Assembly: GCA_944387555.1 (NCBI GenBank)
Contig: CALXFH010000001.1
Coordinates: 82,849-146,848, forward strand
Direction of reading: 5' to 3'
Length of the DNA: 64,000 nucleotides
Source: an uncultured Clostridia bacterium
Lineage (GTDB): Bacteria > Bacillota > Clostridia > TANB77 > CAG-508
Part shown: in pieces, positions 1-64,000 of the stretch
How the letters are laid out: each line of letters opens with the position of its first letter
How positions within the stretch are numbered: position 1 is the first letter of the stretch
The notes under the pieces: generated by a model
Seen by the model: only the letters and a program-made list of their open reading frames with translations
What the model was told of the DNA's origin: nothing
The model's database searches: none
Program-made: the position numbers and the translations under genes

Positions 1-178
1 ACATCTCCCATTACTTGCCCTTCAGCTGCAGCTTCTTGAACTTCTGGCATTTCTGAAATCTCAGTCAATATACTTGCTGCATATGTTGGTATATAAGGAT
101 ATATAAAATTAAACATTATAAGAAAAACTAATGTAATGATAATCTTATGTACAATTCCTTTTTTCGTAAAATTATTCA
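1..178 (-). CDS. 5'-partial CDS; the N-terminal hydrophobic segment (MNNFTKKGIVHKIIITLVFLIMF...) continues past the window start
   Basis: ATG at 176-178 on the minus strand, 3 nt downstream of the VirB4-like stop (181-183); translationally coupled as the last visible gene of the T4SS-like operon. Confidence 0.4.
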
Positions 179-180
179 TA

Positions 181-2205
181 TTAAACTCCTTGTTTTCTTT
201 TTCTCATTTCTACCAATTTATTTATATTTGTTTCAACAAACTCAAATTCTTTTTGTGTTGGAGTAATTTGTATAATTGCTGATTCAGAACCAACTTTTAA
301 CAAACCTTCTCCTTTAAAACATGTTACTAGGAAATTAGCTTCTCCTTCACTCAATTTAAAAACTTCTTTTAAGTATTCTATTTCAGATTTATCTTGTGCT
401 AAAAATAATTTTGTATCTGATGATGTTAAAACTGCTTGAGCCTCTGGTTTTTCATAAAAGTCTTGAAATCTTTGAGAAATAATTGCTAAGGAAACATTTC
501 TCTTTCTAGCACGTCTTGCCATAGTATTTAAGAAATCTACAGCTTCTGGATATGGTAATAACATCCATGCTTCATCAACAATAACTCTTTTCTTATTAGC
601 TTTTTTCCTATCTTCACTATTCTTTTTAACATACTTTTCCCAAATCCAAGAAAGCAATATCTGTTGTGCAAGTGGTCTTGCGAATCTTTCCTCAAGTTGA
701 GAAATATCAAGATTTATAAATGGCGCTCCTTCTAGCAACTCAAAAGTTGATTGTCCATCAAAGTATGCCATTTGGCCATCATATTCCCTAATATATTGTT
801 TCATAACTTTTAATAAATAACTATAATGGAAGCTATAATCACTATTCTTATTTTCTTGAGCTTTTCTTTCAATTCTTTTATACCAACTTCCAATTGTAGG
901 CATATCCTTTTTCTGTCTATAAAGCCTATCACCATTATTAATATTGCTACTTTCTCTATACAAGCTATCAGGATTACTTGTTATTCCTAACGCTGCATAT
1001 TCTTCTGCAACAGACTCTGCTATAATTTGCTTTGTCAATTCATTAACATCTGTGCTTCTTGTACTTCCTCTTGCCATTGTAAGTAAAGCCTGAGTAACGT
1101 CTTCTACCTTGTTTTCTATATTAACTACTGTTCTTTCTCTTCCTGTTATTTCATCTTTTACTTTTTCTGTTTCTACATCAAATAAATTTATAATTGTTTT
1201 TGAGTTAGGACTTAAAACCACATTTATTCCACCCAAACTTTCAGCAACAATTGAATATTCACCTTCTGCATCTAATGCTAAACTTTCAATTCCCATTAGT
1301 ACTGATGATCTAGAAATTAAAGTCTTCATTGTTACTGACTTTCCAGCTCCAGACTTAGCAAATATAACCATGTTATAATTTGTTAAAGATGGATGAAAGT
1401 TATCAAAAAGAATTGGTGTTCCTGTTTGTCTATTAAATCCTATTGGTACTCCAGTTGAATGTCCTACCTCAGATGTTGTAAAAGGAAATGTTGTAGCCAT
1501 TGATCTTCTATCAAAAGTATGGACTTTTCCTATCTTATTTTCCATAAGAGGTAAATTACTCTGGAAAGCTTCTTCTTGCATTGCCCAAGCACTTTTTATT
1601 TCTACTAAACTTTTTGACATCTCTGTTGCTAATAATTTTGTATTTTTCTCTAACTCGTCTAAATTATAAGAAAAAAGTGTTGCTACTACTGAAGCTTCAA
1701 ATAATTTATTATATCCAGCTGCTATTTCGTCTCTTAATTGTTCGGCTTCAAATCTTTTTTGCGTTAGATTACTTTGTCTATTTATATTTCCTTTATCAGC
1801 AGCTACAATTCTTTCCGTCTCCAATTCATTTATAACTCTGTTTAATTCATTTTGTGACCTTGACTCTGGTATCGGATTTATATAGACAGATGTGTTTATA
1901 TCCCCAAATAAATACATATCTCTGAATAATTCTGGAAATGTACACATTCTAGGTAATGTCGATACAAAGAAACTCCTTGTATATCTTTTGATATTTGATA
2001 TTATCTCTAACCTATCAACATTTGAAACATCTATTCCTGATGGAGCAATTATTTCTTTTATCGTAGTTCTTTTAAACAAATTACTCTGTTGTTCTTTGTG
2101 TTGATTTTCTTGTCTTTCTAGTTCTTGTCTTTTTTTGCTTTTCCTCATCTTTTGCCTCTCCTCCTTCTTTTGAATTTTCATTAAGAATACCATCAACGAC
2201 GTCAT
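181..2205 (-). CDS. VirB4/TcpF/TraE-family type IV secretion ATPase
   Basis: Walker A IFAKSGAGKSVT and Walker B VIVDEAWMLL (the DEAW signature of VirB4 ATPases). The true start is probably internal (M9 or M20), since the longest ORF overlaps the upstream gene by 125 nt. Confidence 0.8.
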   Translation of the reverse strand: MTSLMVFLMKIQKKEERQKMRKSKKRQELERQENQHKEQQSNLFKRTTIKEIIAPSGIDVSNVDRLEIISNIKRYTRSFFVSTLPRMCTFPELFRDMYLFGDINTSVYINPIPESRSQNELNRVINELETERIVAADKGNINRQSNLTQKRFEAEQLRDEIAAGYNKLFEASVVATLFSYNLDELEKNTKLLATEMSKSLVEIKSAWAMQEEAFQSNLPLMENKIGKVHTFDRRSMATTFPFTTSEVGHSTGVPIGFNRQTGTPILFDNFHPSLTNYNMVIFAKSGAGKSVTMKTLISRSSVLMGIESLALDAEGEYSIVAESLGGINVVLSPNSKTIINLFDVETEKVKDEITGRERTVVNIENKVEDVTQALLTMARGSTRSTDVNELTKQIIAESVAEEYAALGITSNPDSLYRESSNINNGDRLYRQKKDMPTIGSWYKRIERKAQENKNSDYSFHYSYLLKVMKQYIREYDGQMAYFDGQSTFELLEGAPFINLDISQLEERFARPLAQQILLSWIWEKYVKKNSEDRKKANKKRVIVDEAWMLLPYPEAVDFLNTMARRARKRNVSLAIISQRFQDFYEKPEAQAVLTSSDTKLFLAQDKSEIEYLKEVFKLSEGEANFLVTCFKGEGLLKVGSESAIIQITPTQKEFEFVETNINKLVEMRKRKQGV

Positions 2206-3352
2206 CCCCTAAGTATTCTCTATTTTCATTTAATATTAAATTTGCCATTTCGTCTGCTAATTCTTTTATAGAATTTTCTTTTTCTTCTACATTTTCTCTA
2301 TGTTTACTCCTGTATTTTTCAACTTTTTCAGTTACAATATCCATAGCTCTTTTTTGAATTTCTTTGTCAATTTCTTTTGTTCTCTTTTCTAACACGTCTG
2401 GAGCTGTACTATATAAAGCATCCACATTACCTTTCATAGCCTTTTTCAAATCAAATGTTTCTGATTCGTCCCTATTATAAGCCACATACAATAATTCTGC
2501 TAATTCTAAAGAATTTAAAATTTTTCCATTAACATTACAAGCAGATAAAGTTCTTATTATAGATTGAGCTCTAGTGTATAATTCTGAAAAAGCCATAGAT
2601 TGTATTTCATCTTTAGCAAAATCTTCTGTTCCGCTTTCATTTGGAGAATAAGCAATAATTATGTAATATTTTTTATTTAATATGTTTCTGTTTAAACTCA
2701 TCTTTTCCGTATCAGCTATAATATCCTTACCATACTCATATAAGTTTCTTGTTTTCGTAAGTTCATAAAAAGCTTTATCTCGTTGTTGTTTAGTATATTC
2801 TCCGCTTTCATTCATTTCCTGATATTGTTGTGTTTTCATATATAATTCTGATTCTATTTGATTAATTCTTTTTTTGTATCCATCTATACTTTTCTCTAGA
2901 TTAACGGTTCTTGTTTGTACATATATTTGTATAGGAAATCTTAATGTATTTAAGAATTGTACAAATCCTTCTTCAACACCAGTCTTTTCTACTCCAGACA
3001 TTAAATCATAGTTTATTCCTGCACATTCAATTGCCATTACATATCTTCTACCATTATGCTGAATTACCATATTATCTTCAATTTTATCAAAATCCATAAA
3101 ATCAAATATTGATTTTCTTTCTAACTGACTATGTTGAATTCTTTTATTGTTTTTACTTTTTATACCTTCATTTTTTTCATTTTGTGTATTATTTGTTTCT
3201 CTTCTATTATCTTTTCTTCTCAAAATAAAGTAAATAAGAACAAGTACAAACAATACTACAAAAGCTCCTATTAAAAGAAAGATTAACATTTGGGTTGTTT
3301 GATCCACATTACTCATCATCTTTTTCCTCCTTTGTACAATCATCATATACAT
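2081..3352 (-). CDS. Membrane-anchored protein with a VirB4 N-terminal-like domain (ConE/PrgJ N-domain-like), encoded as a separate ORF
   Basis: One N-terminal TM helix, then ...GRRYVMAIECAGINYDLMSGVEKTGVEEGFVQFLNTLRFPIQIYVQTR..., which matches the pattern of the N-terminal region of Gram-positive VirB4 proteins. A paralogous arrangement occurs at 28.0-32.0 kb. Confidence 0.45.
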   Translation of the reverse strand: MYMMIVQRRKKMMSNVDQTTQMLIFLLIGAFVVLFVLVLIYFILRRKDNRRETNNTQNEKNEGIKSKNNKRIQHSQLERKSIFDFMDFDKIEDNMVIQHNGRRYVMAIECAGINYDLMSGVEKTGVEEGFVQFLNTLRFPIQIYVQTRTVNLEKSIDGYKKRINQIESELYMKTQQYQEMNESGEYTKQQRDKAFYELTKTRNLYEYGKDIIADTEKMSLNRNILNKKYYIIIAYSPNESGTEDFAKDEIQSMAFSELYTRAQSIIRTLSACNVNGKILNSLELAELLYVAYNRDESETFDLKKAMKGNVDALYSTAPDVLEKRTKEIDKEIQKRAMDIVTEKVEKYRSKHRENVEEKENSIKELADEMANLILNENREYLGDDVVDGILNENSKEGGEAKDEEKQKKTRTRKTRKSTQRTTE

Positions 3353-3683
3353 AATATTTATATTTTTTTGACTTAAACTTTAATATTCTTTTTATTACAT
3401 CATCTATATTTTGCCCAGCATTTTTTCTTGTTATTTCGAATCTATTTAAATTTGGTACCTTAAAAGTTCCTATAATAAATCCAATTAAAGCAAAGAGCAC
3501 AACAAATAATATTCCTATTAAAGTCATTCCTAATAAATTAAACAAAATATAAAATAACCCTCCTGCCAAGGCTCCTACTCCTGAATATATCAAAGCCTTT
3601 GTAGAAAATATAAACAAAATTCTTCCTTCACCTTTAACATTTCTTGGTATATTATAAGTTCCCATTTTTTCACTCCTATCCAT
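3309..3683 (-). CDS. PrgI/VirB3-like small two-TM conjugation protein
   Basis: 124 aa with two adjacent hydrophobic helices and a basic C-terminal tail; lies immediately upstream of the VirB4-like module. Confidence 0.5.
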   Translation of the reverse strand: MDRSEKMGTYNIPRNVKGEGRILFIFSTKALIYSGVGALAGGLFYILFNLLGMTLIGILFVVLFALIGFIIGTFKVPNLNRFEITRKNAGQNIDDVIKRILKFKSKKYKYYVYDDCTKEEKDDE

Positions 3684-3874
3684 CTAATTATCCTTATTTA
3701 ATATTATAACAAAAAAAAAGACATTTTCCTATATTTTTATGCATTTTTTTTAATTTTAATAATAATGTAATATAATTGTAATCTTTTTGTTAAATTGTTT
3801 TGAATCAAAAAAAGAAAAACTTTGGAATAAATCCAAAGTTTTCCTTTTTATTAATTTTAGTTTTTCTATACTCC

Positions 3875-4243
3875 TTATGCTGTTACATTGCTTAAGAAAC
3901 TGTATAGTATTCCTGCAATTGCTGATGCTGCAAATACTAATGCTGCACCAATTATATATGGCATCATTGTCTTCTTGTATTCCGCTTTTTCTTCTGCACT
4001 TCCCATCATGTATTTTAAACCTAAAACAATTAAAACAATAACAGATGCAACTGTACCAACTATTGTTAATATTGTAATAAGTTGGTTACCTATATTTGTT
4101 ATTTTATCTGTTCCTTGAACAGTTTGTCCTGTTAATGTTGATGGATTAGTAACACCTGAAACAGCTGCAAAAACATTAGTTCCTATTGCTACTAAAATCA
4201 TAACTATTAGAAGTACAGATATTACTTTAGACATTTTTTTCAT
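3875..4243 (-). CDS. VirB2/TrbC-like pilin-like protein, paralog 1 of 4
   Basis: Signal peptide, variable region, then conserved helix-loop-helix LIVLGLKYMMGSAEEKAEYKKTMMPYIIGAALVFAASAIAG. Confidence 0.55.
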   Translation of the reverse strand: MKKMSKVISVLLIVMILVAIGTNVFAAVSGVTNPSTLTGQTVQGTDKITNIGNQLITILTIVGTVASVIVLIVLGLKYMMGSAEEKAEYKKTMMPYIIGAALVFAASAIAGILYSFLSNVTA

Positions 4244-4380
4244 ATTTTTTTCCTCCTTTTTTATAAAAATATATATTCAAAATTCTTATATATTTTTATA
4301 TTTATATAAGAAATTTTAAAAACTTTGTAAAACTCTACTTACTATATTATAACAAATTTTTTAATATAAAGCAACTTTTA

Positions 4381-4734
4381 CTATCCCAAATTAATTGAAA
4401 CGTTATAAATTATTCCTGCAATTGCTGATGCTGCAAATACTAATAATGCACCAATTACATATGGAAACAATGTTTTTTTGTATTCTGCTTTTTCTTCTAC
4501 ACTTCCCATCATATACTTTAATCCTAATAAAATCAAAACTACAACTGAAACAACTGAACCCACAGTTGTTAATATTGTTATAACACTATTTCCTATTCCT
4601 TGTAAATTTGAATTTGTAACTTGTGTTCCTGTAAGATCTGTAACTGAAAAAGCATAAATATTTTCTACATTTAAAATAATCATAAAAATCAAAATTGTCA
4701 ATACTATTAATAATCTTTTTTGATTTTTTTTCAT
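4381..4734 (-). CDS. VirB2/TrbC-like pilin-like protein, paralog 2
   Basis: Conserved C-terminal module LILLGLKYMMGSVEEKAEYKKTLFPYVIGALLVFAASAIAG; the N-terminal half is divergent. Confidence 0.55.
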   Translation of the reverse strand: MKKNQKRLLIVLTILIFMIILNVENIYAFSVTDLTGTQVTNSNLQGIGNSVITILTTVGSVVSVVVLILLGLKYMMGSVEEKAEYKKTLFPYVIGALLVFAASAIAGIIYNVSINLG

Positions 4735-4749
4735 TATATCACCTCAACT

Positions 4750-5148
4750 TTATACTAAACCATTTGTTATGCTATTAATAATTCCTAATATGTTTGTAAT
4801 AGCAAATACAAGAACTGCTCCTATTATATAGGGAACCATTGTCTTCTTATATTCAGCTCTTTCTTCTAGACTTCCTGTCATATATTTTATACCTAGGACA
4901 ATTAAAACAATAACAGATGCAAAACTACCAACAAATTGAACAATACCTATTATTCTATTTCCAATTTCACTTACTTTATCCGCTTGACTCATTGTTCCTG
5001 GTTCATATACACTTGGATTATCTCTAGGGTCTGTTACCATTGTCTTATTAGTTGTTGTACTTGACCTTCCAGCAATAACATTATTAGATAACAGCATAAC
5101 TAATACTAAAAAAATTAAAAAAGCAAAAACTATCTTTCTTTTTTTCAT
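4750..5148 (-). CDS. VirB2/TrbC-like pilin-like protein, paralog 3
   Basis: LIVLGIKYMTGSLEERAEYKKTMVPYIIGAVLVFA; signal peptide plus a divergent ectodomain. Confidence 0.55.
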   Translation of the reverse strand: MKKRKIVFAFLIFLVLVMLLSNNVIAGRSSTTTNKTMVTDPRDNPSVYEPGTMSQADKVSEIGNRIIGIVQFVGSFASVIVLIVLGIKYMTGSLEERAEYKKTMVPYIIGAVLVFAITNILGIINSITNGLV

Positions 5149-5165
5149 TGTATCACCTACTCAAA

Positions 5166-5681
5166 TTAAAATCCTTGTAATAACACCATAACTAGTTTCC
5201 AAATTCCAAAAGCTCCAAATATAATAACACAACCAACCACGTATGGTATTAACTTTTCTTTTACTTGTGCCTGTCCATCTGCAGAAGACACCATAAACTC
5301 TATTCCCAATACAACACCAGCAGTAACTGCTACTACCAAACCAATTGCTAAGAGTATATTATAAATCAAATCAATTGTTTTTTGTAAGTTATCTTGTGAT
5401 ATTGTATTATTTGTATCTGCATTGTCTATAAAGTTATCAGCACCAGATATTACTTCATCTATACTTTGTTCCTTAAAATTATTGCCTGAACCTCCACTAA
5501 AACTTCCACTTGTTCTTCCATTATCACTTTCACTTGAAGCCGCAATAGTTATTAAATGAACTGGACCTTCATTTTCTTGTTCGTCATTATCCAAGACATT
5601 ACTATTTGCATAACTACAATTAACCAATATAGAAAATAAAATCATAAAAGTTGTAATTATCTTTAAATATATTTTTTTCAT
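5166..5681 (-). CDS. VirB2/TrbC-like pilin-like protein, paralog 4, with a long Ser/Gly/Asn-rich ectodomain
   Basis: Signal peptide ending ..SYA; low-complexity stretch SESDNGRTSGSFSGGSGNNF; C-terminal helix-loop-helix GVVLGIEFMVSSADGQAQVKEKLIPYVVGCVIIFGAF, which is more divergent than in paralogs 1-3. Confidence 0.45.
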   Translation of the reverse strand: MKKIYLKIITTFMILFSILVNCSYANSNVLDNDEQENEGPVHLITIAASSESDNGRTSGSFSGGSGNNFKEQSIDEVISGADNFIDNADTNNTISQDNLQKTIDLIYNILLAIGLVVAVTAGVVLGIEFMVSSADGQAQVKEKLIPYVVGCVIIFGAFGIWKLVMVLLQGF

Positions 5682-5903
5682 ATCTTTTCTCCATTTATAA
5701 AAATAATTATTCTATTTAATTATACACTATTTTAAGTTTTTTTTCAATTTTTTGCATATTTTTATCAATAATTTAATAAAAATGTAATATTTTCGTAATA
5801 TTTATTTTCCTATTTTTCAAAAATTAAAAGATTAGAAATCAAAAAATCCAATCATTGAAAATTGGATTTTTTGACAAGATATCTTACAAGATGTCTTTTT
5901 CTT

Positions 5904-6173
5904 TCACAATATTCCATTTACAAATACCACAATTGCTAAAATAATACAAAATATACCAGGTCCCTTGTACTCTTTAATAGTACAAATTCCCAATATGAGA
6001 AATACTATTGTAGAAATCCAGTAATTTGTAAATATTGCAACTATGATATTAAAAATGAACATTAGTAGATTAATCAAGAGATACATAATTATATTCCTCT
6101 CATTCAACAAAACTCTACTACTTACAATTATAACATAAAAAAGACTTTTATTCAAATTCATAGCGTCTTTCAT
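5904..6173 (-). CDS. Small hydrophobic membrane protein; the true start is probably internal (MYLLINLL...)
   Basis: ORF track only; two predicted TM helices; first gene downstream of the tRNA-Ser pair. Confidence 0.3.
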   Translation of the reverse strand: MKDAMNLNKSLFYVIIVSSRVLLNERNIIMYLLINLLMFIFNIIVAIFTNYWISTIVFLILGICTIKEYKGPGIFCIILAIVVFVNGIL

Positions 6174-6279
6174 TTAAATTAGCCTTCAAATTTTATAAAC
6201 ATACACTTATATTTTACTTAATTTTCTAAATCACAAATCAACAAAAAAATAATATAAAGTAAAGCACTTTATATTATCT

Positions 6280-6366
6280 TGGCGTAGGTGAGAGGGTTCG
6301 AACCTCCGCGCCGATTGCTCGACCTAGCAGTTTAGCAAACTGCCCCCTTCACCACTTGGGTACACC
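6280..6366 (-). tRNA. tRNA-Ser (anticodon GCT) with a long variable arm
   Basis: Reverse complement reads GGTGTACCCAAGTGGTGAAGG...CAGTTTGCTAAACTG...GGTTCGAACCC...CGCCA; cloverleaf drawn by hand. Confidence 0.85.
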
Positions 6367-6427
6367 TACATATTATTTATTTTAATAAAAGTTAGATACA
6401 CTTTATATATCTAACTCTTAAATTATA

Positions 6428-6519
<92 letters not shown>

Positions 6520-6585
6520 ATTTGTCTTGCGACAATTAATATATTAACATATTAAGCTGTTCGTTGTCAAGTCTTTTTTTATTTT

Positions 6586-8091
6586 TTATGGCTCATAAAT
6601 ATCAAACTCATTAATATGTCCAACACATTTAAATTCATCCTTTATTTTCTGTATAATAAATTTGTTTTCTTGCCACCTTATATCCTCTTCATCATTTTCA
6701 TCAACTAAAATTAATGTATGTTTCTTTTGTTCCAAATCATTTAGTATTTCTTCTTCACTAAGATTTCCAAAATTTCCATTAAAAGGTAAATCATAAAATC
6801 CATTATTTTTTTTCAAAGGCACCATATATAAAGCTGCCTTAGAAGAAAAAACGATAACATTATTTCCCTTTTTATCTTCCTCTTCTATATAATTAGTAAT
6901 TGTATTTATTTCTTCTTTTGTTTTTTCATCAACTATTATTGTACCAAAAAAAGGATCTTCATAATTATATATATATTCAGAATTAAATACCTCTTTTTTC
7001 CAACAAATAAATCTAGAAATATTAATAGCCACATTTAGTAGAAGCAAAATTATTAAAACTGATGTTAATATTTTGTCTAACTTATTCATTTTTATTTCAC
7101 TTTTTTCTATTATCATATTTAAGATATATACTAAAAGAACTACGGCAACATTAATTGCAAATAAAAAATGTGCTTCATTTACAATTGGAAAGATAACTAT
7201 AGAAAGCATAATAGAAAAACAATTTAAAATAATTATATTGTTTTTGTCTTCATCTTTTAATAGTTCTTTTCCTCTTTTTATAATACTTACTGATGAAATT
7301 AAATTAATTAACAAAACAGCTATAGTAATAAAAATATAAATCCAATCAATTGAAATATTCTTGTATGCAAATTGACTCATTCCTAATATTGTATAATTAA
7401 CAAATCCTTCTAAAATACCATTCATTTTTAGAAAAACTATAAAAATTATTCCCAAAATTGTTAAAACACCAAACTCCTGTAAGATACCTATAATTTTTCC
7501 ATTTTGTTTTCTTATCAATATTATAACTGATAAAGCTATAAAATAAAATAATCCAATATTTTGTTTTGTTAAAATAATTAAGAAACAAATTATACTTTGT
7601 TCTAATATGCTTTTATTATTTATTATGCACTTATTTTTTAAAAGTAAATATATTCCTAATAAACATATTCCTATTGCTAAAGAGTTATAATTTGCCATTA
7701 CCCTAGGAAGTACATAATTTCCAAACATAATTAATATTAGTGTGCATAACATTGATACTTTTACATTAATACCTAAAATTCTTAAAATTTTATATGTCAT
7801 GAAATAATAAAAAGTAAAAATGACTATACTATAAATTCTAAAAATAAAGAAGTTAGCTCCTAAAATTTGGAATATTAGTTTTCCTATATAAAAGAATAAC
7901 GGTGTACAAATAACATTTGCATCTTTATATATTTCAAAACCATTATACATTTTATAAACATTTTGGAAATTCCATAATTCATCATTATCAGACAAAAATA
8001 CACATAATGTTACTCCTATTAATGAAATAATTATTAATAAGAGAATAAAAATGTTTTCCTTTTTTCTTAATATTTCTTTTACTTTCTTCAT
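6586..8091 (-). CDS. Polytopic membrane protein, GT-C-fold glycosyltransferase-like (PMT/ArnT-like), with a C-terminal soluble domain
   Basis: About 11 hydrophobic helices; DE motif (SDNDELW) in the first extracytoplasmic loop; acidic C-terminal domain. Confidence 0.4.
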   Translation of the reverse strand: MKKVKEILRKKENIFILLLIIISLIGVTLCVFLSDNDELWNFQNVYKMYNGFEIYKDANVICTPLFFYIGKLIFQILGANFFIFRIYSIVIFTFYYFMTYKILRILGINVKVSMLCTLILIMFGNYVLPRVMANYNSLAIGICLLGIYLLLKNKCIINNKSILEQSIICFLIILTKQNIGLFYFIALSVIILIRKQNGKIIGILQEFGVLTILGIIFIVFLKMNGILEGFVNYTILGMSQFAYKNISIDWIYIFITIAVLLINLISSVSIIKRGKELLKDEDKNNIIILNCFSIMLSIVIFPIVNEAHFLFAINVAVVLLVYILNMIIEKSEIKMNKLDKILTSVLIILLLLNVAINISRFICWKKEVFNSEYIYNYEDPFFGTIIVDEKTKEEINTITNYIEEEDKKGNNVIVFSSKAALYMVPLKKNNGFYDLPFNGNFGNLSEEEILNDLEQKKHTLILVDENDEEDIRWQENKFIIQKIKDEFKCVGHINEFDIYEP

Positions 8092-8523
8092 ATATTTTCT
8101 CCATAAAATAAATACTAATACTTAATTATCATAAATTTGCAAAAAAATCAATGTAGACATTTTATTTTGCCTACATTAATTTACCCTTGTTTTAAAAATA
8201 TTTTATATAGAAGCATATATTCAAATAATACTTAACGTTAAAAACCAATTATTATTAAAGTTATTACTTGATTTGAATAAGATTTTGTTGCTAACTCGCT
8301 ATCTCCATTATTAGAATTAATTAGATTTTCTTGGCTATATTAATTGTATTTACTTTAATATTTTTCAGTTTTATCATCTGCCAAATTTTCGATTTCTATT
8401 GTTTTATTTTTTCATTTGTTTTCTTTCTTCATACTTCTCAATGAAATTTTTATAAAATTATTCTCCAAAAAAGTATTTTATAATATTGATTTTGTAAAAA
8501 TAAAAGCTAAACTATCTTAACAA

Positions 8524-8568
8524 AAAAGGTTGAAGCAGAAAACTTTAAAAGTTTTTTGCTCAACCTTT
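8524..8568. terminator. Hairpin terminator between the GT-C gene region and the DUF4446 gene
   Basis: aaaggttgaagc-agaaaactttaaaagtttttt-gctcaaccttt: a perfect 10-bp stem with T/A runs on both sides. Confidence 0.6.
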
Positions 8569-8604
8569 AACGTATAATTATAATATTTAGAAATTTTATC
8601 TACC

Positions 8605-9114
8605 TTACTTTTTTTGTTTATCTCCTTCTATTGCTCTTTTTATTGCTTCTTGTTCTTCTTCAGAAAGAGTATACTTAGATTTACCATTTTCAATTGGCTT
8701 TGCGTAAATATTAGACATTTCTCTAGAATATATACCATTAAATACAACACCATTATCATGCTCGTCAAGAAGAGCAAGTGTAAAACTTAAATCACTTCCT
8801 GTATCTTGAAAAGCACTATATCTAAGTATTCCAACCTTTTGAATACATCCTTCTAAATCTTTATCTAAACCATTTATTTGATTTAAAATATCAGCATTTT
8901 GTTTTTCTACTCTTTCTACTCTATACATATAATTTTCTAAATCTTCTTGTAAGTCTTTTCCATCTCCAAGTTTTACCATAAATTTTTTATATCTTTTATT
9001 TAATGCTATAACTTTTCCAAGTAAAATTAGAAAAGCAAGTAATAAAACAATTATTATTCCACCTAATATATATATAACATTATTCATTCCTATTGTTTCT
9101 ATTAAATTTTCCAT
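8605..9114 (-). CDS. DUF4446-family membrane-anchored protein, typically found downstream of parB in Firmicutes
   Basis: N-terminal TM helix plus coiled-coil; conserved position next to spo0J/parB. Confidence 0.55.
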   Translation of the reverse strand: MENLIETIGMNNVIYILGGIIIVLLLAFLILLGKVIALNKRYKKFMVKLGDGKDLQEDLENYMYRVERVEKQNADILNQINGLDKDLEGCIQKVGILRYSAFQDTGSDLSFTLALLDEHDNGVVFNGIYSREMSNIYAKPIENGKSKYTLSEEEQEAIKRAIEGDKQKK

Positions 9115-9126
9115 ATTATCACCTTT

Positions 9127-9975
9127 TTACTCATTATTGCTAATTAATCCTAAGATTCTTTCTAAGTCGTCATTTGAAGTATATTCAATAATTATCTTTC
9201 CACGTCTTTTTCCTGGATCTAATTTTACTTTTGATCCAAAAAATCCTTGGAAAGTATCTTCTATATTTTTATATAAAATATGTCTTCTGTTTTCTTCTTC
9301 TTTAGACATCTTAACTTTTGCTTTATTTTCCATTTGTCTTACAGTTGTTCCTCTTTCTAACATATGTACTGCTGCTATATATTGTTTTTCTGGATCTGTT
9401 ATTGCAAGCAATGCTTTACAATGTCCTTCTGTTATTTTTCCATCTCTTACCATTTCTAATACTCTAGGATCTAGATTTAAAACTCTTGTCCAGTTTGCAA
9501 TAGTACTTCTAGCTTTACCTAACTTTTTGGCAACTTCTTCTTGTGACATACCATAATTATCCATTAAAGTCTTTATTCCTGTTGCTTTTTCAATTGGATT
9601 TAAGTCCTCTCTTTGCATATTTTCTATTAATGATATTTCAGCATTTACTTTTTCGTCATCATCTCTTATAATTGCTGGAATTTCTGTTAACCCTGCAATT
9701 TTAGATGCTCTCCATCTTCTTTCGCCTGCTACTATGCTATAGTAATCATCTTTTTTAGTTACAACTATTGGTTGTATTAATCCATACTCTTTAATAGAAC
9801 TTGCAAGCTCTTCTAATGCTTCTTGATCAAATCTTTTTCTTGCTTGGTCTCTATTTGGTTCAACTTCTGTTATTTTCAAATTTCTTAATGTATCATTTTC
9901 TTGCATTTGTTCTTCTTCTGGAACTGGTCCAAATAATGCATCTAATCCTTTTCCTAACCCTGTCTTCTTTGTCAT
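9127..9975 (-). CDS. parB: Chromosome partitioning protein ParB/Spo0J
   Basis: ParB N-terminal box (GLIQPIVV, IVAGERRWRA); HTH; synteny with parA. Confidence 0.9.
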   Translation of the reverse strand: MTKKTGLGKGLDALFGPVPEEEQMQENDTLRNLKITEVEPNRDQARKRFDQEALEELASSIKEYGLIQPIVVTKKDDYYSIVAGERRWRASKIAGLTEIPAIIRDDDEKVNAEISLIENMQREDLNPIEKATGIKTLMDNYGMSQEEVAKKLGKARSTIANWTRVLNLDPRVLEMVRDGKITEGHCKALLAITDPEKQYIAAVHMLERGTTVRQMENKAKVKMSKEEENRRHILYKNIEDTFQGFFGSKVKLDPGKRRGKIIIEYTSNDDLERILGLISNNE

Positions 9976-10001
9976 TTTATTTATTCCCCCTTAAAATAAT
10001 T

Positions 10002-10808
10002 TTATTCTTGCATATGTTTTGCCTTCTTTTCTTCTTCATTCATCTTTAAAAATTCCTTTGCAAATTTCATATAGCTTTTTGCCCCTTTAGAACGAGGGTC
10101 ATATTCAGTAATAGGCATACCATAACTTGGAGCCTCACTTAATCTTACGTTTCTTGGTATTACTGTTTTATAAACCTTGTTCTCAAAATATTTTTTAACT
10201 TCTTTTACTACTTGATTAGAAAGGTTTGTTCTAATGTCATACATTGTAAGCAATGCACCTTCTATTCTAATTTCTTTATTTAAATGTTTCTTTACTAAAT
10301 TTATAGTGTTTAATAATTGTCCTAACCCCTCTAATGCAAAATATTCACATTGCACCGGTATTAAAACACTATTTGAGGCTGTAAAAGCATTTAATGTAAC
10401 CAAACCTAAAGAAGGAGGACAGTCAATTAAAATGTAATCGAACTTATTTTTAATTATGTCAACCTTTTCTTTTAATCTTTGTTCTCTTGACATCATAGAT
10501 ACTAGCTCTACCTCAGCTCCTGCTAAGTCCATATTTGCTGGACATACTTTTAGATTTTTAATCATAGTTTTTTGCATTACGTCATCAAATTCTGTATCAT
10601 TTACTAAAATATCATAAGTAGAAGGTGTAAGATCTTTATCTAAACCTAATCCACTTGTTGCATTACCTTGTGGGTCTGCATCTATTAATAAAACTTTTTT
10701 CCCTTTTTTAGCTAATATAGTTGCTAAATTTACTGTGGTTGTAGTCTTTCCTACACCACCTTTTTGATTTGCTACTGATATAATTTTTCCCAATTTTAAA
10801 GCCCCCAT
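10002..10808 (-). CDS. parA: Chromosome partitioning ATPase ParA/Soj
   Basis: Deviant Walker A KGGVGKTTT; the ParA/MinD fold is recognisable throughout. Confidence 0.9.
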   Translation of the reverse strand: MGALKLGKIISVANQKGGVGKTTTTVNLATILAKKGKKVLLIDADPQGNATSGLGLDKDLTPSTYDILVNDTEFDDVMQKTMIKNLKVCPANMDLAGAEVELVSMMSREQRLKEKVDIIKNKFDYILIDCPPSLGLVTLNAFTASNSVLIPVQCEYFALEGLGQLLNTINLVKKHLNKEIRIEGALLTMYDIRTNLSNQVVKEVKKYFENKVYKTVIPRNVRLSEAPSYGMPITEYDPRSKGAKSYMKFAKEFLKMNEEEKKAKHMQE

Positions 10809-10964
10809 TTTTAGTTAATATTTATAATTAAGTTCTAAGTTTTTTACAATACAATTGTATATAAAGAATAAAAAAAAGTCAATAAAATTTTGATAATTTT
10901 ATGACTTTTTTTATTATTTTTTCTTCTATTTTTATATTAGTTTTTACATACTTAATTTTATACT

Positions 10965-11687
10965 TTATGCAATAGGCTCTTTAGCTGGAGTTCCTGGTTT
11001 TCTTGGAAATTTTCCAGGTGTACTTTTTATTTTTTCTAATACGATTATGCTTCTTCCTAAGTCACTTTGTGGTAATGTAAATATATCCTTATTCTTAAGC
11101 TTTCCTCCTAATATTTCAATTGCCTTACTTGCTGTTTTTAATTCATCATCTACTTCTGCGCCTTTCATACATATACATTTACCACCTACTTTAATAAAAG
11201 GTAATAAATATTCAGATAAAGTAGAAAGGTTTGCAACTGCTCTTGAAGTAGCTATATCAAATTGCTCACGATATTTTTTATTCTTTCCTAATTCTTCTGC
11301 TCTTGCATGTATTGTTTCTATATTTTCTAATTTTAAATCTTTAATCACTTCATTTAAGAAGTTTATTCTCTTATTTAAAGAATCCATTAAAGTTATTTTT
11401 AAATCACTTCTATATATTTTTAAAGGTATTCCTGGAAAACCTGCTCCTGTCCCTACATCTATTAAAGTAGAATTTTTTCCTATGTATTTAGATATGGTTA
11501 AACAATCTACAAAATGTTTAAGAATTATCTCTTCTGGTTTAGTTATTGCTGTTAAATTTATTTTTTCATTCCACTCTATTAATAAATTCATATATGTATA
11601 AAATTTTTGTATTTGTTCTTCATTCAACTCTAATTTTAAATCTTTTAAATAGCTTTTAAATATTTGGCTAAATTCTTCTATATTCAT
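10965..11687 (-). CDS. rsmG: 16S rRNA (guanine527-N7)-methyltransferase RsmG (GidB)
   Basis: SAM-binding motif DVGTGAGFPGIPLKI; synteny downstream of mnmG. Confidence 0.9.
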   Translation of the reverse strand: MNIEEFSQIFKSYLKDLKLELNEEQIQKFYTYMNLLIEWNEKINLTAITKPEEIILKHFVDCLTISKYIGKNSTLIDVGTGAGFPGIPLKIYRSDLKITLMDSLNKRINFLNEVIKDLKLENIETIHARAEELGKNKKYREQFDIATSRAVANLSTLSEYLLPFIKVGGKCICMKGAEVDDELKTASKAIEILGGKLKNKDIFTLPQSDLGRSIIVLEKIKSTPGKFPRKPGTPAKEPIA

Positions 11688-11708
11688 TATAAATTTTCCT
11701 TTCCTAAT

Positions 11709-13613
11709 TTAGCTTTTACTATTTGCTTCTCCTTTTCTTTGTTGTAAATAAACAAGTAAAACAGATACATCTGCTGGTGAAACACCTGATATTCTTGATG
11801 CTTGACCAATAGAACGAGGTCTAAATTTATTTAATTTTTGCCTTCCTTCTAAACTAATTCCTTTTAATGTCTCATAATCTATGTCTTCTGGAAGTAATTT
11901 GGTTTCTAATTTTTTAAATTTTTCTACTTGTGCTTCTTGTAATTTAATATATCCTTCATATTTTATTTGTATTTCTACTTCTTCTTTTTCTTGTCTTGAA
12001 AGTTCTGGTCTTTCTGGATCTATTTCTTTTAAGGCATCGTATGTAAGCTCTGTACGCTTTAGCAATTCACTCATCTTTGTACCATTTGTAAGTATAGATG
12101 TTCCTGCATTTTCCAATAGTTTATTTACCTTTTCTTCTGGTTTTACTACTAATTTTTGTAATCTTTTAATTTCTTTTTCAATATTTTCTTTTTTCTTTAA
12201 AAACTTATCATATCTTTCATTAGAAATTAATCCTATTTCATGTCCTATTGGTGTTAATCTCAAATCTGCATTGTCTTGTCTTAGAAGAAGCCTATATTCA
12301 GCTCTAGATGTCATCATTCTATATGGCTCATTTGTTCCTTTCGTTACAATATCATCTATCAAAACACCAATATAAGCCTGGCTTCTATCTAAAATTACAG
12401 GTTCTTTATTATCTATTTTTCTTGAGGAATTTATTCCGGCAATTAGTCCTTGGCAAGCTGCTTCTTCATATCCAGACGTTCCATTTATTTGCCCTGCCAT
12501 AAATAGCCCTTCTATTCCTTTATATTCTAGTGAAAGCTTTAAATTAGAAGGATCTATACAGTCATATTCTATAGCATATGCAGGTCTTGTAAACTCTGCG
12601 TGCTCTAATCCTGGTATTGTATGATATAAAGCAATTTGCACATCTTCTGGAAGAGATGAACTCATTCCTTGTATATACATTTCTTCAGTATCTAGACCTA
12701 CTGGTTCAACAAAAGCTTGATGACGTGGTTTATCACTAAATCTAACTACTTTATCTTCTATTGATGGGCAATATCTAGGTCCTGTTCCTTCTATCATCCC
12801 TGAAAATAATGGAGATCTATTCAAATTTTTTCTAATTATTTCATGTGTTTTTTCATTTGTATATGTTAAATAACAATCTACTTGCTTAAAATCTTTCGGT
12901 TCATCTTCAAAAGAAAATGCTTCTATTCCTTCATCTCCCTTTTGAACTTCCATTTTGCTAAAATCTATGCTTCTTCTATTTATTCTTGCTGGAGTTCCTG
13001 TTTTAAATCTTATTAAATTTATTCCTAAATCTTTTAAGCAATCAGATAACTTATTTGCAGCAGCAACCCCATCTGGTCCACTCTCTTTAGAATATTCACC
13101 TATAAAGATTTTTCCTTTTAAATAAGTTCCTGTTGCAACAATAACTGTTTTTACTGAATAAATTGTTCCTAAATCTGTTTCTATTCCCGTTACTTTTCCA
13201 TCTTCTACAAATATTTTTGTAATTTCAGATTGTTTTACTTCTAAATTTTTTTGTTTTTCTAAAGTATGTTTCATTTCTGCTTGGTATTTCTTTCTATCTG
13301 CTTGTGCTCTTAGTGAATGTACTGCTGGCCCTTTAGAAGTATTTAACATTTTTATTTGTATCATAGTTTTATCTATATTTTTTCCCATCTCTCCACCTAG
13401 AGCATCTATTTCTCTTACTAAATGTCCCTTAGAACTTCCTCCAATATGAGGATTACATGGCATATTAGCTATAGCTTCTAAGCTAATAGAAAAAATCAGT
13501 GTCTTTTTTCCAAGCCTTGCTGAAGCAAGTGCAGCTTCACAACCAGCATGTCCTGCTCCTATTACTGCAGTATCATATTCTCCTGCAAAATATTCTCCTT
13601 TTTTTAGTTTCAT
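11709..13613 (-). CDS. mnmG: tRNA uridine 5-carboxymethylaminomethyl modification enzyme MnmG (GidA)
   Basis: FAD-binding [10 protein letters not shown]; full-length GidA-like sequence. Confidence 0.95.
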
Positions 13614-14076
13614 TTATATTCTTCCTTTCTTAGTTTCAACAAATGTTCCACAGGCTTATATCTCTTGTATCCGTTATGGCTGTAATGTTCCCAAAATTTT
13701 TAATTCCGTGTGAAACAGAAATCATATTTCTATATGTTAATTATTATATTGTTTACCTATAAGTTCTACGTTATAATTTTTATGTATATTTCTGTTATTG
13801 CTTAAATCTTCCTTTTTTCATATAATTGATAAAATAGGACAAACTCTAATGTTTATATAAACTTATGTTGTTTTTGATTATGTTACTAGTGTTCGCTTTT
13901 TGTATAATTATTTTATAAATCTATTTATTCTTTTTTAAGTTCTAAAAACACAACTTGTCCTTATATATCTTTATGCCTTATTTCTTTTCAAAATCGTTCT
14001 TGCTTAATTTTTGTTCTTTTATTGTGAAATTAGTCGTCTAAAATATAAAAGCGTCTTATTTTTGATTTTCGTGTGT

Positions 14077-15448
14077 TTATTTTCCTAAACAAAATTTAGA
14101 AAAAATTTCATCAATAATATCATCAGTTACAACTTCACCTGTAATATTTCCTAAATCCTCTAAAATATCTTTAATAAATATTGCAATAATATCTAAGGGC
14201 ATCTTTTGTTCTAAAGTTTCTCTTGCTTTTTTTACACTCTCTATTGCTTTATCTATTAAATTTTTATGTCTTATATTCGTAATTACAACTTCTTGGTCTA
14301 AATTAATCTCATTTAAATTAAATAATCTGCTAATTTCATCATAAATATCTTCAATTCCTGTTTTGTTTAATGCAGAAATTTTTATTATAGAATTGCTTAC
14401 TTTTCTTAGTCTTTCATCATTTTCATCTATTTTTTGGTCTAAATCATTTTTATTTAGTATAATTATTGTTTTCTTATCTTTTATTAAATCTAATATTTCT
14501 AAATCTTCTTTTGTTAGTTCTTCAGATGCATCAAATATAGCAATTACAAGATCTGCTTCTTTTGTCATTTCTCTAGATTTTTCAATTCCTATCTTTTCTA
14601 CTTCATCTTTTGCATCTCTTATACCTGCTGTATCTACTAGTTTTAAAGGAATTCCATTTACTGTTACAAATTCTTCTATTGTATCTCTTGTTGTTCCTTC
14701 ATACTGTGTTACTATTGCCCTATCTTCTTTTAAAATTGCATTTAAAAGAGAGGATTTGCCAGCATTAGGTCTTCCTACTATTACTGTTTTTATACCTTCT
14801 TTTATTATTTTCCCATTATCAAAGCTTTTCTCTAGCTTTTCTAATTTACTTTGTACACTATCAAACATGTCTAAAATTTGTTTATTAGTTACATCAGGAG
14901 TATCATATTCTGGGTAATCTATTGTAACTTCTATATTTACCATTACATCCATTATTTCTTGTTTTATCTCTGCTATTTTTTTAGATAAGAAACCTTCTAA
15001 CTGCTTTATTCCTGTTTTTGCTTCTCTTTCTGACTTAGCATTAATAACATCTATTACAGACTCTGCTTGTAATAAATCTATTCTTCCATTTAAGAAAGCT
15101 CTTTTTGTGAATTCACCCGGTTCCGCAAGGTCTGCACCATTTTTTAAGCATAATTCTAGTATTTTTTTAACAACAATATTTCCTCCATGTGAATTTATTT
15201 CACACATATTCTCTGTTGTATAACTTTTAGGCGCTTTAAAATATGATACTAATACCTCATCTACAATATTACCATTTTCAACAATATTTCCGTATTTCAT
15301 TGTATAACCTTTTATTTCTTCTATTGGCTTTTTGTTCTTTGGAACAAATATTTTATCTAAAACATTAAAGCAATTTTCTCCACTCATTCTTATTATTCCA
15401 ATTCCCCCAATTCCGAGGAGCCGTAGAGATTGATGCTATTGTACTCAT
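14077..15448 (-). CDS. mnmE: tRNA modification GTPase MnmE (TrmE). The ORF-track CDS spans 14077..15387; the conserved N-terminus (MSTIASISTAP...) is encoded upstream in another frame, which implies a +1 frameshift near 15413
   Basis: G-domain GRPNAGKSS; C-terminal CLGK. The upstream 27-codon ORF with a strong SD (GGAGG) encodes MSTIASISTAP, which resembles the canonical MnmE start. A shifted frame gives GIGGIGIIRMSGENC, joining to the annotated start. Confidence 0.85.
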
Positions 15449-15709
15449 TCTATTTTCCTCCATTTTTTATAAAGTATTCAAATGTTATATTTACGTATAT
15501 GTCAAGATTGGTTTTAATGTTTAATCACTGTTAACATTTTTATTTATAACACATATTTGTAAATATTGCAAGTGTCAAATTAAACTTTTTACTAAAATTT
15601 TATTTTTTTCTATAAAAAAAGTCAAAGATAGAATTTACATTTTTCTTGTAAAATCTGACCTTTGACCTCCGATTTTATATATAAAATTATTTTTATTCTT
15701 TATTTTTTC

Positions 15710-16405
15710 TTACTTTTTTAAAGAAATTACTATTCTTCTATATGGCTCTTCACCAATACTATTTGTTTCTACTTTGTCATTTCCCTGTAATTCAGTATGA
15801 ATTATTTTTCTTTCATATGCTTGCATTGGCTCTAATTTAACAGGTTTTCTTGTTCTTATTACTGTTTTTGCAACTTTCTCTGCTAATTCTTCTAATGTTT
15901 TTTCTCTTTTGGCTTTATAACCTTCTATATCTAAAATAACTCTTACCTTATTGTCTATTCCTTTACCTGCTACAGCTGTTAATATATTTTGCAAAGCATA
16001 TAATGTCTCTCCCCTATATCCTATCAAAAATCCTAAACTTGGGCTATTTAAGTAGACATATATAGCATTTTTTTCTGTTTTTATACTGTAAGTTGTATCT
16101 TCTGGTAGTTCTGCTTTCAATTCTGTTAAGAATTTATCTATATTTTCCTTTGCTTTTTCTTGTTCTTCTTCTGATAAAACTATTTCTTTTTTAGGTCTTA
16201 TTTCATGATGTTTCTCCATAGTGTTTTCTTTTAAAGTCATCTCTACTTTAACAACTCTTGGTGCTAAAATACTGAAGAAACTTCTTTTATCTTCACTTTC
16301 CAAAACCTTTATATCTACCATTTTTCTACTTACATTTAACTCTTTTAACCCTTTTTCAATAGCTTCATTCGTTGTTTTTCCTTCAGAAATGATTGTTTTT
16401 GCCAT
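15710..16405 (-). CDS. jag: Jag/SpoIIIJ-associated RNA-binding protein (KH + R3H domains)
   Basis: Conserved position downstream of yidC; R3H motif region ...ERKIIHTEL... Confidence 0.8.
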   Translation of the reverse strand: MAKTIISEGKTTNEAIEKGLKELNVSRKMVDIKVLESEDKRSFFSILAPRVVKVEMTLKENTMEKHHEIRPKKEIVLSEEEQEKAKENIDKFLTELKAELPEDTTYSIKTEKNAIYVYLNSPSLGFLIGYRGETLYALQNILTAVAGKGIDNKVRVILDIEGYKAKREKTLEELAEKVAKTVIRTRKPVKLEPMQAYERKIIHTELQGNDKVETNSIGEEPYRRIVISLKK

Positions 16406-16422
16406 ATTTTAAGTTCCTCCCT

Positions 16423-17328
16423 TTATTTTATTACTTTATCTAAAATTAATCTTTCTGCAATCATTAGTATATTGCTAATTAACCAATATAAAGCAAGTCC
16501 TAAAGGTGCTATAAATGCAATTGAAATAGACATGATTGGCATCATCCAAGACATCATTTTATTAGTTTGCATTACAGCATCCATTTCGTTGTTTTCTTCC
16601 TCCTGAGGCACTAGTTCTTTTCCTGTAGTTCCATCAATTTTAATATCTTTTGCTTCTTTTTCTTCTTTTTGTTGTTTATTTTTCTTAGCTTGCATTGCTG
16701 TAGTCATCTTTATAGAAACAAAAGAAGATAGAATGTATAGAACAGGAATAATGTATACTGTATAATCTGTCATATTCTGTTGTGGTACTTTACTTAAATC
16801 TAGTCCTAAGAAGTTCATTTGAAGATTTAACTTCTCAACATTTGGATCATCTGGGTTTTGTTCTTTTAACCAATTTGATTCTCTTATTAAATCTATTTCA
16901 GGATAAACTTGGCTTACGGCTTTACCGTTTTCCTGTAATTGTGTAACATAGTTACTTATACTATCTTGTGGTATTTTTTCCATATATGTTAACGGACTTC
17001 TTACCAAATAGAATATTGATAATAATAAAAGTAATTGTATTATTGCTGTTAAACAACCACTAAAAGGACTCATATTTTCTGATTTGTATAAATTCATCAT
17101 TTCTTGATTCATTTTTTCTGGGTCGCTTTTATATTTAAATTGAATTACTTTCATCTTTTCCTGTAATTCTGTACTTTTCTTCATTGTTCTTTGTTGCTTT
17201 ATTGAAAGTGGTAGCAAAAGTAATTTTATTATTACAGTAAATAAAATAATTGCTACACCATAGTTATTTACTACCTGATATAAAAACTGGAGTAAATAAC
17301 CAAAAATATTAGCAAAGAAATCAAACAT
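16423..17328 (-). CDS. yidC: Membrane protein insertase YidC/SpoIIIJ (Oxa1 family)
   Basis: Polytopic membrane protein with basic C-terminal region; synteny rnpA-yidD-yidC. Confidence 0.85.
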   Translation of the reverse strand: MFDFFANIFGYLLQFLYQVVNNYGVAIILFTVIIKLLLLPLSIKQQRTMKKSTELQEKMKVIQFKYKSDPEKMNQEMMNLYKSENMSPFSGCLTAIIQLLLLLSIFYLVRSPLTYMEKIPQDSISNYVTQLQENGKAVSQVYPEIDLIRESNWLKEQNPDDPNVEKLNLQMNFLGLDLSKVPQQNMTDYTVYIIPVLYILSSFVSIKMTTAMQAKKNKQQKEEKEAKDIKIDGTTGKELVPQEEENNEMDAVMQTNKMMSWMMPIMSISIAFIAPLGLALYWLISNILMIAERLILDKVIK

Positions 17329-17351
17329 TTATTATTTTCCCCCTAATTAAT

Positions 17352-17570
17352 TTATTTTAATGGGTCATATCCACCTTTTGAAAAAGGATTACATCTTAAA
17401 ATTCTCCAAATTCCAAGACATATCCCTTTCCCTGCTCCATACTTTTCAATTGCTTGTTTAGTATATTCTGAGCAAGTTGGATAAAATTTACAATTTATAT
17501 TTTTTGATTTTAACCATGTTGAAATATGTTTTTGATATTGCTCAATTAGCCATATCAGTAATTTTTTCAT
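17352..17570 (-). CDS. yidD: Membrane protein insertion efficiency factor YidD
   Basis: 72 aa with conserved Cys pattern ([10 protein letters not shown]...[12 protein letters not shown]). Confidence 0.85.
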
Positions 17571-17572
17571 TG

Positions 17573-17923
17573 TTATTCCTCGCCTAAAATCCCTGATTTA
17601 TCAAATATTTTATTCATATCTTTTTTTATGTTTTTATAGTTTGCATTTTTAATATCTACTTTCTTTTTCCATAAAAAAACTATAGAATAACCTTTTTTTA
17701 TACTATCTTCTGAATTTTTGTAACTCTCTCTTATTAACCTTTTAATATAATTTCTTTTAGTTGCTTTAGCAACTTTTGTTCCAATTGCTATTCCTAAAAG
17801 ATTTTTATTTTTTATATTATTTTTTCTTATAAAAGCTTCTATACAAAAACCTGAATAATATTTTCCCTTTGATAAAACATTTTTAAATTCATAATTTTTT
17901 TTAAGCATTTTTGTTTTTTTCAT
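17573..17923 (-). CDS. rnpA: RNase P protein component RnpA
   Basis: 116 aa basic protein between rpmH and yidD; matches the RnpA pattern. Confidence 0.8.
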
Positions 17924-18039
17924 TATTTGTTCTCCCCTTCTAAAGCCAAGGTAGAAATAATGAAAAAAGATTTTCTTAATTAACTATTTGTAAAAGGCTC
18001 GCAAAGTTTGCGGCCTTAAACATAATAATAATTAAGCAC

Positions 18040-18167
18040 TTAATTTTTTTCTACCTTTTTGTCTTCTTGCTTTAAGTACGTTTCTTCCAGATCTTGTTTT
18101 CATTCTTTTCATAAAACCATGCTCTTTCTTTTCTTGTCTATTTTTTGGTTGATATGTTCTTTTCATT
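18040..18167 (-). CDS. rpmH: 50S ribosomal protein L34 (coordinates approximate)
   Basis: Minus-strand translation reads [39 protein letters not shown]; not in the ORF track because it is short. Confidence 0.8.
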
Positions 18168-18329
18168 TACTTAGCACCTCCTACTGTATTTTTTTATAAA
18201 ATCCATTTTAAAAATGGAATATTTTCAAATTTGCAAAATAACAAGTATATCAATTATACTTTACAAAAACCATAAATGTCAAGAATTTTTTGGAATTTTT
18301 TTATATTTTTTTGTAATCACTTTGTAATA

Positions 18330-18560
18330 AAGATAAAGTTTTCCACAGTTTTTTAGACACTTATCCACAATTTTAAAATTTTTTCCACAATCTTATTGAC
18401 TTCTTATACTTAAATTTGTTATTATGTGTAAAGTAAAAAAATAAGTGAGTTTTTTATTGATATTACTTGAATTTTTGTTCGTACAAATTCCTAGATTTTT
18501 TACAAAAACATTACAAAGTTATCAACAGTTGTGGATAACTTTGTGGATAACTTTTTAGAA
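18330..18560. promoter_or_regulatory. oriC DnaA-box cluster upstream of dnaA
   Basis: TTATCCACA at 18361; TTTTCCACA at ~18339 and ~18381; TTATCAACA at ~18519; TGTGGATAA at 18531 and 18542. Confidence 0.8.
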
Positions 18561-18573
18561 AGGATGATTTTAA

Positions 18574-19931
18574 TGGCGGAGATCAATAAAGAAGAATTAA
18601 TTGCAAAAATAAAAGAACTTTTAAAACCTGAAGTCACAAAAATATCTTATGATACCTGGATTATGCCATTAGATATTAGAAGTATAGAAGGAAATCATAT
18701 TGTTTTTACAGCTAATTCTGAATTTCAACAAGATTTTATTGAAAACAAATACAAAAGTCTAATTTTTAACACATTAAAATACATAACAAATAAAGAATGG
18801 ACTTTTTCAGTTGTTGATTTATCTAAAGAAGAAGATGCCAATGAGTCAAAAGAAATTATTTCTGAGGATTCTGATACACCTTCTGCTGAAGTGGAGATAA
18901 ATAGATCAACATTAAATCCTAAATATACATTTGAGACTTTTGTTGTTGGAAATAACAACAGATTTGCACATGCTGCAGCTTTAGCAGTAGCAAGTGAGCC
19001 AGCTAAATCTTACAATCCATTATTTTTATATGGTGGAGTAGGTTTAGGAAAAACTCACTTAATGCATGCTATAGGAAATAGGATTTTAGAAAATAATTCA
19101 AATGCAAATGTTTTATATGTTACTTCTGAGAAATTCACAAATCAGCTTATTAATGCAATTAAGGACAACAAAAATGAATTTTTTAGAAATAAGTATAGGA
19201 ATATTGATGTTTTACTTATTGATGATATTCAATTTATAGCAGGAAAGGAAAGAGTTCAAGAAGAATTTTTCCATACTTTTAATTCTTTATATGAAGATGG
19301 AAAACAAATAATTATTTCTAGTGATAAACCTCCTAGAGATATTCAATTCTTAGAAGATAGGCTAAAATCTAGATTTGAATGGGGACTACTTGCAGATATT
19401 TCTTGTCCAGATTATGAAACTCGTTTAGCAATACTAAGAAAGAAAGCTCAAGATGAAAATGTTGTTATAGAAGATTTTATTCTTTCTGATATTGCAAATA
19501 AAATTGATTCTAACATAAGAGAGTTAGAAGGAGTATTTAATAAAATAGTGGCAAGAGCATCACTTACACATAGTCCAATTACTATTGAACTTGCTGAAAA
19601 TATTATAAACGAATTCAAATACGAAAGTGAAAAAGTAATATCATCTGATTTTATCAAAGAAACTGTTGCAAAATATTTTAGTATTAATAAAGATGATTTA
19701 GCAGGAAATAAAAGATCTAATGATATAGCTTTTCCCAGACAAATTGCAATGTACTTATGTAGAGAGGTTGCAAGTATGTCATATCCTCAAATTGGTACGG
19801 ATTTTGGGGGAAGAGACCACTCTACAGTAATGCATGCTTGTAAGAAAATAGAAAAGGAAGTAAAAGAAAAAAGTAATACTAAATTAATTGTGGATAGTGT
19901 GAAAAACATAATCATAAATGGTAAAGAATAG
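18574..19931 (+). CDS. dnaA: Chromosomal replication initiator DnaA. The ORF track starts at 18531, but the likely start is ATG 18574 (MAEINKEEL...), 8 nt after AGGA
   Basis: AAA+ motif GGVGLGKTHL; C-terminal DNA-binding domain; the longer N-terminal extension overlaps DnaA boxes. Confidence 0.95.
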
Positions 19932-20019
19932 ATGTCGAAAAAGAAAGAAAGATTTTTTAAAATTTATGTTTGTAAAAATTATGTTTTGAAAGATAACATT
20001 CTTTCTGTTCTTACGGAAT

Positions 20020-20200
20020 GAATACATTCGTTATCCACATGGTACTGTTGAAAACCTGTGTATAAACTGTGTATATCTCAGTTTTACACAATTGAAATTT
20101 TAAACTGTGGATAATTAATTAAGTTATCCACCAAGTTATCAACATCGATTTTGTTAGGGATATCAGTTATCAACATAGTTTTCCACAGTTTCCACAGGAC
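20020..20200. promoter_or_regulatory. DnaA-box cluster and AT-rich region between dnaA and dnaN (second half of a bipartite oriC)
   Basis: TTATCCACA at ~20025; TGTGGATAA at ~20105; TTATCCACC at ~20123; TTATCAACA at ~20134 and ~20166; TTTTCCACA at ~20179. Confidence 0.75.
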
Positions 20201-20263
20201 CTAATACTATTACTACTAATAATTATTAAATTATTTATAAAATATATAAAGGAGGAAGTTAAA

Positions 20264-21379
20264 ATGAAAATTGTATGTTACAAAGACAAACTTATTAAAG
20301 CATTAAATTCCGTAGTAAAAGGTGTAGCTTCTAAAACTACAATGCCTATACTAGAAGGAATACTTATTCAAACTAATGATAATGAAATAAAATTAACTAC
20401 TTATGATTTAGAAATTGGAATAGAGTATGTAATGGATTGTGAAGTACAAGAACAAGGAAGTACAGTTGTAAATGCTATAATGTTTAGTGAAATTATTAGA
20501 AAATTGCCAGATACAGAAATTTATATTTCTGTAAATGAAAATAATTTATTAGAAATAGAATGTGAAGGTTCTTTATATAAATTAGCAACTATGAATCCAG
20601 ATGAATTTCCAGAACTTCCAAAAATAGAAGTTGAAAATTCAATTGAAGTAGAACAAAATACTTTAAAAAATATGATTAGAAGAACAATCTTTGCAGTAAG
20701 TACTGAAGAAAGTAGACCAATTTTTACAGGATGCTTATTTGAAATTGAAAATAATAAATTAAATGTTGTTGCAGTTGACGGTTTTAGATTAGCTTTAAGA
20801 AGTATTTATTTAAATAAACAAACTAATGATTTTAAAGCAGTTATACCAGGAAAAACTTTAAATGAAGTTAACAAAATAATTTCAGATTCTTTTGAACCAG
20901 TTAAAATAGGTGTTGCTAAAAACCAAGCATTATTTGAAATGGATAATTGTAAAGTTGTTACAAGAATTCTTGATGGAGAGTTCTTAAATTATAAAAATGT
21001 TATTCCAAGTAATTGGGAAACAAGAATGAAAGTTAATAAAAATAGTTTACAAAATAGTTTTGAAAGAATTAGTTTAATTTCAGCATCAAGTGTTGAAAAA
21101 GAGAAGAAATATCCAGTTAAAGTTCAAGTTGATATAGGAAAAGTTGTTATTTCTTGTACTAACCAAACAGGAGATGCTAAAGAAGAATTATATGTTTCAA
21201 CAGAAGGTAAGAATTTAGAAGCAGGTTTTAATCCAAAATATTTCTTAGATAGTTTAAAAGCAATTGATGATGAGGAAGTATATGTTGAATTTGGTAGCAG
21301 CATTTCACCTTGCTTAATAAAACCTATTGATAATAACGATTATACATATATGATTTTACCAATTAGATTAAAAGAATAA
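20264..21379 (+). CDS. dnaN: DNA polymerase III beta sliding clamp
   Basis: 371 aa with a three-domain beta-clamp pattern; strong RBS AAGGAGGAAG. Confidence 0.95.
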   Translation: MKIVCYKDKLIKALNSVVKGVASKTTMPILEGILIQTNDNEIKLTTYDLEIGIEYVMDCEVQEQGSTVVNAIMFSEIIRKLPDTEIYISVNENNLLEIECEGSLYKLATMNPDEFPELPKIEVENSIEVEQNTLKNMIRRTIFAVSTEESRPIFTGCLFEIENNKLNVVAVDGFRLALRSIYLNKQTNDFKAVIPGKTLNEVNKIISDSFEPVKIGVAKNQALFEMDNCKVVTRILDGEFLNYKNVIPSNWETRMKVNKNSLQNSFERISLISASSVEKEKKYPVKVQVDIGKVVISCTNQTGDAKEELYVSTEGKNLEAGFNPKYFLDSLKAIDDEEVYVEFGSSISPCLIKPIDNNDYTYMILPIRLKE

Positions 21380-21429
21380 AATTAATAGATGATAAAAGAC
21401 TAGGGAAGAGGTAGTTTTAACAAACTATC

Positions 21430-21890
21430 TCTTTTTAGTTATCCACAATTAACTAACAAACTGTGGATAACTTCTGTTTATAAAATGCATAGAAAAAACG
21501 AGTAAAAAATAGGAAAAAATAGATAAAAAAAGATAATCATATATTTTTGAAAGAATATCAAAATCTTGGATACCTGTGGATAACTTCGCTTAAAAATAAT
21601 TCAAAAAAAATAGAATAAATTAGAAAAAAATTAAAAAAAATAGAAAACGAGAGAAAAAACGAGATAATGATATATGTTGATAACTATAAAAATGAAAAAA
21701 TTAGAAAAAAATAGAAAAAAAAAGGATAAATTAGAAAACAAGAGATAATCATATGAAAATGAGTATGTGGAAAAGCTGTGGAAAATGAAAAACGAAGAAA
21801 ACAAGAGAATAAATTAGTAAAAAATCGAAAAAAATAGAAAATGAGAGATAATGACATAAAAATAAACTGTGGATAACTAAATAATGTTAG
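21430..21890. promoter_or_regulatory. Third DnaA-box cluster, organised as four tandem repeat units (GAGATAATSATAT ... DnaA box), immediately downstream of dnaN
   Basis: Inverted pair TTATCCACA (~21441) / TGTGGATAA (~21465); then units ending in tgtggataacttcgc (~21576), tgttgataactat (~21676), tgtggaaaagctgtggaaaa (~21766) and ctgtggataactaa (~21872). Each unit is preceded by aaaaatagaaaa-gagagataatSAtat. Confidence 0.7.
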
Positions 21891-21899
21891 CACTTAAAA

Positions 21900-24400
21900 A
21901 ATTATTTTTATATTTTTAGGAAACAGAAGAATAAAAAAGAATAAAAAAGAAAAAAATAGAATAAATTAGAAAATAAGAGAAAAACATAGGAAAATAAGAA
22001 TATTTAAAAATTAGGTTAAATAATAAATAAAATTAATTATAAAAAAATTAGAAAAAAATAGATAAAAAAAGAATAAGCTAGAAAATAAGAGAAAAACATA
22101 TGAAAATAGGAATATTAAAAAAATGGGTAAGATAATAAATTAAATTAATTATGAAAAAATTAGAAAAAAATAGATAAAAAAAGAATAAGCTAGAAAATAA
22201 GAGAAAAAAATATGAAAACAAGAATATTTAAAAAATAATAAATGAAATTAATCACAAAAAAATTAACGAAAATCAAAAATAAGCCGATTTATTTTTTAAA
22301 TAATATAAATATTAATTCTAAAATAATAAAAAAATTAGAAAAAAATAGAATAAATTAGAAAAAAGGAGGAAAGTATATAAAAATAGGGATATTTAAAAAC
22401 TATAAAAAATAATAAATAAATTTAATTATAAAAAATTATTAATGAAAATCAAAAATAAGCTGATTTATTTTTTTATAAATTAAAAAATAATGAAAAAAAT
22501 AGATAAAAAAAGAATAAATTAGAAAATAAAAGAAAACTATATAAAAATAAAGATATTTAAACAAATAAAAATAAAAAAATAATTGACTAACGAAAATCTA
22601 GTAGAAGCCTTTTTAGTATTTTTATTAATATAATTTTATAGAAAAATAAAAAATATTAATGTTTTTTAGAATAGAAAAATCAATAAAAGACAGTATTTTA
22701 AATGGATTAGGGGATTTTTGCAAATAAAAAAATAAAAATAACAAAACGCGAAAATCAAAAATAAGGCTTTTTATTAATATTATTTTTAAAAATATAGTAA
22801 AAAATAAATAAATAAAAATTATTTAATTAATTAAAAATATTTTTTATTTAAAAAGATAACTAAAAGTAAAAAATACAATTAATTATAAAAAATAAAATAA
22901 ATTAAAACAATTATAAAAAAATTAATAAAAAATATTTAATAAATAAATTAATAAAATTTTATAAAAATAAAATATTAATAATAAATAATAAATAATAAAT
23001 AGATAAAGAATAAATTATTTAATTAGAAAAAATATATTAAATAAAAAATAATTAATTAAATAATAAATAAAATAAATATATATATAATTAAATTAATTTA
23101 ATTTTTTTATAAAATAATTCTAAAAAAATAATTAATTAAAATAAATATTTAATTGTTTAATTAATTATAAAACAAAAAATTCATATATATACAAAAAGTT
23201 TTAGAAGTTATTATTATTTTAAATTAAAATAATATTTAAGAAAAAAAGACAATAGATTAAAAGAAAAATAAAAAATGTTAATAAATTTGATAAAAAATAA
23301 TTGGTATAATACTAGGGATTTAAAGTGTTAGTCAATTTTAATAAACTAAAGAAAAAAGTTTACATATAACGTGTTATAAATATTATTTTCATATAATTGA
23401 TCTTGTTTTAAGGAATCTTTTTAAAGGTAAAAATAAAAGTTACTTTATTTTTTATAATAAAAAATAATATAAAAAAATTAAAAATTAATTTGAAAATATT
23501 TTTTTAAAATAAAATAAATAAATAAAAAATTATTTATTAAATAAAAACTAAATAAACAAATAAAAAAATTATAAAAAGAAAATAAAAATAAATAAATTTA
23601 AATAAATAAAAAATAATATAAAAAAATATTTAAATAATTAAAGTAAAAAATAGTTATTTAAATAATAAATACTTTATTTTAAAATTAAATTAATGAAATA
23701 AAAAAATTAAAATAAGTATAAATTTTTTTTGCATATATTATTATATTTTTTAAAATTTAAATAAAAACTTATAAAGATTAAATAAACTAAAATAATAATA
23801 AAAAATAGGTATAAAATTTATAAAAACAATATAAAGATTACTAGGCATTAAAAGGTTTGCTTGATTAATTATGATTTATAAAAAACAATAAAAATAGTTT
23901 ACATATAACTAGAAATTTGAATTATTCTATTTAATTAATAATGCTGTTTGTTAGTATATTGTTAAAAGAAAAATTAAAATGAATATTATTTTTTTATTAA
24001 GAAATTTTAAAATATAAAAAAGAAATTGTAAAAAAAATTTTTAAATATTTTAATTTTAAATAAATAAAAAAATAATAATAAATTGAATTAATTATTTTAA
24101 TAAATAAAAATAATAATTAATTATAAAAAAATAATGATAAAAATAATTATTAATTAAAAAATAAAAAGAATTAAAAAATATAAAAAATTAATTATAAAAA
24201 AATAATAAAATAAATTAATTAAAATAATGATTTAGTAAAAACAAATAAATAAAATTAAATTAATAAAACAATAGAAACGACTTATGAAAATCGAAAATAA
24301 GCCGTTTTATTTTTTTCGATATATAAATTATAGAAAAAATGAAAAAACGATTGATTAATTTTAAAAAATAAAATATAATAAGTAATAAAGTTGTGCACAA
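21900..24400. repeat. Extremely AT-rich non-coding desert. It contains a degenerate 120-180-bp tandem repeat family (21.9-22.8 kb), five copies of GAAAATCAAAAATAAGCYG(A)TTTATTTTTT, and two copies of the TAGGCATTAAAAGG...GTTTACATATAA core
   Basis: Direct repeats at 22038-22110 and 22156-22230; the GAAAATC... motif at ~22262, ~22438, ~22589, ~22745 and ~24281; no ORF over 70 aa and none with normal composition. Confidence 0.75.
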
Positions 24401-24412
24401 GTGGAGATTAAT

Positions 24413-25489
24413 ATGTGGATAAGTAAAGTAAAAATAAAGAATTTTAGGAATTATGAAGAACAAGAAATTGAATTAAAACCAAATGTAAATGTTTTTTATG
24501 GAGAAAATGCTCAAGGAAAAACTAATATAATAGAAGCAATTTTTTTATGTAGTATGGGAAAATCATTTAGAGCAAAAAAAGATAAAGAAATGATTAAATT
24601 AGATTCTCAAAATGCTATTGTAGAAATTGAATATCAAAAGACAGATAGAGATGGAAAAATAAAGATACAATTAGGTAATAAAAAAATTGTATTTGTAAAT
24701 GGTATAAAAATAAAAAAGTTAAGTGAACTTTTAGGTAATCTTAATGTAGTAATGTTTAATCCAGATGATATAAATATTTTAAAAGGTGGACCTCAAAATA
24801 GAAGAAGATTTTTAGATATTATGATAAGCCAATTGAAACCAAATTACATGCACACATTAAGTTTATATTCAAAAACAATAGAACAGAGAAATAATTATTT
24901 AAGACAGATAAAAGAAGAACAAAAATCAGAAAGTATGTTAGACATTTGGGATGAAGAATTATCTAGTTATGCAGTTATTATTAGTAAATATAGAAAAGAA
25001 TTTATGGAAAAGATAAAAAATAAAATTAAAAAGATTCATTCTGAAATTACTGATGATAAAGAAGATATAGAAATAGAATATATAACAGAATGCGATGATA
25101 AAGAAAAGTACTTAAGTTTATTAAAGCAAAGAAGAAAACTAGATATTATAAAGGGATATACAACAAAGGGTATACATAGAGATGATTTTATGATATATAT
25201 AAATAAGAAACAATTAAATGTTTATGGCTCACAGGGACAACATAGAACAGCAATGTTATCTTTAAAATTAGCTGAGGTAAAGATTGTAGAAGATGAAATA
25301 GGAGAGAAACCAATATTATTATTAGATGATTTTATGTCAGAGCTAGACCAAAAAAGAAGAAATCATTTTTTAGAAAAAATAAATGATACACAAGTAATAA
25401 TTACTTGTACTGATAAAATAGATATTGAAAATAAAAATATTTTAATATATAATGTAAAAGACGGAAAAGTCTATAGAGGAGGAATATAA
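24413..25489 (+). CDS. recF: DNA replication and repair protein RecF. The likely start is ATG 24413 (MWISKVKIKNF); the ORF track begins at 24401
   Basis: Walker A GENAQGKTN; the RecF/SMC-like signature is visible; GGAG lies 6 nt upstream of ATG 24413. Confidence 0.9.
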   Translation: MWISKVKIKNFRNYEEQEIELKPNVNVFYGENAQGKTNIIEAIFLCSMGKSFRAKKDKEMIKLDSQNAIVEIEYQKTDRDGKIKIQLGNKKIVFVNGIKIKKLSELLGNLNVVMFNPDDINILKGGPQNRRRFLDIMISQLKPNYMHTLSLYSKTIEQRNNYLRQIKEEQKSESMLDIWDEELSSYAVIISKYRKEFMEKIKNKIKKIHSEITDDKEDIEIEYITECDDKEKYLSLLKQRRKLDIIKGYTTKGIHRDDFMIYINKKQLNVYGSQGQHRTAMLSLKLAEVKIVEDEIGEKPILLLDDFMSELDQKRRNHFLEKINDTQVIITCTDKIDIENKNILIYNVKDGKVYRGGI

Positions 25490-27418
<1,929 letters not shown>

Positions 27419-27443
27419 TTTGAAAAATAAAATAAAAAATATT

Positions 27444-27474
27444 AAACGGTAGATAAAACAAATATCTACCGTTT
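27444..27474. terminator. gyrB intrinsic terminator
   Basis: aaacggtagat-aaaacaaa-tatctaccgttt, a perfect 11-bp stem followed by a T-rich tract. Confidence 0.7.
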
Positions 27475-27574
27475 ATCTATAAAGCCAATAATAATCTCTA
27501 CTAAAACTAATATATCTAATATTAAAACCTAATATATATTACTATATAAATAAGCCTTGATACCACATATATTA

Positions 27575-27910
27575 ATCATTCGCTCGACTATTAATACACC
27601 ATAAGTAACTATATTCGTCCTAAAGCTTAGGACTACTAATAACTACTAAAAAATATTAGATATAAGAATAATCTTAGCTCGAATTTATTACCTATCATTT
27701 GACCATATATTTTAAATAATAAAAAATATATTATAGATATAAAATATTAAATATAAATTAATAATAAATATAGCCTACAAACAAATAATAAATTCTTATC
27801 GCCGACATATTATAATCCATAAAAATGAACCATAATACATCTTTGCTCGAATATTAATAAACGAAATATCATCTATTAATACTCTTCGCTCAACCATTAT
27901 TGACCTTATA
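27575..27910. repeat. Iteron-like array of five direct repeats, TCTT(N)GCTCGA(N2)ATTA(W)TA
   Basis: Copies at ~27578 (cattcgctcgactattaataca), ~27672 (tcttagctcgaatttattacct), ~27794 (tcttatcgccgacatattataatcc), ~27838 (tctttgctcgaatattaataaacg) and ~27884 (tcttcgctcaaccattattgacc). Confidence 0.6.
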
Positions 27911-27967
27911 ATAGTATTATGTTCAAAATTAAAAATTTTATTCAAAAGAATAAAAAATTATAAAAAA

Positions 27968-28029
27968 AATCATTTGTCGAATTTTGTCGATGAAAAGTTC
28001 TTGACAAAAGTGAAAAAAGATTGTAAAAT
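27968..28029 (+). promoter_or_regulatory. Two Spo0A-box-like TGTCGAA/TGTCGAT motifs followed by a consensus sigma-A-type promoter (TTGACA-17-TAAAAT)
   Basis: catttgtcgaattttgtcgatg; TTGACA 28001-28006, 17-nt spacer, TAAAAT 28024-28029. Confidence 0.5.
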
Positions 28030-28039
28030 GCTTTTTAAA

Positions 28040-28643
28040 TCGGAGGTGATAAAAATAAAACAATTAACAGTTCAAGAATGGTTACCTATAGAAAAAATTT
28101 ATAATGATCGGATTTGTTAAATTAAAAAATAATAAAATAATTAAAATTTTAAAAGTTAATCCAATTAATTATAATCTAAAGTCAGATTTAGAAAAAGAGT
28201 CTATTTTAAATTCTTATAAGATTTTTTTAAAAACTTGTAATTTTAATATCCAAATTTTAATTCAAAGTAGTAAAGAAGATTTAACTCATCATATTAAAAA
28301 TATCCAAAAAAATATTTCTAAAAAAGAAAATAAATATTTAGAGAAAATTGCAGAAAATTATATTAATTATATTCAACAAATTAATTTAACAAGAAAATCA
28401 TCATCTAAAGATTTTTATATTATTATATCAGATACAATTAATAAAAAAATGAATATTTTTGAATCAGAAGAAATAATTAAAAATGATTTAAAAGATAAAT
28501 ATTTTAAAGTCAAAGAATGTTTAGCTCGTTCCGGAAATTTAGTTTCTGAATTATCTAATTCAAAAGAAGTTGAAGATTTATTTTTCTCTTTATTAAATAC
28601 CAGAAAAAGTTTAAATAATAAATTAATTAAAATAAATAAATAA
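28040..28643 (+). pseudogene. Frameshifted, TM-less paralog of the VirB4 N-terminal-like domain protein
   Basis: The upstream frame encodes ..KQLTVQEWLPIEKIYNDRIC*. ORF 28104..28643 continues in another frame with MIGFVKLKNNKIIKILKVNPINYNLKS..NIQILIQS, matching 2081..3352 (..RRYVMAIECAGINYDL..PIQIYVQT). Confidence 0.5.
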
Positions 28644-28644
28644 A

Positions 28645-28860
28645 AATAATTAATTAAAAAATAATTAATAAAAAAATAATTAATTAAAAAATAATTAATT
28701 AAAAAATAATTAATTAAAAAATAATTAATTAAAAAATAATTAATTTAAAATAAATTAATTTAAAATTAATTAATTAAAAATAAATTAATAAAAAAATAAT
28801 TAATTAAAAATAATTAATAAAAAAATAAATTAATTTAAAATAATTAATAAAAAATTAATG
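28645..28860. repeat. Microsatellite, ~13 units of a 16-bp repeat, AAAATAATTAATTAAA
   Basis: Read directly from the sequence. Confidence 0.9.
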
Positions 28861-29214
28861 ATTAAAAAAATAAAAAAATAAAAATATTCATTAAGAAAAT
28901 TAAAAGATTTTAAAATAGAAATGAGTTACAAAATAAAATAAAAATTATAAGTAGTTGGTTAAAATGAAAAGATAAAATACAAAGATAAAAAATCCAAATA
29001 AAAGTAAAAAAATATTATAAAGAAATAGGTTAAAAATGTTAGGCGTTTAAAAGAAAGCGGTAATGAATAAAATTAATTACCATTCAAGCAGAATTAGAAA
29101 AATAAGTTTACATATAAGAAAATAATAAATAGAAAAATGTTGTTATATTTTTAGGTTTTATTAAAATAAAGTTTAAAGAATTTAAAATATATTTATATTT
29201 AATTTATATAAATA

Positions 29215-29530
29215 TTAAATAAAAAATAAATTAATTTAAAAAATAATTAATTTAAAAAACAATTAATTAAAAAATAATTAATTTAAAAAACAATTAATTA
29301 AAAAATAATTAATTAAAAAATAATTAATTAAAAAATAATTAATTTAAAAAACAATTAATTAAAAAATAATTAATTAAAAATAAATCAATTTAAAAAATAA
29401 TTAATTAAAAAGTAATTAATTAAAAAATAATTAATTAAAAATAAATTAATTTAAAAAATAATTAATTAAAAAGTAATTAATTAAAAAATAATTGATTAAA
29501 AATAAATTAATTAAAAAATAATTAATAAAA
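29215..29530. repeat. Microsatellite, ~19 units of a 16-17-bp repeat, AAAA(A/C)AATTAATT(A/T)AA; a shorter related block lies at 29985-30120
   Basis: Read directly from the sequence. Confidence 0.9.
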
Positions 29531-30165
29531 TAAATAATTAATTACAAAATAATTATTTAAATAAAAATAATTTTTTTATAAAAATAAAAAAAATCTAATT
29601 AAAGAAAAATAATCAATTAAATAATTGTATATAAAGAAAAAATTAAAAATAAAAAGGAGGTTGCATAAATTTTGAAAAGTTTAAAAGAAATTATAAAAGA
29701 AACTTTAAAAAATATAAAAAAGGAATTAAAAGAATTACTAAAAAGGCTTAGGCATTAAAAGAAAAAGAAGAATTGATAAAATGAAAGACAAATTTAAAGT
29801 GAGTAGCTACAAAGGTTTACATATATAAAAATAAAATTCTTAATGCTATTTAAATAAATAAGTTTGTTGTTTCGATTTAGTATTTCAAAAAAATAAAATT
29901 TCATAAAATTAAAAAGAAAAAATAAAATATTTAATTTTAAATATTAATAAAAAATAATCAATTAGAAATAAATTAATTAAAGATAATTAACAAAAAAATA
30001 ATAAAATAAAAAATAAAATAAATTAAAAAATAAATTAATTAAAAAACAAATTAATTAAAAAATAAATTAATTAAAAAAATTAATTAAATAAAAATAATAA
30101 AATAAAAAAAATTAATTAACAAAAATGAATAATTAATTTTATTAAATAGAAAAAGGAGGAGAAAA

Positions 30166-32034
30166 TTGTTAAAAGAAAAAATAGAAAATATATTTAATAA
30201 AAATAAAAAAGAAATTAATGATAATTTTTTTGAAGGGACTATATATAAAAAAGATGAAATATCACCAGCATATATAGATATGCAAAATCCTAAATATTTA
30301 GAAATAGATAATTTATATTATGGAGGATTAATAGTAGTAGATTATTATAGAGAACAGACAGATATCATTTTAAAAACATTAATAGAAACTAATATTAATA
30401 TGAATATTTCTGTTTTTTATGAAAAACAAGATCCGTTTAAAACTATAAAAGATTTAACATATCATATAGGTAATGTAGGAGTAGAATTAAAAGAAAGTAA
30501 TCAAAACAGAGAGGATATAGATATAGCAGCTTTTACATACAATGATGCTAAATATATAAGAAAAGAAATACAAGTAAATAATGAAGATATTTATTATTTA
30601 TATATTTATATTAGTATATATGCAGAGAATGTAAAAGAATTAGAATACTATTTAAATAAAATAGAAGGTATTGCACAAAGCAAAGGCATGCAAACAAGAA
30701 GAGCAAATTTTAGACAAGAAGAATTATTTTTATCTTGCTTACCTATAATGGAAAATAATAATACAATAAAAGATGCAGCGAGAAGAAACGTCTTAACTTC
30801 TGGTTTACTTGCAACATACCCATTTATATCTTCTACTATATTTGACCAAGATGGAATCTTTATTGGTACTAATATATATAATAATTCTTTAGTTTTTATA
30901 GACAGATATAATAATCAAAAATATAAAAATGCTAATATATGTATATTTGGAACTAGTGGAGCTGGTAAATCATTTTATACTAAATTATTAATATTAAGAT
31001 ATAAACTATTAGGGATTAGTCAATATATAATAGACCCAGAAAGAGAGTATGACCATTTATGTGAAAGTTTAAAAGGAACACAAATTAAAATAGGACCTAA
31101 TTCAGATACATATATTAATGTTTTGGAAATAAGAAAGGAAAGTTTGGAAGAAGGAGAAAGCGGATATTTAGCTACTAAAATAGGAAAGCTTATAGGTTTC
31201 TTTAATCTAATATTTGGGGAATTAAATGAAGAAGAGAAGGCTTTAATAGAAGAGAAACTAATAGATACATATAAAATGAAGAATATTAATTTTGATGATA
31301 AAAGCTTATATAAAGAAATAAGAACAAATAAAAAGATAAAAAAGGTATTTAAAGATCCACAAGATATGCCAATACTAGAAGATATATATAATATATTAGG
31401 AAAAGATGAGAGAACTAAAAAATTTCAAATAAAACTTATTCCTTTTGTTAAGGGGTCTATGAAATTCTTTAATAATATATCGAATATAAAATTAGATAAT
31501 GAATTAATAGTTGCAGATATATATGATTTAGGAGAAGAGAATTTAAAATATGGTATGTATTTATTTACAGAAATATTTTGGGACAAGATTAAAGAAAACA
31601 GAAATGAAAAGAAAGCAATATACTTAGATGAAATATGGAGATTAATAGGTGTAACATCTAATAAAGAAGTTGCAAGCTTTATATATAAAATATTTAAGAC
31701 TATTAGAAAATATGGTGGTAGTGGAGTAGCAATAACACAAGATATATCAGATATATTTAGTTTGGATAATGGTACATATGGAAAAAGTATTTTAAATAAT
31801 TCTAGTATTAAAACATTTTTTGCATTAGAAGAGGAAAATATAAAAATACTTTCAGATTTTACTAATTTATCAGAAAAAGAAAAAGTAGAAATTAAATCTT
31901 TAAAAAGGGGAGAGTGTTTAATGTTTGTTGGTGATGAACATATATTAACTAAAATAGAATGTTCTGAATTAGAACAAGAAATATTAGAGGGAGGAAAGAA
32001 TAAGAATAATGAAAAAAATAATATTAGCAATTGA
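30166..32034 (+). CDS. VirB4-like ATPase paralog with an N/K-rich biased composition
   Basis: Walker A CIFGTSGAGKSFYT; Walker B KKAIYLDEIWRLIG (DE-x-W); the N-terminal region parallels 181..2205; RBS AAAGGAGGAG. Confidence 0.65.
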   Translation: MLKEKIENIFNKNKKEINDNFFEGTIYKKDEISPAYIDMQNPKYLEIDNLYYGGLIVVDYYREQTDIILKTLIETNINMNISVFYEKQDPFKTIKDLTYHIGNVGVELKESNQNREDIDIAAFTYNDAKYIRKEIQVNNEDIYYLYIYISIYAENVKELEYYLNKIEGIAQSKGMQTRRANFRQEELFLSCLPIMENNNTIKDAARRNVLTSGLLATYPFISSTIFDQDGIFIGTNIYNNSLVFIDRYNNQKYKNANICIFGTSGAGKSFYTKLLILRYKLLGISQYIIDPEREYDHLCESLKGTQIKIGPNSDTYINVLEIRKESLEEGESGYLATKIGKLIGFFNLIFGELNEEEKALIEEKLIDTYKMKNINFDDKSLYKEIRTNKKIKKVFKDPQDMPILEDIYNILGKDERTKKFQIKLIPFVKGSMKFFNNISNIKLDNELIVADIYDLGEENLKYGMYLFTEIFWDKIKENRNEKKAIYLDEIWRLIGVTSNKEVASFIYKIFKTIRKYGGSGVAITQDISDIFSLDNGTYGKSILNNSSIKTFFALEEENIKILSDFTNLSEKEKVEIKSLKRGECLMFVGDEHILTKIECSELEQEILEGGKNKNNEKNNISN

Positions 32035-33289
32035 AAATAAAAAGTTAGAAGATAAATTAAAAGAAAATAATAATATAAAAATAATATGTAACAATTTACA
32101 ATATAGAGAAGCTATTTTAGAAATATTAGATAAAAATAAAAATATAGATTTTATTTTAATTAATGAAAATTTACCAGGAATAATTAGTATAGAAGAATTA
32201 GTAAAAAAAATAAAAATAATTAATAATAAAATTAATATAATTATTTTTTTAGAAAAAGATGATATTAATAAAATAAATAGATTAAAAAAATTAAATATAA
32301 ATAATATTTATTTAAATAAAAAAATAAATATAAATAAAATAATTAATTTAATTCTTAAAAATAATAAATTTAATAATAATTATAATAAAAATAATTTATT
32401 AAATTATAAAATAAAAAAAGAAAAAATAAATAATAATAAATTAATTAAAATAAATAATTTTAAAAATAATAAATTTAATAAATTAAAAATTATTTTAAAT
32501 AAAATTAAATTAAATAAAAATAAATTAAACAATAATATTCATTTAAATAATAAAAATAAAAAAGAAAATAAATTAATTACTATAATGGGAAAAAGAAAAA
32601 CAGGAAAAAGTACAATAATAAATTTATTATTAATTTATTTATTACAAAAAAATAAAAAAATATTATTAATTAATTTAAATAAACAATTAGAAAATAATTA
32701 TTTAATTTTATTCGGAAAAAAATATTATAAAATTAAAAATAATTATTTTAATAAATATAATTTAATTAATAATAAATTAAATAAAAAAAATATTTTTTTA
32801 AAATCTGAAATTAAAATAAATAATAATTTATTCTTTTTAAATAATTTCCAAAAAATAATTCAACAAAATAATTATAATAATATTTTAGAATATTTTACTA
32901 AATATTATATTAAGAAATATGATTATGTTTTAGTAGACATCGGAGATAGTGCAAATAGAAGAATAAAACAAAAAATAGTAAAAATAAGTGATAAAAACAT
33001 AATGGTTATGACCAATGATTTACTAGGCATTAAAGAGGTAGAGAGATTAAGTCTGGAGTCAAACTTAAAAGAAGATAACAAAGAAAATAGTTTACATATA
33101 ATACTTAATAAATATTATTTTAATTCAATTAGCAACAGCATTTTTAAAAATTTGGTTAAAAGAAAAATAAAATTTAGTACAATTTTTTATAATAAAAAAT
33201 TTATAAATCTTTCAAATAAAATTTTAAAAAATAGAAAATTTAATTTTAATTTATTTTTTAAAAATAAATTAAAAAATATTTTAAAATAA
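32009..33289 (+). CDS. Pseudo-receiver domain fused to a ParA/MinD-family ATPase (TadZ/CpaE-like architecture); extreme N/K/I low complexity
   Basis: N-terminal receiver-like fold in which the phospho-acceptor position is N (FILINENLPG). P-loop ITIMGKRKTGKSTIINLL; Walker B-like DYVLVDIGD. The 3' end overlaps a satellite core copy (33033-33102). Confidence 0.45.
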   Translation: MKKIILAIENKKLEDKLKENNNIKIICNNLQYREAILEILDKNKNIDFILINENLPGIISIEELVKKIKIINNKINIIIFLEKDDINKINRLKKLNINNIYLNKKININKIINLILKNNKFNNNYNKNNLLNYKIKKEKINNNKLIKINNFKNNKFNKLKIILNKIKLNKNKLNNNIHLNNKNKKENKLITIMGKRKTGKSTIINLLLIYLLQKNKKILLINLNKQLENNYLILFGKKYYKIKNNYFNKYNLINNKLNKKNIFLKSEIKINNNLFFLNNFQKIIQQNNYNNILEYFTKYYIKKYDYVLVDIGDSANRRIKQKIVKISDKNIMVMTNDLLGIKEVERLSLESNLKEDNKENSLHIILNKYYFNSISNSIFKNLVKRKIKFSTIFYNKKFINLSNKILKNRKFNFNLFFKNKLKNILK

Positions 33290-36200
33290 AATTGATTAAA
33301 TAAAAAAATAAATAAAATTAATTAAATTAATTAATAAAAATAAAATAATTATTTTTAATAAAATAAAAAATTAATTAAAAAATAATTATTAATTAAAAAT
33401 AAAAAATAATTAATTTAATAAAATATTAAAATAAATATAAAAAATATTTTTTAAATATTTAAATAATTTAATTAATTAAATATTTAATAAAAATAAAAAT
33501 AATTTTTTATAATAAATATTAATTTTTATTTTTTAATAATTTAGGAATAAATTATTTTAAAAATTTTAAATTATAAAATTATATTTTTAAAAATAAAAAA
33601 ATTATATAAAAATATTTTAAAAAACTTATAAGAATAAAAATAGTTAATAAAATTATAGAAAAAATAATCAATAAAATGTTAGGCATTAAAAGGATTAGAG
33701 AGTTATTAATAAAATATAGAAAAACAAGAAAAAGGTTTACATATAATAATTAATAAAAACAAATCAGATATGGAGATTAGATATATTTTTAATAATTTTA
33801 CTGGTAAAAAATTAAAATTTACTATGATTTAATATTATTAAAAAATAATATTAAATAAAAAATAATTAAACAAATTAAAATATTAATTTAAAAATATTTA
33901 TAGAATAAATTAAAAAAATATTTTAATAAAAAATAAATAAAATTAATTAATAAAAATTATTCAATAAAATAAAAAATAAAATTAATCATTACTAATTAAT
34001 AAAAAATAATTAATTAATAATAAAAAAATAAATAATTAAATAAATAAAATAATGAAATAAATGAAAATAATTTAATTAAATAAAAAATAAATATTAAAAT
34101 AATTAAATAATTAATTTATTTAAAATAATTATTAAAAATAAAAAATTAAATTATAAAAAAATAAAATAAATTTTTTCTAATAATTTTATTAATAAAATAG
34201 AAATTTAAAATATAAAAAAATGTTTTACCAGATATAAATGTTTTTAATTAAAATAAAAGTTCACAAAAAAGACAATAGCATAAAAGAATAATAAAAAATA
34301 TTTATGAAATTGGTAAAAAATAATTAATAAAAAACTAGGCATTAAAAGAATTGAACGATTATTAATAAGCCACTGAATAATAAACAAAAAAGTTTACATA
34401 TAACATATTATAAATATTATTTTTCTTGGATTATTAATCAGTGTTTTCAAGAATTTTCTTAAATACTAAAATTAAATTCATTTTATTTTTATAAAAATAA
34501 ATTAAAATAAATAATATAAAAAATTAATTTTATAAAATTAATAAAAAATATTTAATTTAAAAATAAATAAAATTAATTAATAAAAAAATTATTTAATTAA
34601 ATTAAATAATAATAAAAAATAATAATTTAAAAATAAATAAATTAATTAAATAAATAAAAAAATATTTTAATAATTAAAATATTAATTAATTTAAATTAAT
34701 AAAAAACAATTATTAATTAAAAAATAAAAATAGTTAATTAAATAAAAAATTAAAAAATAAATATAAAAAATATTTAAATAATTAATTAATATAAAATAAT
34801 AAAAATTAATTTTAAAAAATATATTTTAAATTATAAACTAAAGAACCAAAAATTATAGAGGAAAAATTATAGTTACTTTTCTGTTAATCTTAAAAAGCAT
34901 ACATAAGGATAAAAAATATAAAATAGAAAGCAAAATATAGTAAAAATAATTAATGAATTACTAGGCATAAAAGGGATAGACAAGCTAGATTTTAAATAAA
35001 TAAAATAGAAGAAAATAGTTTACATATTTTTGTTAAATTAAATTTGATTTTATCTAATTATTTAAAATAATTTAAAAAATTGTTGTTATAAAAAAGAAGT
35101 TTATTATAATTTTTTATCAAATATTAAAATAGAAAATAGAAATTATAAAAAATTAATTTAAAATATTTTTTAAAAATAAAAAATATTTAATAAATAAAAT
35201 TAATTAATAAAAAGTTATTTAATAAAATAAAAAATAAATAAAAATAATAAAATAATTATTTAAAAACAAATAATTTAAAATTTAATTAAATATAAAATAA
35301 TTATTAATTAAAAATAAAATTAATTTAAAAAATATTAAAATAAATATAAAAAAGATTTTTTTAAATATTTATATAATTTAATTAATTATTTATAAAAATA
35401 AAAATAATTTTTTATAACAAATATAATTTTTGATTTTGAATAATAAGAAGAAATTATATTAAAAAAAATAATATAAAAGGATTTTATAATGACTATCATA
35501 ATAAAATAGTTAATAAAAGCATAAAAAATAATTAATAAAATGTTAGGCATTAAAAGGATTGCACGATTAATAACAGAGAAAGAAAAAACAACAAAAATAG
35601 TTTACATATAACGAATGATTTAAATTATTTTTATTTAATAAAAGAGTCTGATTTAAAAAAATTATTAAAACAAAGATTAAGTTTATTATTATTTTTTATA
35701 ATAAAAAATTTAAAAATATAAAAAAGAAAATATTAAAAATTAATTTTAAAACATTTTTTAAAATTAAATAAAAAATATGTTAATAAAAAAATAAATAAAA
35801 TTAGTTAATAAAAAATTTATTTAATTAAATTAAAAAAATAATAAAAAATAATTAAATAATTAAAAATATAAATAATAAAAAAATAATAATTAAAAAATAA
35901 TTTTAATTAAATAAAAAAATATTTAATTAATTAAAATAAAAAATAAATATTTAAAATATTAATTTAAAATAATTTTATTATAAAAAATAAAATAAAATTA
36001 AAAAAATTATTTTTATAGCAATAATATTTTTGATAATAAAAAATAAAAAAGGTAGTATTGAAATTTTTCTAATTTAAAGAATAGTTTAAATTAATAAAAA
36101 AATATAATAAAAACAAAATAATTTGTGAAAATGTTAAAAAAATAAATTTTAAAAAGTTAGGCATTAAAGGGATTGCAAGATTAATAATAGATTAGAAGAA

Positions 36201-36850
36201 GACAAGAAAAATAGTTTACATATAATGAATAATTGAAATTACTTTTATTTAATCTAGAGAACTTATTTTAAAAATATTATTAAAATAAAAATAAAATTTG
36301 TATAGTTTTCATTCTAATAATTTAGAAAAAAGAATATTAAAAAATAAAAAATTAATTTAAATTTATTAAAAAAATAGAATAATAAAAAATAAAATTAATT
36401 ATTTAAATAAATAAAAAATATTTAATAAAAAATAAATTAATTATTTAAATAAATAAAAAATAATTAATAAAAAAATAAATTAATTATTTAAATAAATAAA
36501 AATAATAAAATTAATTATTTAATAAATAAAAAGAATTAATAAAAATAAATTAGTTGTTTTTAATAAATAAAAAATAAAATTTTTTAAAATTTGTTTTTAA
36601 ATCTAAATTTGATTTTTAAGTAAAGCATAAAGATTTAAAATCTGAAATTAAAATCTAAAAAATATTCCAGAGAATTAATTAAATATTAAATAGAAAGATA
36701 ATATTTTTTAAAAAATTGTTATTTATATTTAATTTAAATATACGCAAATAAGCATTTTTAAAAATATGAACGAGTAAAAAGAATAAAAGAAAACAGTTAA
36801 CATATAAAAGAAAACGTTAACTATATTAAAGAAGTATTTTTAAAAGATTC
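33033..36850. repeat. Satellite-like tandem array of ~7 units with a 580-660-bp period. Each unit has a conserved ~70-bp core, (T)TAGGCATTAAAAGG-N45-AGTTTACATATAA
   Basis: Core copies at 33033-33102, 33679-33746, 34336-34403, 34962-35027, 35543-35611, 36157-36225, and a degenerate copy at ~36770-36830. The spacings are 646, 657, 626, 581, 614 and ~610 bp. Confidence 0.8.
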
Positions 36851-37066
36851 TACAAAAATTATAAACTAAAAAGAATATAAAAAATTATTTATTATTTTAT
36901 AAAAAGAAAATTATAAAATTAATTTATTTAATTTTATAAATAAATAATTATTTTAATTAATAATTAGAAAAATAAATTATTTTATTTTAAATAAAATAAT
37001 TAAAATTAAAATAATTAAAAATAAAAAATAATTAAATAAAAATAGAAAAAGAAAGGATGAAAAAAT

Positions 37067-37792
37067 ATGGAAATGGAAAATTTAGAAAAAAATAATAATT
37101 TAGAAATAGAAAACAATTTAGAGGTGGAAAATGAACAAAAAGGATTCTTAGAATCTACTTTAGGAAAAACAATTAATGCAGCAGTGGATATTGGTATTAG
37201 AGCTTTATTACCTGACTTTATAGATGAACAAGTAATTAATATAAAGGATAATTTATTAGAGTATGGACTAAAAGATGGAATAACAAAAACTATTGATGAT
37301 GCTATCGATTTAGGAAAAAGTGCTATAGGTATTTTTAAAGGAGACTTTGAAAATGTATCTCAAATGCAAAGTGCAGTTCAAAATGGAGGTTTAATTGATG
37401 GAGTTTCTGATTTATTAGATGTAGTAGTAGATAAAGTAAATGATGCTGGTTTAATTAGTAATAATGTAGCAAAAACAATTAAACAAGGAAAAGACGTTAT
37501 TTTAAGTAATGTAGAAAGTAATATAGAAAATACATTTAGTAAACAATATGAAGCTATAGAAAATGTAGATAATTATATTAGTAGCTGGAAAGAAAGTTTT
37601 GAAAAACAAGATTTTGATGCTATGGAAAAAGAATACCAAAAACTAGAAGAACAAATGCAAGATATTGCACCTATTACTAAAACAATAGAAGAAGCTAAAA
37701 CTATAGAAGTATTACATAACTTAATTAAAAATAATGGACAAGACTTTAATTTAAGTAATGAACAATTAGAATTAGTGGAAAAATTAAAATAA
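37067..37792 (+). CDS. Hypothetical acidic protein
   Basis: ORF with normal composition and an RBS (AAAGGATGA) 7 nt upstream; no family recognised. Confidence 0.4.
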   Translation: MEMENLEKNNNLEIENNLEVENEQKGFLESTLGKTINAAVDIGIRALLPDFIDEQVINIKDNLLEYGLKDGITKTIDDAIDLGKSAIGIFKGDFENVSQMQSAVQNGGLIDGVSDLLDVVVDKVNDAGLISNNVAKTIKQGKDVILSNVESNIENTFSKQYEAIENVDNYISSWKESFEKQDFDAMEKEYQKLEEQMQDIAPITKTIEEAKTIEVLHNLIKNNGQDFNLSNEQLELVEKLK

Positions 37793-37814
37793 AAAAGAAA
37801 GGATATTATAAATT

Positions 37815-38783
37815 ATGGAGAAAAAAATAAATACTAATATTGAAAATAATAAACGAAATGAAAAAGAAATAAATAATAAAAATAATACATATAAAGAGGA
37901 TAATAAAAAGAAATTTAAATTATTAGATCCAAAAAATGATGTTGTATTTCAAATGTTATTTCTTAAAAATAATTTAGCAAAAGGATTATTAGATAATATT
38001 TTAATAGATAAAATAATTTCTGTAAATGTTGATGTAAATAAACAGTTATTAGGAGATAGACCAGAAGATAAAATAGGAATAGTAGATTTAAGAGCAATAA
38101 TAAATAATGAAATAGAATGTGAAGTAGAAATGCAAATGTTTTATTTTAATAATTTTGTTCCGAGATTTTTAGATTATTGGTCTAAAATGTATTCAAGACA
38201 ACTAAAAAAAGGAGATAATTATGACTTATTACATAGAGTTATTTCTATTGCTATTATTAATCAAAATATTCCAGACTTAAAAGGATTACCAGCACATACT
38301 ATATGGAATATAAGAGAATCTAGGAATCATAGAAAAATATTGACAAATAACTTAGAGTTACATATAATAGAAATACAAAAGGCTAAAGAGGAATATAAAC
38401 ATAACAAGGATGATAAATTATTACAATGGATAAAGTTTCTAGAAAACCCAGAAAGCAAGGAGGTAGATAGAATAATGGTAAGTAATAAAGAAATAAAAGA
38501 AGCTAAAAAAGAATTATTTAGCTTAAGCCAAGATGAAGAAAACCAAAGAATAGCAGATTTTAGAGAAAGAGAAATTATGGATAGAAAGGATATCTACGAA
38601 ACAGGAAAGGATGAAGGTAAGGCAGAAGGAATAAAAGAAGGAAGAAAAGAAGGAATAAAAGAAGCAAGAGAAACTTTTATAATAAATTTACTTAAGATTA
38701 AAATGCCAATTGATAAAATAATAGAATTTACAAGTGCAACTAAAGAAGAAATTGAAAAAATAAAGGAAAGTAAAAATCTATAA
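37815..38783 (+). CDS. Rpn-family (YhgA-like) PD-(D/E)XK recombination-promoting nuclease / putative transposase
   Basis: N-terminal DPKNDVVFQMLF...EVEMQ pattern; C-terminal repeat-helix domain ...KEGRKEGIKEARETFIINLLKIKMPIDKIIEFT..EEIEKIKE. Confidence 0.6.
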   Translation: MEKKINTNIENNKRNEKEINNKNNTYKEDNKKKFKLLDPKNDVVFQMLFLKNNLAKGLLDNILIDKIISVNVDVNKQLLGDRPEDKIGIVDLRAIINNEIECEVEMQMFYFNNFVPRFLDYWSKMYSRQLKKGDNYDLLHRVISIAIINQNIPDLKGLPAHTIWNIRESRNHRKILTNNLELHIIEIQKAKEEYKHNKDDKLLQWIKFLENPESKEVDRIMVSNKEIKEAKKELFSLSQDEENQRIADFREREIMDRKDIYETGKDEGKAEGIKEGRKEGIKEARETFIINLLKIKMPIDKIIEFTSATKEEIEKIKESKNL

Positions 38784-38828
38784 AAATATAATGTCTATTA
38801 AAAATAAAAAGCAAGGGGTTATATAATT

Positions 38829-39134
38829 ATGGTAAAAAATCAAAGAATAGAAGAAATTAAAAGAGAATTAATGAATTTAAATCAAAATGAAGAAAATCAA
38901 AGGCTTATAGATTTTAGAGAAAGAGAATTAAGGGATATGATAGATCTTTACGAAACTGGAAAAGATGAAGGAAGGAAAATAGGAATAGCAGAAGCAAGAA
39001 AAGAAGCAAGAAAAACTATAATAACAAATTTACTTAAGATGAAAATACCAATTGATAAAATAATAGAAGTTACAAATGCAAGTAAGGAAGAAATTGAGAA
39101 AATAAAGAAAAGAAATTATAATAAAGAAGTTTAA
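38829..39134 (+). CDS. Tandem partial paralog of the Rpn nuclease, C-terminal domain only
   Basis: LNQNEENQRLIDFRERELRDMIDLYETGKDEGRKIGIAEARKEARKTIITNLLKMKIPIDKIIEVT.ASKEEIEKIKK aligns to the last ~90 aa of 37815..38783. Confidence 0.55.
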   Translation: MVKNQRIEEIKRELMNLNQNEENQRLIDFRERELRDMIDLYETGKDEGRKIGIAEARKEARKTIITNLLKMKIPIDKIIEVTNASKEEIEKIKKRNYNKEV

Positions 39135-39273
39135 TTTTGTTAATATTTAAAACAATTATACATATATTTATATTATCATAAATTATTAATTAATTTAAAA
39201 AAATTTAAGTTATATGAAAAACCAGAGTCCGTTAGGATTCTGGTTTTTATAATAATATATATTTTATATAGAT

Positions 39274-39314
39274 GTGTCCCCAAATGCACATTTTTGAGCA
39301 AAAGGAAACGTCCC
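39274..39314 (-). repeat. GGGAC-element copy A (reverse orientation), immediately 3' of the XRE gene stop
   Basis: Reverse complement reads gggacgtttccttttgctcaaaaatgtgcatttggggacac; compare copies at 44684 and 47707. Confidence 0.7.
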
Positions 39315-39685
39315 TATTTTTTATTTTTTTCATATTCTTTGAAAAATGAATATGATGTAGTTAATATTTTATAATAATAGTCCTTCATTTCTTCAGAACT
39401 TCTATTTAATATTCTATCTATTTTTTGTGAGGTTGAATTTGTTTCTTCATTACCAAATAAAATATAGTCTGTAGATACTCCAGTAAATGCTACTATACGG
39501 CATAATGTTTTTATACTTAATGAACGTTCGCCTCTTTCTATTTGCCCTAAGAATATATCAGATATATCAACTGCTTCTGAAAATACTTCTCTACTCATTT
39601 TCATGTTTTCTCTTGCTTTTCTTATTCTTTCTCCTACTTCTAAATTATTTGGTATCTTTGTATCCATATTATTCCTCCCAAACAT
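39314..39685 (-). CDS. XRE-family helix-turn-helix transcriptional regulator, divergent from the DGR target gene
   Basis: HTH LSREVFSEAVDISDIFLGQIERGERSLSIKTLCRIVAFTGVSTDYIL. Confidence 0.75.
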   Translation of the reverse strand: MFGRNNMDTKIPNNLEVGERIRKARENMKMSREVFSEAVDISDIFLGQIERGERSLSIKTLCRIVAFTGVSTDYILFGNEETNSTSQKIDRILNRSSEEMKDYYYKILTTSYSFFKEYEKNKK

Positions 39686-39780
39686 ATATTTTTATTATAT
39701 ACTAACAGATTTTTAAAACTAATATGCTATTAGTAAATATATAAATTAAGATAAAAGCATAAAAATATTTTAAAAAACTG

Positions 39781-39809
39781 TTGCAAAATAAATATGCTTA
39801 AAGTATAAT
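39781..39809 (+). promoter_or_regulatory. Promoter for the DGR target gene (TTGCAA-17-TATAAT)
   Basis: TTGCAA 39781-39786, 17-nt spacer, TATAAT 39804-39809. Confidence 0.5.
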
Positions 39810-39995
39810 TCTAATATAAGTTATTAGCTATTTTAAAAAATAGTAGCACCTTGAAAAAAACTATATTTTCTTTATTAGATTTTTTGTATATTAAATAATA
39901 TTTTTATTAAAAGGTATACTATTTTTTAGATAGTAAATAATAACAAAAGAATAACAAAAAATATAATTTAGACAAACTAAAGAAGGAGGTTATAT

Positions 39996-41375
39996 ATGTA
40001 TAATTATTCTAAAAATTATAATTTTAATTCTAATAAAGATAAAATAAAAGACAAAATAAAAAAGATAAAAACAAATAATTCTGGTATTACTATTGTTGCT
40101 TTAGTTGTAACTATTATTGTTTTATTAATTTTAGCAGGAATAACAATAGGAGCAATTACTGGAGATAATGGTATTATTAATAAAGCGCAAGAAGCTAAAA
40201 ATGATACCAATTATGCTCAATGGGAAGAAAAGATTGACCAAGCTATCATAGATGCAGAAAGTAAATACAGAAATCCAACTATGATTAATGTAAAAGAAGA
40301 GTTAAGAGATAAAGGCATAATTGAAGATTATGACAAAGTAGATGACAAAACAGGAGCTATAACAACAGTAGATGGTACCATAATAGAAGGTAAGCTTGAT
40401 GATTATATAGAGTTTGGACCAGGTATGGTAGCGGATAAGAATGAAACTTATACAGATGCAAATGGAGACACAGCAACGATACCAAAAGGTTTTGAGATAT
40501 TAGAAGATGCAAGTACAGTAGATGATGGTTTAGTTATTCAAGATGAAAGTGGTAACCAATTTGTATGGATACCAGTAGAAACACCAGTAGCAAGTGCAGA
40601 AGCAGATGGAACAACAAATAAAGCAATGGCAATAAAGAATGGAAATAATTATAGAGGTTTACTTTATGACTTTACTAGTACAGGCTCAACAGTAAAAAGT
40701 GGATGTACAACGACTACAAGTAGTTATAGAGAGCCAGCTTATTTAACAGATTCAAGTTATGCGGATGGGTCTTCATATAATCAAGATGGAGATGGAAATA
40801 AAATAGTAACAGAAGATAGTCTACAACAAGAATATAATAAAATGATGGCAAGCGTTGAACAATATCATGGCTTTTATGTAGGAAGATATGAACTTGGTTT
40901 AGAAGGAACAACGCCAGTAGTAAAAAACGCAAGTACGAATTCAGGTGTTACAACAGCAGATGCAAGTAATTCAAATACTAAGATGTGGTATGGCTTATAT
41001 AGTAAGTGCAAAGAATTTGCACCAGAAGATAGTAATAAATCAGTGGTAAGTAGTATGATATGGGGAAGTCAATATGATGAAATGCTTAATTGGATGCAGG
41101 CAAATGGAGAAGATGTGTCAGCATCAGCTGATAACACTGAAACAATAAGAAATAATTCTACAAAAACAGGAAGTCAAGAAAAAGATTTTATGAAAAATGT
41201 ATATGACCTTTATGGATGTCATTATGAGTGGAAATTAGAGGCCAACATCACGAAAGAACGTGTTTATCGTGGAGGTAATTCTAGCAGTAGCAGCGCTCCT
41301 AGCAGCCGTCGCAGCACCTATTCGAGCAATGCCAGCAGTACCTATTCAGCCCGTCTCACTTTATATATAAAGTAG
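39996..41375 (+). CDS. DGR target (variable) protein. N-terminal pilin-like hydrophobic anchor, beta-rich central region, and a C-terminal FGE-sulfatase/C-type-lectin-fold-like domain ending in the VR
   Basis: N-terminus ..NNSGITIVALVVTIIVLLILAGITIGAITG; C-terminus ..DLYGCHYEWK..ERVYRGGNSSSSSAPSSRRSTYSSNASSTYSARLTLYIK; strong RBS AGAAGGAGG. Confidence 0.8.
   Translation: MYNYSKNYNFNSNKDKIKDKIKKIKTNNSGITIVALVVTIIVLLILAGITIGAITGDNGIINKAQEAKNDTNYAQWEEKIDQAIIDAESKYRNPTMINVKEELRDKGIIEDYDKVDDKTGAITTVDGTIIEGKLDDYIEFGPGMVADKNETYTDANGDTATIPKGFEILEDASTVDDGLVIQDESGNQFVWIPVETPVASAEADGTTNKAMAIKNGNNYRGLLYDFTSTGSTVKSGCTTTTSSYREPAYLTDSSYADGSSYNQDGDGNKIVTEDSLQQEYNKMMASVEQYHGFYVGRYELGLEGTTPVVKNASTNSGVTTADASNSNTKMWYGLYSKCKEFAPEDSNKSVVSSMIWGSQYDEMLNWMQANGEDVSASADNTETIRNNSTKTGSQEKDFMKNVYDLYGCHYEWKLEANITKERVYRGGNSSSSSAPSSRRSTYSSNASSTYSARLTLYIK
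41240..41360 (+). repeat. DGR variable repeat (VR) at the 3' end of the target gene
   Basis: Matches the TR at 43522..43632; over a 93-nt core, 14 of 16 mismatches correspond to adenines in the TR. Confidence 0.8.
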
Positions 41376-41489
41376 TACTGAGACCTGAGTTGTGAGTATT
41401 GGAAATAGTAGAAAATTAAAACATTAAGAGAATTTAATTTTTTAGGTTGTAAAAGAATAAAAACTGTAGTAAAATTTAAGTTAATAGAA

Positions 41490-41580
41490 AGGTAGGTAGG
41501 AAATTCCCTTGCAGGGCGAAGACGCCAAAAGGGGATTTCCTACCGGACTAGTCCGGTAAGACTAGTCCTATTTTTTTGCG
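41490..41580 (+). other. GC-rich nested palindromes downstream of the VR (candidate DGR target-recognition hairpin / terminator)
   Basis: ggtaggaaattccc-[ttgcagggcgaagacgccaaaa]-ggggatttcctacc; ggactagtcc-ggtaa-gactagtcc-tattttttt; gcgaaaaaataggact. Confidence 0.5.
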
Positions 41581-41648
41581 AAAAAATAGGACTAAGAACA
41601 ACGAAAGGTTACATAAAACCTTATAAAAATAGAAAGGTGGGATTTTTT

Positions 41649-42080
41649 ATGAAATTTTTAAAAAGAATAGAAAAAATAAAGTCAGAAAATGAAGATAAAA
41701 TAGTATTAGCAAGATGTGGATTATTTGTAGTGGCAGTAGGAAATGATGCAAGAATATTAAGTAAAGAATTTGGATTAAAGAAAACTTGTATGAAAAGAGG
41801 GGTATGTAAAGTAGGAATACCTGCTAGCTATGCATTAAAATATTTAAAATTAATAGAAGATAAAGGTTATAGTTATTTATTATATGACTATGATAAAAAT
41901 ACAAAAGAAATGATAGAAAAATATAGATATATTGGTACTAATAAAGTAGAAGAAATTAGCATAGATTGTCCTTCTTGTGAAAATTATAAAGAACAAGATG
42001 TTATAGATATCTTTGAATTATTAAGAAGAAAAAAAGAAAAAAATAAAAAAGAAGTAAATGGGGAAAAAGAAAATGAATGA
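41649..42080 (+). CDS. Small protein with a MutS domain I (mismatch-binding domain)-like sequence, located between the DGR target and Avd. The ORF track uses a GTG start at 41637
   Basis: KIVLARCGLFVVAVGNDARILSKEFGL...VCKVGIPASYALKYLKLIEDKGYSYLLYD parallels MutS [25 protein letters not shown]...[29 protein letters not shown]. The Phe is conserved and the Glu is not. AAAGGTGGG lies 8 nt upstream of ATG 41649. Confidence 0.45.
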   Translation: MKFLKRIEKIKSENEDKIVLARCGLFVVAVGNDARILSKEFGLKKTCMKRGVCKVGIPASYALKYLKLIEDKGYSYLLYDYDKNTKEMIEKYRYIGTNKVEEISIDCPSCENYKEQDVIDIFELLRRKKEKNKKEVNGEKENE

Positions 42081-42468
42081 AAAAAGTAGAGAAAATAACA
42101 TAAGAGAAAATGGAAAAAATGAACTAATATTAATACCAAAATATGAAAGATATATGCAGTATATGATAGAAATAATTTTAAAAATGCCAAGAACAGAAAA
42201 ATTTAATATAGGAAATGAATTTAAAACAGTTATGTATAAATGCTTAGAAAATATACTGTATTTAAATAAAATAGAAATATCAAAAAGAATGTATTATTTA
42301 AATTTAATAGATGCAGGTTTAAATATTCAAAGAATAATGCTTAGGATAATGTTAAAAAATAAGTGGATAGATAAAAAGAAATATTTAGTATCAATGGAGT
42401 TGTTATATGAAATAGGAAAAATATTAGGAGGATTAATAAAGTTTTATGCCAAAAACAATAAGAAATAA
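42058..42468 (+). CDS. avd: Avd-like DGR accessory protein (small basic helical protein); the likely start is ATG 42073
   Basis: ~130 aa, basic, predicted all-helical; sits immediately upstream of the RT and overlaps its start. Confidence 0.55.
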   Translation: MGKKKMNEKSRENNIRENGKNELILIPKYERYMQYMIEIILKMPRTEKFNIGNEFKTVMYKCLENILYLNKIEISKRMYYLNLIDAGLNIQRIMLRIMLKNKWIDKKKYLVSMELLYEIGKILGGLIKFYAKNNKK

Positions 42469-43462
42469 GTATTATAAATATTTAACATTTAATAGGCTTA
42501 TGGAAGCACATAAGAAAGCAAGAAGGGGAAAAGGATATAGAGAAGAAATAATAAAATTTAATCTAAAACAAGAAGAATATATAATGTATCTATTAGAAAG
42601 GTTGAGGAATAAGAGTTATAAACATGGAGGCTATAAAGTATTTTATATAACAGAGCCAAAACCTAGAAAAATAGAACGTTCAAGATATATAGATAGAATA
42701 GTACATACATTTTATGTAGAAAACTTTTTAAAACCATATTTTATGCCTTGTTTTATAAATACAAGTTATGCATGTATTCCATGTCGTGGTATGCATAAGG
42801 CATGTTTAGATGTGCAAAAAGCTATGAAACATTGTAAAAATATTTGGGGAGAATATTACATTCTAAAGATGGATGTAACAAAATATTTCCAAAATATAGA
42901 TAAGGACATATTGTTAGAAATATTAAAGAAGAAAATAAAGGATAAAGATTTATTGTGGTTAACAAAAGAAATAATATATTCAAATAAAGGAAAAAAGAGT
43001 TTACCAATTGGAAATTATACATCACAAATGTTTGCAAATATTTATTTAAATGAATTAGACCAATATGTGAAAAAAGAATTGGGAATAAAATATTACTTTC
43101 GTTATATGGATGACTCAGTTTTATTTGTACGTGGCAAAGAAGAAGCTAAATGCTATTTAGAAAAAATAAAAGAATTTATTTATTCTAAATTAGAACTAAC
43201 ATTAAATAAAAAAACACAAATATTTAAATCTAAACAAGGAGTAAATTTTTGTGGTTATAAAATAAATGAATATAGACTAAAGATTAGGGATAAAGGAAAA
43301 AGAAAATTAAAGAAAAAAATCGTAAAGTTAAAAAAGTTAATAAAAGAGGGAGAGCTTACAAGTGATGATGCTAAAAAATATTTAGTAGGTCATCTAGGAT
43401 ATATAAAAATAGCAGATACATATAAGTTAGAAAATAAACTATTTTATAGAGAAAATAAGTAA
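42446..43462 (+). CDS. DGR-type reverse transcriptase
   Basis: Motif 4 LPIGNYTSQMFANIYL (the [ILV]GxxxSQ DGR signature); motif 5 FRYMDDSVLF (YMDD); motif A region ILKMDVTKYFQNI; 338 aa with no maturase or endonuclease domains. Confidence 0.85.
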   Translation: MPKTIRNKYYKYLTFNRLMEAHKKARRGKGYREEIIKFNLKQEEYIMYLLERLRNKSYKHGGYKVFYITEPKPRKIERSRYIDRIVHTFYVENFLKPYFMPCFINTSYACIPCRGMHKACLDVQKAMKHCKNIWGEYYILKMDVTKYFQNIDKDILLEILKKKIKDKDLLWLTKEIIYSNKGKKSLPIGNYTSQMFANIYLNELDQYVKKELGIKYYFRYMDDSVLFVRGKEEAKCYLEKIKEFIYSKLELTLNKKTQIFKSKQGVNFCGYKINEYRLKIRDKGKRKLKKKIVKLKKLIKEGELTSDDAKKYLVGHLGYIKIADTYKLENKLFYRENK

Positions 43463-43521
43463 ATTTAGAAAATATAAAAAATTATTAAGTAAAAATAATT
43501 TTAATTAGGGATAAATCAAAA

Positions 43522-43632
43522 GGCCAACAACACAATAATCGTGGAGGTAATTCTAACAATAGCAACGCTCCTAGCAATCGTAACAACAACAATCCGAACA
43601 ATACCAACAGTAACAATTCAGCCCGTCTCACT
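43522..43632 (+). repeat. DGR template repeat (TR), rich in AAC/AAT codons
   Basis: ggccaacaacacaataatcgtggaggtaattctaacaatagcaacgctcctagcaatcgtaacaacaacaatccgaacaataccaacagtaacaattcagcccgtctcact. Confidence 0.85.
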
Positions 43633-43877
43633 CTAATACGATTCTAGATTATATATTTTAAGGAATATATACAATGAAAGTATTAGTATTAAAGAGATTT
43701 ATTCCTTCCTAATATAGGTAAAAAAGTATCAGTAAAATAGGTATTAGTAAAAATACCAAGAAGTATTTTGAATATACTTATTTTACAATTAATTATTTAA
43801 TTTAAGTTGATATATTTTTATTTAATTTAATTTATTTTATTTTTTAAATACTTAAAATTAATTTAAAGAGGTAAAAA

Positions 43878-44144
43878 ATGAATATATGTTTTGTAATAGG
43901 AAAAATAATAAGTGATATACAATTTGATTTTATAATAGACGGAAAAAGTATTGGGAAAAAATTTTCAATTGTAAGATTTGAAATAGAATTGCTAGATAAA
44001 GAAAAAACAAAAGTAAGTGTAATAGCTTATGGAAAAATAGCAGAAAAATGCTTTCAAAAGTTAGTAAAAAGTGATATTGTAAGTATATATGGCGACCTGA
44101 ATTCTAATGGAAAGTTAGAAATAGAAGAAATAGATTTATTATAA
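43878..44144 (+). CDS. Mini SSB-like OB-fold protein (88 aa) lacking the acidic tail
   Basis: MNICFVIGKIISDIQF..GKKFSIVRFEIEL..VIAYGKIAEKCFQKLVKSDIVSIYGDL follows the SSB N-terminal OB-fold pattern; RBS AAAGAGG. Confidence 0.4.
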   Translation: MNICFVIGKIISDIQFDFIIDGKSIGKKFSIVRFEIELLDKEKTKVSVIAYGKIAEKCFQKLVKSDIVSIYGDLNSNGKLEIEEIDLL

Positions 44145-44363
44145 AATAAAAAAATACATGTATATTATAAATAAAAAATAAAATAATAAATTATAATATA
44201 AAGAAAAAATAAGAAATAAGAAAACAGAAGAAAAAATAAAAGAATAAATAAAAACAAAAGAAAAAGGAAAAAATAATAAAATCTAAAAAAGGAATAATTA
44301 AAAATAAGGAAACAAAATAAATAAAAAAATAAAACAAAGTAGAAATAATTTTAAAATATAAAA

Positions 44364-44666
44364 ATGGAGGTTTATAAAATGGAAGAAAATATAAATAAAA
44401 AAGATATGATAAAATTAATATATAAAGCACAAGAGGAGAAAATAGATAATATTATTAAAAAAGTAAATAGAGAAGTAAAGGATGAATTAAAAACAATAAA
44501 TACAGAAAAAGTAATAGCTTCATCTAATGAGCCAAATGAAACACGAGAAGTTTTTAGAAAAATAGAAGATAACTATAATATAAAAATAACAAGATATAAT
44601 GAAGAAATGTATAAAAAAGGGTTTATAGATGGTGTAAACTTTATGATGAATTGTTTAGACAAATAA
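44364..44666 (+). CDS. Hypothetical protein
   Basis: RBS AATGGAGG; normal composition; no family recognised. Confidence 0.4.
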   Translation: MEVYKMEENINKKDMIKLIYKAQEEKIDNIIKKVNREVKDELKTINTEKVIASSNEPNETREVFRKIEDNYNIKITRYNEEMYKKGFIDGVNFMMNCLDK

Positions 44667-44683
44667 AATAATTGGGGACGTTT

Positions 44684-44719
44684 CCTTTTGCGCATTTTTG
44701 CGCAATCTGGGACACATTT
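44684..44719 (+). repeat. GGGAC-element copy B, immediately 3' of the 44364..44666 stop
   Basis: ggggacgtttccttttgcgcatttttgcgcaatctgggacacattt. Confidence 0.7.
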
Positions 44720-44739
44720 ATTAAACAATAAAAATATAA

Positions 44740-44789
44740 ATCATAAAAAACGTGATAATATCACGAAATTGTTAGCTAAAAACGTGATT
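44740..44789. promoter_or_regulatory. Two similar 15-bp palindromes, ACGTGATAATATCACG and ACGTGATTAAATCACG, ~17 bp apart (operator-like)
   Basis: Read directly; ~440 bp upstream of gyrA. Confidence 0.45.
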
Positions 44790-45163
44790 AAATCACGTTT
44801 TCCTTTCTAAATAATTATAAAAAGATATATTAAAAATAGAATCTATTACAACGGCACACAAAATAAAGAATATTTGTGCACCATTGTAGTGTTATAAAAT
44901 ATTAAAAAAATAAATTATATGAAATATGTGTAATATGTATGATATATGTTTGGATTAAATGCTTGCAAAATAATGTAAATATAAGGGATTTTCAGTTGTT
45001 TGGATTTTCCGAACAACTGAAATTAAAAAGTATTAATAAAAATAAATAAGTAATATATAATAATTTTTTTTATTCAAAAATTTATTATAAAATAACATTA
45101 AAAAAATTAATAGAAAAAAGCAAAAAATACCTTACTGAATAAGGAATTTCTTGTTAAAATTAC

Positions 45164-45192
45164 TTGCAAAATTTATCTAGTTTTAGTATAAT
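45164..45192 (+). promoter_or_regulatory. gyrA promoter (TTGCAA-17-TATAAT)
   Basis: TTGCAA 45164-45169, TATAAT 45187-45192, ~40 nt upstream of the gyrA ATG. Confidence 0.55.
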
Positions 45193-45231
45193 ACAAATGT
45201 AGAAAAATACGAAGAAAAGAGGGAAAACAAT

Positions 45232-47694
45232 ATGGAAGAAACACCAAAAAGAAATGACGGAAAAATAATAGAAAGAGACATCGAAAAAGAAATGAGAACA
45301 GCCTACATAGACTATGCAATGAGTGTTATTGTATCACGTGCACTTCCAGACGCAAGAGATGGTTTAAAACCAGTACATAGAAGAATATTATATGCTATGT
45401 ATGAAGATGGAATAACATCAGATAAACCATACAGAAAGAGTGCTAATACAGTAGGTTCAGTTCTAGGAAGATACCATCCACATGGAGATAGCTCTGTTTA
45501 TGATGCAATGGTAAGAATGGCACAAGACTTCTCAATGAGATACCAATTAATAGATGGACATGGAAACTTTGGTTCTGTAGACGGTGATGGAGCAGCAGCT
45601 ATGAGGTACACAGAAGCTAGAATGTCAAAAATAGCATCATATATGCTTACAGATATTGAAAAAAATACTGTAGACTTTATGCCAAACTATGATGATAGAT
45701 TACAAGAACCAACAGTATTACCAGCAAGAATACCATTGTTATTAGTAAATGGATCATCAGGTATAGCCGTAGGTATGGCGACAAACATACCACCACATAA
45801 CTTAACAGAAGTTATAAATGGAATAATAAAAGTAATAGATGAAGACAATGTGTCAGATGAAGACTTAATGAAAATAATAAAAGGACCAGATTTCCCAACA
45901 GAAGGACTAATATTAGGACGTGAAGGAATTAAAAAAGCATATACAACAGGAAGAGGAAAAATAACATTAAGAGCAGAAACAAACATTGAGGAAATGAGTG
46001 GAAATAGACAAAGAATAATAGTTTCATCATTACCATATCAAGTAAATAAAGCAAACTTAATAAAAACAATATCAGAATTATCTAAAGAAAAGAAAATAGA
46101 AGGAATCTCAGAATGTAGAGATGAATCAGATAGAAAAGAAAAAGTAAGAGTAGTAATAGAACTAAAAAGAGATACAAATGCACAAGTTGTATTAAACCAA
46201 TTATTTAAACATACACAAATGCAAACAACATTTGGTGTTATAATGCTTGCATTAGTTAATGGAGAACCAAAAATATTAACATTAAGACAAGCAATAGATG
46301 TTTATATTCAGCATAGAAAAGAAGTTATAACAAGAAGAACACAATTTGATTTAGATAAAGCATTAGCAAGAGCTCATATATTAGAAGGATTAAGAATAGC
46401 AATAGACAACATCGATGAAGTAATTCAAATAATACGTTCATCATATGATGATGCAAAAGAAAGATTAATGGAAAGATTTGGATTATCAGATGTACAAGCT
46501 CAAGCAATTCTAGATATGAGATTAAAAACACTATCAGGTTTGCAACGTGAAAAAATAGAAGAAGAATATAAACAATTAATGGAATTAATAGACCATTTAA
46601 GAGCAATACTTTCAAGTGAAAAACTACTATTTGATGTAATGAAAGAAGAATTAATCGAAGTAAGAGATAAATTTGGAGATGAAAGAAAAACAAAAATAGT
46701 AGCATCAGAAGCAGAAATAGAATTAGAAGACTTAATAAAAGAAGAAGAATGTGTAGTAGCTCTAACACATTATGGTTATATTAAGAGAATGCCAATAGAT
46801 ACATATAGAAGCCAAAGAAGAGGCGGGAAAGGTATAACAGGAATGGTAACTCGTGAAAATGATTTTGTAAAAGAAATCTTTATAGCGTCAACACATGATA
46901 CGATTCTATTCTTCTCAAATAAAGGAAAACTATATAAATTAAGAGGATATGAAATACCAGAAGCAGGAAGAACTGCAAAAGGAACAGCAATAGTTAATTT
47001 ATTAAGTTTAGACCCAGGAGAAAAAGTATCAGCAGTAATACCATTACAAAACTTTGCAGAAGGAAAATACCTACTTATGGCAACAAAGAATGGATTAATT
47101 AAGAAAACAGCATTAAAAGAATATGATACAACAAGAAGAACAGGATTACAAGGAATAACACTAAAAGATGACGATGAATTAATAGCAGTTAGATTAACAG
47201 ACGGAGAAGATAATGTTGTATTAGTTACAAGAAAAGGATTATGTATAACATTTGATGAAAAAGAAGTAAGACCAATAGGTAGAGTAGCACAAGGTGTTAT
47301 AGGAATAAGACTAGATGACGATGATGAAGTAATTGGTATGGAATCTGTAATAAATGGAGGAAAAGCAACATTACTAGCAATAACTGAAAATGGATTTGGT
47401 AAGAGAACAGAACTTGATGAATATAGAGTACAAAAAAGAGGCGGAAGAGGAGTAATCACATATAAGATTACACCAAAGACAGGAGAACTAATAGGAGTAA
47501 GAATTGCAACTGAAGATGATGAAGTAATGTTAGTTACAGATACAGGAACAATTATAAGATTAAAAGTAAAAGATATAAGCATCTTAGGAAGATCAACACA
47601 AGGAGTTACTCTAATGAGAACAAGCGATGGTGGAAAAGTAGTAGGAATGGAAATACTAACACCAGAAAAAGAAGAAATAGGAAAAATGTTATAA
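45232..47694 (+). CDS. gyrA: DNA gyrase subunit A
   Basis: Active-site region AAMRYTEARM; GyrA box; C-terminal beta-pinwheel repeats. Confidence 0.97.
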   Translation: MEETPKRNDGKIIERDIEKEMRTAYIDYAMSVIVSRALPDARDGLKPVHRRILYAMYEDGITSDKPYRKSANTVGSVLGRYHPHGDSSVYDAMVRMAQDFSMRYQLIDGHGNFGSVDGDGAAAMRYTEARMSKIASYMLTDIEKNTVDFMPNYDDRLQEPTVLPARIPLLLVNGSSGIAVGMATNIPPHNLTEVINGIIKVIDEDNVSDEDLMKIIKGPDFPTEGLILGREGIKKAYTTGRGKITLRAETNIEEMSGNRQRIIVSSLPYQVNKANLIKTISELSKEKKIEGISECRDESDRKEKVRVVIELKRDTNAQVVLNQLFKHTQMQTTFGVIMLALVNGEPKILTLRQAIDVYIQHRKEVITRRTQFDLDKALARAHILEGLRIAIDNIDEVIQIIRSSYDDAKERLMERFGLSDVQAQAILDMRLKTLSGLQREKIEEEYKQLMELIDHLRAILSSEKLLFDVMKEELIEVRDKFGDERKTKIVASEAEIELEDLIKEEECVVALTHYGYIKRMPIDTYRSQRRGGKGITGMVTRENDFVKEIFIASTHDTILFFSNKGKLYKLRGYEIPEAGRTAKGTAIVNLLSLDPGEKVSAVIPLQNFAEGKYLLMATKNGLIKKTALKEYDTTRRTGLQGITLKDDDELIAVRLTDGEDNVVLVTRKGLCITFDEKEVRPIGRVAQGVIGIRLDDDDEVIGMESVINGGKATLLAITENGFGKRTELDEYRVQKRGGRGVITYKITPKTGELIGVRIATEDDEVMLVTDTGTIIRLKVKDISILGRSTQGVTLMRTSDGGKVVGMEILTPEKEEIGKML

Positions 47695-47706
47695 AATAAA
47701 GGAAAT

Positions 47707-47759
47707 GTCCCATTTGGGACGTTTCCTTTTGTCGGTTTTTCGACAATTTGGGACACATT
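47707..47759 (+). repeat. GGGAC-element copy C, immediately 3' of the gyrA stop
   Basis: gtcccatttgggacgtttccttttgtcggtttttcgacaatttgggacacattt. Confidence 0.7.
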
Positions 47760-47997
47760 TAATTGATAAAAAGATATACAAATTTTAATTTGTTTCTTAA
47801 AAGTCAATTTTATTTTCTTTTAACTAAAATTATTTTACATAATTTTAATATGTAAACTTCACTTAACACTTTTCACAAATTTATTCCTGTTTTAGTAACT
47901 TTTCTTGTATTATAGTATATATTTTTTAAAAAAATAAATAATTAATAAAAAATATAAAAATAAATATGAATATAAATATAAATATAAATATAAAAAC

Positions 47998-48030
47998 CCC
48001 ATTAATGTAAATGGATAAAACATTAATGGG
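47998..48030. terminator. Bidirectional hairpin terminator between the convergent gyrA and dnaI-like genes
   Basis: cccattaatg-taaatggataaaa-cattaatggg, a perfect 10-bp stem. Confidence 0.6.
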
Positions 48031-48048
48031 ATTTAAATTGTTTTCTAA

Positions 48049-49069
48049 TTATTTTCTAAATCTTAAATCATCACCAAAGAAACAATAAATATCATAGTAG
48101 CCTGCAATTCTTGAACCAATTCTTTCCTCGTAATTATTAAAGATTTCATTAATATTTAAATTAGTAGAAATAATAGTTTTAGTAATTTTATTATTTTGGT
48201 TTAAAATTCTAGTGTTTATAATATTAAATAATTCACTAAGTTTCATACTGTTTAAACTTTCTGTTCCTAAGTCATCAATAATTAAAAGGTCAGCCTCTAA
48301 AACAGATTTATAAATATTATCATTAGAATTGTTATTATAATTTTTATTTTTATTAAATTTATAATCTATAATGCTTTCTAAAAGAACAGGAGCTGTTTGG
48401 TAAAGAACAGTTTTACCTTTTTTCAACAACTCATAGGCTACACAGTTTGACATAAAAGTCTTACCGTAAACCTGCATATCCTGTAAAAAGTAAATTCTTG
48501 TAATTTGGATTATCAAAATTTTCTATAAATTCTATACATTTATCCTTAATATTTAAAATGTTTTTTCTAGGTGAAATATTAAATCTGTATTTTGCAACAT
48601 CAACTTCATCAGAAAAAATATTAGGGTTAAAAGTAGAAAAATTTTCTTTATCTAAATTAGACATATTAGATTTATTAAAAGAATAATCAAGTAATTTTTG
48701 CTTTAAACAACTGCACATGGTTGTTTTGTAATTACTATCAGTAATATATCCAGTGTCATTACAAATAGAACATTCATAATGAGGTTTTAGATAATTTGAA
48801 GGTATATTAAATTCTCTAAAAATATCTTCTTTTTGTTGTTTTAAAGTATTAACTTTACGTTTTAATTCTTCTTGTTCTTCTAAAGAGTTGCCACTATTTA
48901 AAATATTCTTAGCTGTCCTAATTGCAAAACTATTTAATTCATCTTCAATTTCCCTTAACCTAGGAACTTTTTTATATAAGTCATCTTTTCTTCTTTCAGC
49001 CTCAAGTTCTGCATTTAACTTCTTTTGTTCATATTCTTTTAATAAAGAATTTAAAAGCTCGTTTGCCAT
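48049..49069 (-). pseudogene. DnaI/DnaC-like helicase loader (N-terminal Zn-binding domain + AAA+), split by a +1 frameshift inside the Walker A codons
   Basis: ORF 48461..49069 ends ..NLLFTGYAGLR*, and ORF 48049..48516 has ..VYGKTFMSNCVAYELLKKG and Walker B DLLIIDDLGTE. Skipping one G near 48478 restores LLFTGYAVYGKTF, i.e. GxxxxGKT. Cys cluster YECSICNDTGY..CSC. Confidence 0.75.
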
Positions 49070-50065
49070 TTAAGCCTCCTTGTTATCGGTATTTACATTA
49101 CTATTTGTATTTGCATAAAGAAAATCTAAATTATTGTATTTACGTTGCTCATAATTTGTTTTCTTTACGTTTGCTTTTAATGCTTTAGTATCTTTTTCTT
49201 GTTTCTTTCTTTGTTCTAAAAATGCATTAACTTGGTCAGGAGTTTTTAAACCTCTTTCATGCCAATCTGTTATAATCTTATTTATATAATCAAAAGTAGG
49301 ATTTTGTTTAAAAACAGTTCTTTTTAACGCAAGTTCAATAACATTCATATCATAACCAAAATTGCAAACCCAATTTTCTATGTAAGCTTTTTCATATTGA
49401 GTTAAACCATTATATTTACCAAGCTTTTTAGCGATAGTTTTATTAATTTTGTTTAAAGCTTCTTGTTGTTGATAGTATATATCTAAGTCGTTCCAAGTTT
49501 TAACTTTGTTAGAAGCCCAAGCTTCAGCTACTGTTTGAACATAGTTCCTATGTAATGCACTACGTTTATAACAATAGTCAAATAAAGCAATCATGACTTG
49601 CTCATCAAAGCCGTATTTTCTAAACCATAAATCAATATCATTATACCAAGAAGGACCCATAATTCCTTGGAAATACATGTTATTAATATGTTCAATAGCT
49701 TTTGTTCTTGATTTATTTTTAGCATTTTGCTCGATTTTTTCTTTAGAAAGACTAAGATTAGGAGTATATAAATTATGAAGAGTTGTTTCTTGTAAATCTA
49801 CAATAATATATCCAGTAGTTTTTTTAGTAATAAGACCATGCTCTTCTAAAAATTTAGTTCCTTCATTAATCTCTTTTAAAGGAATATTTAATTTTTTAGA
49901 TAAATCATTTAATTTAACATCTTTACCATATTTAGATAAAAAGATTAAATATAAATATATTTTTAAATAATTACCAGGAATTTCAGATAAATGTTCTGAA
50001 AAAAATATATCTGGAATTGCTGTTTCTGAGAATAAAAGTGGTTTTTCATTTTGTTCTAATTTCAT
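49070..50065 (-). CDS. DnaD-domain replication initiation / helicase-loading protein (DnaB/DnaD-like)
   Basis: C-terminal DnaD-like domain (..NWVCNFGYDMNVIELALKRT..ITDWHERGLKTPDQV); operon with the dnaI-like gene. Confidence 0.65.
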   Translation of the reverse strand: MKLEQNEKPLLFSETAIPDIFFSEHLSEIPGNYLKIYLYLIFLSKYGKDVKLNDLSKKLNIPLKEINEGTKFLEEHGLITKKTTGYIIVDLQETTLHNLYTPNLSLSKEKIEQNAKNKSRTKAIEHINNMYFQGIMGPSWYNDIDLWFRKYGFDEQVMIALFDYCYKRSALHRNYVQTVAEAWASNKVKTWNDLDIYYQQQEALNKINKTIAKKLGKYNGLTQYEKAYIENWVCNFGYDMNVIELALKRTVFKQNPTFDYINKIITDWHERGLKTPDQVNAFLEQRKKQEKDTKALKANVKKTNYEQRKYNNLDFLYANTNSNVNTDNKEA

Positions 50066-50162
50066 TAAAATCTCCCCTAATCTATTTTAAAGTTTGTACA
50101 TCAAATTATAACTTTTTTAGACAAAAAATTCAAGTTTAATTTTCATATATTTTATATATTTA

Positions 50163-50465
50163 TTATCTTATTTTTTTCTTCCATTTTTTACTGTAAAAAT
50201 AAATCTTTTGCCTAAATATAAACTTAAATAGATATCTAATTACAACAACAATATTTTCACCATGAAAGCCTGAAAAACTAAGTAATAATAAAGGAAAACA
50301 AAGTGTAATAAAAACAAAAACTTTAATATCAATTGAATTAAAAATTAAATTAACTAAAATAAGAACAATTACATACCAAACGACATTAACAAAAGCAGTG
50401 GTATAGTCAATAATACCTAAAATTTTATTTTTAAAGTGATAATTTTGTGGAAAAATAAATTTCAA
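50163..50465 (-). CDS. Small two-TM membrane protein (possibly VirB3/PrgI-like)
   Basis: 100 aa, two hydrophobic helices, basic tail. Confidence 0.3.
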   Translation of the reverse strand: MKFIFPQNYHFKNKILGIIDYTTAFVNVVWYVIVLILVNLIFNSIDIKVFVFITLCFPLLLLSFSGFHGENIVVVIRYLFKFIFRQKIYFYSKKWKKKIR

Positions 50466-50512
50466 GATAAAGCCTCCTTGTAATAATAATATTTAGTTTA
50501 AATTTTCATGTT

Positions 50513-51391
50513 TTAAGATCTAAAACTAGTTAAAGATTTCACAGATTGTGAAACTTCTGTGGAAATTCCACCTATAAATTGCCTTACAAATGTATTTGCT
50601 CTAATTAATGCATAAACACCACCTACGTATACAAATTTATTAAATAAATTAGTCTCTGAATAATCTAAAGAAAATAAAATTAATAAAACTAAAGATACAA
50701 TAATTTGTATAAATAACAATGAAAATAAATTCTTAAGCCATGATTTAAAGAACCAAGATGTAGAATCCAGATTAAGAGAAATAAATGCAAAAGGAGCAAG
50801 AAGGACAAAAACTTTAATCATAATATATCTAAGTGAATAAGAAAATACTAAACTTAAAAGTGAAAGACTAAGAGTACTTTTAATTAAGCCATCAACAGAG
50901 AATATATTTAAAGAATTAGTATCAACAGCTACATTTGTATTTATTGTATTAATTAATTCAGAAAAAGAAATTTCTTTACCAAAGAGATTTTCACCAAGGC
51001 TTCTTATAGCTAAAGATATATTAGAATTTAAATCTAAAATCATTTGCACAATAAAGAAAGAGAAATTCATACAAATACCAAATAAAACAATTTTTATAAT
51101 AAAACTAAAAGGAGAATCAACTTTATGGTATGTAATATGTGACATTAAATATTTAAATGCATAATAAATAATAAAACCTAAAAGAAGTGAGTTTGCAATA
51201 AGAAGAATACCATTAGAAGTTGATGTTCCGAATAGTTTTTCAAAATTTTGGTCATTTAGAATATCTGAATTAACAAAAGTTATTTGGTCTAAAACAGAAT
51301 ATAAATTATTATCAATAGATGCAAATAGTGTTTCAAAAATACTATTAATTGTATCTATAATTGTTTGTGTAATATTAGTTGAACTTTCCAA
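50513..51391 (-). CDS. Polytopic membrane protein (possibly VirB6/TrbL-like)
   Basis: 292 aa with ~6 TM helices; lies between the pilin-like and T4CP-like genes. Confidence 0.35.
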   Translation of the reverse strand: MESSTNITQTIIDTINSIFETLFASIDNNLYSVLDQITFVNSDILNDQNFEKLFGTSTSNGILLIANSLLLGFIIYYAFKYLMSHITYHKVDSPFSFIIKIVLFGICMNFSFFIVQMILDLNSNISLAIRSLGENLFGKEISFSELINTINTNVAVDTNSLNIFSVDGLIKSTLSLSLLSLVFSYSLRYIMIKVFVLLAPFAFISLNLDSTSWFFKSWLKNLFSLLFIQIIVSLVLLILFSLDYSETNLFNKFVYVGGVYALIRANTFVRQFIGGISTEVSQSVKSLTSFRS

Positions 51392-51401
51392 AACAATCCT
51401 C

Positions 51402-51743
51402 CTATCCTACTAATGATTTTATAGCAGAAAGAATTAAATCAATTGCAAGTATAAAAGCATAAGAAAAAAGTGAACCTTTTATAATTTTTTTACCAGTTCT
51501 TATTTTTTCTTCATCACCAAAGCTAAATTTTTTCATAAAGATACCACTACCAACAGCAACTGCAGCTGCAGGTGTTGCAATTTTTAAAAGCCAGCTTTCA
51601 ATTGATTCGAAAGCAGATGTAATTTTAGAAACTATTTCTGGGTCACCCCAAGCAAAGCAAGAACTTCCAATTGTAAATACAAAAATTCCTGCAAATATAG
51701 TTATAAAAAACATATAAAATATTTTCTTTTTCAAATAAATCAT
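51402..51743 (-). CDS. Fifth VirB2/TrbC-like pilin-like protein
   Basis: Signal/TM ..GSSCFAWG, then helix AAAVAVGSGIFMKKFSFGDEEKIRTGKKIIKGSLFSYAFILAI; same hydrophobic / charged-loop (xEEK..KK) / hydrophobic pattern as 3875..5148. Confidence 0.45.
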   Translation of the reverse strand: MIYLKKKIFYMFFITIFAGIFVFTIGSSCFAWGDPEIVSKITSAFESIESWLLKIATPAAAVAVGSGIFMKKFSFGDEEKIRTGKKIIKGSLFSYAFILAIDLILSAIKSLVG

Positions 51744-51775
51744 TCCTTTACATAATATTTAGGTTTTAAGAAAAC

Positions 51776-53494
51776 CTATAAACTGTTATTCTTAAAATGA
51801 GGAAACATTTTTAATTTTTTTGGAGGATAAATTATATTTCCATCAGATAAAAATGTAAGGGCAGTGAATGTTTCTAGGTTTTGAGTGAAAAATTTAGACT
51901 CATAAATATAATCATTTTGTACATATGTACTGTAACTTTCTGAAATATTGGAATTTTGGGAATTTAAAGTATTTGTTATATAACTAAAATTAGTTTCTTT
52001 TGCACTTTCTGAAATACTCTTTGAAATCTTTTCTTTATCTTCTTTACCAAGTTGTTTTTGAGCTTCTTCGATTGTAAAAATATCATCTGTTCTAAACCAA
52101 ATCTTATTAATTGAATTTTGGATAATAACTTTAACTGTAGCTTCATCTTTTAAAGTGGTTTTTAAAGAAGAATAACTTTGTGTGCTTAAAATATTAATGC
52201 ATTTTGCTTCTCTACTTAAAGAGAAAAATTCTCCATCTGTTTTGCTTGCAAATTTATCATACTCATCACAAATAAATGCAGATGTTCTTGACATGTTTTT
52301 AGCTAAATGGCTCATTACTTCTGTTTGAAAGTCTAATTTTAAATATGTTGCAATAATTTTAGAAAGAGTATCATATTCAAAAATATTCATATTTAAAACA
52401 ACAATTTTTCCTTTAGATAAAACTTCATCAAAACCTGTAAAAGTTAATTTGTTTTTAGGAGAACAGAATGTATTTTTAACATCATAATCTGAAACAAAAG
52501 TACCAGTAATTCTGGTTATTTCTGAAATTAAAATTCCTTTGGTTCTACTATCTAAGTTATTAAATTCTTTTTCAAAGAAATCTAGACTTGCATTTAATTC
52601 ATAAATTTGTCTATTGTTAAATTTAGAAGAAATAAATAAATTTTTAAGAACAGAAATTTTTTCTTTATAATAATTAGGAATAGTAACTAATTTATGAAGC
52701 TCTGTAAAAGTAACATATCCATTATTATATAACCTACATAATTTGATACATTCTGTCAGAACTTCTTCTGCCTTGTCTAGCCAGTAAGACTCTGTATTGT
52801 TTTCTGAAAATAATAGTAAAATGGTTTTAAGCCTACTAGCTAGTACCTGTGCTTTTAAAATTGGTTTATGTAATGGATTATAAAAAACATTAGAACCTAG
52901 TTCAAGAACAATTAAATCATTTTCAAGATTATAATTTTTACAATATTCTTTAACTTGATTATAGTAATTTCCTTTTACATCTAATATTAACATACCTATT
53001 TTTTTATCAGGATTTAAAGAGTTAAATTCTAGTAATTGTCTAGTAAAAGGATACATAGCACTTGATGTTTTACCAGAGCCTATTGTCCCAGTAATTAGAA
53101 AGTTTTGGTATAAACCACTTTCTGGAATAGAAATAATATTATCTTTTTCATCTTTTCCAATTAATAAAGATAAAATTTTTTTAGAATTTTTAGATTTTAG
53201 TTTTGTATTTTTATTAATAATGTTAATTTTATCATTATTTTCTTTAATTTTAGATTTTATATTTTTAAATTCTTGAATGATTTTTAAAATTATTCTTGTA
53301 TAAATAAAATGACCTATTAGAAAAAAAGATATTGATGATATAAAAATATATGTAATTTTAATAGTTTTCCATAACTCTGGATTTTTAGAACAAATATCAA
53401 ATGGATGTATGCCATAAGGAATTATAACTTCAGTTGCTGTATAAATAGGATTAAAGATTTTAAAACTTAAAAAACTAAAGACAAGTAAAAACAC
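51776..53494 (-). CDS. Type IV coupling protein-like ATPase (VirD4/TraG/TcpA family)
   Basis: Two N-terminal TM helices; Walker A ITGTIGSGKTSS; acidic box AFICDEYDKF; 572 aa. Confidence 0.5.
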   Translation of the reverse strand: MFLLVFSFLSFKIFNPIYTATEVIIPYGIHPFDICSKNPELWKTIKITYIFISSISFFLIGHFIYTRIILKIIQEFKNIKSKIKENNDKINIINKNTKLKSKNSKKILSLLIGKDEKDNIISIPESGLYQNFLITGTIGSGKTSSAMYPFTRQLLEFNSLNPDKKIGMLILDVKGNYYNQVKEYCKNYNLENDLIVLELGSNVFYNPLHKPILKAQVLASRLKTILLLFSENNTESYWLDKAEEVLTECIKLCRLYNNGYVTFTELHKLVTIPNYYKEKISVLKNLFISSKFNNRQIYELNASLDFFEKEFNNLDSRTKGILISEITRITGTFVSDYDVKNTFCSPKNKLTFTGFDEVLSKGKIVVLNMNIFEYDTLSKIIATYLKLDFQTEVMSHLAKNMSRTSAFICDEYDKFASKTDGEFFSLSREAKCINILSTQSYSSLKTTLKDEATVKVIIQNSINKIWFRTDDIFTIEEAQKQLGKEDKEKISKSISESAKETNFSYITNTLNSQNSNISESYSTYVQNDYIYESKFFTQNLETFTALTFLSDGNIIYPPKKLKMFPHFKNNSL

Positions 53495-53815
53495 AAAAGA
53501 AAATAATATACTCTTTTTAGAAACTAAAATAAAATTACCTCCTTTTAAAAATATTTCTTTTTGATTTCTAATTTTGCACCTTGTTTGTTATGAAATAAAA
53601 AGATATCAAATAAAGTATAAATTGAATATAAAGTGATAAAAAGATAAATAATAAATGTAATGAAATAAAAATTAATTAAACTAGAAATAATATCACCGCC
53701 TTACAATTTTTAACATAATACAACATTTTTTAAATTTTGTCTATACTTTTTTGAAAAATTGTGGTAAAATTATTTATAGGTTACAAAAAAATAACTAAAA
53801 ATGAGGAGGATAAAA

Positions 53816-54004
53816 ATGACTTTTAATAAAGATACAAGAATTGGTGAATTATTAGAACAAGCACCAGAAAAAGCAGAAATATTATTAAATATGGGAATGC
53901 ATTGTATAGGATGCCCAGCTTCTCAAATGGAAACTCTAGAAGAAGCATGTGCAGTACATGGAATTGACGTTGAAGAAGTAGTAGAAAAGCTAAATGAACA
54001 ATAA
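53816..54004 (+). CDS. DUF1858-like small redox/disulfide protein (CxxC)
   Basis: MTFNKDTRIGELLEQAPEKAEILLNMGMHCIGCPASQMETLEEACAVHGIDVEEVVEKLNEQ; RBS GAGGAGG. Confidence 0.5.
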   Translation: MTFNKDTRIGELLEQAPEKAEILLNMGMHCIGCPASQMETLEEACAVHGIDVEEVVEKLNEQ

Positions 54005-54109
54005 TTTTTCATAAAAATCACAAAAATTACAAATTTTTTTCACAAATGTCTTGACATTTGTGAAAAAATATTGTAAGATATAAAAGCGTTATGAATGTCA
54101 GACAGATAT

Positions 54110-54185
54110 GGGCCATTAGCTCAGGTGGTAGAGCACTTGACTTTTAATCAAGTTGTCCCGCGTTCGAGTCGCGGATGGCTCACCA
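54110..54185 (+). tRNA. tRNA-Lys (anticodon TTT)
   Basis: GGGCCATTAGCTCAGGTGGTAGAGCACTTGACTTTTAATCAAG...TTCGAGTCGCGGATGGCTCACCA. Confidence 0.85.
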
Positions 54186-54226
54186 AAAAGAACTAAATAC
54201 CAATCTATTTAGTTCTTTATATATAA

Positions 54227-54301
54227 GGCCCCGTGGTCAAGCGGTTAAGACATCGCCCTTTCACGGCGGAGACATGGGTTCGATTCCCGTCGGGGTCACC
54301 A
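54227..54301 (+). tRNA. tRNA-Glu (anticodon TTC)
   Basis: GGCCCCGTGGTCAAGCGGTTAAGACATCGCCCTTTCACGGCGG...GGTTCGATTCCCGTCGGGGTCACCA. Confidence 0.85.
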
Positions 54302-54304
54302 AAT

Positions 54305-54380
54305 GCCACTTTAGCTCAGCTGGCCAGAGCATCGCACTTGTAATGCGAGGGTCCCCAGTTCGAATCTGGGAAGTGGCTCC
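54305..54380 (+). tRNA. tRNA-Thr (anticodon TGT)
   Basis: GCCACTTTAGCTCAGCTGGCCAGAGCATCGCACTTGTAATGCGAGGG..GTTCGAATCTGGGAAGTGGCTCCA. Confidence 0.85.
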
Positions 54381-54478
54381 AATAAAGGTCATTAGTTTTG
54401 AGATATCTCTTAATTATTGGCTTTTTTATTTTGTCAAAAATATTCTAATTTCATCGAAAAAAGATGGCTTTTGCCACC

Positions 54479-54826
54479 TTACTTATCATTTTCTAACATA
54501 AATTCAATCATTTTATCTATTATTTTTTTATTATCATCAGATAAAAAATCATATTTATCTATCGTATTATTAACATTTACAATATCTTTGAAAAGTCTAT
54601 TTGGAGAGCTTTTTGCTATATTACATATATTTATTGCAGTATTTATACTAATACCTGCAGTTCCTCTTTCTACACAACTTAAAAATTGTGGTGTAATACC
54701 TAACTTTTCTGAAAATTGTTCTTGTGTCAAGTTTGCCTTTTTTCTAATACTTTTTACATTGTCACCTAAACTCTTACTTTTAAATTCTTTTGCTTTTTCA
54801 ATCTTTAACATATAATCACCCAACAA
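54479..54826 (-). CDS. XRE-family HTH transcriptional regulator
   Basis: LTQEQFSEKLGITPQFLSCVERGTAGISINTAINICNIA. Confidence 0.7.
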   Translation of the reverse strand: MLGDYMLKIEKAKEFKSKSLGDNVKSIRKKANLTQEQFSEKLGITPQFLSCVERGTAGISINTAINICNIAKSSPNRLFKDIVNVNNTIDKYDFLSDDNKKIIDKMIEFMLENDK

Positions 54827-54978
54827 AAGTATATTTTACTTTATAGTATTTTAGAACAATATTTTATATTTAATTTTTGAATAAAAATAAATATTGTATA
54901 TTTATTTAACCAAAAAATGTGTTATAATTTATTAAGTATAATTTTGAGTTAGAAAATTAAAAAATAAGGAGATAGATT

Positions 54979-55452
54979 ATGGACTTTAAATCTACAAAAA
55001 CAGATAAAAAAATGGCAGAAATAATGACTAAACTTTATTTAAGACATTATACTTTTGCGGATATTTTTAATTATATTAATGGTAAAGATATATTAGAAAT
55101 ATTTTGTGAAAGGTTAGATGAGCATATTCAAATAGTACCTAAAAATATTATAAATACTTATAATGTAACTAAAGAAGAATTAATTAGGATTATAAAGAAT
55201 AAGGATAAGAAAGGGGTAGCAATACTTAAATTTAAATTAAATGATATAATTAAAAGATATAAAACAAAGAAAGATTTTTCTAAAAATACTATAAAAGATT
55301 TAGAAAATGATATAAAAGAATTAGAAGAATTTTTATTAAATAATAAAAAAAGAGTGAAATTTTCAGAAGAAGAAAAGAATAGTTGTATGCTATATCAGAT
55401 ATTAAAAAATGAAGATTATGAAAATTTGAAAAAAATAAAATTGCATATTTGA
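54979..55452 (+). CDS. Hypothetical protein
   Basis: RBS AAGGAGAT; no family recognised. Confidence 0.4.
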   Translation: MDFKSTKTDKKMAEIMTKLYLRHYTFADIFNYINGKDILEIFCERLDEHIQIVPKNIINTYNVTKEELIRIIKNKDKKGVAILKFKLNDIIKRYKTKKDFSKNTIKDLENDIKELEEFLLNNKKRVKFSEEEKNSCMLYQILKNEDYENLKKIKLHI

Positions 55453-55509
55453 TAAATCTTGTTATATTAAAAATAAAAATAAGCTCTAGAATTAACTAGG
55501 GCTTTATTA

Positions 55510-55869
55510 TTATTCAAAACTAACATCATTGTTATCAAAATTATTAGTTGTCATTTCTGGTGTTGGATCTTGTTCAACATCTGAATTATTATTAGAAACT
55601 TCTTCAGAAACTATATCAGATGAAAAAGAGAATACTTTCTTTTCAGCTCTTGCTTTCTCATCAAACTTTTTATTAAATTCTTCTTTAGCTTCATTTAATG
55701 TCTCTTGCATAGCATTAAACATGTCATCTACATCTTTTCTTGTAAAATCGTAAGAATTACTTCTAGCCATTGGCTCTAAAATTTGAATGTCATGTAATAC
55801 ATTATTTACTCTTTTTCCTGCAAATTCTACAAATTTTTTTCTTTTTTCTTCATTAACTACTCTTTCCAT
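55510..55869 (-). CDS. Hypothetical acidic protein
   Basis: ORF track; no family recognised. Confidence 0.35.
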   Translation of the reverse strand: MERVVNEEKRKKFVEFAGKRVNNVLHDIQILEPMARSNSYDFTRKDVDDMFNAMQETLNEAKEEFNKKFDEKARAEKKVFSFSSDIVSEEVSNNNSDVEQDPTPEMTTNNFDNNDVSFE

Positions 55870-56083
55870 ACTACAATCCTTTCTTTCTATATAATGTTTT
55901 AAAATTTCCTAATAAACAATATCACAATTTAGAAAAATTTTCAAATATAAATTGTAAAAAATAAAAAATTAATTTATTATGTGAGACAAAAAAAACCGTC
56001 CCCAAAATTCTCATTTCTTGCTAAACTTCGTGTTTTATGGTATGATAGTATTTAGAAATCAAGGAAAGGAAATAATAAATATA

Positions 56084-56815
56084 ATGGAAAAAGTAGTAAT
56101 AATAACAGGTGCTTCAAGAGGAATAGGTAGAGAAATTGCAAAAAGATTAGCAAGAAAAGGTTTAAAAGTAATTGCAAATTATAATAAATCAGAAGAAGCA
56201 GCAAAAGAATTAAAAAATGAATTAGAACAAGAAGGAATAGAAATAGATGTTGTAAAAGCAGATGTATCAAAAAGAGAAGAGGCTAAAAAACTTGCAAAAT
56301 ACACATTAGATAAATATGGAAAAATAGATATCTTAATAAATAATGCAGGAATTTCAGAATATAAATTATTTACAGATGAAACAGATGAAGATTGGAATAA
56401 AATCATAAATACTAATTTATATTCAGCATTTGCGATGTCCCAAGAAGTTATTCCTAATATGGTACATAATAAAAATGGATTAATAATAAATATGTCTTCT
56501 GCTTGGGGTGTTGTTGGAGGCTCTTTAGAAGTTATCTACTCAGTATCAAAAGCAGGAATGGATGGTTTAACAAAAGCTTTAGCAAAAGAGCTTGGACCAT
56601 CAAATATTAGAGTAAATTCAATAGCACCTGGAATGATATACACAAAAATGAATGCTAAATTTACAGATGAAGAAATAGAAGAAATAAAAGAAGAAATACC
56701 ACTTGGAACAATTGGAGAGCCAGAAGATATTTCAAAATGTGTAGAATGGTTAATAGAAGATAAATATACAACAGGTCAAGTGATTTCAATAAATGGAGGA
56801 TGGATAATAACATAA
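56084..56815 (+). CDS. SDR-family oxidoreductase (FabG-like 3-oxoacyl-ACP reductase). The likely start is ATG 56084; the track's 56018 start overlaps the promoter
   Basis: TGASRGIGREIA (Rossmann motif); NNAG; catalytic S..YSVSK triad; TTGCTA-17-TATGAT promoter at 56018-56046. Confidence 0.8.
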   Translation: MEKVVIITGASRGIGREIAKRLARKGLKVIANYNKSEEAAKELKNELEQEGIEIDVVKADVSKREEAKKLAKYTLDKYGKIDILINNAGISEYKLFTDETDEDWNKIINTNLYSAFAMSQEVIPNMVHNKNGLIINMSSAWGVVGGSLEVIYSVSKAGMDGLTKALAKELGPSNIRVNSIAPGMIYTKMNAKFTDEEIEEIKEEIPLGTIGEPEDISKCVEWLIEDKYTTGQVISINGGWIIT

Positions 56816-56851
56816 AAAGCAATACATTTTAGTATTGCTTCCTTTTTTATT

Positions 56852-57322
56852 TTATTGGTTTTCTTTTAATTTTCTTTTATAATTTCCTGAAATTAATTTA
56901 GGCAAATATGTAATTATTTTATAAACTGCTAAACGAACTTTTTTGCTCCATAAATAAGATCTTCTTAATTTTCTAGCAGAACCTAAAGCAACAGGTTCAT
57001 CATCTAGAACAACTAATTCATTTTGTACTTTTTCTAATGGAAATACATAGTTTTGTCCATCATTATTATCCCATACATTATTTTCGTTTCTAAAACAGAA
57101 ATTAAAAGTATCACCTTCTAATAGTTGAATTTCTGCTTGAAATCCTAAATCTGTTTTTTCCATTTTTATATCATTAACATTGTCCCAATTTAGACCAAAT
57201 CCATAATGAATAGATACTTCTTTTGAAGCATCTTGATATAAATTACCTAAATATGAGATCTTAACTTTACTATTTTCAACTAATTTGTCTGTATTAAAGA
57301 ATATGTTTTTTGATAATTCCAT
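56852..57322 (-). CDS. Small protein with a starch/carbohydrate-binding-module-like pattern (CBM20/25/26-like)
   Basis: ..VSIHYGFGLNWDNVNDIKM..FCFRNENNVWDNNDGQNYVF resembles starch-binding beta-sandwich modules; weak. Confidence 0.3.
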   Translation of the reverse strand: MELSKNIFFNTDKLVENSKVKISYLGNLYQDASKEVSIHYGFGLNWDNVNDIKMEKTDLGFQAEIQLLEGDTFNFCFRNENNVWDNNDGQNYVFPLEKVQNELVVLDDEPVALGSARKLRRSYLWSKKVRLAVYKIITYLPKLISGNYKRKLKENQ

Positions 57323-57575
57323 TTAATTTCTCTCCCTTTTTTGTCTTTTGCTGTAAACATTATAATATTAATTTCTACAATGTTCAAGTATTTTTTATAA
57401 AATTTTCTTTACGTTTTTGTTACAATTGTGTAACAAAAACAAATATATCTTTGTAATATAAGAGAATAAGGCTTTTTTAATAATTAGTATAATTTAGAAA
57501 AAGCGAAAATATATTGTAAAAAATATTGCTTTATGATAAGATAAAGTAGAAATAAAAAGTAAAAGGGGAATTCTT

Positions 57576-59483
57576 ATGGGAGAAAAAATTATGGATAAGG
57601 AAAAGGAAGAAACAAAGGAAGTAGAGAAGGAAGAGAAGGCTAAAAAAGAAGAAACAAAAAAACAAGAGGAAAATAAGACAGAAGAGAAAAAGAAAACTAA
57701 AAAAGAAAAAAAGGAAAAAGAACCTAAATTTAAAAAGTCAGAAGAAAAACCTAAAGAACAAGAAAAAGAAATGGACAAAATGGAAAACAATAAAAAGAAG
57801 AAAAATAAAAGAAAACTTCTAATACTTGGTGTAGTAATAGGTGTTCTTTTGTTAATAGGGCTTTTTATCTCAACAATATTTGCGTTAATAAATATAGGTA
57901 ATGAAAATATTATAAATGGTGTGTCAATTAGCGGAATAGATGTATCAGGTTTATCGAAAGAAGAAGCAAAACAAAAAATAGAATCTGCATATAATGAAAA
58001 GAAAGAAAAAGATATTCAATTAAAACATGGAGAATATGAAACTACATTAAACCCTGTTTTAATGGAAGTGGATTATAAAATAGATGAAGCGGTGGAAAAC
58101 GCAGATGAAATAGGAAAAAGTTCTAATATTTTTGTAAATAACTATAATATTTTATTTGCTTTAATTAGTAAAAAGGATGTTCCACTAGAAATGACATTAA
58201 ATGAAGATGTAACAAGACAAACAATAGAAGATATGAATATTAATTTACCAGATGCTGTAATTGAGTCTAGTTATTCAGTTGAAGATGATGAGTTAATAAT
58301 AAGTAAAGGAAAAGCAGGTGTAAAAATAGATACGGACAATTTACTTTCACAAATAAAGGATAGATTAAATAATCCAAATGCAAGTGATGATGTAATAGAT
58401 ATGCCAGTTGTTAATAAAGACCCAGATCCAATAGACATTGATAAAATTCATGAAGAAGTATATAAAGAAGCACAAGATGCTTATATAGTAGAAGAACCAT
58501 TTGAAGTACATCCAGAAGTCGAAGGTATAGATTTTGATGTAGAAGCTGCAAAAGAAATATTAAAAGAAGATAAAGAAGAATATGTAATACCATTAATAAT
58601 TACAAAACCAAAAGTAACAATAGACGAATTAGGAGAAAAAGCATTTCCAGATGTATTAGGAACTTTTACAACAAGATATGATGTAAGTGATGTAGATAGA
58701 AGTACTAATTTGAGACTTGCTTGTCAAAAGATTAATGGAACAATACTTTTAGCAGGAGAAACATTTTCTTATAATAAGGTTGTAGGAGAGAGAACTATTG
58801 CTGCAGGATATAAGAATGCTAAAATTTATGAAGCAGGTCAAGTAGTAGATGGTTTAGGAGGAGGTATTTGCCAAATATCTTCAACATTATATAATGCTGC
58901 ATTATATGCAAACTTAGAAATTGTAGAAAGAAGAAATCATCAATTTGTAACTTCATATGTACCAGCAGGAAGAGATGCAACAGTAGTTTATGGTTCAACA
59001 GATTTTAAATTTAAAAACACAAGAAAATATCCTGTAAGAATAGTTGCAACAGCGAATGCAGGAATTGCTACTATAACAATTTATGGAATAAAAGAAGAAA
59101 ATGAATATGATTTTAAATTTAATACAAAGACAATATCTACAATTCCTTATTCAACTCAATATATAGATGATAGTACATTACCACAAGGATCAGAAGTTGT
59201 AAAACAAAAAGGAACAAATGGATTAATAACTGAAACATATATTTCTAAGTACTTAAATGGAAAACTTATTTCAACAGAATTACTTTCAAGAGATACATAT
59301 AATGCTATGACAAGAATAGTAAGAAGAGGAACAGGAGCAGTAAGTACAACTACACAAGAGCAACCACAACAGACACAAGCAACAACACCTACAGAACCTG
59401 TACAAACAGAAACCCCAGCTGTTGAAGAGCCAGCAACAGAAACGGAACAAACAACAGAAGGAACAGAAGTTCCAGCAGCTTAA
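57576..59483 (+). CDS. VanW-domain protein with N-terminal TM and C-terminal G5 domain plus Thr/Pro/Glu-rich tail
   Basis: VanW core YKNAKIYEAGQVVDGLGGGICQISSTLYNAAL; G5-like region TETYISKYLNGKLISTELLSRDTYNAMTRIVRRGT. Confidence 0.75.
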   Translation: MGEKIMDKEKEETKEVEKEEKAKKEETKKQEENKTEEKKKTKKEKKEKEPKFKKSEEKPKEQEKEMDKMENNKKKKNKRKLLILGVVIGVLLLIGLFISTIFALINIGNENIINGVSISGIDVSGLSKEEAKQKIESAYNEKKEKDIQLKHGEYETTLNPVLMEVDYKIDEAVENADEIGKSSNIFVNNYNILFALISKKDVPLEMTLNEDVTRQTIEDMNINLPDAVIESSYSVEDDELIISKGKAGVKIDTDNLLSQIKDRLNNPNASDDVIDMPVVNKDPDPIDIDKIHEEVYKEAQDAYIVEEPFEVHPEVEGIDFDVEAAKEILKEDKEEYVIPLIITKPKVTIDELGEKAFPDVLGTFTTRYDVSDVDRSTNLRLACQKINGTILLAGETFSYNKVVGERTIAAGYKNAKIYEAGQVVDGLGGGICQISSTLYNAALYANLEIVERRNHQFVTSYVPAGRDATVVYGSTDFKFKNTRKYPVRIVATANAGIATITIYGIKEENEYDFKFNTKTISTIPYSTQYIDDSTLPQGSEVVKQKGTNGLITETYISKYLNGKLISTELLSRDTYNAMTRIVRRGTGAVSTTTQEQPQQTQATTPTEPVQTETPAVEEPATETEQTTEGTEVPAA

Positions 59484-59495
59484 AATAGAAAAATA

Positions 59496-59519
59496 GGCCA
59501 ATACAAAAAGTATTGGCCT
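59496..59519. terminator. Terminator hairpin after the VanW gene
   Basis: ggccaatac-aaaaag-tattggcc. Confidence 0.55.
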
Positions 59520-59525
59520 TAACTA

Positions 59526-59554
59526 TTGACATTTTTCAAAAAAAAGATTATAAT
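59526..59554 (+). promoter_or_regulatory. Consensus promoter (TTGACA-17-TATAAT) for tRNA-Lys(CTT)
   Basis: TTGACA 59526-59531, TATAAT 59549-59554. Confidence 0.65.
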
Positions 59555-59617
59555 TTTAAAGTACGAAATATTACAAGCCATCGCACTTGTAATGCGATGA
59601 CTACTTAAAATAAAAAT

Positions 59618-59693
59618 GGCTCTTTAGCTCAGTTGGTAGAGCAACAGACTCTTAATCTGGAGGTCCTCGGTTCGAAGCCGAGAAGAGTCACCA
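59618..59693 (+). tRNA. tRNA-Lys (anticodon CTT)
   Basis: GGCTCTTTAGCTCAGTTGGTAGAGCAACAGACTCTTAATCTGG..GGTTCGAAGCCGAGAAGAGTCACCA. Confidence 0.85.
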
Positions 59694-59815
59694 TATATAA
59701 ATGATTTCCTATATTATATATAGGAAATTTTTTTCTTAAAAAATTCCTTTATCTATTGAAAAATTTGTAATAAAAATATAAAATATATGCAAGGAAGAAA
59801 GAGAAGGGATTACAA

Positions 59816-60187
59816 ATGAGAATTGTATTAAGTGGAAGTAGTAAAGTAAAAGAAAGTGTAATTGAAGTAGCAAAGAAACTAGAAAGTAGAGGTTATGAAG
59901 TAGTAGTACCAAGAGAATTTATAGTTCATATGGAAAAAAGAGAACACTCAATGAGACATTTTGACGAAATATGTAAGGATGAAACTGATGTACTACTTGC
60001 TGTTAATGAGACTAAAAACGGTATTGAAAACTACATAGGCCCTAATACATTTGCTGAAATTGCAATGGCATTTTATAAGCAAAAGAAAGTATATGTATTA
60101 AATGACTTATATGAGCCATATTTAGATGAGTTAGAAGGATGGGGAGTAATTCCGTTGAAAGGTGACTTGGAAGGAATTGGAAAATAA
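59816..60187 (+). CDS. Nucleoside 2-deoxyribosyltransferase-like / YtoQ-like protein
   Basis: MRIVLSGS..ESRGYEVVVP.. pattern; weak. Confidence 0.35.
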   Translation: MRIVLSGSSKVKESVIEVAKKLESRGYEVVVPREFIVHMEKREHSMRHFDEICKDETDVLLAVNETKNGIENYIGPNTFAEIAMAFYKQKKVYVLNDLYEPYLDELEGWGVIPLKGDLEGIGK

Positions 60188-60252
60188 AAAATAATATTGA
60201 CAAAACGCCCGAAACATACTAAAATAATAGTGTTGGAAAAAAATAAAAAGGG

Positions 60253-61212
60253 GTGATGGATTTGCTAAAAATATATAATACAGATTTGGAAACTAATGAG
60301 TTCCAAGAAATAAAAGAATTTAAGAAAGGCTCATGGATTAATTTAGTAAATCCGTCGGAGAATGAAATAAAAAAAGTTTGTGAAAACATCAATATACAAG
60401 AAGATTTTATAAGGGATGCATTAGATTATGAGGAAAAAGCTAGAATTGACCAAGAAGATGACGATGATACAACTCTTTTTGTAGTAGATGTTCCAATTAT
60501 AGAAAAAGGTGAAGAAAACGAAATATATACAACAATGCCTTTAGGAATGATTGTAGTAAGAGATGACTTTTTTATAACAGTATCACTTAGAAAAAATAAA
60601 ATTATTGAAAGTTTTGAAAAAAGAAAGATAAAGAATTTCCAAACATATAAGAAAACAAGATTTATTTTTCAAATATTATATTTAAACTCATCTTTTTACT
60701 TAAATTACCTAAAACAAATAAATAAAGAAACAGAAATCGCAGAATACATATTAAAAAATTCTATGAGAAATCAAGAACTTTTAAAAATGTTAAACTTAGA
60801 AAAAGGTTTAGTATATTTTACAACATCATTAAAATCAAATGAGCTAGTAATGGAGAAAACTTTAAGAGGAAAAATAGTAAAATTATATGAAGAAGATAGC
60901 GAAATACTAGAAGATGCAATCACAGAAAATAAACAGGCAATAGAAATGGCACAAATATATACAAATATCTTAAATGGAACAATGGATGCATATGCATCAA
61001 TAATATCAAATAATCTAAATGGTGTTATGAAAACATTAACATCTATTACAATTATTTTAGCTATACCTACAATGATTTCTAGTTTCTGGGGAATGAATGT
61101 TAATTTGCCACTACAAAATAGTCCGTTTGGATTTATTATAATGATTACAATTTCAGTAGTACTTACATTATTAGTATCTTGGTGGTTAAAAAGAAGAAAT
61201 ATGTTAGATTAA
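60253..61212 (+). CDS. corA: CorA-family magnesium/cobalt transporter
   Basis: GMN motif (FWGMNVNLP) followed by two C-terminal TM helices. Confidence 0.85.
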   Translation: MMDLLKIYNTDLETNEFQEIKEFKKGSWINLVNPSENEIKKVCENINIQEDFIRDALDYEEKARIDQEDDDDTTLFVVDVPIIEKGEENEIYTTMPLGMIVVRDDFFITVSLRKNKIIESFEKRKIKNFQTYKKTRFIFQILYLNSSFYLNYLKQINKETEIAEYILKNSMRNQELLKMLNLEKGLVYFTTSLKSNELVMEKTLRGKIVKLYEEDSEILEDAITENKQAIEMAQIYTNILNGTMDAYASIISNNLNGVMKTLTSITIILAIPTMISSFWGMNVNLPLQNSPFGFIIMITISVVLTLLVSWWLKRRNMLD

Positions 61213-61244
61213 AAAAAGAAAATGGAGTAATTTCCATTTTCTTT

Positions 61245-62528
61245 TTAGTTTCCTAAAATATTTTGAATTTTTGATAATTCACTTTTTAATGTGTTGTAAA
61301 GACTTGTACTAATAGAAGTACCAGCTGAAGCTTCATAACTTGCAATATTTTTATTAATATCTAATAATTTCATTTTTTGCTTAGACTTAGTAGTATCAGT
61401 ATACATATAAATCGGTATGTAATCATAGTTATCAATAGTTATAGTTCCATCTACATGTTTTGTAATATCTAAATTTAAAATAATTGAATCTCTAGTATTC
61501 TCAGCATTTTGTCCAGATATGAAATTACCTAAAGAATAAATTACAAAACCATCTTTAGTTGTTCCATCTTCTAAAGTAACAGTCCTTTTTTCCATAGGTT
61601 CTAAAACATGAGGATGTGTTCCTAAAATAATATCTACACCATTTTGGAATAAAAAGTCTGCTAGTTCTTGTTGAGTAGAATTTGGAGTTGTTTTATATTC
61701 GTTTCCCCAATGCATACAAGCAATTATTATATCTGGATTTTCTTCTTTTGCCCTATCTATTTGCTCTTTTATTAAATTTTCATCAATTAAGTTAACACAA
61801 AAAGGTTTATCAGAAGGGATAGGAATTCCATTAGTTCCGTAAGTATAATTAACAAAAGCAATTTTAATTCCTTTAACATATTTAATTAAAGTTTTATTTT
61901 GCTCTTCTTCAGTTTTATATGTTCCAAGATGAGAAATATCTGCATCATTTAAAACATCAATTGTTCTAGATAAACCATCAAAACCTTTATCTAATGCATG
62001 ATTACCCGCAGTAGAAAGAACATCTAATCCAATATCTTTTAATTCATAAGCTAAACTATCAGGAGTATTAAACGTTGGATAGCCACTATATCCTCTATCT
62101 TCACCTGCAAAAGTTGTTTCAAGATTTCCAACGCAAATATCTGCTGTTTTTGTATAAAGACTAATATTATCAAAAACATAAGAAAAATCATAAGTACCAG
62201 TTTCACTATTATATGCATCATTGTATTGGGTATTATGACACATAATATCTCCAATAGCAGATAAAGTAAAAGTTACATCTACGGGCTCTTCTTCATCCTC
62301 CTTAGAATTTTCCTCATTTGCTTGTCTTTCTTGTTCAATTTCTTGTGCAGAGGTTTCAATTAAATTTTGATAATCATTTCTATTTTTAAAATAATAAAAA
62401 ATTGCAATTACTATAAATAAAACAAGTAAGATAGCGACAGTTGAAATTAAAACTTTGCGTACTTTAGTATAATCAATATCATTGTTTTTTCTTCTTTTTC
62501 TATTACGTGTACGGGCATCTCTCCTCAA
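61245..62528 (-). CDS. CapA/PgsA-family metallophosphatase-like protein, membrane anchored
   Basis: N-terminal TM; AGNHALDKGFDGL; MHWGNEY; GTHPHVLEP motifs. Confidence 0.75.
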   Translation of the reverse strand: MRRDARTRNRKRRKNNDIDYTKVRKVLISTVAILLVLFIVIAIFYYFKNRNDYQNLIETSAQEIEQERQANEENSKEDEEEPVDVTFTLSAIGDIMCHNTQYNDAYNSETGTYDFSYVFDNISLYTKTADICVGNLETTFAGEDRGYSGYPTFNTPDSLAYELKDIGLDVLSTAGNHALDKGFDGLSRTIDVLNDADISHLGTYKTEEEQNKTLIKYVKGIKIAFVNYTYGTNGIPIPSDKPFCVNLIDENLIKEQIDRAKEENPDIIIACMHWGNEYKTTPNSTQQELADFLFQNGVDIILGTHPHVLEPMEKRTVTLEDGTTKDGFVIYSLGNFISGQNAENTRDSIILNLDITKHVDGTITIDNYDYIPIYMYTDTTKSKQKMKLLDINKNIASYEASAGTSISTSLYNTLKSELSKIQNILGN

Positions 62529-62657
62529 AAATAATCACCCCTTATATACTTTTCTACAAAATATCACAAAAAACAAAAAAATTCAACAACATGAATAATT
62601 TTAAAAAATTTTCACATAATAGAAATAGTGAAAATTTAAGCTAAAGGAGGAAGAATA

Positions 62658-62846
62658 ATGAAAGTTGTTGACAAAATTGCATTAGTACTAATTATAATTG
62701 GTGCACTAAACTGGGGCTTAATAGGATTATTCAATTTTGACTTAGTTGCAACGATATTTGGTGATATGACAATAATCTCTAGAATAGTATATGGATTAGT
62801 TGGATTATCAGGATTATGGGGAATAAAATTATTATTTGATGATTAA
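62658..62846 (+). CDS. DUF378-family small membrane protein
   Basis: VDKIALVLIIIGALNWGLIGLF pattern; RBS AAAGGAGG. Confidence 0.6.
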   Translation: MKVVDKIALVLIIIGALNWGLIGLFNFDLVATIFGDMTIISRIVYGLVGLSGLWGIKLLFDD

Positions 62847-62935
62847 TATATAAGAAAATGAGAAAATTGGGGACGGGTCTTTTTTGTTTCACTTTGGTGA
62901 AATGTAAGAGTGATACAAAAAAAGCCTGTCCCTAA

Positions 62936-64000
<1,065 letters not shown>

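What the first reader, a model, noticed from the sequence alone, without database searches (positions are those of the whole stretch)
3875..5681. Four tandem paralogous VirB2/TrbC-like pilin genes with a conserved helix-loop-helix and hypervariable ectodomains
The four adjacent minus-strand ORFs all have a signal peptide, a divergent 30-90-aa region, and a strongly conserved C-terminal module: hydrophobic helix, then K-Y-M-(M/T)-G-S-x-E-E-(K/R)-A-E-Y-K-K-T, then a hydrophobic helix. This is the VirB2/TrbC pilin topology (and is TcpD-like). They lie directly upstream of PrgI/VirB3-like and VirB4-like genes. The fourth copy carries a long Ser/Gly/Asn-rich insert. A fifth, more divergent member (51402..51743) sits in the 48-53 kb locus. 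Multiple tandem pilin paralogs whose only divergence is in the exposed region suggest antigenic or receptor-specificity diversification of a T4SS surface structure.
Basis: partly seen in the sequence, partly recalled or inferred. Interest (0 to 1): 0.6.

Follow-up and report, generated by a model that had tools for sequence, protein, structure and literature searches.

The report
Tandem T4SS pilin genes, gut Clostridia
Four neighbouring small genes encode VirB2/TrbC-type pilins of a type IV secretion system built into the chromosome, next to the replication origin, of an uncultured gut Clostridia lineage; until now reviews had credited this arrangement only to Patescibacteria among single-membrane bacteria.

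Summary
The four minus-strand ORFs (5681-5166, 5148-4750, 4734-4381, 4243-3875) each have a signal peptide, a variable hydrophilic spacer and a two-helix hairpin with a charged loop. All four score above Pfam's gathering threshold for TrbC/VirB2 (PF04956).

They lie directly upstream of PrgI/VirB3, a TrsD/TraC-like protein and VirB4. Relatives show that a pilin-domain-bearing VirB6-like protein, a 308-aa protein and a large cell-wall hydrolase follow.

The cluster is chromosomal, about 13 kb from dnaA. VirB4 is as conserved across 80 species-level MAGs as MnmG and ParA (median 84% vs 85-86%), whereas the pilins diverge fast (median 49%). Arrays hold 1-5 copies in 51 complete loci, with up to 6 hits in a shorter locus. 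ORF lengths are 90-439 aa.

dN/dS is about 0.5-0.6 in the spacer and 0.15-0.24 in the hairpin. That indicates relaxed constraint plus indels, not demonstrated positive selection. No relaxase or integrase was found in what was scanned.

The closest analogue is the Patescibacteria origin-proximal T4SS with VirB2 arrays. VirB2-like PrgF in Gram-positive plasmids was reported in December 2025. Verdict: real, correctly identified, a new member of a recently recognised kind.

The parts
5166..5681 (-). pA: pilin-like paralogue, 171 aa, first gene of the array. It has a signal peptide, a 71-aa Ser/Gly/Asn/Asp-rich spacer and a divergent two-helix hairpin.
   Evidence: ORF. Pfam TrbC 28.9 bits (cut-off 27.9) and PF18895 26.3 bits. 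Topology. Homologues are 100-266 aa with low-complexity spacers.
4750..5148 (-). pB: pilin paralogue, 132 aa, with a 31-aa spacer.
   Evidence: Pfam TrbC 40.7 and PF18895 34.7 bits..
4381..4734 (-). pC: pilin paralogue, 117 aa, with a 14-aa spacer.
   Evidence: Pfam TrbC 44.6 and PF18895 33.0 bits..
3875..4243 (-). pD: pilin paralogue, 122 aa, the last gene and the one next to PrgI. It is the best-conserved array copy in the four nearest relatives and is inferred to be the major subunit.
   Evidence: Pfam TrbC 47.2 and PF18895 40.8 bits. 1980 homologues. AF2 model shows helices 2-26, 45-80 and 83-121, pLDDT 75. The copy in this position is 90-146 aa, median 122, in 51 loci.
5719..5747 (-). Best sigma-70-like promoter match upstream of pA (TTGAAA-17-TATAAT, 11 of 12).
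   Evidence: Consensus match only; such sites are as frequent as in shuffled AT-rich sequence.
3816..3842 (.). 11-bp hairpin followed on the minus strand by a T-run: terminator-like site after pD.
   Evidence: and direct reading.
4244..4380 (-). 137-nt gap between pC and pD, the only sizeable intergenic gap in the array. It may hold an internal promoter for pD.
   Evidence: Weak promoter-like match at 4370-4341. A comparable gap precedes the last copy in relatives, by the coordinates. The function is inferred.
3309..3665 (-). PrgI/VirB3-like membrane protein.
   Evidence: Pfam PrgI 32.6 bits (cut-off 27). Gene call of 118 aa in L001.
2081..3316 (-). TrsD/TraC-like protein (411 aa): N-terminal TM helix plus a domain related to the N-terminal part of VirB4.
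   Evidence: PF26593 TraC-like in precomputed annotation. NCBIfam Mbov_0397 VirB4 positions 92-398, E 0.001.
181..2079 (-). VirB4-like ATPase (632 aa).
   Evidence: Pfam P-loop_TraG, AAA_10 and DUF87. NCBIfam CD1110-family VirB4 at 202 bits, below the cut-off of 325. 82-96% identical in 80 species-level MAGs.
6280..6519 (-). Two tRNA-Ser genes (gct, tga) immediately upstream of the array. They form the boundary with the parB-side housekeeping genes.
   Evidence: The pair is conserved in 9 of 12 related loci tested.
51402..51743 (-). pE: fifth pilin-like gene (113 aa) in the second locus. It has the same topology and is very conserved across species.
   Evidence: PF18895 25.3 bits, below the cut-off of 26.6. 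5769 homologues, the best 120 of them 73-98% identical. Alignment. hhalign against the pD group is not significant.
51776..53494 (-). VirD4-like coupling protein (572 aa).
   Evidence: Pfam TrwB_AAD_bind 37.9 and TraG-D_C 27.5 bits. The same neighbourhood occurs in L094-L096.
50163..51391 (-). 292-aa multi-TM protein (possible VirB6/TrbL-like) and a 100-aa membrane protein (possible VirB3-like).
   Evidence: Only weak hits: TrbL E 0.032 and Mbov_0397 N-terminus E 0.017. No BLASTP similarity to the locus-1 counterparts. Gene order is conserved in relatives.
28104..32034 (+). Third T4SS-related locus: a TrsD-like 179-aa paralogue (28104-28643) and a second VirB4-like ATPase (30166-32034).
   Evidence: 27% identity over 527 aa, E 2e-39; E 2e-8.

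Best explanation
The four genes encode VirB2/TrbC-family pilin subunits of a chromosomally fixed, vertically inherited, monoderm (MPF-FATA-like) type IV secretion system in an uncultured, low-GC gut Clostridia lineage.

**Proposed mechanism.** The steps are inferred from the family unless marked otherwise.
1. Each precursor is exported by Sec, and its leader is cut after the small-x-small site.
2. The mature protein sits in the membrane as a two-helix hairpin. The charged loop (EEKAEYKK) faces the cytoplasm and the variable N-terminal spacer faces outward.
3. The PrgI/VirB3, TrsD-like and VirB4 ATPase module and the VirB6-like platform extract the hairpins and stack them into a short pilus or conduit through the cell wall. 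The loop lines the lumen and the N-terminal spacers lie on the outer surface. The large hydrolase encoded downstream opens the peptidoglycan.
4. pD is the major subunit. It is next to PrgI, preceded by its own gap, followed by a terminator, and is the best-conserved array copy in the four nearest relatives.
5. pA-pC are accessory subunits whose spacers of different length and composition decorate or cap the structure.

**What is shown here.** Family membership, topology, gene linkage, chromosomal and origin-proximal position, housekeeping-like conservation of VirB4, fast evolution and length variation of the pilins, and the absence of a relaxase or integrase from the proteins scanned.

**What is inferred.** Assembly into a pilus, the major/minor roles, and a function other than plasmid conjugation (cell-cell contact or macromolecule exchange, as proposed for the Patescibacteria system).
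For: **Family and topology.** Pfam TrbC scores are above the gathering score for all four genes, and PF18895 for three. Precomputed annotation agrees, and one source names a homologue 'type IV secretory pathway VirB2 component (pilin)'. All four show a signal peptide followed by two hydrophobic helices and a charged loop, and the AF2 model is a helical hairpin. The best solved-structure match is the R388 pilin TrwL, full-length and in register, though weak (E 0.12).

**Gene context.** PrgI, TrsD/TraC-like and VirB4 follow the array. Relatives then show a VirB6-like protein that itself carries a PF18895 hairpin and a TrbL_4 region, a 308-aa protein, and an NlpC/P60 plus lysozyme/glucosaminidase hydrolase. 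A VirD4-like coupling protein lies in a second locus.

**Chromosomal position and inheritance.**
- DnaA is at 18531-19931 and RnpA at 17573-17923, and GC skew changes sign there.
- mnmG-rsmG-parA-parB, and in most of these DUF4446, lie upstream in about 31 related loci; tRNA-Ser x2 lay upstream in 9 of 12 loci checked.
- Where that synteny is absent, the neighbours are still housekeeping genes.
- Median identities across species are VirB4 84%, MnmG 85% and ParA 86%, against PrgI 59%, TrsD-like 50%, pD 49% and VirB6-like 33%.
- At least 502 species-level genomes encode a VirB4 relative.

**Array variation.** Array size in 51 complete loci is 1 copy (2 loci), 3 (35), 4 (13) and 5 (1). ORFs are 90-439 aa, and the copy next to PrgI has a median of 122 aa. 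Pooled dN/dS is 0.15-0.24 in the hairpin and 0.51-0.62 in the spacer.

**Conjugation genes.** No relaxase or integrase family was hit among the proteins scanned.

**Literature.** VirB2-like PrgF is essential in pCF10 and is modelled as a pilus on VirB6 (bioRxiv 10.64898/2025.12.18.695078). Patescibacteria have a chromosomal T4SS near dnaA with TrsD, PrgI, VirB4, VirB6, arrays of 2-11 VirB2-like genes and no relaxase (PMC12102498).
Against: - No pilus has been seen, and there is no expression or assembly evidence.
- Foldseek against the PDB gave no significant match, so the fold evidence is not diagnostic; a helical hairpin is generic.
- The major/minor assignment rests only on position, length and conservation. 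Promoter-like sites are no more frequent than in shuffled sequence.
- The relaxase check covers only part of the ORFs of a 64-kb window plus about 10 kb in relatives, not the genome. A VirD4-like coupling protein is present, which fits DNA transfer.
- The nearest plasmid-borne VirB4s (42% identity, C. botulinum) belong to plasmid T4SS loci with the same gene order.
Confidence: 0.55

Rival explanations
1. The paralogues are interchangeable alternative major pilins maintained for antigenic variation or receptor (host or partner) specificity, as proposed for Bartonella Trw trwL copies and Anaplasma VirB2 paralogues.
For: - Divergence and indels are concentrated in the surface-exposed N-terminal spacer.
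- Copy number and spacer length vary between species, with 1-5 copies in complete loci, up to 6 hits in a shorter locus, and ORFs of 90-439 aa.
- Pilins evolve much faster than VirB4.
- The Patescibacteria paper offers the same idea for its arrays (PMC12102498).
Against: - Pooled dN/dS in the spacer is 0.5-0.6, not above 1.
- All copies lie in one co-oriented array with no switch, inversion or silent-cassette structure.
- pA-type and pD-type copies recur as distinct groups across species, which suggests distinct roles.
- No VirB5-like partner was detected among the proteins profiled, and a coupling protein is present, unlike Trw.
Confidence: 0.2
2. The cluster is an integrated conjugative element, or its remnant, that still moves DNA by conjugation. 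On this reading the pilins are ordinary conjugative VirB2/PrgF-type subunits.
For: - A VirD4-like coupling protein is present.
- tRNA-Ser genes abut the array.
- The same gene order occurs on C. botulinum and C. beijerinckii plasmids, with VirB4 41-42% identical.
- VirB2-like proteins are now reported in most Gram-positive conjugative plasmids (bioRxiv 10.64898/2025.12.18.695078).
Against: - No relaxase, integrase or recombinase hit was found among the proteins scanned.
- Synteny with the parAB side of the origin region is conserved in about 31 loci, and the tRNA pair in 9 of 12 loci checked.
- VirB4 is as conserved as MnmG and ParA across 80 species.
- Base composition matches the flanks.
- T4SS genes are dispersed over three loci around the origin.
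Confidence: 0.12
3. The small proteins are not pilus subunits. Instead they are membrane-resident accessory or anchor proteins that use a VirB2-like hairpin merely as a membrane anchor to display variable low-complexity stalks on the cell surface.
For: - Relatives carry the same hairpin behind long N-terminal regions; ORFs reach 439 aa.
- The pA-type regions inspected (up to 266 aa) are mostly low-complexity.
- The VirB6-like protein itself contains a pilin-like hairpin, which shows the module is used as a membrane element.
- The highly conserved pE next to the possible VirB6 could be the real channel subunit.
Against: - pB, pC and pD have short spacers (14-31 aa) and are of canonical pilin size.
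- The loop is almost invariant across orthologues, as expected for a lumen-lining or ATPase-contacting element rather than a passive anchor.
- The Pfam TrbC match covers the whole mature protein.
Confidence: 0.1

Closest known systems
Patescibacteria (CPR) chromosomal T4SS with VirB2-like pilin arrays (Southlakia epibionticum, Nanosynbacter lyticus; PMC12102498; reviewed in PMC12857230)
   Same: - Monoderm MPF-FATA-like core of PrgI/VirB3, TrsD-like, VirB4 and VirB6-like proteins.
- Tandem array of sequence-divergent VirB2-like genes matching PF04956/PF18895.
- Chromosomal position close to dnaA.
- Coupling protein encoded away from virB4.
- No relaxase nearby.
   Different: - The host is a Clostridia (Bacillota) lineage, not Patescibacteria.
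- The nearest named VirB4 relatives are Firmicutes such as Heliorestis and Peptostreptococcaceae, and membership of the Patescibacteria VirB4 clade was not tested.
[quoted passage not shown]
- TrsD-like and VirB4-like genes are duplicated in a further locus.
- Essentiality and lifestyle are unknown here.
PrgF (VirB2-like) of pCF10 and its counterparts on Gram-positive conjugative plasmids (bioRxiv 10.64898/2025.12.18.695078)
   Same: - Small two-TM protein with a short charged loop, encoded next to VirB3, VirB4 and VirB6 genes of a monoderm T4SS.
- A single protein of the same topology (138 aa, PF18895 19 bits) sits in the equivalent position on C. botulinum plasmids whose VirB4 is 42% identical.
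   Different: - There are four tandem paralogues rather than one functional copy.
- Each has a cleavable signal peptide and an N-terminal spacer.
- Sequence similarity to TrbC/VirB2 is detectable by Pfam, whereas PrgF is described as having almost none.
- The locus is chromosomal, with no relaxase found in what was scanned.
TrbC/VirB2 pilins of Gram-negative T4SS (RP4 TrbC, Ti VirB2, R388 TrwL)
   Same: - Pfam family membership.
- A leader peptide followed by a two-helix hairpin with a charged loop.
- Position upstream of virB3-virB4.
- The best PDB sequence match is TrwL.
   Different: - The cell envelope is monoderm.
- No VirB5, VirB7, VirB9 or VirB10 was detected among the proteins profiled in the locus.
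- Cyclisation and its peptidase were not assessed.
- The structural match is not significant (E 0.12; Foldseek found nothing).
Amplified VirB2 paralogues in Bartonella Trw and Anaplasma/Ehrlichia T4SS
   Same: Several tandem VirB2 paralogues that differ mainly in the exposed part, within a non-conjugative chromosomal T4SS.
   Different: - Those are diderm systems. Trw co-amplifies a VirB5 homologue and lacks a coupling protein.
- Here no VirB5-like protein was found and a VirD4-like protein is present.
- No positive selection was detected.
Mycoplasma ICE 'pilin-like conjugal transfer protein' (NCBIfam NF045849, Mbov_0395 family) with Mbov_0396/0397
   Same: The best NCBIfam hits for the pilins, the VirB6-like protein, the TrsD-like protein and VirB4 all come from this one mycoplasma ICE gene set. 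This points to a shared monoderm T4SS ancestry.
   Different: - All scores are below the curated cut-offs (32.3 against 40 for the pilin).
- The mycoplasma elements are mobile ICEs and carry a single copy.

Membership tests
TrbC/VirB2 pilin family (Pfam PF04956; related PF18895 T4SS_pilin) | Profile HMM score at or above the curated gathering score | tested here: met
   PF04956 scores are 47.2, 44.6, 40.7 and 28.9 bits against a cut-off of 27.9 for pD, pC, pB and pA. PF18895 scores are 40.8, 33.0, 34.7 and 26.3 against 26.6. pE does not pass (25.3 bits on PF18895 only).
TrbC/VirB2 pilin family (Pfam PF04956; related PF18895 T4SS_pilin) | Precursor with an N-terminal leader removed on export | tested here: met
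   Prediction from sequence only. Each protein has a Lys-rich n-region, a hydrophobic stretch of about 20 aa, and SYA|N, VIA|G, IYA|F or VFA|A. Cleavage itself was not observed.
TrbC/VirB2 pilin family (Pfam PF04956; related PF18895 T4SS_pilin) | Mature protein is two hydrophobic helices joined by a short charged loop | tested here: met
   Hydropathy profile. The AF2 model has helices 45-80 and 83-121 at pLDDT 79-90.
TrbC/VirB2 pilin family (Pfam PF04956; related PF18895 T4SS_pilin) | Encoded with VirB3, VirB4 and VirB6 homologues | tested here: met
   PrgI, TrsD-like and VirB4 lie directly downstream. A VirB6-like protein and a hydrolase follow in L001 and relatives.
TrbC/VirB2 pilin family (Pfam PF04956; related PF18895 T4SS_pilin) | Similarity to solved pilin structures | tested here: inconclusive
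   A profile search of PDB sequences gives TrwL (8s6h) as the best hit, at E 0.12. Foldseek against the PDB has no hit below E 1.
TrbC/VirB2 pilin family (Pfam PF04956; related PF18895 T4SS_pilin) | Polymerises into a T4SS pilus and is required for T4SS function | not testable with these tools
   Needs multimer modelling, microscopy or genetics; the organism is uncultured.
Patescibacteria-type domesticated monoderm T4SS with pilin arrays | Core of PrgI/VirB3, TrsD-like, VirB4 and VirB6-like plus a tandem array of divergent VirB2-like genes | tested here: met
   Arrays hold 1-5 genes in 51 complete related loci, with up to 6 hits in a shorter locus.
Patescibacteria-type domesticated monoderm T4SS with pilin arrays | Chromosomal and close to the replication origin | tested here: met
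   dnaA is at 18531-19931 and the skew switches there. The array is about 13 kb away. parAB synteny holds in about 31 loci. In some species the cluster lies elsewhere in the chromosome.
Patescibacteria-type domesticated monoderm T4SS with pilin arrays | No cognate relaxase | tested here: inconclusive
   No relaxase or integrase family was hit among the proteins scanned from the window, L001, L017 and the second locus. Not every ORF was scanned, and the rest of the genome was not available.
Patescibacteria-type domesticated monoderm T4SS with pilin arrays | VirB4 belongs to the Patescibacteria VirB4 clade | not tested
   No Patescibacteria sequences were in hand. Outside the lineage the closest representatives are about 41% identical. 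The only ones that carry an organism name are Firmicutes.
Patescibacteria-type domesticated monoderm T4SS with pilin arrays | Essential for a host-dependent (epibiotic) lifestyle | not testable with these tools
   No culture or genetics is available.
Bartonella Trw / Anaplasma-type VirB2 amplification for adhesion or antigenic variation | Positive or diversifying selection on the exposed part of the paralogues | tested here: not met
   Pooled Nei-Gojobori dN/dS of the spacer is 0.51-0.62 in four close orthologue comparisons. Samples are small and no site models were run.
Bartonella Trw / Anaplasma-type VirB2 amplification for adhesion or antigenic variation | Co-amplified VirB5-like tip or adhesin subunit, and no coupling protein (Trw) | tested here: not met
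   No VirB5-like hit in any profile search. A VirD4-like protein is present.
TcpD of Clostridium perfringens pCW3 | Sequence or profile similarity to TcpD | not tested
   No TcpD profile or sequence was available. No Tcp-family hit appeared in Pfam or NCBIfam.

The most novel reading that the evidence does not exclude
A large clade of uncultured, low-GC gut Clostridia carries the same kind of domesticated, origin-flanking T4SS with VirB2 pilin arrays that current reviews describe as unique to Patescibacteria among monoderms. At least 502 species-level genomes encode the VirB4.

If this is true, one of two things follows:
- These Clostridia use the system, as Patescibacteria are thought to, for an obligate cell-to-cell dependency, which could explain why they resist cultivation.
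- A Firmicutes lineage of this type is the evolutionary source of the Patescibacteria T4SS together with its pilin array.

Two further features of this window also mark Patescibacteria: a complete DGR and a highly AT-rich genome region.
Probability: 0.2. Interest if true: 0.8.

Novelty: new member of a known kind. Interest (0 to 1): 0.55.

Why it matters
A December 2025 review still states that VirB2 pilins are absent from Gram-positive T4SSs except in Patescibacteria, and that Patescibacteria are unique among monoderms in their potential to build conjugative-type pili. A December 2025 preprint overturns the first statement for plasmids.

This locus extends both results. It shows Pfam-detectable TrbC/VirB2 pilins, in tandem arrays, in a chromosomal, vertically inherited T4SS of a widespread uncultured gut Clostridia clade. 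The ATPase of that system is conserved like a housekeeping gene.

This gives T4SS researchers a second, independent lineage in which to ask what a non-conjugative monoderm T4SS pilus does. It gives gut-microbiome researchers a conserved, abundant, surface-exposed and fast-evolving protein set in organisms that have not been cultured.

Tried and rejected
- **Foldseek of the AF2 pilin model against the PDB.** There were no significant hits. A helical hairpin is not discriminating, so fold evidence was dropped.
- **tblastn of pD against 72,556 plasmids.** No hit. The pilin is too divergent for pairwise search, and the plasmid counterpart was found only through VirB4 context.
- **My own pilin HMM on the C. 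botulinum 138-aa protein.** It failed at the bias filter. Pfam PF18895 gives 19 bits.
- **hhalign of pD-type against pE-type alignments.** Not significant, so pE is not claimed as a proven paralogue.
- **Test for positive selection.** dN/dS stayed below 1, so diversifying selection is not claimed.
- **Naming the organism beyond NCBI titles ('uncultured Clostridia bacterium', 'Clostridium sp. CAG:440').** This failed. A GTDB placement in TANB77/CAG-508 is only my recollection and is not used.
- **Identifying Patescibacteria among the nearest VirB4 relatives.** Only Firmicutes names were recovered from the ten clusters looked up.
- **ICE hypothesis.** Considered and down-weighted for lack of a relaxase or integrase hit and because of conserved synteny.
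- **Holin or immunity-protein hypothesis.** No profile supports it.
- **Structure prediction of a long-ectodomain homologue.** Not run, because the retrieved long homologues are mostly low-complexity.


Full report
**1. What is there**

The window is a low-GC (about 26%) bacterial chromosome segment that spans the replication origin.
- The GC skew changes sign between 16 and 20 kb.
- RnpA is at 17573-17923 and DnaA at 18531-19931, followed by DnaN, RecF and GyrB.
- GyrA is at 45232-47694.
- On the other side lie mnmE, mnmG, rsmG, parA, parB and a DUF4446 gene.

Directly after two tRNA-Ser genes (6280-6519) come the four minus-strand ORFs of the finding. They sit exactly at the stated coordinates: 5681-5166 (pA, 171 aa), 5148-4750 (pB, 132 aa), 4734-4381 (pC, 117 aa) and 4243-3875 (pD, 122 aa). 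Each has a ribosome-binding site.

**2. Is the repeat real?**

Yes. A 191-nt module recurs three times at 82% and 71% DNA identity.

All four proteins share one layout:
- a Lys-rich N-terminus, a hydrophobic segment and a small-x-small site (SYA|N, VIA|G, IYA|F, VFA|A);
- a hydrophilic spacer of 71, 31, 14 and 20 aa;
- a 75-76-aa module of two hydrophobic helices joined by a charged loop.

Module identity is 68% for pD-pC, 62% for pD-pB and 56% for pC-pB. It is only 25-32% between pA and the rest. The statement that divergence is confined to the exposed region therefore holds for pB-pD but not for pA.

**3. Family**

| Gene | PF04956 TrbC/VirB2 (cut-off 27.9) | PF18895 T4SS_pilin (cut-off 26.6) |
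|---|---|---|
| pD | 47.2 | 40.8 |
| pC | 44.6 | 33.0 |
| pB | 40.7 | 34.7 |
| pA | 28.9 | 26.3 |

- All four pass the curated threshold for TrbC/VirB2, and three of them also pass for T4SS_pilin.
- NCBIfam's best hit is the mycoplasma ICE 'pilin-like conjugal transfer protein' family, below its cut-off.
- PHROGs gives nothing relevant, and no holin or immunity family appears anywhere.
- An AF2 model of pD, built from a 31-sequence alignment, has pLDDT 75. It shows a leader helix and a long helical hairpin.
- A profile search of PDB sequences puts the R388 pilin TrwL first, aligned over both helices, but only at E 0.12.
- Foldseek finds nothing significant.

Family membership thus rests on the HMMs, the topology and the gene context, not on fold search.

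**4. Context**

Downstream on the same strand are:
- a PrgI/VirB3-like gene (3665-3309);
- a 411-aa TrsD/TraC-like protein (3316-2081), which resembles the N-terminal part of mycoplasma VirB4;
- a VirB4-like ATPase (2079-181).

The window ends there. Metagenome contigs carrying the identical pilin (L001, L002) show the continuation:
- a 758-aa VirB6-like protein that itself contains a PF18895 hairpin (29.4 bits) and a TrbL_4 region;
- a 308-aa protein;
- a hydrolase of more than 900 aa with NlpC/P60, beta-lactamase-like and lysozyme domains.

A close relative (L017) has the same order. It is followed by a 433-aa and a 154-aa protein with no family hit and a WXG100-domain protein, with no relaxase hit among the proteins scanned.

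A second locus lies on the far side of the origin and ends against gyrA. It holds a VirD4-like coupling protein (53494-51776), the fifth pilin-like gene pE (51743-51402), a 292-aa multi-TM protein and a 100-aa membrane protein. The evidence that the last two are VirB6-like and VirB3-like is only weak. A DnaB_2 protein and a split DnaI-like loader follow. This gene order is conserved in relatives.

A third locus (28.1-33.3 kb) carries a TrsD-like paralogue and a second VirB4-like ATPase.

**5. The fifth copy**

pE has the same topology, and some of its homologues carry a precomputed PF18895 hit. It scores 25.3 bits, just under the cut-off. A profile-profile comparison with the pD group is not significant.

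It is also much more conserved than the array genes. The mature part is nearly invariant in a 17-sequence alignment. It may be the core, PrgF-like subunit, but that is speculation.

**6. Relatives**

A scan of one genome per species found at least 502 genomes encoding a VirB4 relative. The best 80 are 82-96% identical. Nearly all are titled uncultured Clostridia, Clostridium sp., Eubacteriales or Bacillota MAGs, and one is 'Clostridium sp. CAG:440'. Their isolate names point to gut samples from humans and several animals.

Median identity to the window's proteins across these loci:

| Protein | Median identity |
|---|---|
| ParA | 86% |
| MnmG | 85% |
| VirB4 | 84% |
| ParB | 80.5% |
| PrgI | 59% |
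| TrsD-like | 50% |
| pD | 49% |
| VirB6-like | 33% |
| 308-aa protein | 32% |

- The ATPase therefore evolves like a core housekeeping gene, and the envelope-exposed parts evolve fast.
- mnmG-rsmG-parA-parB, and in most of these DUF4446, precede the array in about 31 loci. The tRNA-Ser pair did so in 9 of 12 loci checked.
- Where that synteny is missing, the neighbours are other housekeeping genes, with no recognisable integrase among them.
- This pattern fits vertical inheritance of a domesticated system, not a recently integrated element.
- Outside the lineage, the nearest 50%-identity cluster representatives are only about 41% identical. The few that carry organism names are Firmicutes.
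- The nearest plasmid VirB4s are 41-42% identical, on C. botulinum and C. beijerinckii plasmids. The C. botulinum locus examined has the same gene order, with a single 138-aa protein of identical topology in the pilin position, annotated 'hypothetical'.

**7. Variation of the array**

In 51 species-level loci with a complete upstream region, the array has 1 copy (2 loci), 3 (35), 4 (13) or 5 (1). One shorter locus has 6 hits.
- ORF lengths run from 90 to 439 aa.
- The copy next to PrgI is always short (median 122 aa).
- The first copy is the most variable in length.
- The long forms tend to be of the pA type.
- Retrieved pA-type homologues of up to 266 aa have mostly low-complexity Ser/Gly/Asn/Thr-rich spacers, with a conserved juxtamembrane motif.
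- No Pfam domain was found in the long N-terminal regions.

Against four close relatives, pooled dN/dS is 0.15-0.24 in the hairpin and 0.51-0.62 in the spacer, which also accumulates indels. This indicates relaxed constraint on an exposed, probably disordered segment. It does not demonstrate diversifying selection.

**8. Mechanism**

By analogy with characterised VirB2 pilins and with PrgF of pCF10 (bioRxiv 10.64898/2025.12.18.695078), the most likely reading is as follows.
- The four proteins are Sec-exported, leader-processed membrane hairpins.
- The VirB3, TrsD-like and VirB4 module and a VirB6-like platform polymerise them into a short pilus or conduit through the cell wall.
- The almost invariant charged loop lines the lumen, and the variable spacers lie on the outside.

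The position of pD next to PrgI, the 137-nt gap before it, the terminator-like hairpin after it, its short spacer and its higher conservation in the nearest relatives suggest that it is the major subunit. pA-pC would then be accessory subunits. These assignments are inferences.

No relaxase or integrase hit was found in what was scanned. Combined with the housekeeping-like conservation, this argues for a function other than plasmid conjugation. A VirD4-like protein is present, however, and the rest of the genome was not examined.

**9. Comparison with what is known**

The closest described system is the Patescibacteria T4SS. It has TrsD, PrgI, VirB4 and VirB6, arrays of 2-11 VirB2-like genes, a position near dnaA, a coupling protein encoded elsewhere and no relaxase. 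In Southlakia it is essential for epibiotic growth (PMC12102498; PMC12857230).

The December 2025 review states that VirB2 is otherwise not found in Gram-positive T4SSs and that Patescibacteria are unique among monoderms in this respect (PMC12857230). A December 2025 preprint reports VirB2-like proteins in most Gram-positive conjugative plasmids.

I found no paper describing this Clostridia system. The 'TANB77 pilin' paper concerns a Tad pilus.

Public pipelines already tag these proteins with PF04956/PF18895, and one source names a homologue VirB2. The gene-level annotation is therefore not new.

The finding is best rated as a new member, in a new phylum, of a recently recognised kind.

**10. 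Verdict**

- The pilin and T4SS interpretation is supported.
- The antigenic or receptor-diversification idea is plausible but not shown.
- The paralogy of the fifth copy is unproven.
- Interest is moderate to fairly high, because of the parallel with Patescibacteria and the breadth and abundance of the host clade.

Noticed in passing
window 28104-33289 (+): A third T4SS-related locus lies between gyrB and gyrA. It holds a 179-aa TrsD/TraC-like paralogue (E 2e-8 to the 2081-3352 product) and a second VirB4-like ATPase of 622 aa (27% identical to the first over 527 aa, E 2e-39). An Asn/Lys-rich ParA/CbiA-like ORF of 426 aa follows.
   Followed up: partly
window 39996-43786 (+): A complete diversity-generating retroelement. 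Its parts are a 459-aa target ORF with the variable repeat at 41266-41363, bAvd (42058-42468), a reverse transcriptase (42446-43462) and the template repeat at 43538-43635. The template repeat is 83% identical to the variable repeat, and the mismatches I inspected fall at template adenines. Rfam RT-14 RNA lies at 43631-43786.
   Followed up: partly
window ~21400-24300, 28600-30150, 32200-37050: Multi-kilobase intergenic stretches of 7-11% GC made of degenerate A/T-rich low-complexity repeats. They lie between housekeeping and T4SS-related genes near the origin. There are no Ns in the window.
   Followed up: partly
window 48049-49069 (-); also L094 12596-13598, L095, L096: The DnaI/IstB-like helicase loader next to the DnaB_2 protein is split into two ORFs. 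In the window they overlap, and the frameshift falls inside the Walker A motif (GYAG / YGKT). Relatives from independent assemblies show the same 200-aa plus 133-151-aa split, so it is not an assembly error. It could be a conserved split or a programmed frameshift.
   Followed up: partly
L001 14414-16690; L003 14255-16885; L007 14082-17555; L093 10884-13445: The large VirB6-like membrane protein after VirB4 contains its own pilin-like hairpin (PF18895, 29.4 bits in L001). The plasmid homologue in C. botulinum has one too.
   Followed up: partly
L017 5355-6263 and 20364-20993: In one close relative, an AbiEii/DUF6922 toxin-antitoxin pair is inserted between the tRNA-Ser genes and the pilin array. 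A WXG100-domain protein of 209 aa lies downstream of the hydrolase.
   Followed up: no
L068 4461-7293; L022 4554-6808; L088 4346-6773: Some species carry one or two pilin-module proteins of 310-439 aa at the head of the array. Pfam found no domain in the N-terminal regions of the three tested (L068 and L022).
   Followed up: partly
window 6586-8091 (-): A 501-aa polytopic membrane protein with no family hit lies between DUF4446 and the tRNA-Ser genes. It was detected in only 9 relatives, at 35-42% identity.
   Followed up: no

Follow-up and report, generated by a model that had tools for sequence, protein, structure and literature searches.

DnaA boxes and tandem units between dnaN and recF

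The genes dnaN and recF are separated by 3033 bp in the window, i.e. in the whole stretch of 64,000 nucleotides that was analyzed. This long spacer is not an assembly artefact, because it was recovered in five independent metagenome assemblies of the species, with 0–10 mismatches and without indels. The box array and an AT-only tract within the spacer are identical in these five assemblies, and no copy-number variation was observed. The following features were annotated in the dnaN-proximal and central parts of the spacer:

21403–21438, forward strand: intrinsic dnaN terminator with a 15-bp hairpin and a subsequent U-run; DnaA box b1 lies immediately 3' of it
21439–21470, no strand assigned: convergent DnaA-box pair b1 and b2, TTATCCACA-N14-TGTGGATAA, abutting the dnaN terminator
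21439–21447: box b1, TTATCCACA
21462–21470: box b2, TGTGGATAA, separated from b1 by a 14-nt spacer
21497–21600, forward strand: unit u1, A-tract decamers including the invariant AAAAAATAGATAAAAAAAGAT at 21514–21534, and b3 as TGTGGATAACTT at 21575–21586
21575: box b3, TGTGGATAA, orientation as the other unit boxes
21609–21699, forward strand: unit u2, decamers followed by GAGATAATgatatATGTTGATAA; contains b4
21675–21683: box b4, TGTTGATAA, one mismatch, orientation as the other unit boxes
21700–21802, forward strand: unit u3, decamers and the double box b5/b6
21766–21774 and 21777–21785: boxes b5 and b6, TGTGGAAAA twice with a 2-bp gap, orientation as the other unit boxes
21803–21900, forward strand: unit u4, decamers and b7
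21868–21876: box b7, TGTGGATAA, orientation as the other unit boxes
21935–22600, forward strand: box-less units u5–u9, with periods of 112, 112, 165 and 164 nt
22800–24250, no strand assigned: AT-only low-complexity tract, 7% GC, without boxes and without 10-bp phasing

RNA folding of the dnaN terminator hairpin yielded a free energy of -15.1 kcal/mol (z = -4.1). The 438 bp directly downstream (21439–21876) contain seven DnaA boxes, four of which are perfect and none of which has more than one mismatch. The motif TTWTNCACA has six matches in 521 bp of the array (11.5 per kb), compared to 0.15 per kb in the remaining 60 kb, so that the box density is about 75-fold that of the remaining window. 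When the array region was simulated with a first-order Markov model, the mean was 0.13 matches, and none of 20,000 simulations reached six. The complete window was also scanned with a PWM, the training set of which consisted solely of boxes from the rpmH-dnaA and dnaA-dnaN regions of 80 relatives; the array boxes were not used for training. Six of the 18 matches in the 64 kb are located at 21439–21868, and these have the top scores of the window (20.6–22.0; 21.7 for b3), while no match was found within the AT-only tracts. The array boxes and the dnaA-flanking boxes have a common extended consensus, AAGTTATCCACA, and the motif and its flanks are identical. The initial annotation had proposed a DnaA-box array 3' of dnaN. 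The enrichment and the top PWM scores verify that it is real, and its box density is far higher than that of random AT-rich DNA.

The boxes b3–b7 are all co-oriented and belong to four tandem units of 91–113 bp (u1–u4), each of which is composed of phased A-tract decamers and a box, or a double box in the case of u3. Closely spaced boxes are found only in the pair (14 nt) and in b5/b6 (2 nt); the others are 91–113 bp apart. The 3'-end of u2 is similar to the RBS and start of recF, GGAGATTAATATGTGGATAA. Repeat families and an alignment revealed that a 5'-part of about 60 nt, which comprises the decamers, is common to u1–u9 (21497–22600), whereas boxes are present in u1–u4 only and are replaced by AAGAATATTTAAAAA..AATAATAAAT..AATTAT in u5–u9. 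TRF detected a 91-nt period over 21604–21841 and a 112-nt period over 21938–22237 (2.7 copies, 89% match), and the distal units are colinear with the relative L001 up to about 22.28 kb. The AA periodicity peaks at 10.25 bp in the units, and no such peak is found in other AT tracts. The decamer, of the AAAAAATAGA type, is about tenfold enriched and strand-specific, with 387 copies on the forward strand versus 5 on the reverse strand.

Several details of the units had to be corrected. Gaps of 9–22 nt had been given between 'gataatSAtat' and the box, but the actual gaps are 32, 1, 11 and 10 nt, and the periods listed above replace the 120–180 bp that had been claimed for the distal units. The unit family had been traced to about 22.8 kb; box-less copies do continue beyond the array, but recognizable units end at about 22.6 kb, and 22.6–22.8 kb contains only degenerate copies of a different, promoter-like module.

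The Rfam scan of the whole window at gathering thresholds gave no match in 21.4–24.4 kb, and the ORF scan of the spacer found only low-complexity ORFs of up to 69 aa, mostly on the T-rich strand, and no yaaA-like gene. The terminator consensus scan retrieved none beyond the dnaN hairpin, which was itself missed by the rules of the scan. A consensus scan for promoters found 30 promoter-like matches in the region, versus 38.6 expected from shuffles. Unit-internal promoters of the form TAGAAA-N16-GATAAT cannot be claimed.

A blastn comparison of the whole spacer with the long spacers of relatives revealed clear colinearity for the proximal 0.7–0.9 kb, and the remainder was low-complexity noise. 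The AT-only tract is lineage-specific filler. It is absent from most relatives, the dnaN-recF spacers of which are 44–3302 bp long, mostly 200–900 bp. In 26 of 80 related MAGs the contig breaks in the repeat and AT-rich region; therefore, origin annotation and growth-rate (peak-to-trough) estimates are affected for these taxa.

Conservation in related species and the recF leader

The box pair is present in 65 of 80 related species, with a fixed 14-nt spacer and at most three mismatches in total. The spacer sequence is free; the arms are conserved and vary only where the consensus TTWTNCACA is degenerate. In most relatives, a hairpin equivalent to the dnaN terminator precedes the pair, and the position of the pair is constant relative to this terminator, not to recF. 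Many relatives contain 1–5 further boxes of the same orientation beyond the pair. The complete spacers of relatives (n = 51) have 4.1 boxes per kb versus 0.11 per kb in the background, and at least two boxes are present in 35 of them. Together, the tandem units and the widely retained pair bear out the earlier proposal of a third DnaA-box cluster beside the usual two.

Eight orthologous arrays were compared column by column. Non-A columns within boxes were invariant in 70% of cases, versus 27% for non-box columns (Fisher p = 8e-7). Boxes b1, b2 and b3 are invariant in all eight arrays, and 4-fold degenerate sites of these species are 56–87% identical. The b4 position reads TGTGGATAA in five of the eight orthologues, and the lowest conservation is that of b7, a box that L009 and L010 have lost. 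Conservation thus declines from b1–b3 to b7 and is strongest on the dnaN/oriC side, even when recF is 1.7–3.3 kb away. Taken as a whole, the array region is about as diverged as 4-fold degenerate sites. Across the relatives, the spacings between boxes cluster at 87–92, 96–102, 108–114 and 121–123 bp, i.e. in steps of 10–11 bp; a Rayleigh test gave a broad maximum (R = 0.62 at about 11 bp), with many of the spacings being orthologous and therefore non-independent.

Judged from these alignments, the array is under selection, because the pair is found in most of the species and the box columns are invariant far more often than their flanks. By the same kind of comparison, it is dispensable within the wider group, because the pair is missing in about 15 of the 80 relatives (including some with complete spacers of 44–250 bp), 5 of the 51 complete spacers contain no box, and the array is absent altogether from L116, a more distant relative. 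Box number varies from 0 to 7 between species.

Of 120 matches from a metagenome scan for the exact N14 pair, about 55 are located 30–460 bp upstream of dnaA in diverse taxa. A special role of the N14 geometry cannot be claimed, because many of these matches hold a third box in the 'spacer' and N14 was the only spacing scanned.

A second pair and a promoter-like module, which the initial annotation had not listed, lie at the recF end of the spacer, and duplicates of the module are found within the repeat region:

22257–22310, forward strand: duplicate of the promoter-like module, GAAAATCAAAAATAAGCCG..TTTTTT, repeat family D9
22433–22486 and 22740–22797: further copies of the module; degenerate copy at 22585–22640
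24275–24335, forward strand: promoter-like module upstream of recF, CG..GAAAATCGAAAATAAGCCG, a 17-nt gap and a TATAAA/TATAAT-like hexamer
24391–24422, no strand assigned: second convergent N14 pair, TTGTGCACA (TTATACACA in relatives), spacer, then TGTGGATAA

The spacer of the second pair contains the RBS GGAG (24403–24406), and TGTGGATAA overlaps the recF ATG at 24413 (Met-Trp-Ile), a start that is also called by gene callers in other assemblies. The TTATACACA-N14-TGTGGATAA pair surrounds the RBS and overlaps the ATG throughout the clade. Only in the low-GC clade does RecF have Trp as its second residue, and the TGG codon creates the box; 25 other recF starts from outside this clade encode MYI, MII, MVI and similar.

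The promoter-like module is present in 43 of the 51 complete spacers, usually in one copy, 117–165 nt upstream of the recF ATG. It has consensus resemblance only, with a weak -35 hexamer (AAGNCG). The copies of family D9 are 78–81% identical to the copy at 24275–24328. RNAalifold found no consensus RNA structure in 36 copies of the module, which rules out a hairpin terminator or structured RNA. The array and the module are 2.4 kb apart in the window, and the range for the window species together with its nearest relatives is 1.2–2.7 kb. In L024 and L031, 20 nt separate the last array box from the module downstream of it. In L116, the pair at the recF translation initiation region and the module are present without an array, and the recF-linked parts are therefore older. 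The unit decamers are the same as those of the recF leader in relatives, and therefore the array is tied to the recF-gyrB control region. Where the spacer is shortest (44–80 bp), dnaN and recF directly flank a box pair.

The unwinding site and the possible role of the array

The canonical origin clusters are also present in the window:

18339–18550, no strand assigned: DnaA-box cluster 1, upstream of dnaA, including TTATCAACA-g-TTGTGGATAACTT-TGTGGATAACTT
20167–20250, forward strand: canonical unwinding module in the dnaA-dnaN spacer, with tandem boxes TTATCAACA, TTTTCCACA and TTTCCACAG

The true ATG of dnaA is located at 18573. In addition to the tandem boxes, the unwinding module contains the GC cluster ggacc, the DnaA-trio run CTAATACTATTACTACTAATA at 20201–20221 and a 28-bp stretch with 0% GC, and it is the least stable short stretch (-0.84 kcal per step). 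Tandem boxes, DnaA-trios and an AT-rich DUE are present upstream of dnaN in 79 of 80 relatives. The array is as thermodynamically stable as coding DNA (-1.10 kcal per step), and no DnaA-trio run was found adjoining the boxes in 21430–21900. The initial annotation had considered an extended origin with the AT-only tract as its unwinding element. This reading fails, because the tract is lineage-specific filler that is missing from relatives with spacers down to 44 bp, and the unwinding module is located at 20167–20250. The array itself was likewise rejected as an unwinding site, in view of its coding-like stability, its lack of trios and the module elsewhere. To judge from the sequence features, the array is not where the DNA opens, and its role is probably regulatory.

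We give about even odds to the view that it is an accessory DnaA-binding array, i.e. a third origin-region cluster that acts as a sink or insulator in a clade of low-GC gut Clostridia. The high-affinity boxes would be occupied by DnaA. Predicted curvature of the A-tract spacers and the spacing steps of 10–11 bp would keep neighboring boxes about ten helical turns from each other and on a similar face of the helix, and bending could bring the bound DnaA molecules into mutual contact. DnaA would thereby be assembled into a compact body 1.2 kb rightward of the true unwinding site. Being close to the origin, such an array would be replicated within seconds of initiation and could serve as a sink or reservoir for DnaA; it could also form a protein barrier that separates the dnaA-dnaN operon from recF-gyrB. 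The units may have arisen by tandem duplication of the DnaA-boxed recF leader and translation initiation region. The distal units without boxes, the extra copies of the promoter-like module and the AT-only tract would then be decayed, lineage-specific by-products. For B. subtilis, extra-origin DnaA-box clusters have been reported to bind DnaA stably, to be clustered near oriC and to modulate initiation (PMC2533591; PMC5295017). Cooperative occupancy at a spacing of about 100 bp would, however, rest on the assumption of curvature and looping, and the quantized spacing could be explained trivially by indels of the 10-nt decamer.

A more elaborate version of the accessory array appears rather improbable to us, namely that the units of about 100 bp are a pre-bent scaffold that nucleates a wrapped multi-DnaA particle beside the origin, a structurally new type of initiator sink or timer that is coupled to the box at the recF start codon. 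The phased A-tract decamers (about 10.25 bp) would curve the DNA and present the boxes together, the strand-specific TAG-bearing decamers might guide the growth of filaments from the anchor boxes, either as weak DnaA sites or as sites of a second protein, and the initiator level could also set the output of recF-gyrB (gyrase) via the start-codon box. Such a sink or timer would be placed in bacteria without datA/Hda pathways.

Several other explanations were weighed against the accessory array. The whole dnaN-recF spacer could be a DnaA-controlled regulatory region for recF-gyrB, a possibility that we take seriously but consider less probable than the accessory array. DnaA at the start-codon pair and at upstream boxes would repress or act as a roadblock, possibly by looping the curved DNA around the promoter, and the array would be an upstream operator set that was moved away from the promoter by junk expansion in the lineage of the window. 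DnaA is a known repressor and roadblock (PMC11317965; PMC2533591), and this explanation can accommodate the clade-specific Trp codon and start-codon pair, the widespread module close to the recF ATG, the recF-like decamers and 3'-end of u2, the arrangement in L116 and the box pairs of the shortest spacers. Array boxes that adjoin the module in several relatives would fit a transcriptional role equally well. However, b1–b3 are invariant although more than a kilobase separates the array from the module in the window species and its nearest relatives, box conservation decays towards recF rather than towards dnaN, the pair keeps its position to the dnaN terminator, and the promoter remains a consensus resemblance with a weak -35 hexamer in a region where promoter-like matches do not exceed those in shuffles. 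It is unlikely that oriC is tripartite and requires the array as its third part, which would bridge to the dnaA-dnaN cluster, loop out dnaN and thereby enable efficient unwinding at 20.2 kb, as a mirror image of the upstream cluster that loops out dnaA in B. subtilis and H. pylori. The three clusters are about 1.6 kb apart and roughly symmetric about the trio-bearing middle cluster, convergent pairs at 23–24 bp occur in all three, and bipartite looping origins are established in Firmicutes (PMC7561715; PMC5295017), but the pair-less species and the array-less L116 all retain the unwinding module, and the box number varies between species.

We regard it as very improbable that the array is a neutral by-product of slippage and unequal crossing-over that expanded an AT-rich spacer, with boxes that are passively copied, functionless relics of the recF start. 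The loss of boxes from distal units, the wide range of spacer lengths, the different multiplication of modules and units in L054, L077, L072 and L003, and the overall divergence of the region would all be expected in this case. It is contradicted by the selective conservation of boxes against a near-neutral background, by the invariance of b1–b3 in eight species with diverged 4-fold sites, by the retention of a pair with a free spacer sequence, and by the constant copy number within the species. Least probable of all, and hardly tenable, is that the palindrome is a nucleic-acid hairpin (a second or bidirectional terminator, or a cruciform) or that a protein other than DnaA recognizes the motifs. 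The pair does fold as an 11-bp hairpin directly after the terminator (-13.7 kcal/mol, z = -6.5), and position 3 changes jointly on both arms in 16 loci. However, no other position co-varies, and position 3 corresponds to the W of the DnaA box, which is known to be degenerate; ten loci are mixed, unpaired changes occur at positions 1 and 9, and positions 4, 6, 7 and 8 never vary, which indicates conservation of sequence and not of pairing. The single unit boxes have no partner arm, and the identity with the boxes around dnaA includes the flanks. Because the variation tracks the DnaA-box consensus, the hairpin reading of the pair was rejected.

Little is known about how initiation is controlled in bacteria other than E. 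coli and B. subtilis. The origins of Firmicutes and clostridia have been described as bipartite, dnaA being flanked by one cluster on each side, and the array adds a third cluster beyond dnaN. The clade comprises abundant, uncultured gut Clostridia and has an unusual layout, with single boxes about ten helical turns apart on phased A-tracts and, in the same clade, a DnaA-box pair wrapped around the start of recF. If DnaA binds as predicted, the array would offer a natural test case for cooperative binding, namely whether curvature of the DNA can take the place of box density. It would also be a candidate device for titration or insulation in organisms from which no DnaA-inactivation loci are known, and possibly part of a direct link from the initiator level to recF-gyrB expression.

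Comparison with known systems

Similar to datA and DARS of E. coli, the array is a non-coding DnaA-box cluster near the origin. These loci tune initiator availability after initiation rather than unwinding DNA: datA by IHF-dependent hydrolysis of DnaA-ATP, and DARS by nucleotide exchange on ADP-DnaA at a specific three-box core. Their cofactors and box geometry are not evident at the array, and the likeness is limited to that of a non-coding cluster near the origin; use of the datA/DARS pathways is not known from Firmicutes. Like plasmid iterons, the array has direct repeats with an initiator site near an origin, and its copy number varies between relatives. However, iterons are 17–22 bp sites about two helical turns apart that are bound by a plasmid-encoded Rep and lie beside the rep gene and the DUE, whereas the array has units of 91–113 bp, the chromosomal DnaA box, no adjoining rep gene and a DUE 1.2 kb away. 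The earlier label 'iteron-like' is thus a loose analogy only. Streptomyces D78 is also an extra DnaA-box cluster near oriC, proposed to delay initiation by titrating DnaA; it differs from the array in phylum, position relative to dnaN and repeat architecture.

DnaA operators and roadblocks, as in dnaA autoregulation and the block of RNA polymerase, resemble the window in having boxes at a terminator or gene junction and around the RBS and start codon. We know of no reported case of a DnaA box in the start and second codon of recF, or of an operator set spread over tandem units of about 100 bp. The 2-bp gap of b5/b6 matches the double-box geometry preferred by E. coli DnaA (PMC11317965).

The window contains both canonical clusters of the bipartite oriC of Firmicutes and Helicobacter (incAB/oriC1, and incC/oriC2 with DnaA-trios). 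The arrangement of boxes, trios and AT-rich DNA in the dnaA-dnaN spacer has been shown to unwind in B. subtilis and C. difficile, and this clostridial origin study describes two clusters only (PMC7561715). In contrast, the window has a third cluster beyond dnaN, which is built of tandem repeats, has no trios or adjacent DUE and contains 0–7 boxes in different species. A literature search found no paper that combined 'DnaA box', 'downstream of dnaN' and 'oriC'.

The DnaA-box clusters (DBCs) of B. subtilis are, like the array, intergenic clusters of consensus boxes outside the unwinding site that are conserved in relatives (Ishikawa 2007, PMC2533591; Okumura 2012, cited in PMC5295017). They are mostly located near oriC, bind DnaA stably and regulate the neighboring genes sda, ywlC and yydA, and together they restrain initiation. 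None of the eight sites lies between dnaN and recF (PMC2533591), and they contain 4–8 boxes in about 45–95 bp, whereas the array has single boxes about 100 bp apart on A-tract-phased units behind a palindromic pair. Stable DnaA binding in B. subtilis needs a mean inter-box distance of about 4–21 bp (Ishikawa 2007 Table 2, PMC2533591), and most boxes of the array are 91–113 bp apart. The array agrees with the DBCs in its box concentration far above background and in its conservation at the same locus in relatives.

DnaA boxes and repeat units 3' of dnaN

The window spans the origin region of the chromosome in a very AT-rich uncultured lineage of Clostridia, to which related records such as Clostridium sp. 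CAG:343, CAG:575 and 26_22 were found. The GC skew changes sign at 18-19 kb, and the genes are arranged as follows:

jag, yidC, rnpA and rpmH: minus strand
dnaA: plus strand, true ATG at 18573
dnaN: 20264-21379, plus strand
recF: plus strand, true ATG at 24413, not GTG at 24401
gyrB: plus strand, 3' of recF

The dnaN-recF spacer is 3033 bp long. An ORF scan revealed no credible ORF in it, and it had no Rfam match. In five independent assemblies of the same species the spacer differed by 0-10 mismatches and no indels; therefore, it is not an assembly artefact and shows no visible instability. Its AT-only tract was identical in five independent assemblies.

The initial annotation had placed DnaA boxes within a tandem repeat array immediately 3' of dnaN, and boxes were indeed found at these positions:

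21439 and 21462: convergent pair, TTATCCACA and TGTGGATAA, 14-nt spacer
21575: single box, same orientation as the following ones
21675: single box, TGTTGATAA
21766 and 21777: double box with a gap of 2 bp
21868: single box

The 521 bp 3' of dnaN contain six matches to TTWTNCACA (11.5/kb), compared with a background of 0.15/kb in the 60 kb of the window outside the origin region. Simulation with a first-order Markov model of the region yielded a mean of 0.13 matches, and at least six were obtained in 0 of 20,000 runs. A position weight matrix (PWM) for which only the dnaA-flanking boxes of 80 relatives served as the training set had 18 matches in the window: five upstream of dnaA, five between dnaA and dnaN, six at 21439-21868, one at the recF start, and one elsewhere. 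The array boxes had the top scores (20.6-22.0) and no match occurred in any AT-only tract of the window, showing that the box density is not that of random AT-rich sequence.

The tandem-repeat structure was recovered by TRF, a repeat-family search and an alignment of nine units. All nine units (u1-u9) share an A-rich 5' part of about 60 nt, which is followed by a DnaA box in u1-u4 and by none in u5-u9. Thus, the proposed unit motif with its box and the distal box-less units exist, but two dimensions had to be revised: the distances from 'gataatSAtat' to the box are 32, 1, 11 and 10 nt instead of 9-22 nt, and the distal periods are 112, 112, 165 and 164 nt instead of 120-180 bp.

Across species, the box-to-box distances clustered at 87-92, 96-102, 108-114 and 121-123 bp, with steps of 10-11 bp. 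AA dinucleotides in the units showed a periodicity peak at 10.25 bp (power 13 and 18 versus an expected value of about 1), and no such peak was found in the other AT-only tracts. In the spacers of the window and the 80 relatives, the decamer AAAA[AT]T[AC]GA occurred 387 times on the plus strand versus 5 times on the minus strand; its density was 6.3/kb versus 0.64 and 0.27/kb on the two strands of other DNA with at most 18% GC. It is almost exclusive to the dnaN-recF spacer and to one strand. Relative to each box, the conserved TAG of the decamer is on the strand and the side expected of DnaA-trios, with a period of 10 nt and not 3 nt. A-tracts that are phased with the helical repeat bend DNA. 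We infer that the array is bent, and that bending may allow an interaction between DnaA molecules whose boxes are separated by about 100 bp.

Conservation among related species

A DnaN-based scan yielded 80 related loci, one per species, with DnaN identities of 89-98%. The dnaN-recF spacers ranged from 44 to 3302 bp, but short spacers are over-represented among the complete ones because the repetitive, AT-rich spacer is a recurrent assembly breakpoint. In fact, 26 of the 80 related MAG contigs ended less than 1 kb 3' of dnaN, suggesting that short-read assemblies are frequently interrupted here.

The convergent pair is kept in 65 of the 80 species, just 3' of the dnaN terminator hairpin. Its spacer is fixed in length at 14 nt and free in sequence. 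Positions 4, 6, 7 and 8 of both arms did not vary at all, and the W of TTWTNCACA was the sole frequently variable position. This pattern is the signature of a DnaA box and not of a base-paired stem. Many species contain one to five further boxes in the TGTGGATAA orientation, and the box density was 4.1/kb in complete spacers versus 0.11/kb in 708 kb of flanking DNA.

In seven close relatives, orthologous boxes were found at +74, +187, +287, +378 and +480 from the dnaN stop codon. In the eight-way alignment, the first three boxes were invariant and conservation then fell towards the seventh. Of the non-A columns, 70% of those in boxes were invariant versus 27% of those elsewhere (Fisher p = 8e-7). 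For the same species pairs, identities were 0.56-0.87 at fourfold sites of dnaN versus 0.69-0.90 in the intergenic region; the intergenic divergence is thus similar to that at fourfold sites, and the boxes stand out from a roughly neutral background. The array is real and conserved, and it is probably functional.

Unwinding module and AT-only tracts

All parts of the unwinding arrangement that is known in B. subtilis and C. difficile are present in the dnaA-dnaN spacer of the window:

20167-20250: unwinding module of three tandem boxes, a GC cluster, the trio run CTAATACTATTACTACTAATA and then 28 bp of 0% GC

The trio run consists of 3'-GAT-type trios on the lower strand, the 28-bp stretch lies directly 5' of the dnaN RBS, and the arrangement is kept in 79 of the 80 relatives. 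DnaA-trios were not found in the array, and its nearest-neighbour stability of -1.10 kcal per step resembles that of coding DNA. The AT-only tract at 22.8-24.25 kb melts readily, but not more readily than other, unrelated AT-only tracts (28.6-30.1 and 32-37 kb), and it is missing from most relatives. Therefore, the initial suggestion of an extended origin with this tract as its unwinding element is not supported.

In a bacterial genome of about 1.5-2 Mb, multi-kb non-coding tracts with 6-10% GC, as found here at 22800-24250, 28650-30100 and 32100-37000, are highly unusual. Region 28613-29572 is a 15-bp satellite, AAATAATTAATTAAA, in about 63 copies, and a mechanical ORF inside an AT-only tract (32009-33289, 426 aa, no Pfam match) is probably spurious. 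The genes gyrB and gyrA are usually adjacent; here, about 18 kb (27419-45231) are inserted between them. An AT-only tract splits a VirB4/TraC-like conjugation ATPase into ORFs 28104-28643 and 30166-32034, and the insertion also carries a PD-(D/E)XK transposase (37815-38783) and a MutS domain I fragment (41637-42080). The insertion probably represents an integrative conjugative element that has decayed. A diversity-generating retroelement is suggested by a bAvd-like gene (42058-42468), a reverse transcriptase (42446-43462) and an Rfam RT-14 RNA (43631-43786, 106 bits); a target candidate lies at 39996-41375.

The recF leader, the role of the array and known systems

Further elements, which the initial annotation had not mentioned, were found at the recF start, upstream of it and in the repeat region:

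24275-24335: promoter-like module, CGaCGCaCG-ARAATCAAAAATAAG-NCG, 17-nt gap, TATAAT
24391-24422: convergent box pair, TTGTGCACA (TTATACACA in relatives), 14-nt spacer with RBS GGAG, then TGTGGATAA
22257, 22433 and 22740: duplicates of the promoter-like module inside the repeat region

The recF pair has the same N14 geometry as the pair 3' of dnaN, and its TGTGGATAA overlaps the start codon (ATG TGG ATA A). Trp at residue 2 of RecF occurs only in the low-GC clade; 25 other metagenome recF starts read MYI, MII, MVI, MTI and similar. Of the 51 complete spacers, 43 contain the promoter-like module, at a distance of 117-165 nt 5' of the recF ATG. Its invariant core is GAAAATCAAAAATAAG, TATAAT follows 17 nt after AAGNCG, and no consensus RNA structure was found for it. 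A further copy (14062-14085, minus strand) lies right after the stop codon of an mnmE-like ORF (14077-15387, minus strand) and upstream of an mnmG-like ORF. Different blocks of the spacer are multiplied in other lineages: one relative (L077, 9117-10760) has a tandem 410-bp unit with a box and the module (boxes at +347, +757 and +1167), and another (L054, 9117-10330) has four tandem copies of the module. The A-rich decamers of the units are identical to the recF leader of relatives, and the 3' end of u2, GAGATAATgatatATGTTGATAA, closely matches the RBS and start of recF. In a more distant relative (L116, DnaN 86% identical) the recF pair and the promoter-like module are present, and the array is absent. 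We infer that a DnaA-boxed recF leader gave rise to the array through tandem duplication; later decay and expansion would account for the units without boxes, the additional modules and the AT-only tract.

Concerning its role, we consider it about as likely as not that the array is an accessory site of DnaA binding with a regulatory function. It could act as an origin-proximal sink or reservoir of DnaA that would be duplicated almost immediately after initiation, and could also form a protein barrier at the dnaN terminator. A role on the origin and dnaN side is favoured mainly by the conservation, which is strongest at the dnaN-proximal boxes, even with recF 1.7-3.3 kb away. In the main rival reading, to which we assign a clearly smaller chance, DnaA would regulate recF-gyrB through the spacer, with the array providing the upstream operators. 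Arguments for it come from the recF pair and the W2 codon, from the promoter-like module and from the shortness of the spacer in some relatives. This control and an accessory array are not mutually exclusive.

A required third origin segment is unlikely, as the array is absent or variable in relatives that have the unwinding module. Even less probable is a neutral relic, because the boxes are selectively conserved, and least of all do we expect a hairpin or a non-DnaA site, against which the variation pattern of the pair speaks.

The origins of Firmicutes and clostridia are described as bipartite and as unwinding between dnaA and dnaN (PMC7561715; PMC5295017). In B. subtilis, DnaA binds stably to eight regions, none of which is located between dnaN and recF; all are dense clusters, with boxes about 4-21 bp apart on average (PMC2533591). 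For E. coli DnaA, tandem boxes with 2-3 bp between them are preferred sites, and the protein can also act as a roadblock to transcription (PMC11317965). We found no paper on a DnaA-box cluster 3' of dnaN in the literature. In a metagenome scan that took in the 14-nt spacing alone, the exact TTATCCACA-N14-TGTGGATAA pair lay for the most part upstream of dnaA, at a distance of 30-460 bp, in many unrelated bacteria with GC contents of 27-66%. At these sites the spacer often included a third box, at +11 or +12. The pair occurred 3' of dnaN only in the clade of the window. The pair abuts the dnaA start in three loci (L089, L096 and L116).

The array would not overturn current models, and its hosts are uncultured; it offers a clean in vitro testbed for curvature-assisted DnaA cooperativity and for DnaA control of recF-gyrB. 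It is a box cluster at a conserved locus, lacks the density of the B. subtilis clusters (mean inter-box distance about 4-21 bp), and is neither an unwinding module nor a set of iterons. It is thus best classified as a DnaA-box cluster with an unusual dispersed, repeat-built and A-tract-phased layout and a link to recF-gyrB.

Follow-up and report, generated by a model that had tools for sequence, protein, structure and literature searches.

The described families matched by genes between gyrB and gyrA in this genome are the curated TrsD family (NF041427), the CD1110 family of VirB4-like ATPases (NF045971) and the ParA/MinD-type ATPases. A small TrsD/TraD-like conjugation protein, which equals the N-terminal piece of VirB4 and belongs to the TraC-like PF26593, matches NF041427 at E=2.7e-6, far under the curated cut-off. 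The VirB4-like conjugal-transfer-type ATPase (PF19044 and PF12846) matches NF045971 at E=5.7e-85 and 286 bits, under the 325-bit cut-off, and none of its plasmid homologues exceeds 36% identity. The ParA/MinD-type ATPase has a weak REC-like N-terminus in a TadZ/CpaE-like architecture, contains GKRKTGKST as Walker A motif and consists to 57% of N+K+I; its profile matches solved ParA/MinD structures (E ~1e-8). For a fourth protein, of 241 aa and all-helical, 3693 homologue clusters were obtained, all of them unnamed and devoid of Pfam domains, and no PDB or PHROG match was found; its AF2 model (pLDDT 41) is too low for use.

The window, i.e., the whole stretch of DNA analysed, comprises 64,000 nt, and the interval under study is the DNA between gyrB and gyrA. 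Pfam-based gene calls confirmed the end of gyrB at 27418 and the start of gyrA at 45232, as stated in an earlier note; the large spacer between them amounts to 17,813 bp. That note had also described the region as composite; a conserved cassette, repeats and accessory genes are indeed present, and the listed parts (VirB4-like ATPase, ParA/MinD-type gene, microsatellites, 3.8-kb array, Rpn nuclease and diversity-generating retroelement, DGR) are all real. Apart from the accessory genes, which are given further below, the features are:

21380-24400, no strand: dnaN-recF gap, outside the interval (3.0 kb, 11.9% GC)
25490-27418, plus: gyrB, left border (Pfam DNA_gyraseB, Toprim, HATPase_c)
27434-27945, minus: candidate structured non-coding RNA gene, convergent with gyrB
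27975-28029, plus: cassette promoter; two direct heptamers TGTCGAA/TGTCGAT, 9 nt, TTGACA-17-TAAAAT, then GGAGGTGA
28046-28643, plus: TrsD/TraD-like small conjugation protein
28644-30165, no strand: non-coding TrsD-VirB4 spacer array; 15-16-bp microsatellite tracts and two repeat units (29040, 29749)
30166-32034, plus: VirB4-like ATPase; TTG start, strong RBS
32009-33289, plus: ParA/MinD-type ATPase
33290-37066, no strand: main 3.8-kb tandem array; five clear units and one degenerate unit, 580-656 bp each
37067-37792, plus: 241-aa all-helical protein, last gene of the conserved cassette
45076-45231, plus: conserved gyrA leader; promoter-like TTGCAA-17-TATAAT at 45164-45192
45232-47694, plus: gyrA, right border (Pfam DNA_topoisoIV and six GyrA C-terminal repeats)
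50163-53494, minus: partner T4SS-type genes beyond gyrA (100-aa membrane, 292-aa polytopic membrane, 113-aa T4SS-pilin-like and 572-aa coupling protein)

Very probably the interval represents three layers and not one island: 5,231 bp of conserved sequence, 5,299 bp of repeats and 7,283 bp of accessory DNA add up to the 17,813 bp. By adding decayed repeats of its own and a small number of accessory genes, the species would have enlarged an inherited gene block to three times its size. The same layout was found in ~30 species-level relatives (GTDB species representatives, GyrB 79-93% identical) and on 97 metagenome contigs, the shared order being gyrB, RNA, TrsD-like, VirB4-like, (ParA-like), 241-aa gene, gyrA. 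On the metagenome contigs the RNA gene adjoins gyrB in 79 of 79 cases and TrsD/VirB4 come next in 58 of 58. When the relatives were checked for adjacent gyrB and gyrA, all 21 related contigs with both gyrase genes were found to be split, with a gap of 3.7-9.4 kb (median ~5.2 kb), refuting the reading as a recent import. These 21 loci all carry TrsD and the 241-aa gene, which in compact relatives is the gene immediately before gyrA, and 20 carry VirB4. The identity of the cassette proteins follows that of GyrB (rho 0.65-0.71), and the median clade identity of the VirB4-like protein is 72%, versus 66% for RecF and DnaA. The gene block was very likely inherited vertically across a clade of uncultured AT-rich gut Clostridia, as judged from these comparisons, rather than recently imported from an AT-rich source.

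The inherited layer of ~5.2 kb would comprise the RNA gene and a four-gene conjugation/T4SS-type cassette under a conserved promoter, presumably captured long ago from a conjugative element and since then probably under purifying selection. The promoter matches at 11 of 12 positions, its architecture recurs in 36 loci on at least 25 distinct contigs, and the two heptamers resemble Spo0A boxes. In the ParA-like protein the C-terminal motifs LLGIK and NK-Y are common to the relatives. The frameshift reported earlier for a VirB4-N-domain gene is genuine: it is a +1 shift near 28105 in the TrsD-like gene, where the upstream frame reads VIKIKQLTVQEWLPIEKIYNDRIC before a stop and the remaining ORF covers 28104-28643, whereas in the relatives the gene is an intact ORF of its own, 189-209 aa long. 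Because of this frameshift the cassette may be breaking down in this species, in which the partial decay suspected earlier is seen as the frameshifted gene and as pseudogene-like repeat arrays. The T4SS-type genes extend past gyrA, which therefore does not form a natural boundary on the right. These partner genes are also kept in relatives, in the same order in L188 and L200, and the coupling protein of L200 is 64% identical. From the hydrophobic sequence alone we infer a VirB3-like role for the 100-aa protein and a VirB6-like role for the 292-aa protein. Neither a relaxase nor a hydrolase or VirB8-like gene could be identified.

The GC content of the interval is 17.8%, compared to 25.8% in the remaining window, or 26.8% if the dnaN-recF gap is also excluded, and the lowest 300-nt windows reach 1.3-2.3%. 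The earlier description of an island markedly lower in GC than the core therefore holds overall, but the effect is limited to the spacer array (8.2%), the main array (7.5%), the TrsD-like gene (15.6%) and the ParA-like gene (9.8%), whereas 37067-45231 is core-like at 24.3%. The low GC stems from the non-coding repeats, 5.3 kb in all, together with two N/K-rich genes. In the relatives these two genes are also low in GC (TrsD-like 14-18%, ParA-like 9-16%). GC3 of the interval genes (0.06-0.19) overlaps that of the flanking genes (0.08-0.25), and GC at four-fold sites is 4.0% in core, 7.0% in cassette and 10.6% in accessory genes. At neutral sites, nothing in the interval appears AT-richer than the host.

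The second layer, of 5.3 kb, would have formed at the species level when the parA-like 3' end was duplicated in tandem and 15-16-bp A+T microsatellites grew, probably via slippage and unequal recombination. In the main array, every unit starts as a degraded copy of the parA-like 3' end and continues as low-complexity DNA of almost only A+T. Most of the repeat units derive from the last ~260 nt of the gene, most clearly in the 3.8-kb array, where units reach z = 9-20 in comparison with the gene and as much as 48 among themselves. The spacer units are weak against the gene (z ~3); the one at 29040 links to other units at z ~10, and the one at 29749 reaches z <=~5 against anything. As protein-level searches of the arrays gave no match, the homology between array and gene rests on AT-rich DNA alignments, and copying from gene to units is indicated by the parA-like C-terminus being orthologous to that of the relatives. 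The repeats match the composition of the host's own four-fold sites: the main array has A.572, T.353, G.050 and C.026, and four-fold sites of leading-strand core genes have A.616, T.345, G.025 and C.015. Lacking coding constraint and presumably neutral, this DNA would lie near the host mutational equilibrium of ~4-8% GC, which together with the amino-acid make-up of the two fast-evolving N/K-rich genes would account for the low GC. The length of the TrsD-VirB4 spacer varies among strains: one assembly differs by indels of 15 bp and 121 bp, and strain L006 carries 673 bp more. Most relatives are without any array. The close relative L017 has one at the same site with units not significantly similar, indicating a repeat history more complex than a single expansion.

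Copies would also have reached the TrsD-VirB4 spacer and the dnaN-recF gap. The latter holds a DnaA-box cluster (21439-21876), 112-bp repeats, hairpin repeats and two units of the array family with motif pairs at 23313/23358 and 23842/23897. The unit at 23313 scores z=38 against that at 34336, and the unit at 23842 z ~30 against those at 35544 and 36158. Across the relatives the dnaN-recF gap measures ~40 bp at the median (1.1 kb at most) and the recF-gyrB gap ~80 bp. No yaaA or remB ORF was found in the dnaN-recF or recF-gyrB junctions; both genes are missing as noted earlier, but this is no mark of acquisition, as the short gaps in relatives indicate that they are absent clade-wide.

The third layer, of ~7.3 kb, contains the following features:

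37815-38783, plus: Rpn-family PD-(D/E)XK nuclease/putative transposase (PF12784, E=2e-33; TIGR01784, 94.5 bits versus a cut-off of 52.1)
38829-39134, plus: 101-aa partial duplicate of the Rpn C-terminus (342-bp tandem repeat, 79% identity)
39314-39685, minus: XRE-type HTH regulator (PF01381)
39996-43786, plus: DGR, full element
39996-41375, plus: DGR target gene, VR at 41266-41363
41637-42080, plus: DGR MutS_I-like accessory gene
42058-42468, plus: DGR bAvd
42446-43462, plus: DGR RT
43538-43635, plus: DGR TR
43631-43786, plus: DGR RT-14 RNA
43878-44666, plus: two small ORFs of 88 aa (weak SSB-like match) and 100 aa

The Rpn-family nuclease with its partial duplicate and the DGR with the two small ORFs would have entered the space bounded by the 241-aa gene and the conserved gyrA leader, one set on each side of the HTH gene. 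Five relatives have the HTH gene at the same place, after the 241-aa gene and before gyrA (49-61% identity), and the two small ORFs gave no tblastn match in the relatives examined at the thresholds used. Of the 17 TR/VR mismatches of the DGR, 14 are at TR adenines; the Avd match is under the NCBIfam curated cut-off. These 7.3 kb of core-like GC are a species-level addition, the right edge of which is marked by the gyrA leader, whose final 75-155 nt are kept in 11 relatives. Part of the region, at ~37.8-45.1 kb, is a lineage-specific addition.

That the whole interval is one fairly recent, decaying island from a much AT-richer replicon, as the earlier note had proposed, would explain its GC content 8-9 points under the rest of the window, the presence of conjugation-type genes, an Rpn-family nuclease and a retroelement, and the frameshifted gene. 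We consider this very improbable: a recent import fails because relatives throughout the clade share both the split and the low-GC genes, the cassette proteins co-diverge with GyrB, and GC3 and four-fold GC are no lower than in the core. In addition, the same AT-rich repeats occur outside the interval, no integrase was found and no tRNA seen at either border, and even the best plasmid VirB4 homologue is just 36% identical. Even less credit is given to assembly artefacts, by which the junctions would be chimeric or the low-complexity sequence of the arrays would have collapsed or expanded. Low-complexity A+T repeats do assemble poorly, many related contigs stop just past gyrB or within the region, and one microsatellite tract differs in length among assemblies. 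However, segments of 3,021, 685, 3,777 and 8,165 bp are base-for-base identical in independent assemblies from two projects, the main array is identical in three assemblies, and contigs as long as 148 kb run through the entire region. Misassembly was rejected because independent assemblies are identical across the junctions.

Two further explanations concern the function of the layers. The repeat units might be selected cis-elements, i.e., centromere-like sites for the ParA-like ATPase or a partner, or promoters or small RNA genes. The short, G/C-containing motifs TAGGCATTAAAAG and AGTTTACATATAA are nearly invariant across ten copies amid scrambled spacers and recur in the units of a sister species although its parA-like gene has lost both, a persistence not predicted by pure neutral decay under strong AT pressure. 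In addition, one copy lies inside the parA-like gene, and all copies are within 16 kb of oriC. On the other hand, known centromere sites look different from units spaced 530-710 bp apart with non-palindromic motifs, neither a ParB-like gene nor another adaptor gene was detected, unit number varies among strains, and a similarly distant relative has unrelated units at the same site, most relatives having no array. A selected role is therefore a possibility to which we give about a quarter of our confidence. We regard it as rather unlikely that the T4SS-type cassette is just what is left, inert and undeleted by chance, of an old integrative conjugative element, although neither relaxase, integrase, cell-wall hydrolase nor VirB8-like gene was seen, the ParA-like Walker A is lost in two relatives and the gene absent in one, and TrsD is frameshifted here. 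VirB4 is intact and conserved like RecF and DnaA over ~100 contigs, promoter and RBS are conserved, and the genes to the left and right of gyrA have retained their order; inert DNA, moreover, is usually deleted from small AT-rich genomes.

Under the three-layer reading, the inherited block includes the RNA gene beside gyrB. Its promoter-like TTGAAT-18-CATAAT lies at 27945..27916, the core (~27909..27479, ~430 nt) is closed by an 18-bp terminal helix, and a terminator hairpin (27475..27443) is followed by a T-run. The terminator previously assigned to gyrB corresponds to this hairpin, whose T-run is on the minus strand and which suits a terminator of this RNA no less than one of gyrB. Similarly, the supposed iteron-like repeats turned out to be repeated junction motifs within this minus-strand gene (UYGAGCNAAG; four copies read from the alignment, three given by the repeat tool). 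No Rfam match was obtained at E<=10, no tmRNA was found, and there was no plasmid or phage match. DNA identity is 66-79% in nearly all clade members. Among the 140 predicted pairs, 91 show compensatory changes; 96.9% of alignment cells are paired, versus 37-45% in slid controls, and covariation is 0.434 versus ~0.08. With 24.8% G-U cells, just 72.6% would pair if read as plus strand. The locus is therefore a candidate for an undescribed structured RNA gene of ~430 nt, strongly supported by covariation.

The origin cluster of the window, which has a GC content of about 26% and a GC-skew switch near 18.3 kb, comprises the following genes:

18531-19931: dnaA
20264-21379: dnaN
24401-25489: recF
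25490-27418: gyrB
45232-47694: gyrA

As in the Bacillota dnaA-dnaN-(yaaA)-recF-(remB)-gyrB-gyrA cluster, dnaA, dnaN, recF and gyrB are found in the usual order and orientation by oriC, together with clusters of DnaA boxes, which are located upstream of dnaA, in the dnaA-dnaN gap and at 21439-21876 downstream of dnaN. Unlike in that cluster, yaaA and remB are lacking in the clade of the window, throughout which gyrA lies 3.7 kb or more away from gyrB. An earlier note on this DNA had rightly recorded yaaA and remB as missing; however, the gap sizes in relatives indicate that both are absent clade-wide, so that their absence is not peculiar to this locus. The same note held that gyrB and gyrA are almost always adjacent in Firmicutes. 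Among 46 more distant Clostridia, gyrA was positioned within 1 kb of gyrB in about 20, and no gyrA occurred within 6-10 kb in at least 10; adjacency is therefore common but no rule.

In the window, the two gyrase genes are separated by 17,813 bp at 17.8% GC, compared to 25.8% for the rest of the window, so the reported separation and low GC content were borne out. The accompanying interpretation, an island acquired from a more AT-rich replicon, was refuted by the relatives, which have the same split and a similar composition, an outcome that the note itself had named as speaking against an insertion. A scan of one genome per species yielded about 34 relatives, all uncultured gut Clostridia with GyrB 79-93% identical to that of the window. 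The gyrB-gyrA distance was 3.7-9.4 kb (median about 5.2 kb) in all 21 related loci with both genes. Wherever the sequence suffices, the order is gyrB, a conserved non-coding block, a TrsD-like gene, a VirB4-like ATPase gene, usually a ParA-like gene, a gene for a 241-aa protein, sometimes an HTH gene, and gyrA, and past gyrA a dnaC/dnaI-like gene, a DnaD-domain gene, two membrane proteins, a pilin-like protein and a coupling protein. This core block was present in 21 of the 21 loci with both gyrase genes and in all 58 contigs that reach to the right of the RNA described below, and a motif scan of metagenomes returned 97 further contigs of the same layout. Only the stretch from about 37.8 to 45.1 kb and the repeat arrays are species-specific.

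Median identity to the window proteins amounted to 86% for GyrB, 72% for VirB4 and 66% each for RecF and DnaA, and the identities of VirB4, TrsD and the 241-aa protein covaried with that of GyrB (Spearman 0.65-0.71; 0.74-0.84 for pairs of housekeeping proteins). No integrase or recombinase domain was identified in any ORF of the interval, and the tRNAs of the window are located at 6.3-6.5, 54.1-54.4 and 59.6 kb. The arrangement is not a misassembly. About 20 contigs of independent metagenome assemblies from two projects encode exactly the same GyrB and GyrA proteins, and these assemblies are base-for-base identical across the dnaN-recF gap (3,021 bp), the spacer of gyrB and TrsD (685 bp), the array of 3,777 bp and all 8,165 bp of 37067-45231. 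Assemblies differed solely in the microsatellites that separate the TrsD-like from the VirB4-like gene: one assembly has 15-bp and 121-bp indels there, and a more divergent strain holds one extra 673-bp unit. What separates the gyrase genes is an old block passed on vertically, which in this species has been inflated by repeats of its own making and by unremarkable accessory genes. The observation of the earlier note was thereby confirmed in part and its interpretation largely overturned. A literature search returned no report of gyrB and gyrA being split by T4SS genes.

The low GC content originates largely from two sources. Two non-coding stretches, together 5.3 kb, are located at 28644-30165 (8.2% GC) and 33290-37066 (7.5%), and two genes are rich in N, K and I codons, the TrsD-like gene (15.6% GC, 44% N+K+I) and the ParA-like gene (9.8% GC, 57% N+K+I). 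The stretch 37067-45231 as a whole is at 24.3% GC. In relatives, the same two genes are similarly low in GC (14-18% for the TrsD-like and 9-16% for the ParA-like gene). GC3 did not differ, with values of 0.06 to 0.19 inside the interval and 0.08 to 0.25 outside. At four-fold sites, GC was 4.0% in core genes, 7.0% in cassette genes and 10.6% in accessory genes, compared to 7.5-8.2% in the arrays. The higher value in accessory than in core genes is the opposite of what a more AT-rich source replicon would predict. Since the base make-up of the main array (A 57.2%, T 35.3%, G 5.0%, C 2.6%) is close to that at four-fold sites of leading-strand core genes (A 61.6%, T 34.5%, G 2.5%, C 1.5%), the arrays resemble unconstrained DNA of the host, down to the strand skews. 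With neutral sites at about 4% GC, unconstrained or fast-evolving DNA of this genome appears foreign, and composition alone is therefore a poor guide to islands.

The conserved non-coding block directly past gyrB contains an RNA gene on the minus strand, with the following features:

27434-27945, minus strand: candidate new structured RNA, about 430 nt, convergent with gyrB, in more than 130 contigs, with covariation and without an Rfam match
27479-27909, minus strand: RNA body, about 430 nt
27945..27916, minus strand: promoter-like site of the RNA, conserved
27475..27443, minus strand: hairpin with T-run, varying in sequence among species with the hairpin kept

Over the 460 nt past gyrB, conservation is far above that of the neighbouring genes, and the plus strand is C-rich. 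RNAalifold analysis of 24 sequences yielded 13 helices, with a terminal helix of 18 bp closing the structure, and 91 of the 140 pairs showed compensatory changes. Paired cells amounted to 96.9%, where shuffles reached 83.4% and slid controls 37-45%, and the covariation score was 0.434 as opposed to about 0.08. G-U pairs make up a quarter of the pair cells, and only 72.6% would pair on the opposite strand. This strand-specific conserved secondary structure with compensatory changes marks the element as a structured non-coding RNA. The 'iteron-like repeats' that had been noted after gyrB are instead copies of a junction motif, UYGAGCNAAG, positioned between the helices of this RNA; four copies can be read from the alignment, three of which are reported by the repeat tool.

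No Rfam 15 family, RNase P, tmRNA, SRP and 6S RNAs included, matched the RNA at its gathering score, and nothing relevant appeared at E ≤ 10 for the window or at E ≤ 5 for seven homologues. ARAGORN identified no tmRNA, plasmid and phage records contained nothing similar, and a literature search returned nothing on this RNA. The motifs AGUCC, GGAUGAAU and GGCUUAU resemble the conserved regions of RNase P; however, their order is wrong for RNase P, no covariance model matched at E ≤ 10, and the RNA was undetected in several species, and this identity was therefore rejected. In addition, 23 high-GC metagenome contigs matching the RNA pattern were attributed to chance, as none had an nhmmer match and the 15 scanned gave no Rfam match. 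By nhmmer, the RNA was undetected in at least six species of the clade that retain the cassette, and in the alignment it is mostly deleted in the locus L024, so that it is probably not essential. Like the OLE, GOLLD, ROOL and raiA RNAs, it exceeds 400 nt, has many covariation-backed helices and its own promoter and terminator, and is limited to certain Bacillota lineages. Unlike them, it is fixed between gyrB and a T4SS-type operon and built around the repeated UYGAGCNAAG motif, and it has no sequence or structure match to these or other Rfam 15 families. Thus, the RNA represents a well-supported candidate for a new structured RNA with a fixed genomic partner. Its role might, as a guess, be that of a multivalent protein-binding scaffold.

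The partner operon begins with a promoter next to the RNA, and the T4SS-type genes beyond gyrA include a coupling protein:

27975-28029, plus strand: cassette promoter, TTGACA-17-TAAAAT, with two direct heptamers (TGTCGAA/TGTCGAT) 9 nt upstream, conserved in at least 25 contigs
51776-53494: coupling protein, 572 aa (PF10412, 37.9 bits versus a cut-off of 20.5; PF12696, 27.5 versus 22)

The heptamer presumably equals the Spo0A-box consensus, which hints at control of the cassette linked to stationary phase or sporulation. A TrsD-like gene precedes the VirB4-like ATPase gene as a separate ORF in all relatives, an arrangement that is also found in the staphylococcal Trs and enterococcal Tra systems; in the species of the window it carries a +1 frameshift. 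The ATPase matched PF19044 with 71 bits (cut-off 25.8) and NF045971 with E = 5.7e-85 and 286 bits, the latter being below the equivalog cut-off of 325, and is predicted to be a VirB4-family ATPase of the kind found in Gram-positive conjugative T4SS and ICEs. By its domain matches, the 572-aa protein is a type IV coupling protein of such systems. It is accompanied beyond gyrA by a pilin-like protein of 113 aa with a weak T4SS_pilin match (25.3 bits, cut-off 26.6) and by two membrane proteins of 292 and 100 aa, which are hydrophobic by eye and matched no Pfam, NCBIfam or PHROG model; a VirB6-like channel protein might be among the two.

The ParA-like protein has a Walker A motif (GKRKTGKST), and a profile of six orthologues matched structures of Borrelia PF-32, MinD and Soj with E-values of 9e-9 to 3e-5, whereas the CbiA match of the single sequence in Pfam remained under the cut-off. 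The deviant Walker A and the ParA/MinD fold place the protein in the ParA/MinD superfamily. Its N-terminus may be receiver-like, as in the TadZ/CpaE architecture, with weak matches only (Response_reg 21.5 bits, cut-off 30.2; Spo0F structures at E of about 0.6). The protein is fast-evolving, with 31-38% identity among the relatives aligned; its Walker A motif was lost in two species and the gene is absent in one. The helical 241-aa protein (37067-37792) has 3693 homologue clusters at the 90% identity level in public data, none with a Pfam domain or a name. Neither Pfam, NCBIfam and PHROGs nor a PDB profile search gave a match, and an AF2 model based on 18 close homologues reached a pLDDT of 41.

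In several respects this gene set resembles known Gram-positive T4SS sets, i.e., pSK41/pGO1 Trs, pIP501 Tra and the C. difficile CTn CD1110-type, including chromosomal ICE remnants. These share a small TrsD/TraD-like gene directly before a VirB4-like ATPase gene, a TrwB/TraG-D coupling protein, a T4SS-pilin-like small membrane protein and polytopic membrane proteins. In contrast to these sets, that of the window showed no relaxase domain among the ORFs scanned or the precomputed Pfam matches over 22 kb around gyrA, and no integrase, VirB8-like protein or cell-wall hydrolase was recognised among the ORFs scanned. Further differences are that the genes are arranged divergently in two groups, on either side of gyrA and the dnaD/dnaC-like genes, that they are vertically inherited across the clade with at most 36% identity to plasmid homologues, and that the cassette is joined by a TadZ-like ParA ATPase and by a conserved structured RNA. 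That a whole clade has inherited a conjugation-type ATPase set, whose promoter is conserved and for which no relaxase was seen, suggests that these abundant uncultured gut bacteria employ a T4SS-type machine for a chromosomal purpose. We propose only tentatively that the minus-strand RNA (27479-27909) may represent an undescribed class of large structured RNA which works with a domesticated, relaxase-less T4SS-type machine under a promoter with Spo0A-box-like repeats, fixed around the origin gyrase genes of a whole family of uncultured gut Clostridia, and for which motif-bearing repeat units might form a further cis-acting part. The structured RNA, the T4SS-type set around gyrA and the decay-resistant motifs of the repeat units appear worth following.

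The repeat units are related to the ParA-like gene. A pattern search for the motif pair TAGGCATTAAAAG and AGTTTACATATAA, spaced by 44-66 nt, returned eight occurrences, one of which lies in the ParA-like ORF (33024-33101, encoding LLGIK...SLHIILNK). Including degenerate units and the in-gene copy, eleven units were counted, one of them marginal. Composition-aware local alignment against shuffles indicated homology of the array units to the final ~260 nt of the ParA-like gene (z 9-20) and among each other (z up to 48). In the dnaN-recF gap, both units cluster with specific members of the array (z 30-38); similarity is weaker for the two units of the TrsD-VirB4 spacer (v29040 reached z of about 10 against other units, v29749 only about 3-5). 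ParA-like orthologues of relatives have the same C-terminal motifs at the same spacing; the end of the gene is therefore genuine and copying ran from gene to units. No unit retains an open frame. A ParA-family HMM did not match three-frame translations of the arrays, and a blastx comparison of the arrays with every ORF of every locus brought up nothing except the self-match, so that the homology rests on DNA.

Each unit is followed by 350-400 bp of nearly pure A+T low-complexity DNA, and the TrsD-VirB4 spacer also contains 15-16-bp microsatellites. The arrays may have arisen by tandem duplication and slippage followed by decay. An intact gene followed by tandem partial copies of its 3' part, with more copies nearby, is also characteristic of silent-cassette arrays beside an expressed gene, as in Borrelia vls and Neisseria pilS. 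Unlike in those systems, stops and frameshifts abound in the copies, and the product of the gene is a cytoplasmic ATPase rather than a surface antigen; gene conversion from silent cassettes was rejected for these reasons. The arrays can be taken as a read-out of the mutational equilibrium of the lineage, and the puzzle lies in the two short motifs that resist decay. Across the units from 23313 to 36225, both G/C-containing motifs are nearly invariant while the spacers are scrambled, and they recur in the sister species L154 and L148, although the parA-like gene of L154 has lost them. This persistence is not explained by neutral decay, and selection or gene conversion must be involved.

The related species L017, at a similar distance from that of the window, has its own array at the same site (16369-19892), with five units of about 650-700 bp that by eye share motifs such as AAAGTTTACAG, CTACGTAATAAA and TTAACATAATATA. 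By eye this array also appeared homologous to the window units, a relationship that was dropped as composition-aware local alignment gave z ≤ 4 against shuffles.

In compact relatives, gyrA follows 100-240 bp past the 241-aa gene, some having an HTH gene in between, and the final 75-155 nt before gyrA are conserved, including a promoter-like site. In the window, a gene for an Rpn-family nuclease precedes the HTH gene, together with a duplicated C-terminal portion of that nuclease. The protein belongs to the Rpn family (TIGR01784, 94.5 bits, cut-off 52.1; PF12784, E = 2e-33), with putative nuclease activity. The duplicate, a second copy of 101 aa, stems from a 342-bp tandem duplication of 79% identity (38452-39112). 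Past the HTH gene are two small ORFs and a complete DGR:

41266-41363: VR, at the 3' end of the target gene
between target gene and bAvd in the listed order: MutS_I-like accessory ORF
bAvd: 60.1 bits versus 40
RT: RVT_1, 66.6 bits
43538-43635: TR
RT-14 RNA: 106 bits

TR and VR (98 nt) are 83% identical, and 14 of the 17 mismatches are located at TR adenines. RT, Avd, the adenine-specific TR/VR pair, the VR at the target 3' end and the RT-associated RNA motif are all as in known DGRs, and the element is an ordinary one with a MutS_I-like ORF that happens to sit upstream of gyrA. The accessory layer as a whole is ordinary accessory DNA.

Two further observations concern the flanking genes. The dnaN-recF gap is about 40 bp in relatives and 3.0 kb here; it holds the third DnaA-box cluster (21439-21876, 3' of dnaN) with four perfect TTATCCACA boxes, and four or five copies of a short element, GAAAATCAAAAATAAGCCGATTTTATTTTTT (22270-22300, 22444-22475, 22750-22780, 24286-24320), which may form a weak A/T hairpin that has a T-run. 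In L017, the element occurs by eye in 105-bp tandem repeats (8537-8790, 19240-19275). Beyond gyrA, the dnaC/dnaI-like helicase-loader gene (48049-49069, minus strand) is split at the Walker A motif into two overlapping frames (NCBIfam PRK06835 positions 1-194 and 194-323). The locus L114 has the same overlap, and in most relatives the two pieces lie back to back with end and start adjacent, suggesting that there the gene is one ORF.

Follow-up and report, generated by a model that had tools for sequence, protein, structure and literature searches.

The 64-kb window analyzed here (64,000 nucleotides from the genome of an uncultured member of Clostridia) contains 10 full copies and one degenerate copy of a bipartite core sequence, all of them on the + strand, which derive from a gene for a receiver-like domain fused to a ParA-type ATPase (REC-ParA). 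The other units are duplicates of the final ~145 codons of this gene, together with its downstream spacer; about six lie in tandem and others are dispersed nearby. They are pseudogenic and have decayed to A-rich filler under the strong AT mutation bias of the lineage. In the non-coding copies, only two short segments, box1 and box2, survive. These boxes are almost unchanged across many species while the rest has decayed, so they are probably DNA sites rather than code. We assign a probability of about 0.45 to the reading that the array consists of cis-acting protein-binding sites, centromere-like or recruitment-like, that would have been built from coding sequence.

The tandem part of the array (33024 to 36807) includes six full cores and a degenerate one, with a period of 582 to 656 bp and core-to-core spacings of 656, 656, 626, 582, 614, and ~582 bp (Table 1). 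This bears out the initial annotation of this DNA, which had described six cores and a degenerate seventh with a period of ~620 bp; its core positions and spacings agree with ours, the first core starting at 33024 instead of 33033. However, the array is not confined to positions 33033 to 36850, as that annotation had it: four additional cores are found at 23313, 23842, 29040, and 29749, and other species also carry cores in the TrsD-VirB4 spacer. In the full cores, box1 (YTAGGCATWAAAR) and box2 (RGTTTACATAT) were found together on the + strand. Taken singly, the boxes are about as frequent as chance would predict for so AT-rich a window (18 matches for box1 versus 14 expected and 26 for box2 versus 17 expected). 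Their co-occurrence is not due to chance, and the two are strictly coupled: among all low-GC loci fetched, box2 (with at most one mismatch) is found at the right distance for 72 of 72 exact copies of box1, and box1 (with at most two mismatches) accompanies 99 of the 108 exact copies of box2.

Table 1. Cores, spacers, and neighboring genes in the window. For cores 1 to 6, the first coordinate is the start of box1.
Feature	Coordinates	Strand	Box distance (bp)	Comments
Core, dnaN-recF spacer	23313..23369	+	44	Dispersed; flanks with gene-tail remnants (E 5e-9)
Core, dnaN-recF spacer	23842..23908	+	54	Dispersed
TrsD/TraD-like conjugative-transfer protein	28104..28643	+		First gene of conserved operon; NCBIfam NF041427 and synteny
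Core, TrsD-VirB4 spacer	29040..29117	+	65	Dispersed
Core, TrsD-VirB4 spacer	29749..29826	+	65	Dispersed
VirB4-like conjugal-transfer ATPase	30166..32034	+		Clade-wide identity 80-95%; Pfam P-loop_TraG, NCBIfam CD1110 family
REC-ParA, 426 aa	32009..33289	+		Receiver-like N-domain fused to ParA/MinD-type ATPase; parent of repeat units
Core 1	33024..33101	+	65	Genic; box1 TAGGCATTAAAGAG encodes (L)LGIK, box2 AGTTTACATATAA encodes SLHII
A-rich spacers between cores	33290..37066	+		7-10% G+C; decayed gene-tail remnants and intergenic DNA
Core 2	33680..33746	+	54	Non-coding
Core 3	34336..34403	+	55	Non-coding
Core 4	34962..35029	+	55	Non-coding; box2 with 2 mismatches at 3' end
Core 5	35544..35611	+	55	Non-coding
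Core 6	36158..36225	+	55	Non-coding
Degenerate last unit	36740..36833	+		box1 decayed (TATACGCAAATAAGCAT); box2 AGTTAACATATAA at 36795-36807, then partial 21-nt duplicate
P241, conserved all-helical protein	37067..37792	+		No family assigned; always after the array

The parent gene shows weak matches to the Pfam domains Response_reg and CbiA. Its family profile matches Borrelia PF-32 ParA (E 1.3e-6), MinD, and Soj in the PDB, and the plasmid-partition ParA PF-32, MinD, and Soj are closest to its ATPase domain; none of its 723 homologues has a name. The units align to the tail of this gene and are collinear with it, and translated searches reveal remnants of its C-terminus, e.g., at 35652 to 35774 (E 1e-11). 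The homology between cores that had been reported beyond the boxes is weak but real, as same-register local alignments of the 360 nt after the core score 24.5, 47.4, and 42.7, compared to 18 to 26 and 15 to 34 for the out-of-register and shuffled controls. In related species, the copies are still 80 to 84% identical to their own gene over ~600 nt, contain frameshifts and stops, and have pN/pS values of 0.5 to 0.85. The earlier suggestion of a decayed tandem gene array was thus right in kind but not with respect to pilin-size genes, the units being the 3'-terminal ~145 codons of the REC-ParA gene plus spacer. Likewise, the description of the array as non-coding holds for units 2 to 7 but not for the first core, which is coding and specifies LGIK-x18-SLHII within ORF 32009-33289.

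Several lines of evidence suggest that the boxes have been selectively maintained. In the 10 non-genic copies in the window, 96% of the G/C positions in the boxes are retained, compared with 12% of the 59 G/C positions elsewhere in the gene tail. Pairwise comparisons of six gap-free arrays, each from a different species, gave identities of 86 to 100% for the boxes versus 64 to 78% for the middle and flanking segments, and in the TrsD-VirB4 spacer of five genomes, the boxes are the sole conserved islands of the copies found there. The boxes are also kept at two loci (L023 and L064) whose gene has lost them and at a third (L058) whose gyrB-gyrA interval lacks the whole operon. In L131, six copies have diverged in their middles yet have a derived variant of box1 in common. 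Box1 is not invariant, having changed in some genomes (e.g., to TTACGTAAT in L128). Because the search pattern behind most loci demanded both boxes, the invariance of the boxes across species is partly due to construction; unbiased support for them comes from the gap-free arrays, from anchoring on one box, and from the loci retrieved by protein. The genic copies used to score the glycine codon, none of which was selected by a DNA motif, all have GGC at this position (9 of 9, namely, 8 of 8 retrieved by protein identity and the one in the window), although GGC accounts for just 3% of the Gly codons in the genes of the window. The use of this rare codon in the gene itself suggests selection at the nucleotide level.

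This codon usage also bears on the possibility that the array is a non-functional by-product of recombination, in which the extra gene tails arose through unequal crossing-over and gene conversion, while conversion among the copies and with the gene, whose boxes are under protein-level selection, kept resetting the boxes. Young arrays mix stretches of one another with stretches of the gene, which indicates that short-tract conversion is active; whole units are shared between different spacers at 83 to 93% identity; box variants fixed within genomes are the mark of concerted evolution; the boxes coincide with the best-conserved motifs of the protein; and related species without arrays are numerous. 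However, the identity islands in old arrays are just 10 to 14 nt long, with diverged sequence between them, and are too short for homologous conversion to affect them and nothing else. The boxes persist in genomes whose gene is box-less or absent, whereas the NKYYF-coding stretch, which is equally constrained, is not retained, and the rare GGC codon speaks against a conversion by-product. The maintenance of 2 to 4 kb of neutral DNA across species would also be unexpected for a small bacterial genome. We consider a non-functional by-product unlikely, if still worth keeping in mind.

Gene conversion could also operate in the opposite direction, with the partial copies serving as a store of silent cassettes that donate segments to the expressed gene and thereby vary the 18-residue LGIK-SLHII loop of the ATPase, the boxes being homology anchors, as in Neisseria pilS and Borrelia vls. 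As in those systems, the array comprises tandem, promoterless partial copies directly downstream of an expressed gene, with conserved flanks, a variable centre, and signs of conversion between copies. The cassettes are mosaic among themselves and include gene-like patches. No other part of the protein varies as much as this loop, in which three residues differ between strains of one species, and the DGR in the same locus suggests that diversification is at home there. Nevertheless, all five array copies in the window are 10 to 11 nt shorter between the boxes than the gene (54 to 55 versus 65) and all contain stops, so that conversion would truncate the ATPase. Even the young cassettes have many frameshifts and 2 to 6 stops, and the reading frame is not kept across the segment that would be exchanged. 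Where strains differ in the gene, they do so by single nucleotides, and these changes do not agree with the cassette codons. Unlike pilS and vls, the copies are frameshifted and stop-rich, the parent and putative conversion target is a cytoplasmic ATPase, and the old copies keep only the 10- to 14-nt boxes; anchors of 14 nt are too short, and copies are present in other spacers as well. A cassette store is a very doubtful explanation.

In the initial annotation, a protein-binding array was one of several candidates, and it appears to be the best functional fit to the selective conservation of two short boxes, judging from the sequence comparisons. Under this interpretation, purifying selection would act on the nucleotides of both boxes in every copy, including the genic one, and the two boxes would together constitute a bipartite site for a sequence-specific DNA-binding protein or complex. 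The distances between them (~65, 54 to 55, and 44 bp) would put them on the same helical face each time. Indeed, the box spacings fall into classes of 63 to 65 (n = 101), 51 to 55 (n = 29), and 42 to 44 (n = 2), with one core at 68 and none of the cores measured at 45 to 50 or 56 to 62, but perhaps just two independent deletions underlie this helical-phase argument. Duplication of the gene tail would have multiplied a site already present inside coding sequence (compare parS inside spo0J), with the outcome of 10 to 11 co-oriented sites over ~14 kb beside oriC, within and near an operon that encodes a ParA-type ATPase together with ATPases of the T4SS type (TrsD, VirB4, and the product of a coupling-protein-like gene nearby). 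The array might then act like a centromere, or as a platform for recruitment, and connect the DNA near the origin to the ParA-type and T4SS-type machinery.

Such a putative role finds parallels in the centromeres of ParA partition systems (sopC of F, parS of P1, and B. subtilis parS in spo0J), which resemble the array in having multiple co-oriented copies of a short motif in cis to, and partly inside, a gene for a ParA/MinD-family ATPase, as well as in their origin-proximal position; its bipartite site, with phase-preserving spacing, is reminiscent of the P1 parS A and B boxes. Unlike these centromeres, the array arose by duplication of a coding segment, and its sites are 0.5 to 1 kb apart, not tens of bp, a spacing that counts against the binding-array reading. 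No ParB-like or ribbon-helix-helix domain or partner gene was found among the array neighbors scanned. The ATPase has a receiver-like domain, as do TadZ and CpaE, and differs in this from partition ParA; TadZ-like REC-ParA proteins need not bind specific DNA, which also counts against binding sites. A second parallel is provided by clt of Streptomyces conjugative plasmids (the TraB recognition repeats at the 3' end of traB) and Agrobacterium overdrive with VirC1, which likewise feature a repeated cis motif in or just after the 3' end of an ATPase gene and lie at loci that, like this one, specify FtsK/HerA/VirB4-type and ParA-type ATPases, the kinds that deliver DNA to a transfer machine. The motif sequences are different from the boxes, and clt consists of 8-bp repeats packed into ~50 to 200 bp. 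In contrast to both, the locus is chromosomal and vertically inherited, and neither a relaxase nor a complete T4SS was identified there.

Orphan XerD sites are known in B. subtilis. The boxes could conceivably be sites for a Xer-type tyrosine recombinase or another site-specific recombinase that excises and reinserts the ~600-bp units and spreads them to nearby spacers. Box2 (AGTTTACATA) shares 10 of 11 bases with the XerD arm of Firmicutes dif, being nearly the reverse complement of the B. subtilis arm (TTATGTAAACT; PMC3025954), and units have moved between three spacers, always in a single orientation. However, neither a conserved central region nor a second (XerC) arm is found next to box2, and, in contrast to dif, the array is located near the origin instead of the terminus and in many copies; a dif/Xer site was rejected on these grounds. 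The boxes are not inverted repeats and form no hairpin, the duplication junctions of young arrays are not at the boxes, and arrays of strains that differ elsewhere are identical save for one 11-nt indel. The conserved locus includes no recombinase gene (an Rpn-like gene is sporadic), the motif is confined to one locus in each genome scanned, and nothing similar was detected in plasmid and phage collections. All this leaves recombination sites with a small chance of being the correct explanation. The last two observations, along with the collinearity of the units with the gene tail, also argue against an MITE or IS remnant, and no MITE features were seen.

Alternatively, each core could be a promoter (with TATAAT in box2 or TTTACA-N16-TATTAT) or another transcription signal for the downstream recF, VirB4, and P241 genes. 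Every core is co-oriented with the next gene, and the last one is 260 to 500 nt upstream of it; a -10-like hexamer is found 16 to 18 nt past TTTACA in 37% of cores versus 12% of control positions, and 39% of cores have an exact TATAAT within box2. Still, the number of promoter-like sequences in the region equals the shuffled expectation (126 versus 127), conservation of the putative -10 falls far short of that of GTTTACA, and residual NKYYF coding sequence may account for the enrichment of the hexamer. The TATAAT in box2 is not accompanied by a -35 element, plausible canonical promoters are found directly upstream of TrsD (28001 to 28029, by a scanner) and recF (~24350 to 24390, by eye), and a promoter would leave box1 unexplained. 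We give little credence to this explanation.

Several other classes of repeats were considered and rejected. As stated in the initial annotation, the array is not a CRISPR, given its period of 582 to 656 bp, mutually homologous spacers, and bipartite repeat. The cores show no signal of RNA structure (mean folding z of -0.18; no RNAalifold pairs in 24 copies), and an integron attC array was rejected for the lack of a folding signal and of an integrase domain among the neighboring ORFs scanned, which comprised part of the ORFs in the window. The proposed curved-DNA satellite finds no support either: A-tracts in all three spacers are without 10- to 11-bp periodicity (z ~0 at 10.5 to 11 bp), and what period there is in the TrsD-VirB4 spacer is that of a 15-bp microsatellite. 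Like E. coli LDR (ldr-rdl) and ibs-sib, the array has tandem ~500- to 600-bp intergenic units with a small ORF, which in each unit of the window is antisense, hydrophobic, 31 to 54 codons long, and starts at an ATG inside box1. Unlike in those systems, this ORF is just 3 to 10 codons long in many related arrays (L012, L027, L031, and L059; the overall median is 24 codons) and lacks a Shine-Dalgarno sequence, which indicates that there is no conserved peptide; a type I toxin-antitoxin long direct repeat was therefore rejected for want of a conserved small hydrophobic ORF.

The locus has the order gyrB-TrsD-VirB4-(REC-ParA)-array-P241-gyrA and is passed on by vertical descent within a low-GC clade of gut Clostridia, in which ~30 species have 1 to 7 such units. 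Many relatives encode REC-ParA without having any core, which shows that the operon can do without these sites. The position near the origin, suggested previously, is supported by the start of dnaA at 18531 and a sign change of GC skew near 18 kb. DnaA boxes (TTATCCACA) cluster at 18339 to 18550, 20031 to 20187, and 21439 to 21876; there are none within the array, which led us to reject a DnaA-box cluster or oriC element. No canonical parS was found in the 64-kb window, even though soj and spo0J are present. This, the restriction of the motif to a single locus in each genome scanned, and the closeness of the ATPase domain to PF-32, MinD, and Soj are in keeping with the binding-site reading. 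A gene for a coupling-protein-like ATPase is located nearby, and an HTH gene (39314 to 39685) is missing from some array-bearing relatives. The AlphaFold model of P241 is of low confidence (pLDDT 44). A DGR is also present in this locus.

A bolder version of the binding-site reading, which we regard as distinctly unlikely, is that a chromosomally domesticated conjugation-type machine (TrsD, VirB4, the coupling-protein-like ATPase, and REC-ParA) uses the coding-derived array to hold on to or process the chromosomal origin region throughout this clade of uncultured gut Clostridia, for origin anchoring or segregation or for transfer of chromosomal DNA. Many gut Clostridia conserve the locus between gyrB and gyrA, and its unnamed homologues in metagenomes number in the thousands. 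Should the array be non-functional, it would still show that a small bacterial genome can keep decayed DNA for an unusually long time and that fragments of a pseudogene can evolve in concert. If the boxes are binding sites, they would point to an undescribed use of conjugation-type and ParA-type ATPases at the replication origin and would clearly exemplify how a cis-acting DNA array can emerge from a segment that codes for protein, with old and young stages of array birth preserved in related genomes.

Both the position of dnaA and a switch in the sign of the GC skew near 18 kb bear out the origin-proximal placement given to the array in the initial annotation, and the replication origin falls within the window, whose genome has a G+C content of about 24%. 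The array lies in the stretch of about 18 kb that separates gyrB from gyrA (see the table). The protein families of this locus are unnamed, full-text searches of the literature returned no description of the locus or the array, and the structure model of P241, the 241-residue protein encoded after the array, has a pLDDT of 44, too low for a fold search. A defense-system identity was rejected, as PADLOC returned only generic matches to ATPases and HTH proteins. Beyond gyrA, on the opposite strand, a gene resembling T4SS coupling proteins (TrwB_AAD_bind and TraG-D_C domains) has as neighbors a DnaD-domain gene and two ORFs that make up a split DnaI/DnaC-like loader; in two other genomes (loci L122 and L129), the DnaD-domain gene is again found next to gyrA, as is a pair of small ORFs in the place of the loader. 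The Rpn-family gene, which encodes a PD-(D/E)XK nuclease or a transposase-like protein, is apparently split and is placed elsewhere or missing in relatives (L005, L028, and L061). Despite the presence of soj and spo0J, no canonical parS (TGTTTCACGTGAAACA) was found with up to 3 mismatches in the 64 kb around oriC; a variant parS was also rejected, the window having no recurring palindrome.

Several other non-coding elements accompany these genes. A third cluster of DnaA boxes, 3' of dnaN, sits within repeats of ~100 to 170 nt of the type AAAAATTAGAAAAAAATAGA...GATAATCATATG, and a similar motif, with the DnaA-box-like TGTGGAAAA, is found in the gyrB-gyrA spacer of L058, a locus from another species. 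The motif GAAAATCAAAAATAAGCCGATTTATTTTTT (17 matches with ≤2 mismatches versus 7 expected), present too in the dnaN-recF spacers of L064, L081, L084, and L129, often immediately precedes recF, in several species; it looks like a terminator, but its stem is weak. The stretch of ~500 nt between the gyrB terminator hairpin and the TrsD promoter is conserved in another species (L058, 2350-2830), contains 4 to 5 copies of TTYGCTCGAMWATTAATA, has no Rfam match, and could serve as an operator or be iteron-like.

The recurring cores reported in the initial annotation were recovered as six box1 starts and a degenerate seventh copy, and the homology that it noted between cores held up, though weakly. 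Its array extent was incomplete: four further cores lie outside the tandem units, in the dnaN-recF and TrsD-VirB4 spacers. Throughout the window, box1 (TAGGCATTAAAAGG) and box2 (AGTTTACATATAA) co-occur, always on the plus strand. Either box by itself is found at about chance level in this AT-rich DNA; however, in the full set of low-GC loci fetched, a box2 follows each of the 72 exact copies of box1 at the proper distance, and a box1 accompanies 99 of the 108 exact copies of box2, so the pairing is not due to chance. The independent contig L062 reproduces the array; it comes from the same strain, and a 61-nt indel within 28479-37776 distinguishes it from the window, presumably located in a microsatellite-like run of the 15-nt unit AAAATAATTAATTAA in the TrsD-VirB4 spacer.

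Features of the window around the origin and the gyrB-gyrA interval
Feature	Position	Strand	Remarks
rnpA, yidC, jag, mnmE, mnmG, rsmG, soj, spo0J	left of origin	-	spo0J, 9127-9975; soj, 10002-10808
dnaA, dnaN, recF, gyrB, gyrA	right of origin	+	dnaA, 18531
GAAAATCAAAAATAAGCCGATTTATTTTTT	22268, 22444, 22750, 24286	+	
GAAAATCAAAAATAAGCCGATTTATTTTTT	14056	-	
Third DnaA-box cluster	21439-22560		boxes at 21439-21876
gyrB-gyrA interval	27418 (gyrB end) to 45232 (gyrA start)		TrsD-like gene, VirB4-like ATPase, REC-ParA, array, P241, Rpn-type nuclease gene, HTH gene, complete DGR
gyrB terminator hairpin	27443-27475		
Conserved non-coding stretch	27440-27990		
TrsD promoter	28001-28029		
15-nt-unit run	28644-28860, 29210-29540		
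Cores outside the array	23313, 23842, 29040, 29749	+	
REC-ParA ORF	32009-33289		
Box1 starts in array	33024, 33680, 34336, 34962, 35544, 36158	+	
Degenerate seventh core	around 36740-36807	+	
Antisense ORFs	33550-33686, 34240-34342, 34870-34968, 35386-35550, 36065-36164	-	hydrophobic (MPNILLIIF...), starting at box1 ATG; longer than composition predicts
P241	37067-37792		
Rpn-family gene	37815-39134		ORFs 37815-38783 and 38829-39134
Complete diversity-generating retroelement (DGR)	39996-43786		
DGR target gene	39996-41375		VR, 41266-41363; homologues recur at same locus in relatives
MutS_I-like ORF	41637-42080		
Avd	42058-42468		
RT	42446-43462		
TR	43538-43635		differs from VR solely at TR adenines
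RT-14 RNA (Rfam RF02921)	43631-43786		
DnaD-domain gene and split loader	49070-50065, 48049-49069	-	
Coupling-protein-like gene	51776-53494	-	

The tandem units are very probably decayed duplicates of the tail of the REC-ParA gene and its spacer. REC-ParA combines a receiver-like domain with a ParA/MinD-type ATPase, and its family profile matches the Borrelia partition ATPase PF-32, MinD, and Soj. This origin is well supported, by three observations. First, the initial core lies inside the ORF, where box1 codes for LGIK and box2 for SLHII, motifs that are kept in most of the family exactly 18 residues apart. Second, translated searches detect remnants of residues ~282 to 426 in the downstream units and the dnaN-recF spacer. 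Third, in L034, L126, and L132, the REC-ParA gene is followed by four ~790-bp copies, an earlier stage of the same layout, with 80 to 84% identity to the last ~600 nt of the gene; 2 to 6 stops, many frameshifts, and pN/pS of 0.5 to 0.85 mark these copies as pseudogenes. The array had been described as non-coding, which holds for the decayed units but not for the first core, and a decayed tandem gene array had been among the proposed explanations; the source appears to be the REC-ParA tail and spacer rather than the pilin-size genes offered as an example.

Such units could be a mere relic, maintained by gene conversion, and conversion does take place. Strains within one species have mosaic cassettes, pieced together from one another and from the gene, showing short-tract gene conversion. 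Units move or are homogenized between spacers: in L122, 455 nt of the dnaN-recF copy match a TrsD-VirB4 spacer unit at 93% identity. Still, the arrays are stable: L126 and L127 have 62 differing sites in 19 kb outside the array but only a single 11-nt indel within it. The relic explanation is contradicted by the selective retention of the boxes as DNA. In the non-genic window copies, G/C retention is 96% in boxes versus 12% of 59 other gene-tail G/C positions. Among six arrays without missing units (the window, L131, L027, L023, L064, and L031), boxes are 86 to 100% identical in pairwise comparisons, versus 64 to 78% for the between-box segment and 40-nt flanks, which we take to be near what AT-rich sequence yields after optimal alignment. 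In L131, the same derived box1 variant is found in all six copies, whose middles have nevertheless diverged, so that divergence after amplification spared the boxes. Boxes are the sole conserved islands in the TrsD-VirB4 spacer of five genomes; they survive downstream of genes that have lost the LGIK and SLHII motifs (L023 and L064) and also in L058, which has none of the operon between gyrB and gyrA. The LGIK glycine is encoded by GGC, 3% of glycine codons here, in the window and in 8 of 8 genic copies recovered through protein identity, the VirB4-retrieved L073 (GGG) being an exception. A parallel codon argument for box2 was dropped, as TTA-CAT-ATW is the default encoding here and AGT and GGT are one step apart. 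Because most cross-species loci were retrieved by the two-box pattern, box invariance across species is partly built in, and these arguments were picked to escape that bias. Low-complexity matches swamped the pairwise DNA comparison with the closest relative, so no one-to-one orthology of units could be drawn.

With one genome per species, a scan requiring the two-box core found it in about 40 loci of uncultured gut Clostridia (a few labeled Bacilli), many with 2 to 7 copies spaced at 480 to 890 bp, in every case at the gyrB-gyrA/origin locus. Loci retrieved through VirB4, independently of the motif, indicate vertical inheritance of the order dnaA-dnaN-recF-gyrB-TrsD-VirB4-P241-gyrA across a wide lineage, whose distant members lack both REC-ParA and cores; cores are also missing from many REC-ParA-bearing members, limiting arrays to a sub-clade. 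Between gyrB and gyrA, L058 (2850-5300) lacks TrsD, VirB4, REC-ParA, and P241 but nonetheless has three two-box units in tandem, with a period of 545 bp, plus a single unpaired box2. At the same place, L084 (13000-16100), from a related species, carries a related tandem array with different boxes: 4 units of 880 to 1070 bp with CAAAAGTAAACATAAAT and RGTTTACCAATATAAT about 88 nt apart, in which GTAAAC/GTTTAC form an inverted pair. Known mobile DNA was rejected as an identity, plasmid and phage collections having no match to the array.

Beyond the boxes, the non-coding copies retain just an A-T at +22 to +24, weakly conserved and corresponding to the Leu codon of the ...RL motif. Box-to-box distances fall into classes of 63 to 65 (101 cores), 51 to 55 (29 cores), and 42 to 44 (2 cores), with one core at 68 and none at 45 to 50 or 56 to 62; steps of about one helical turn are suggestive, but the classes may stem from only two deletion events. 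By inspection, the sub-motif CATWWAA is found in both boxes, in the same orientation. Box2 agrees at 10 of 11 positions with the reverse-complemented XerD arm of Bacillus subtilis dif (PMC3025954), as recombinase sites might, but neither a central region nor a second arm is conserved beside it. A promoter scan gave a count equal to the shuffled expectation, and a -10 enrichment after TTTACA is ambiguous. An RNA element was rejected: Rfam has no match in the array, core folding gives a z of -0.18, and RNAalifold predicts 0 pairs in 24 copies. The curved-DNA satellite suggested earlier fell with the absence of 10.5-bp periodicity. Antisense small proteins (MP[NS]..., 31 to 54 codons) are striking in the window but unconserved in other species, and a link to the DGR 3 kb downstream was rejected, its TR/VR pair being unrelated to the cores.

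Of the functions considered, including the protein-binding array that the initial annotation listed as a candidate, we favor a putative protein-binding array, with a probability of about 0.45. This reading draws on constraint that acts on double-stranded sequence rather than RNA structure or coding, on the bipartite site, apparent helical-phase preservation, and co-oriented copies, and on the restriction of the motif to one origin-proximal locus with ParA-type and conjugation-type ATPases. Its weaknesses are the unusual 0.5- to 1-kb spacing and the fact that many relatives have no arrays. The rivals (conversion-maintained relic, silent cassettes, promoters, and recombinase sites) keep a lower probability, at least one test going against each. 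Precedents include parS inside spo0J, sopC, P1 parS, clt of Streptomyces plasmids, and overdrive/VirC1. The array is like centromere and recruitment arrays in logic and like silent cassette arrays in layout, yet it lacks defining features of both. We class it as a cis-acting repeat array, whose unusual feature would be that it arose from a gene tail by exaptation.
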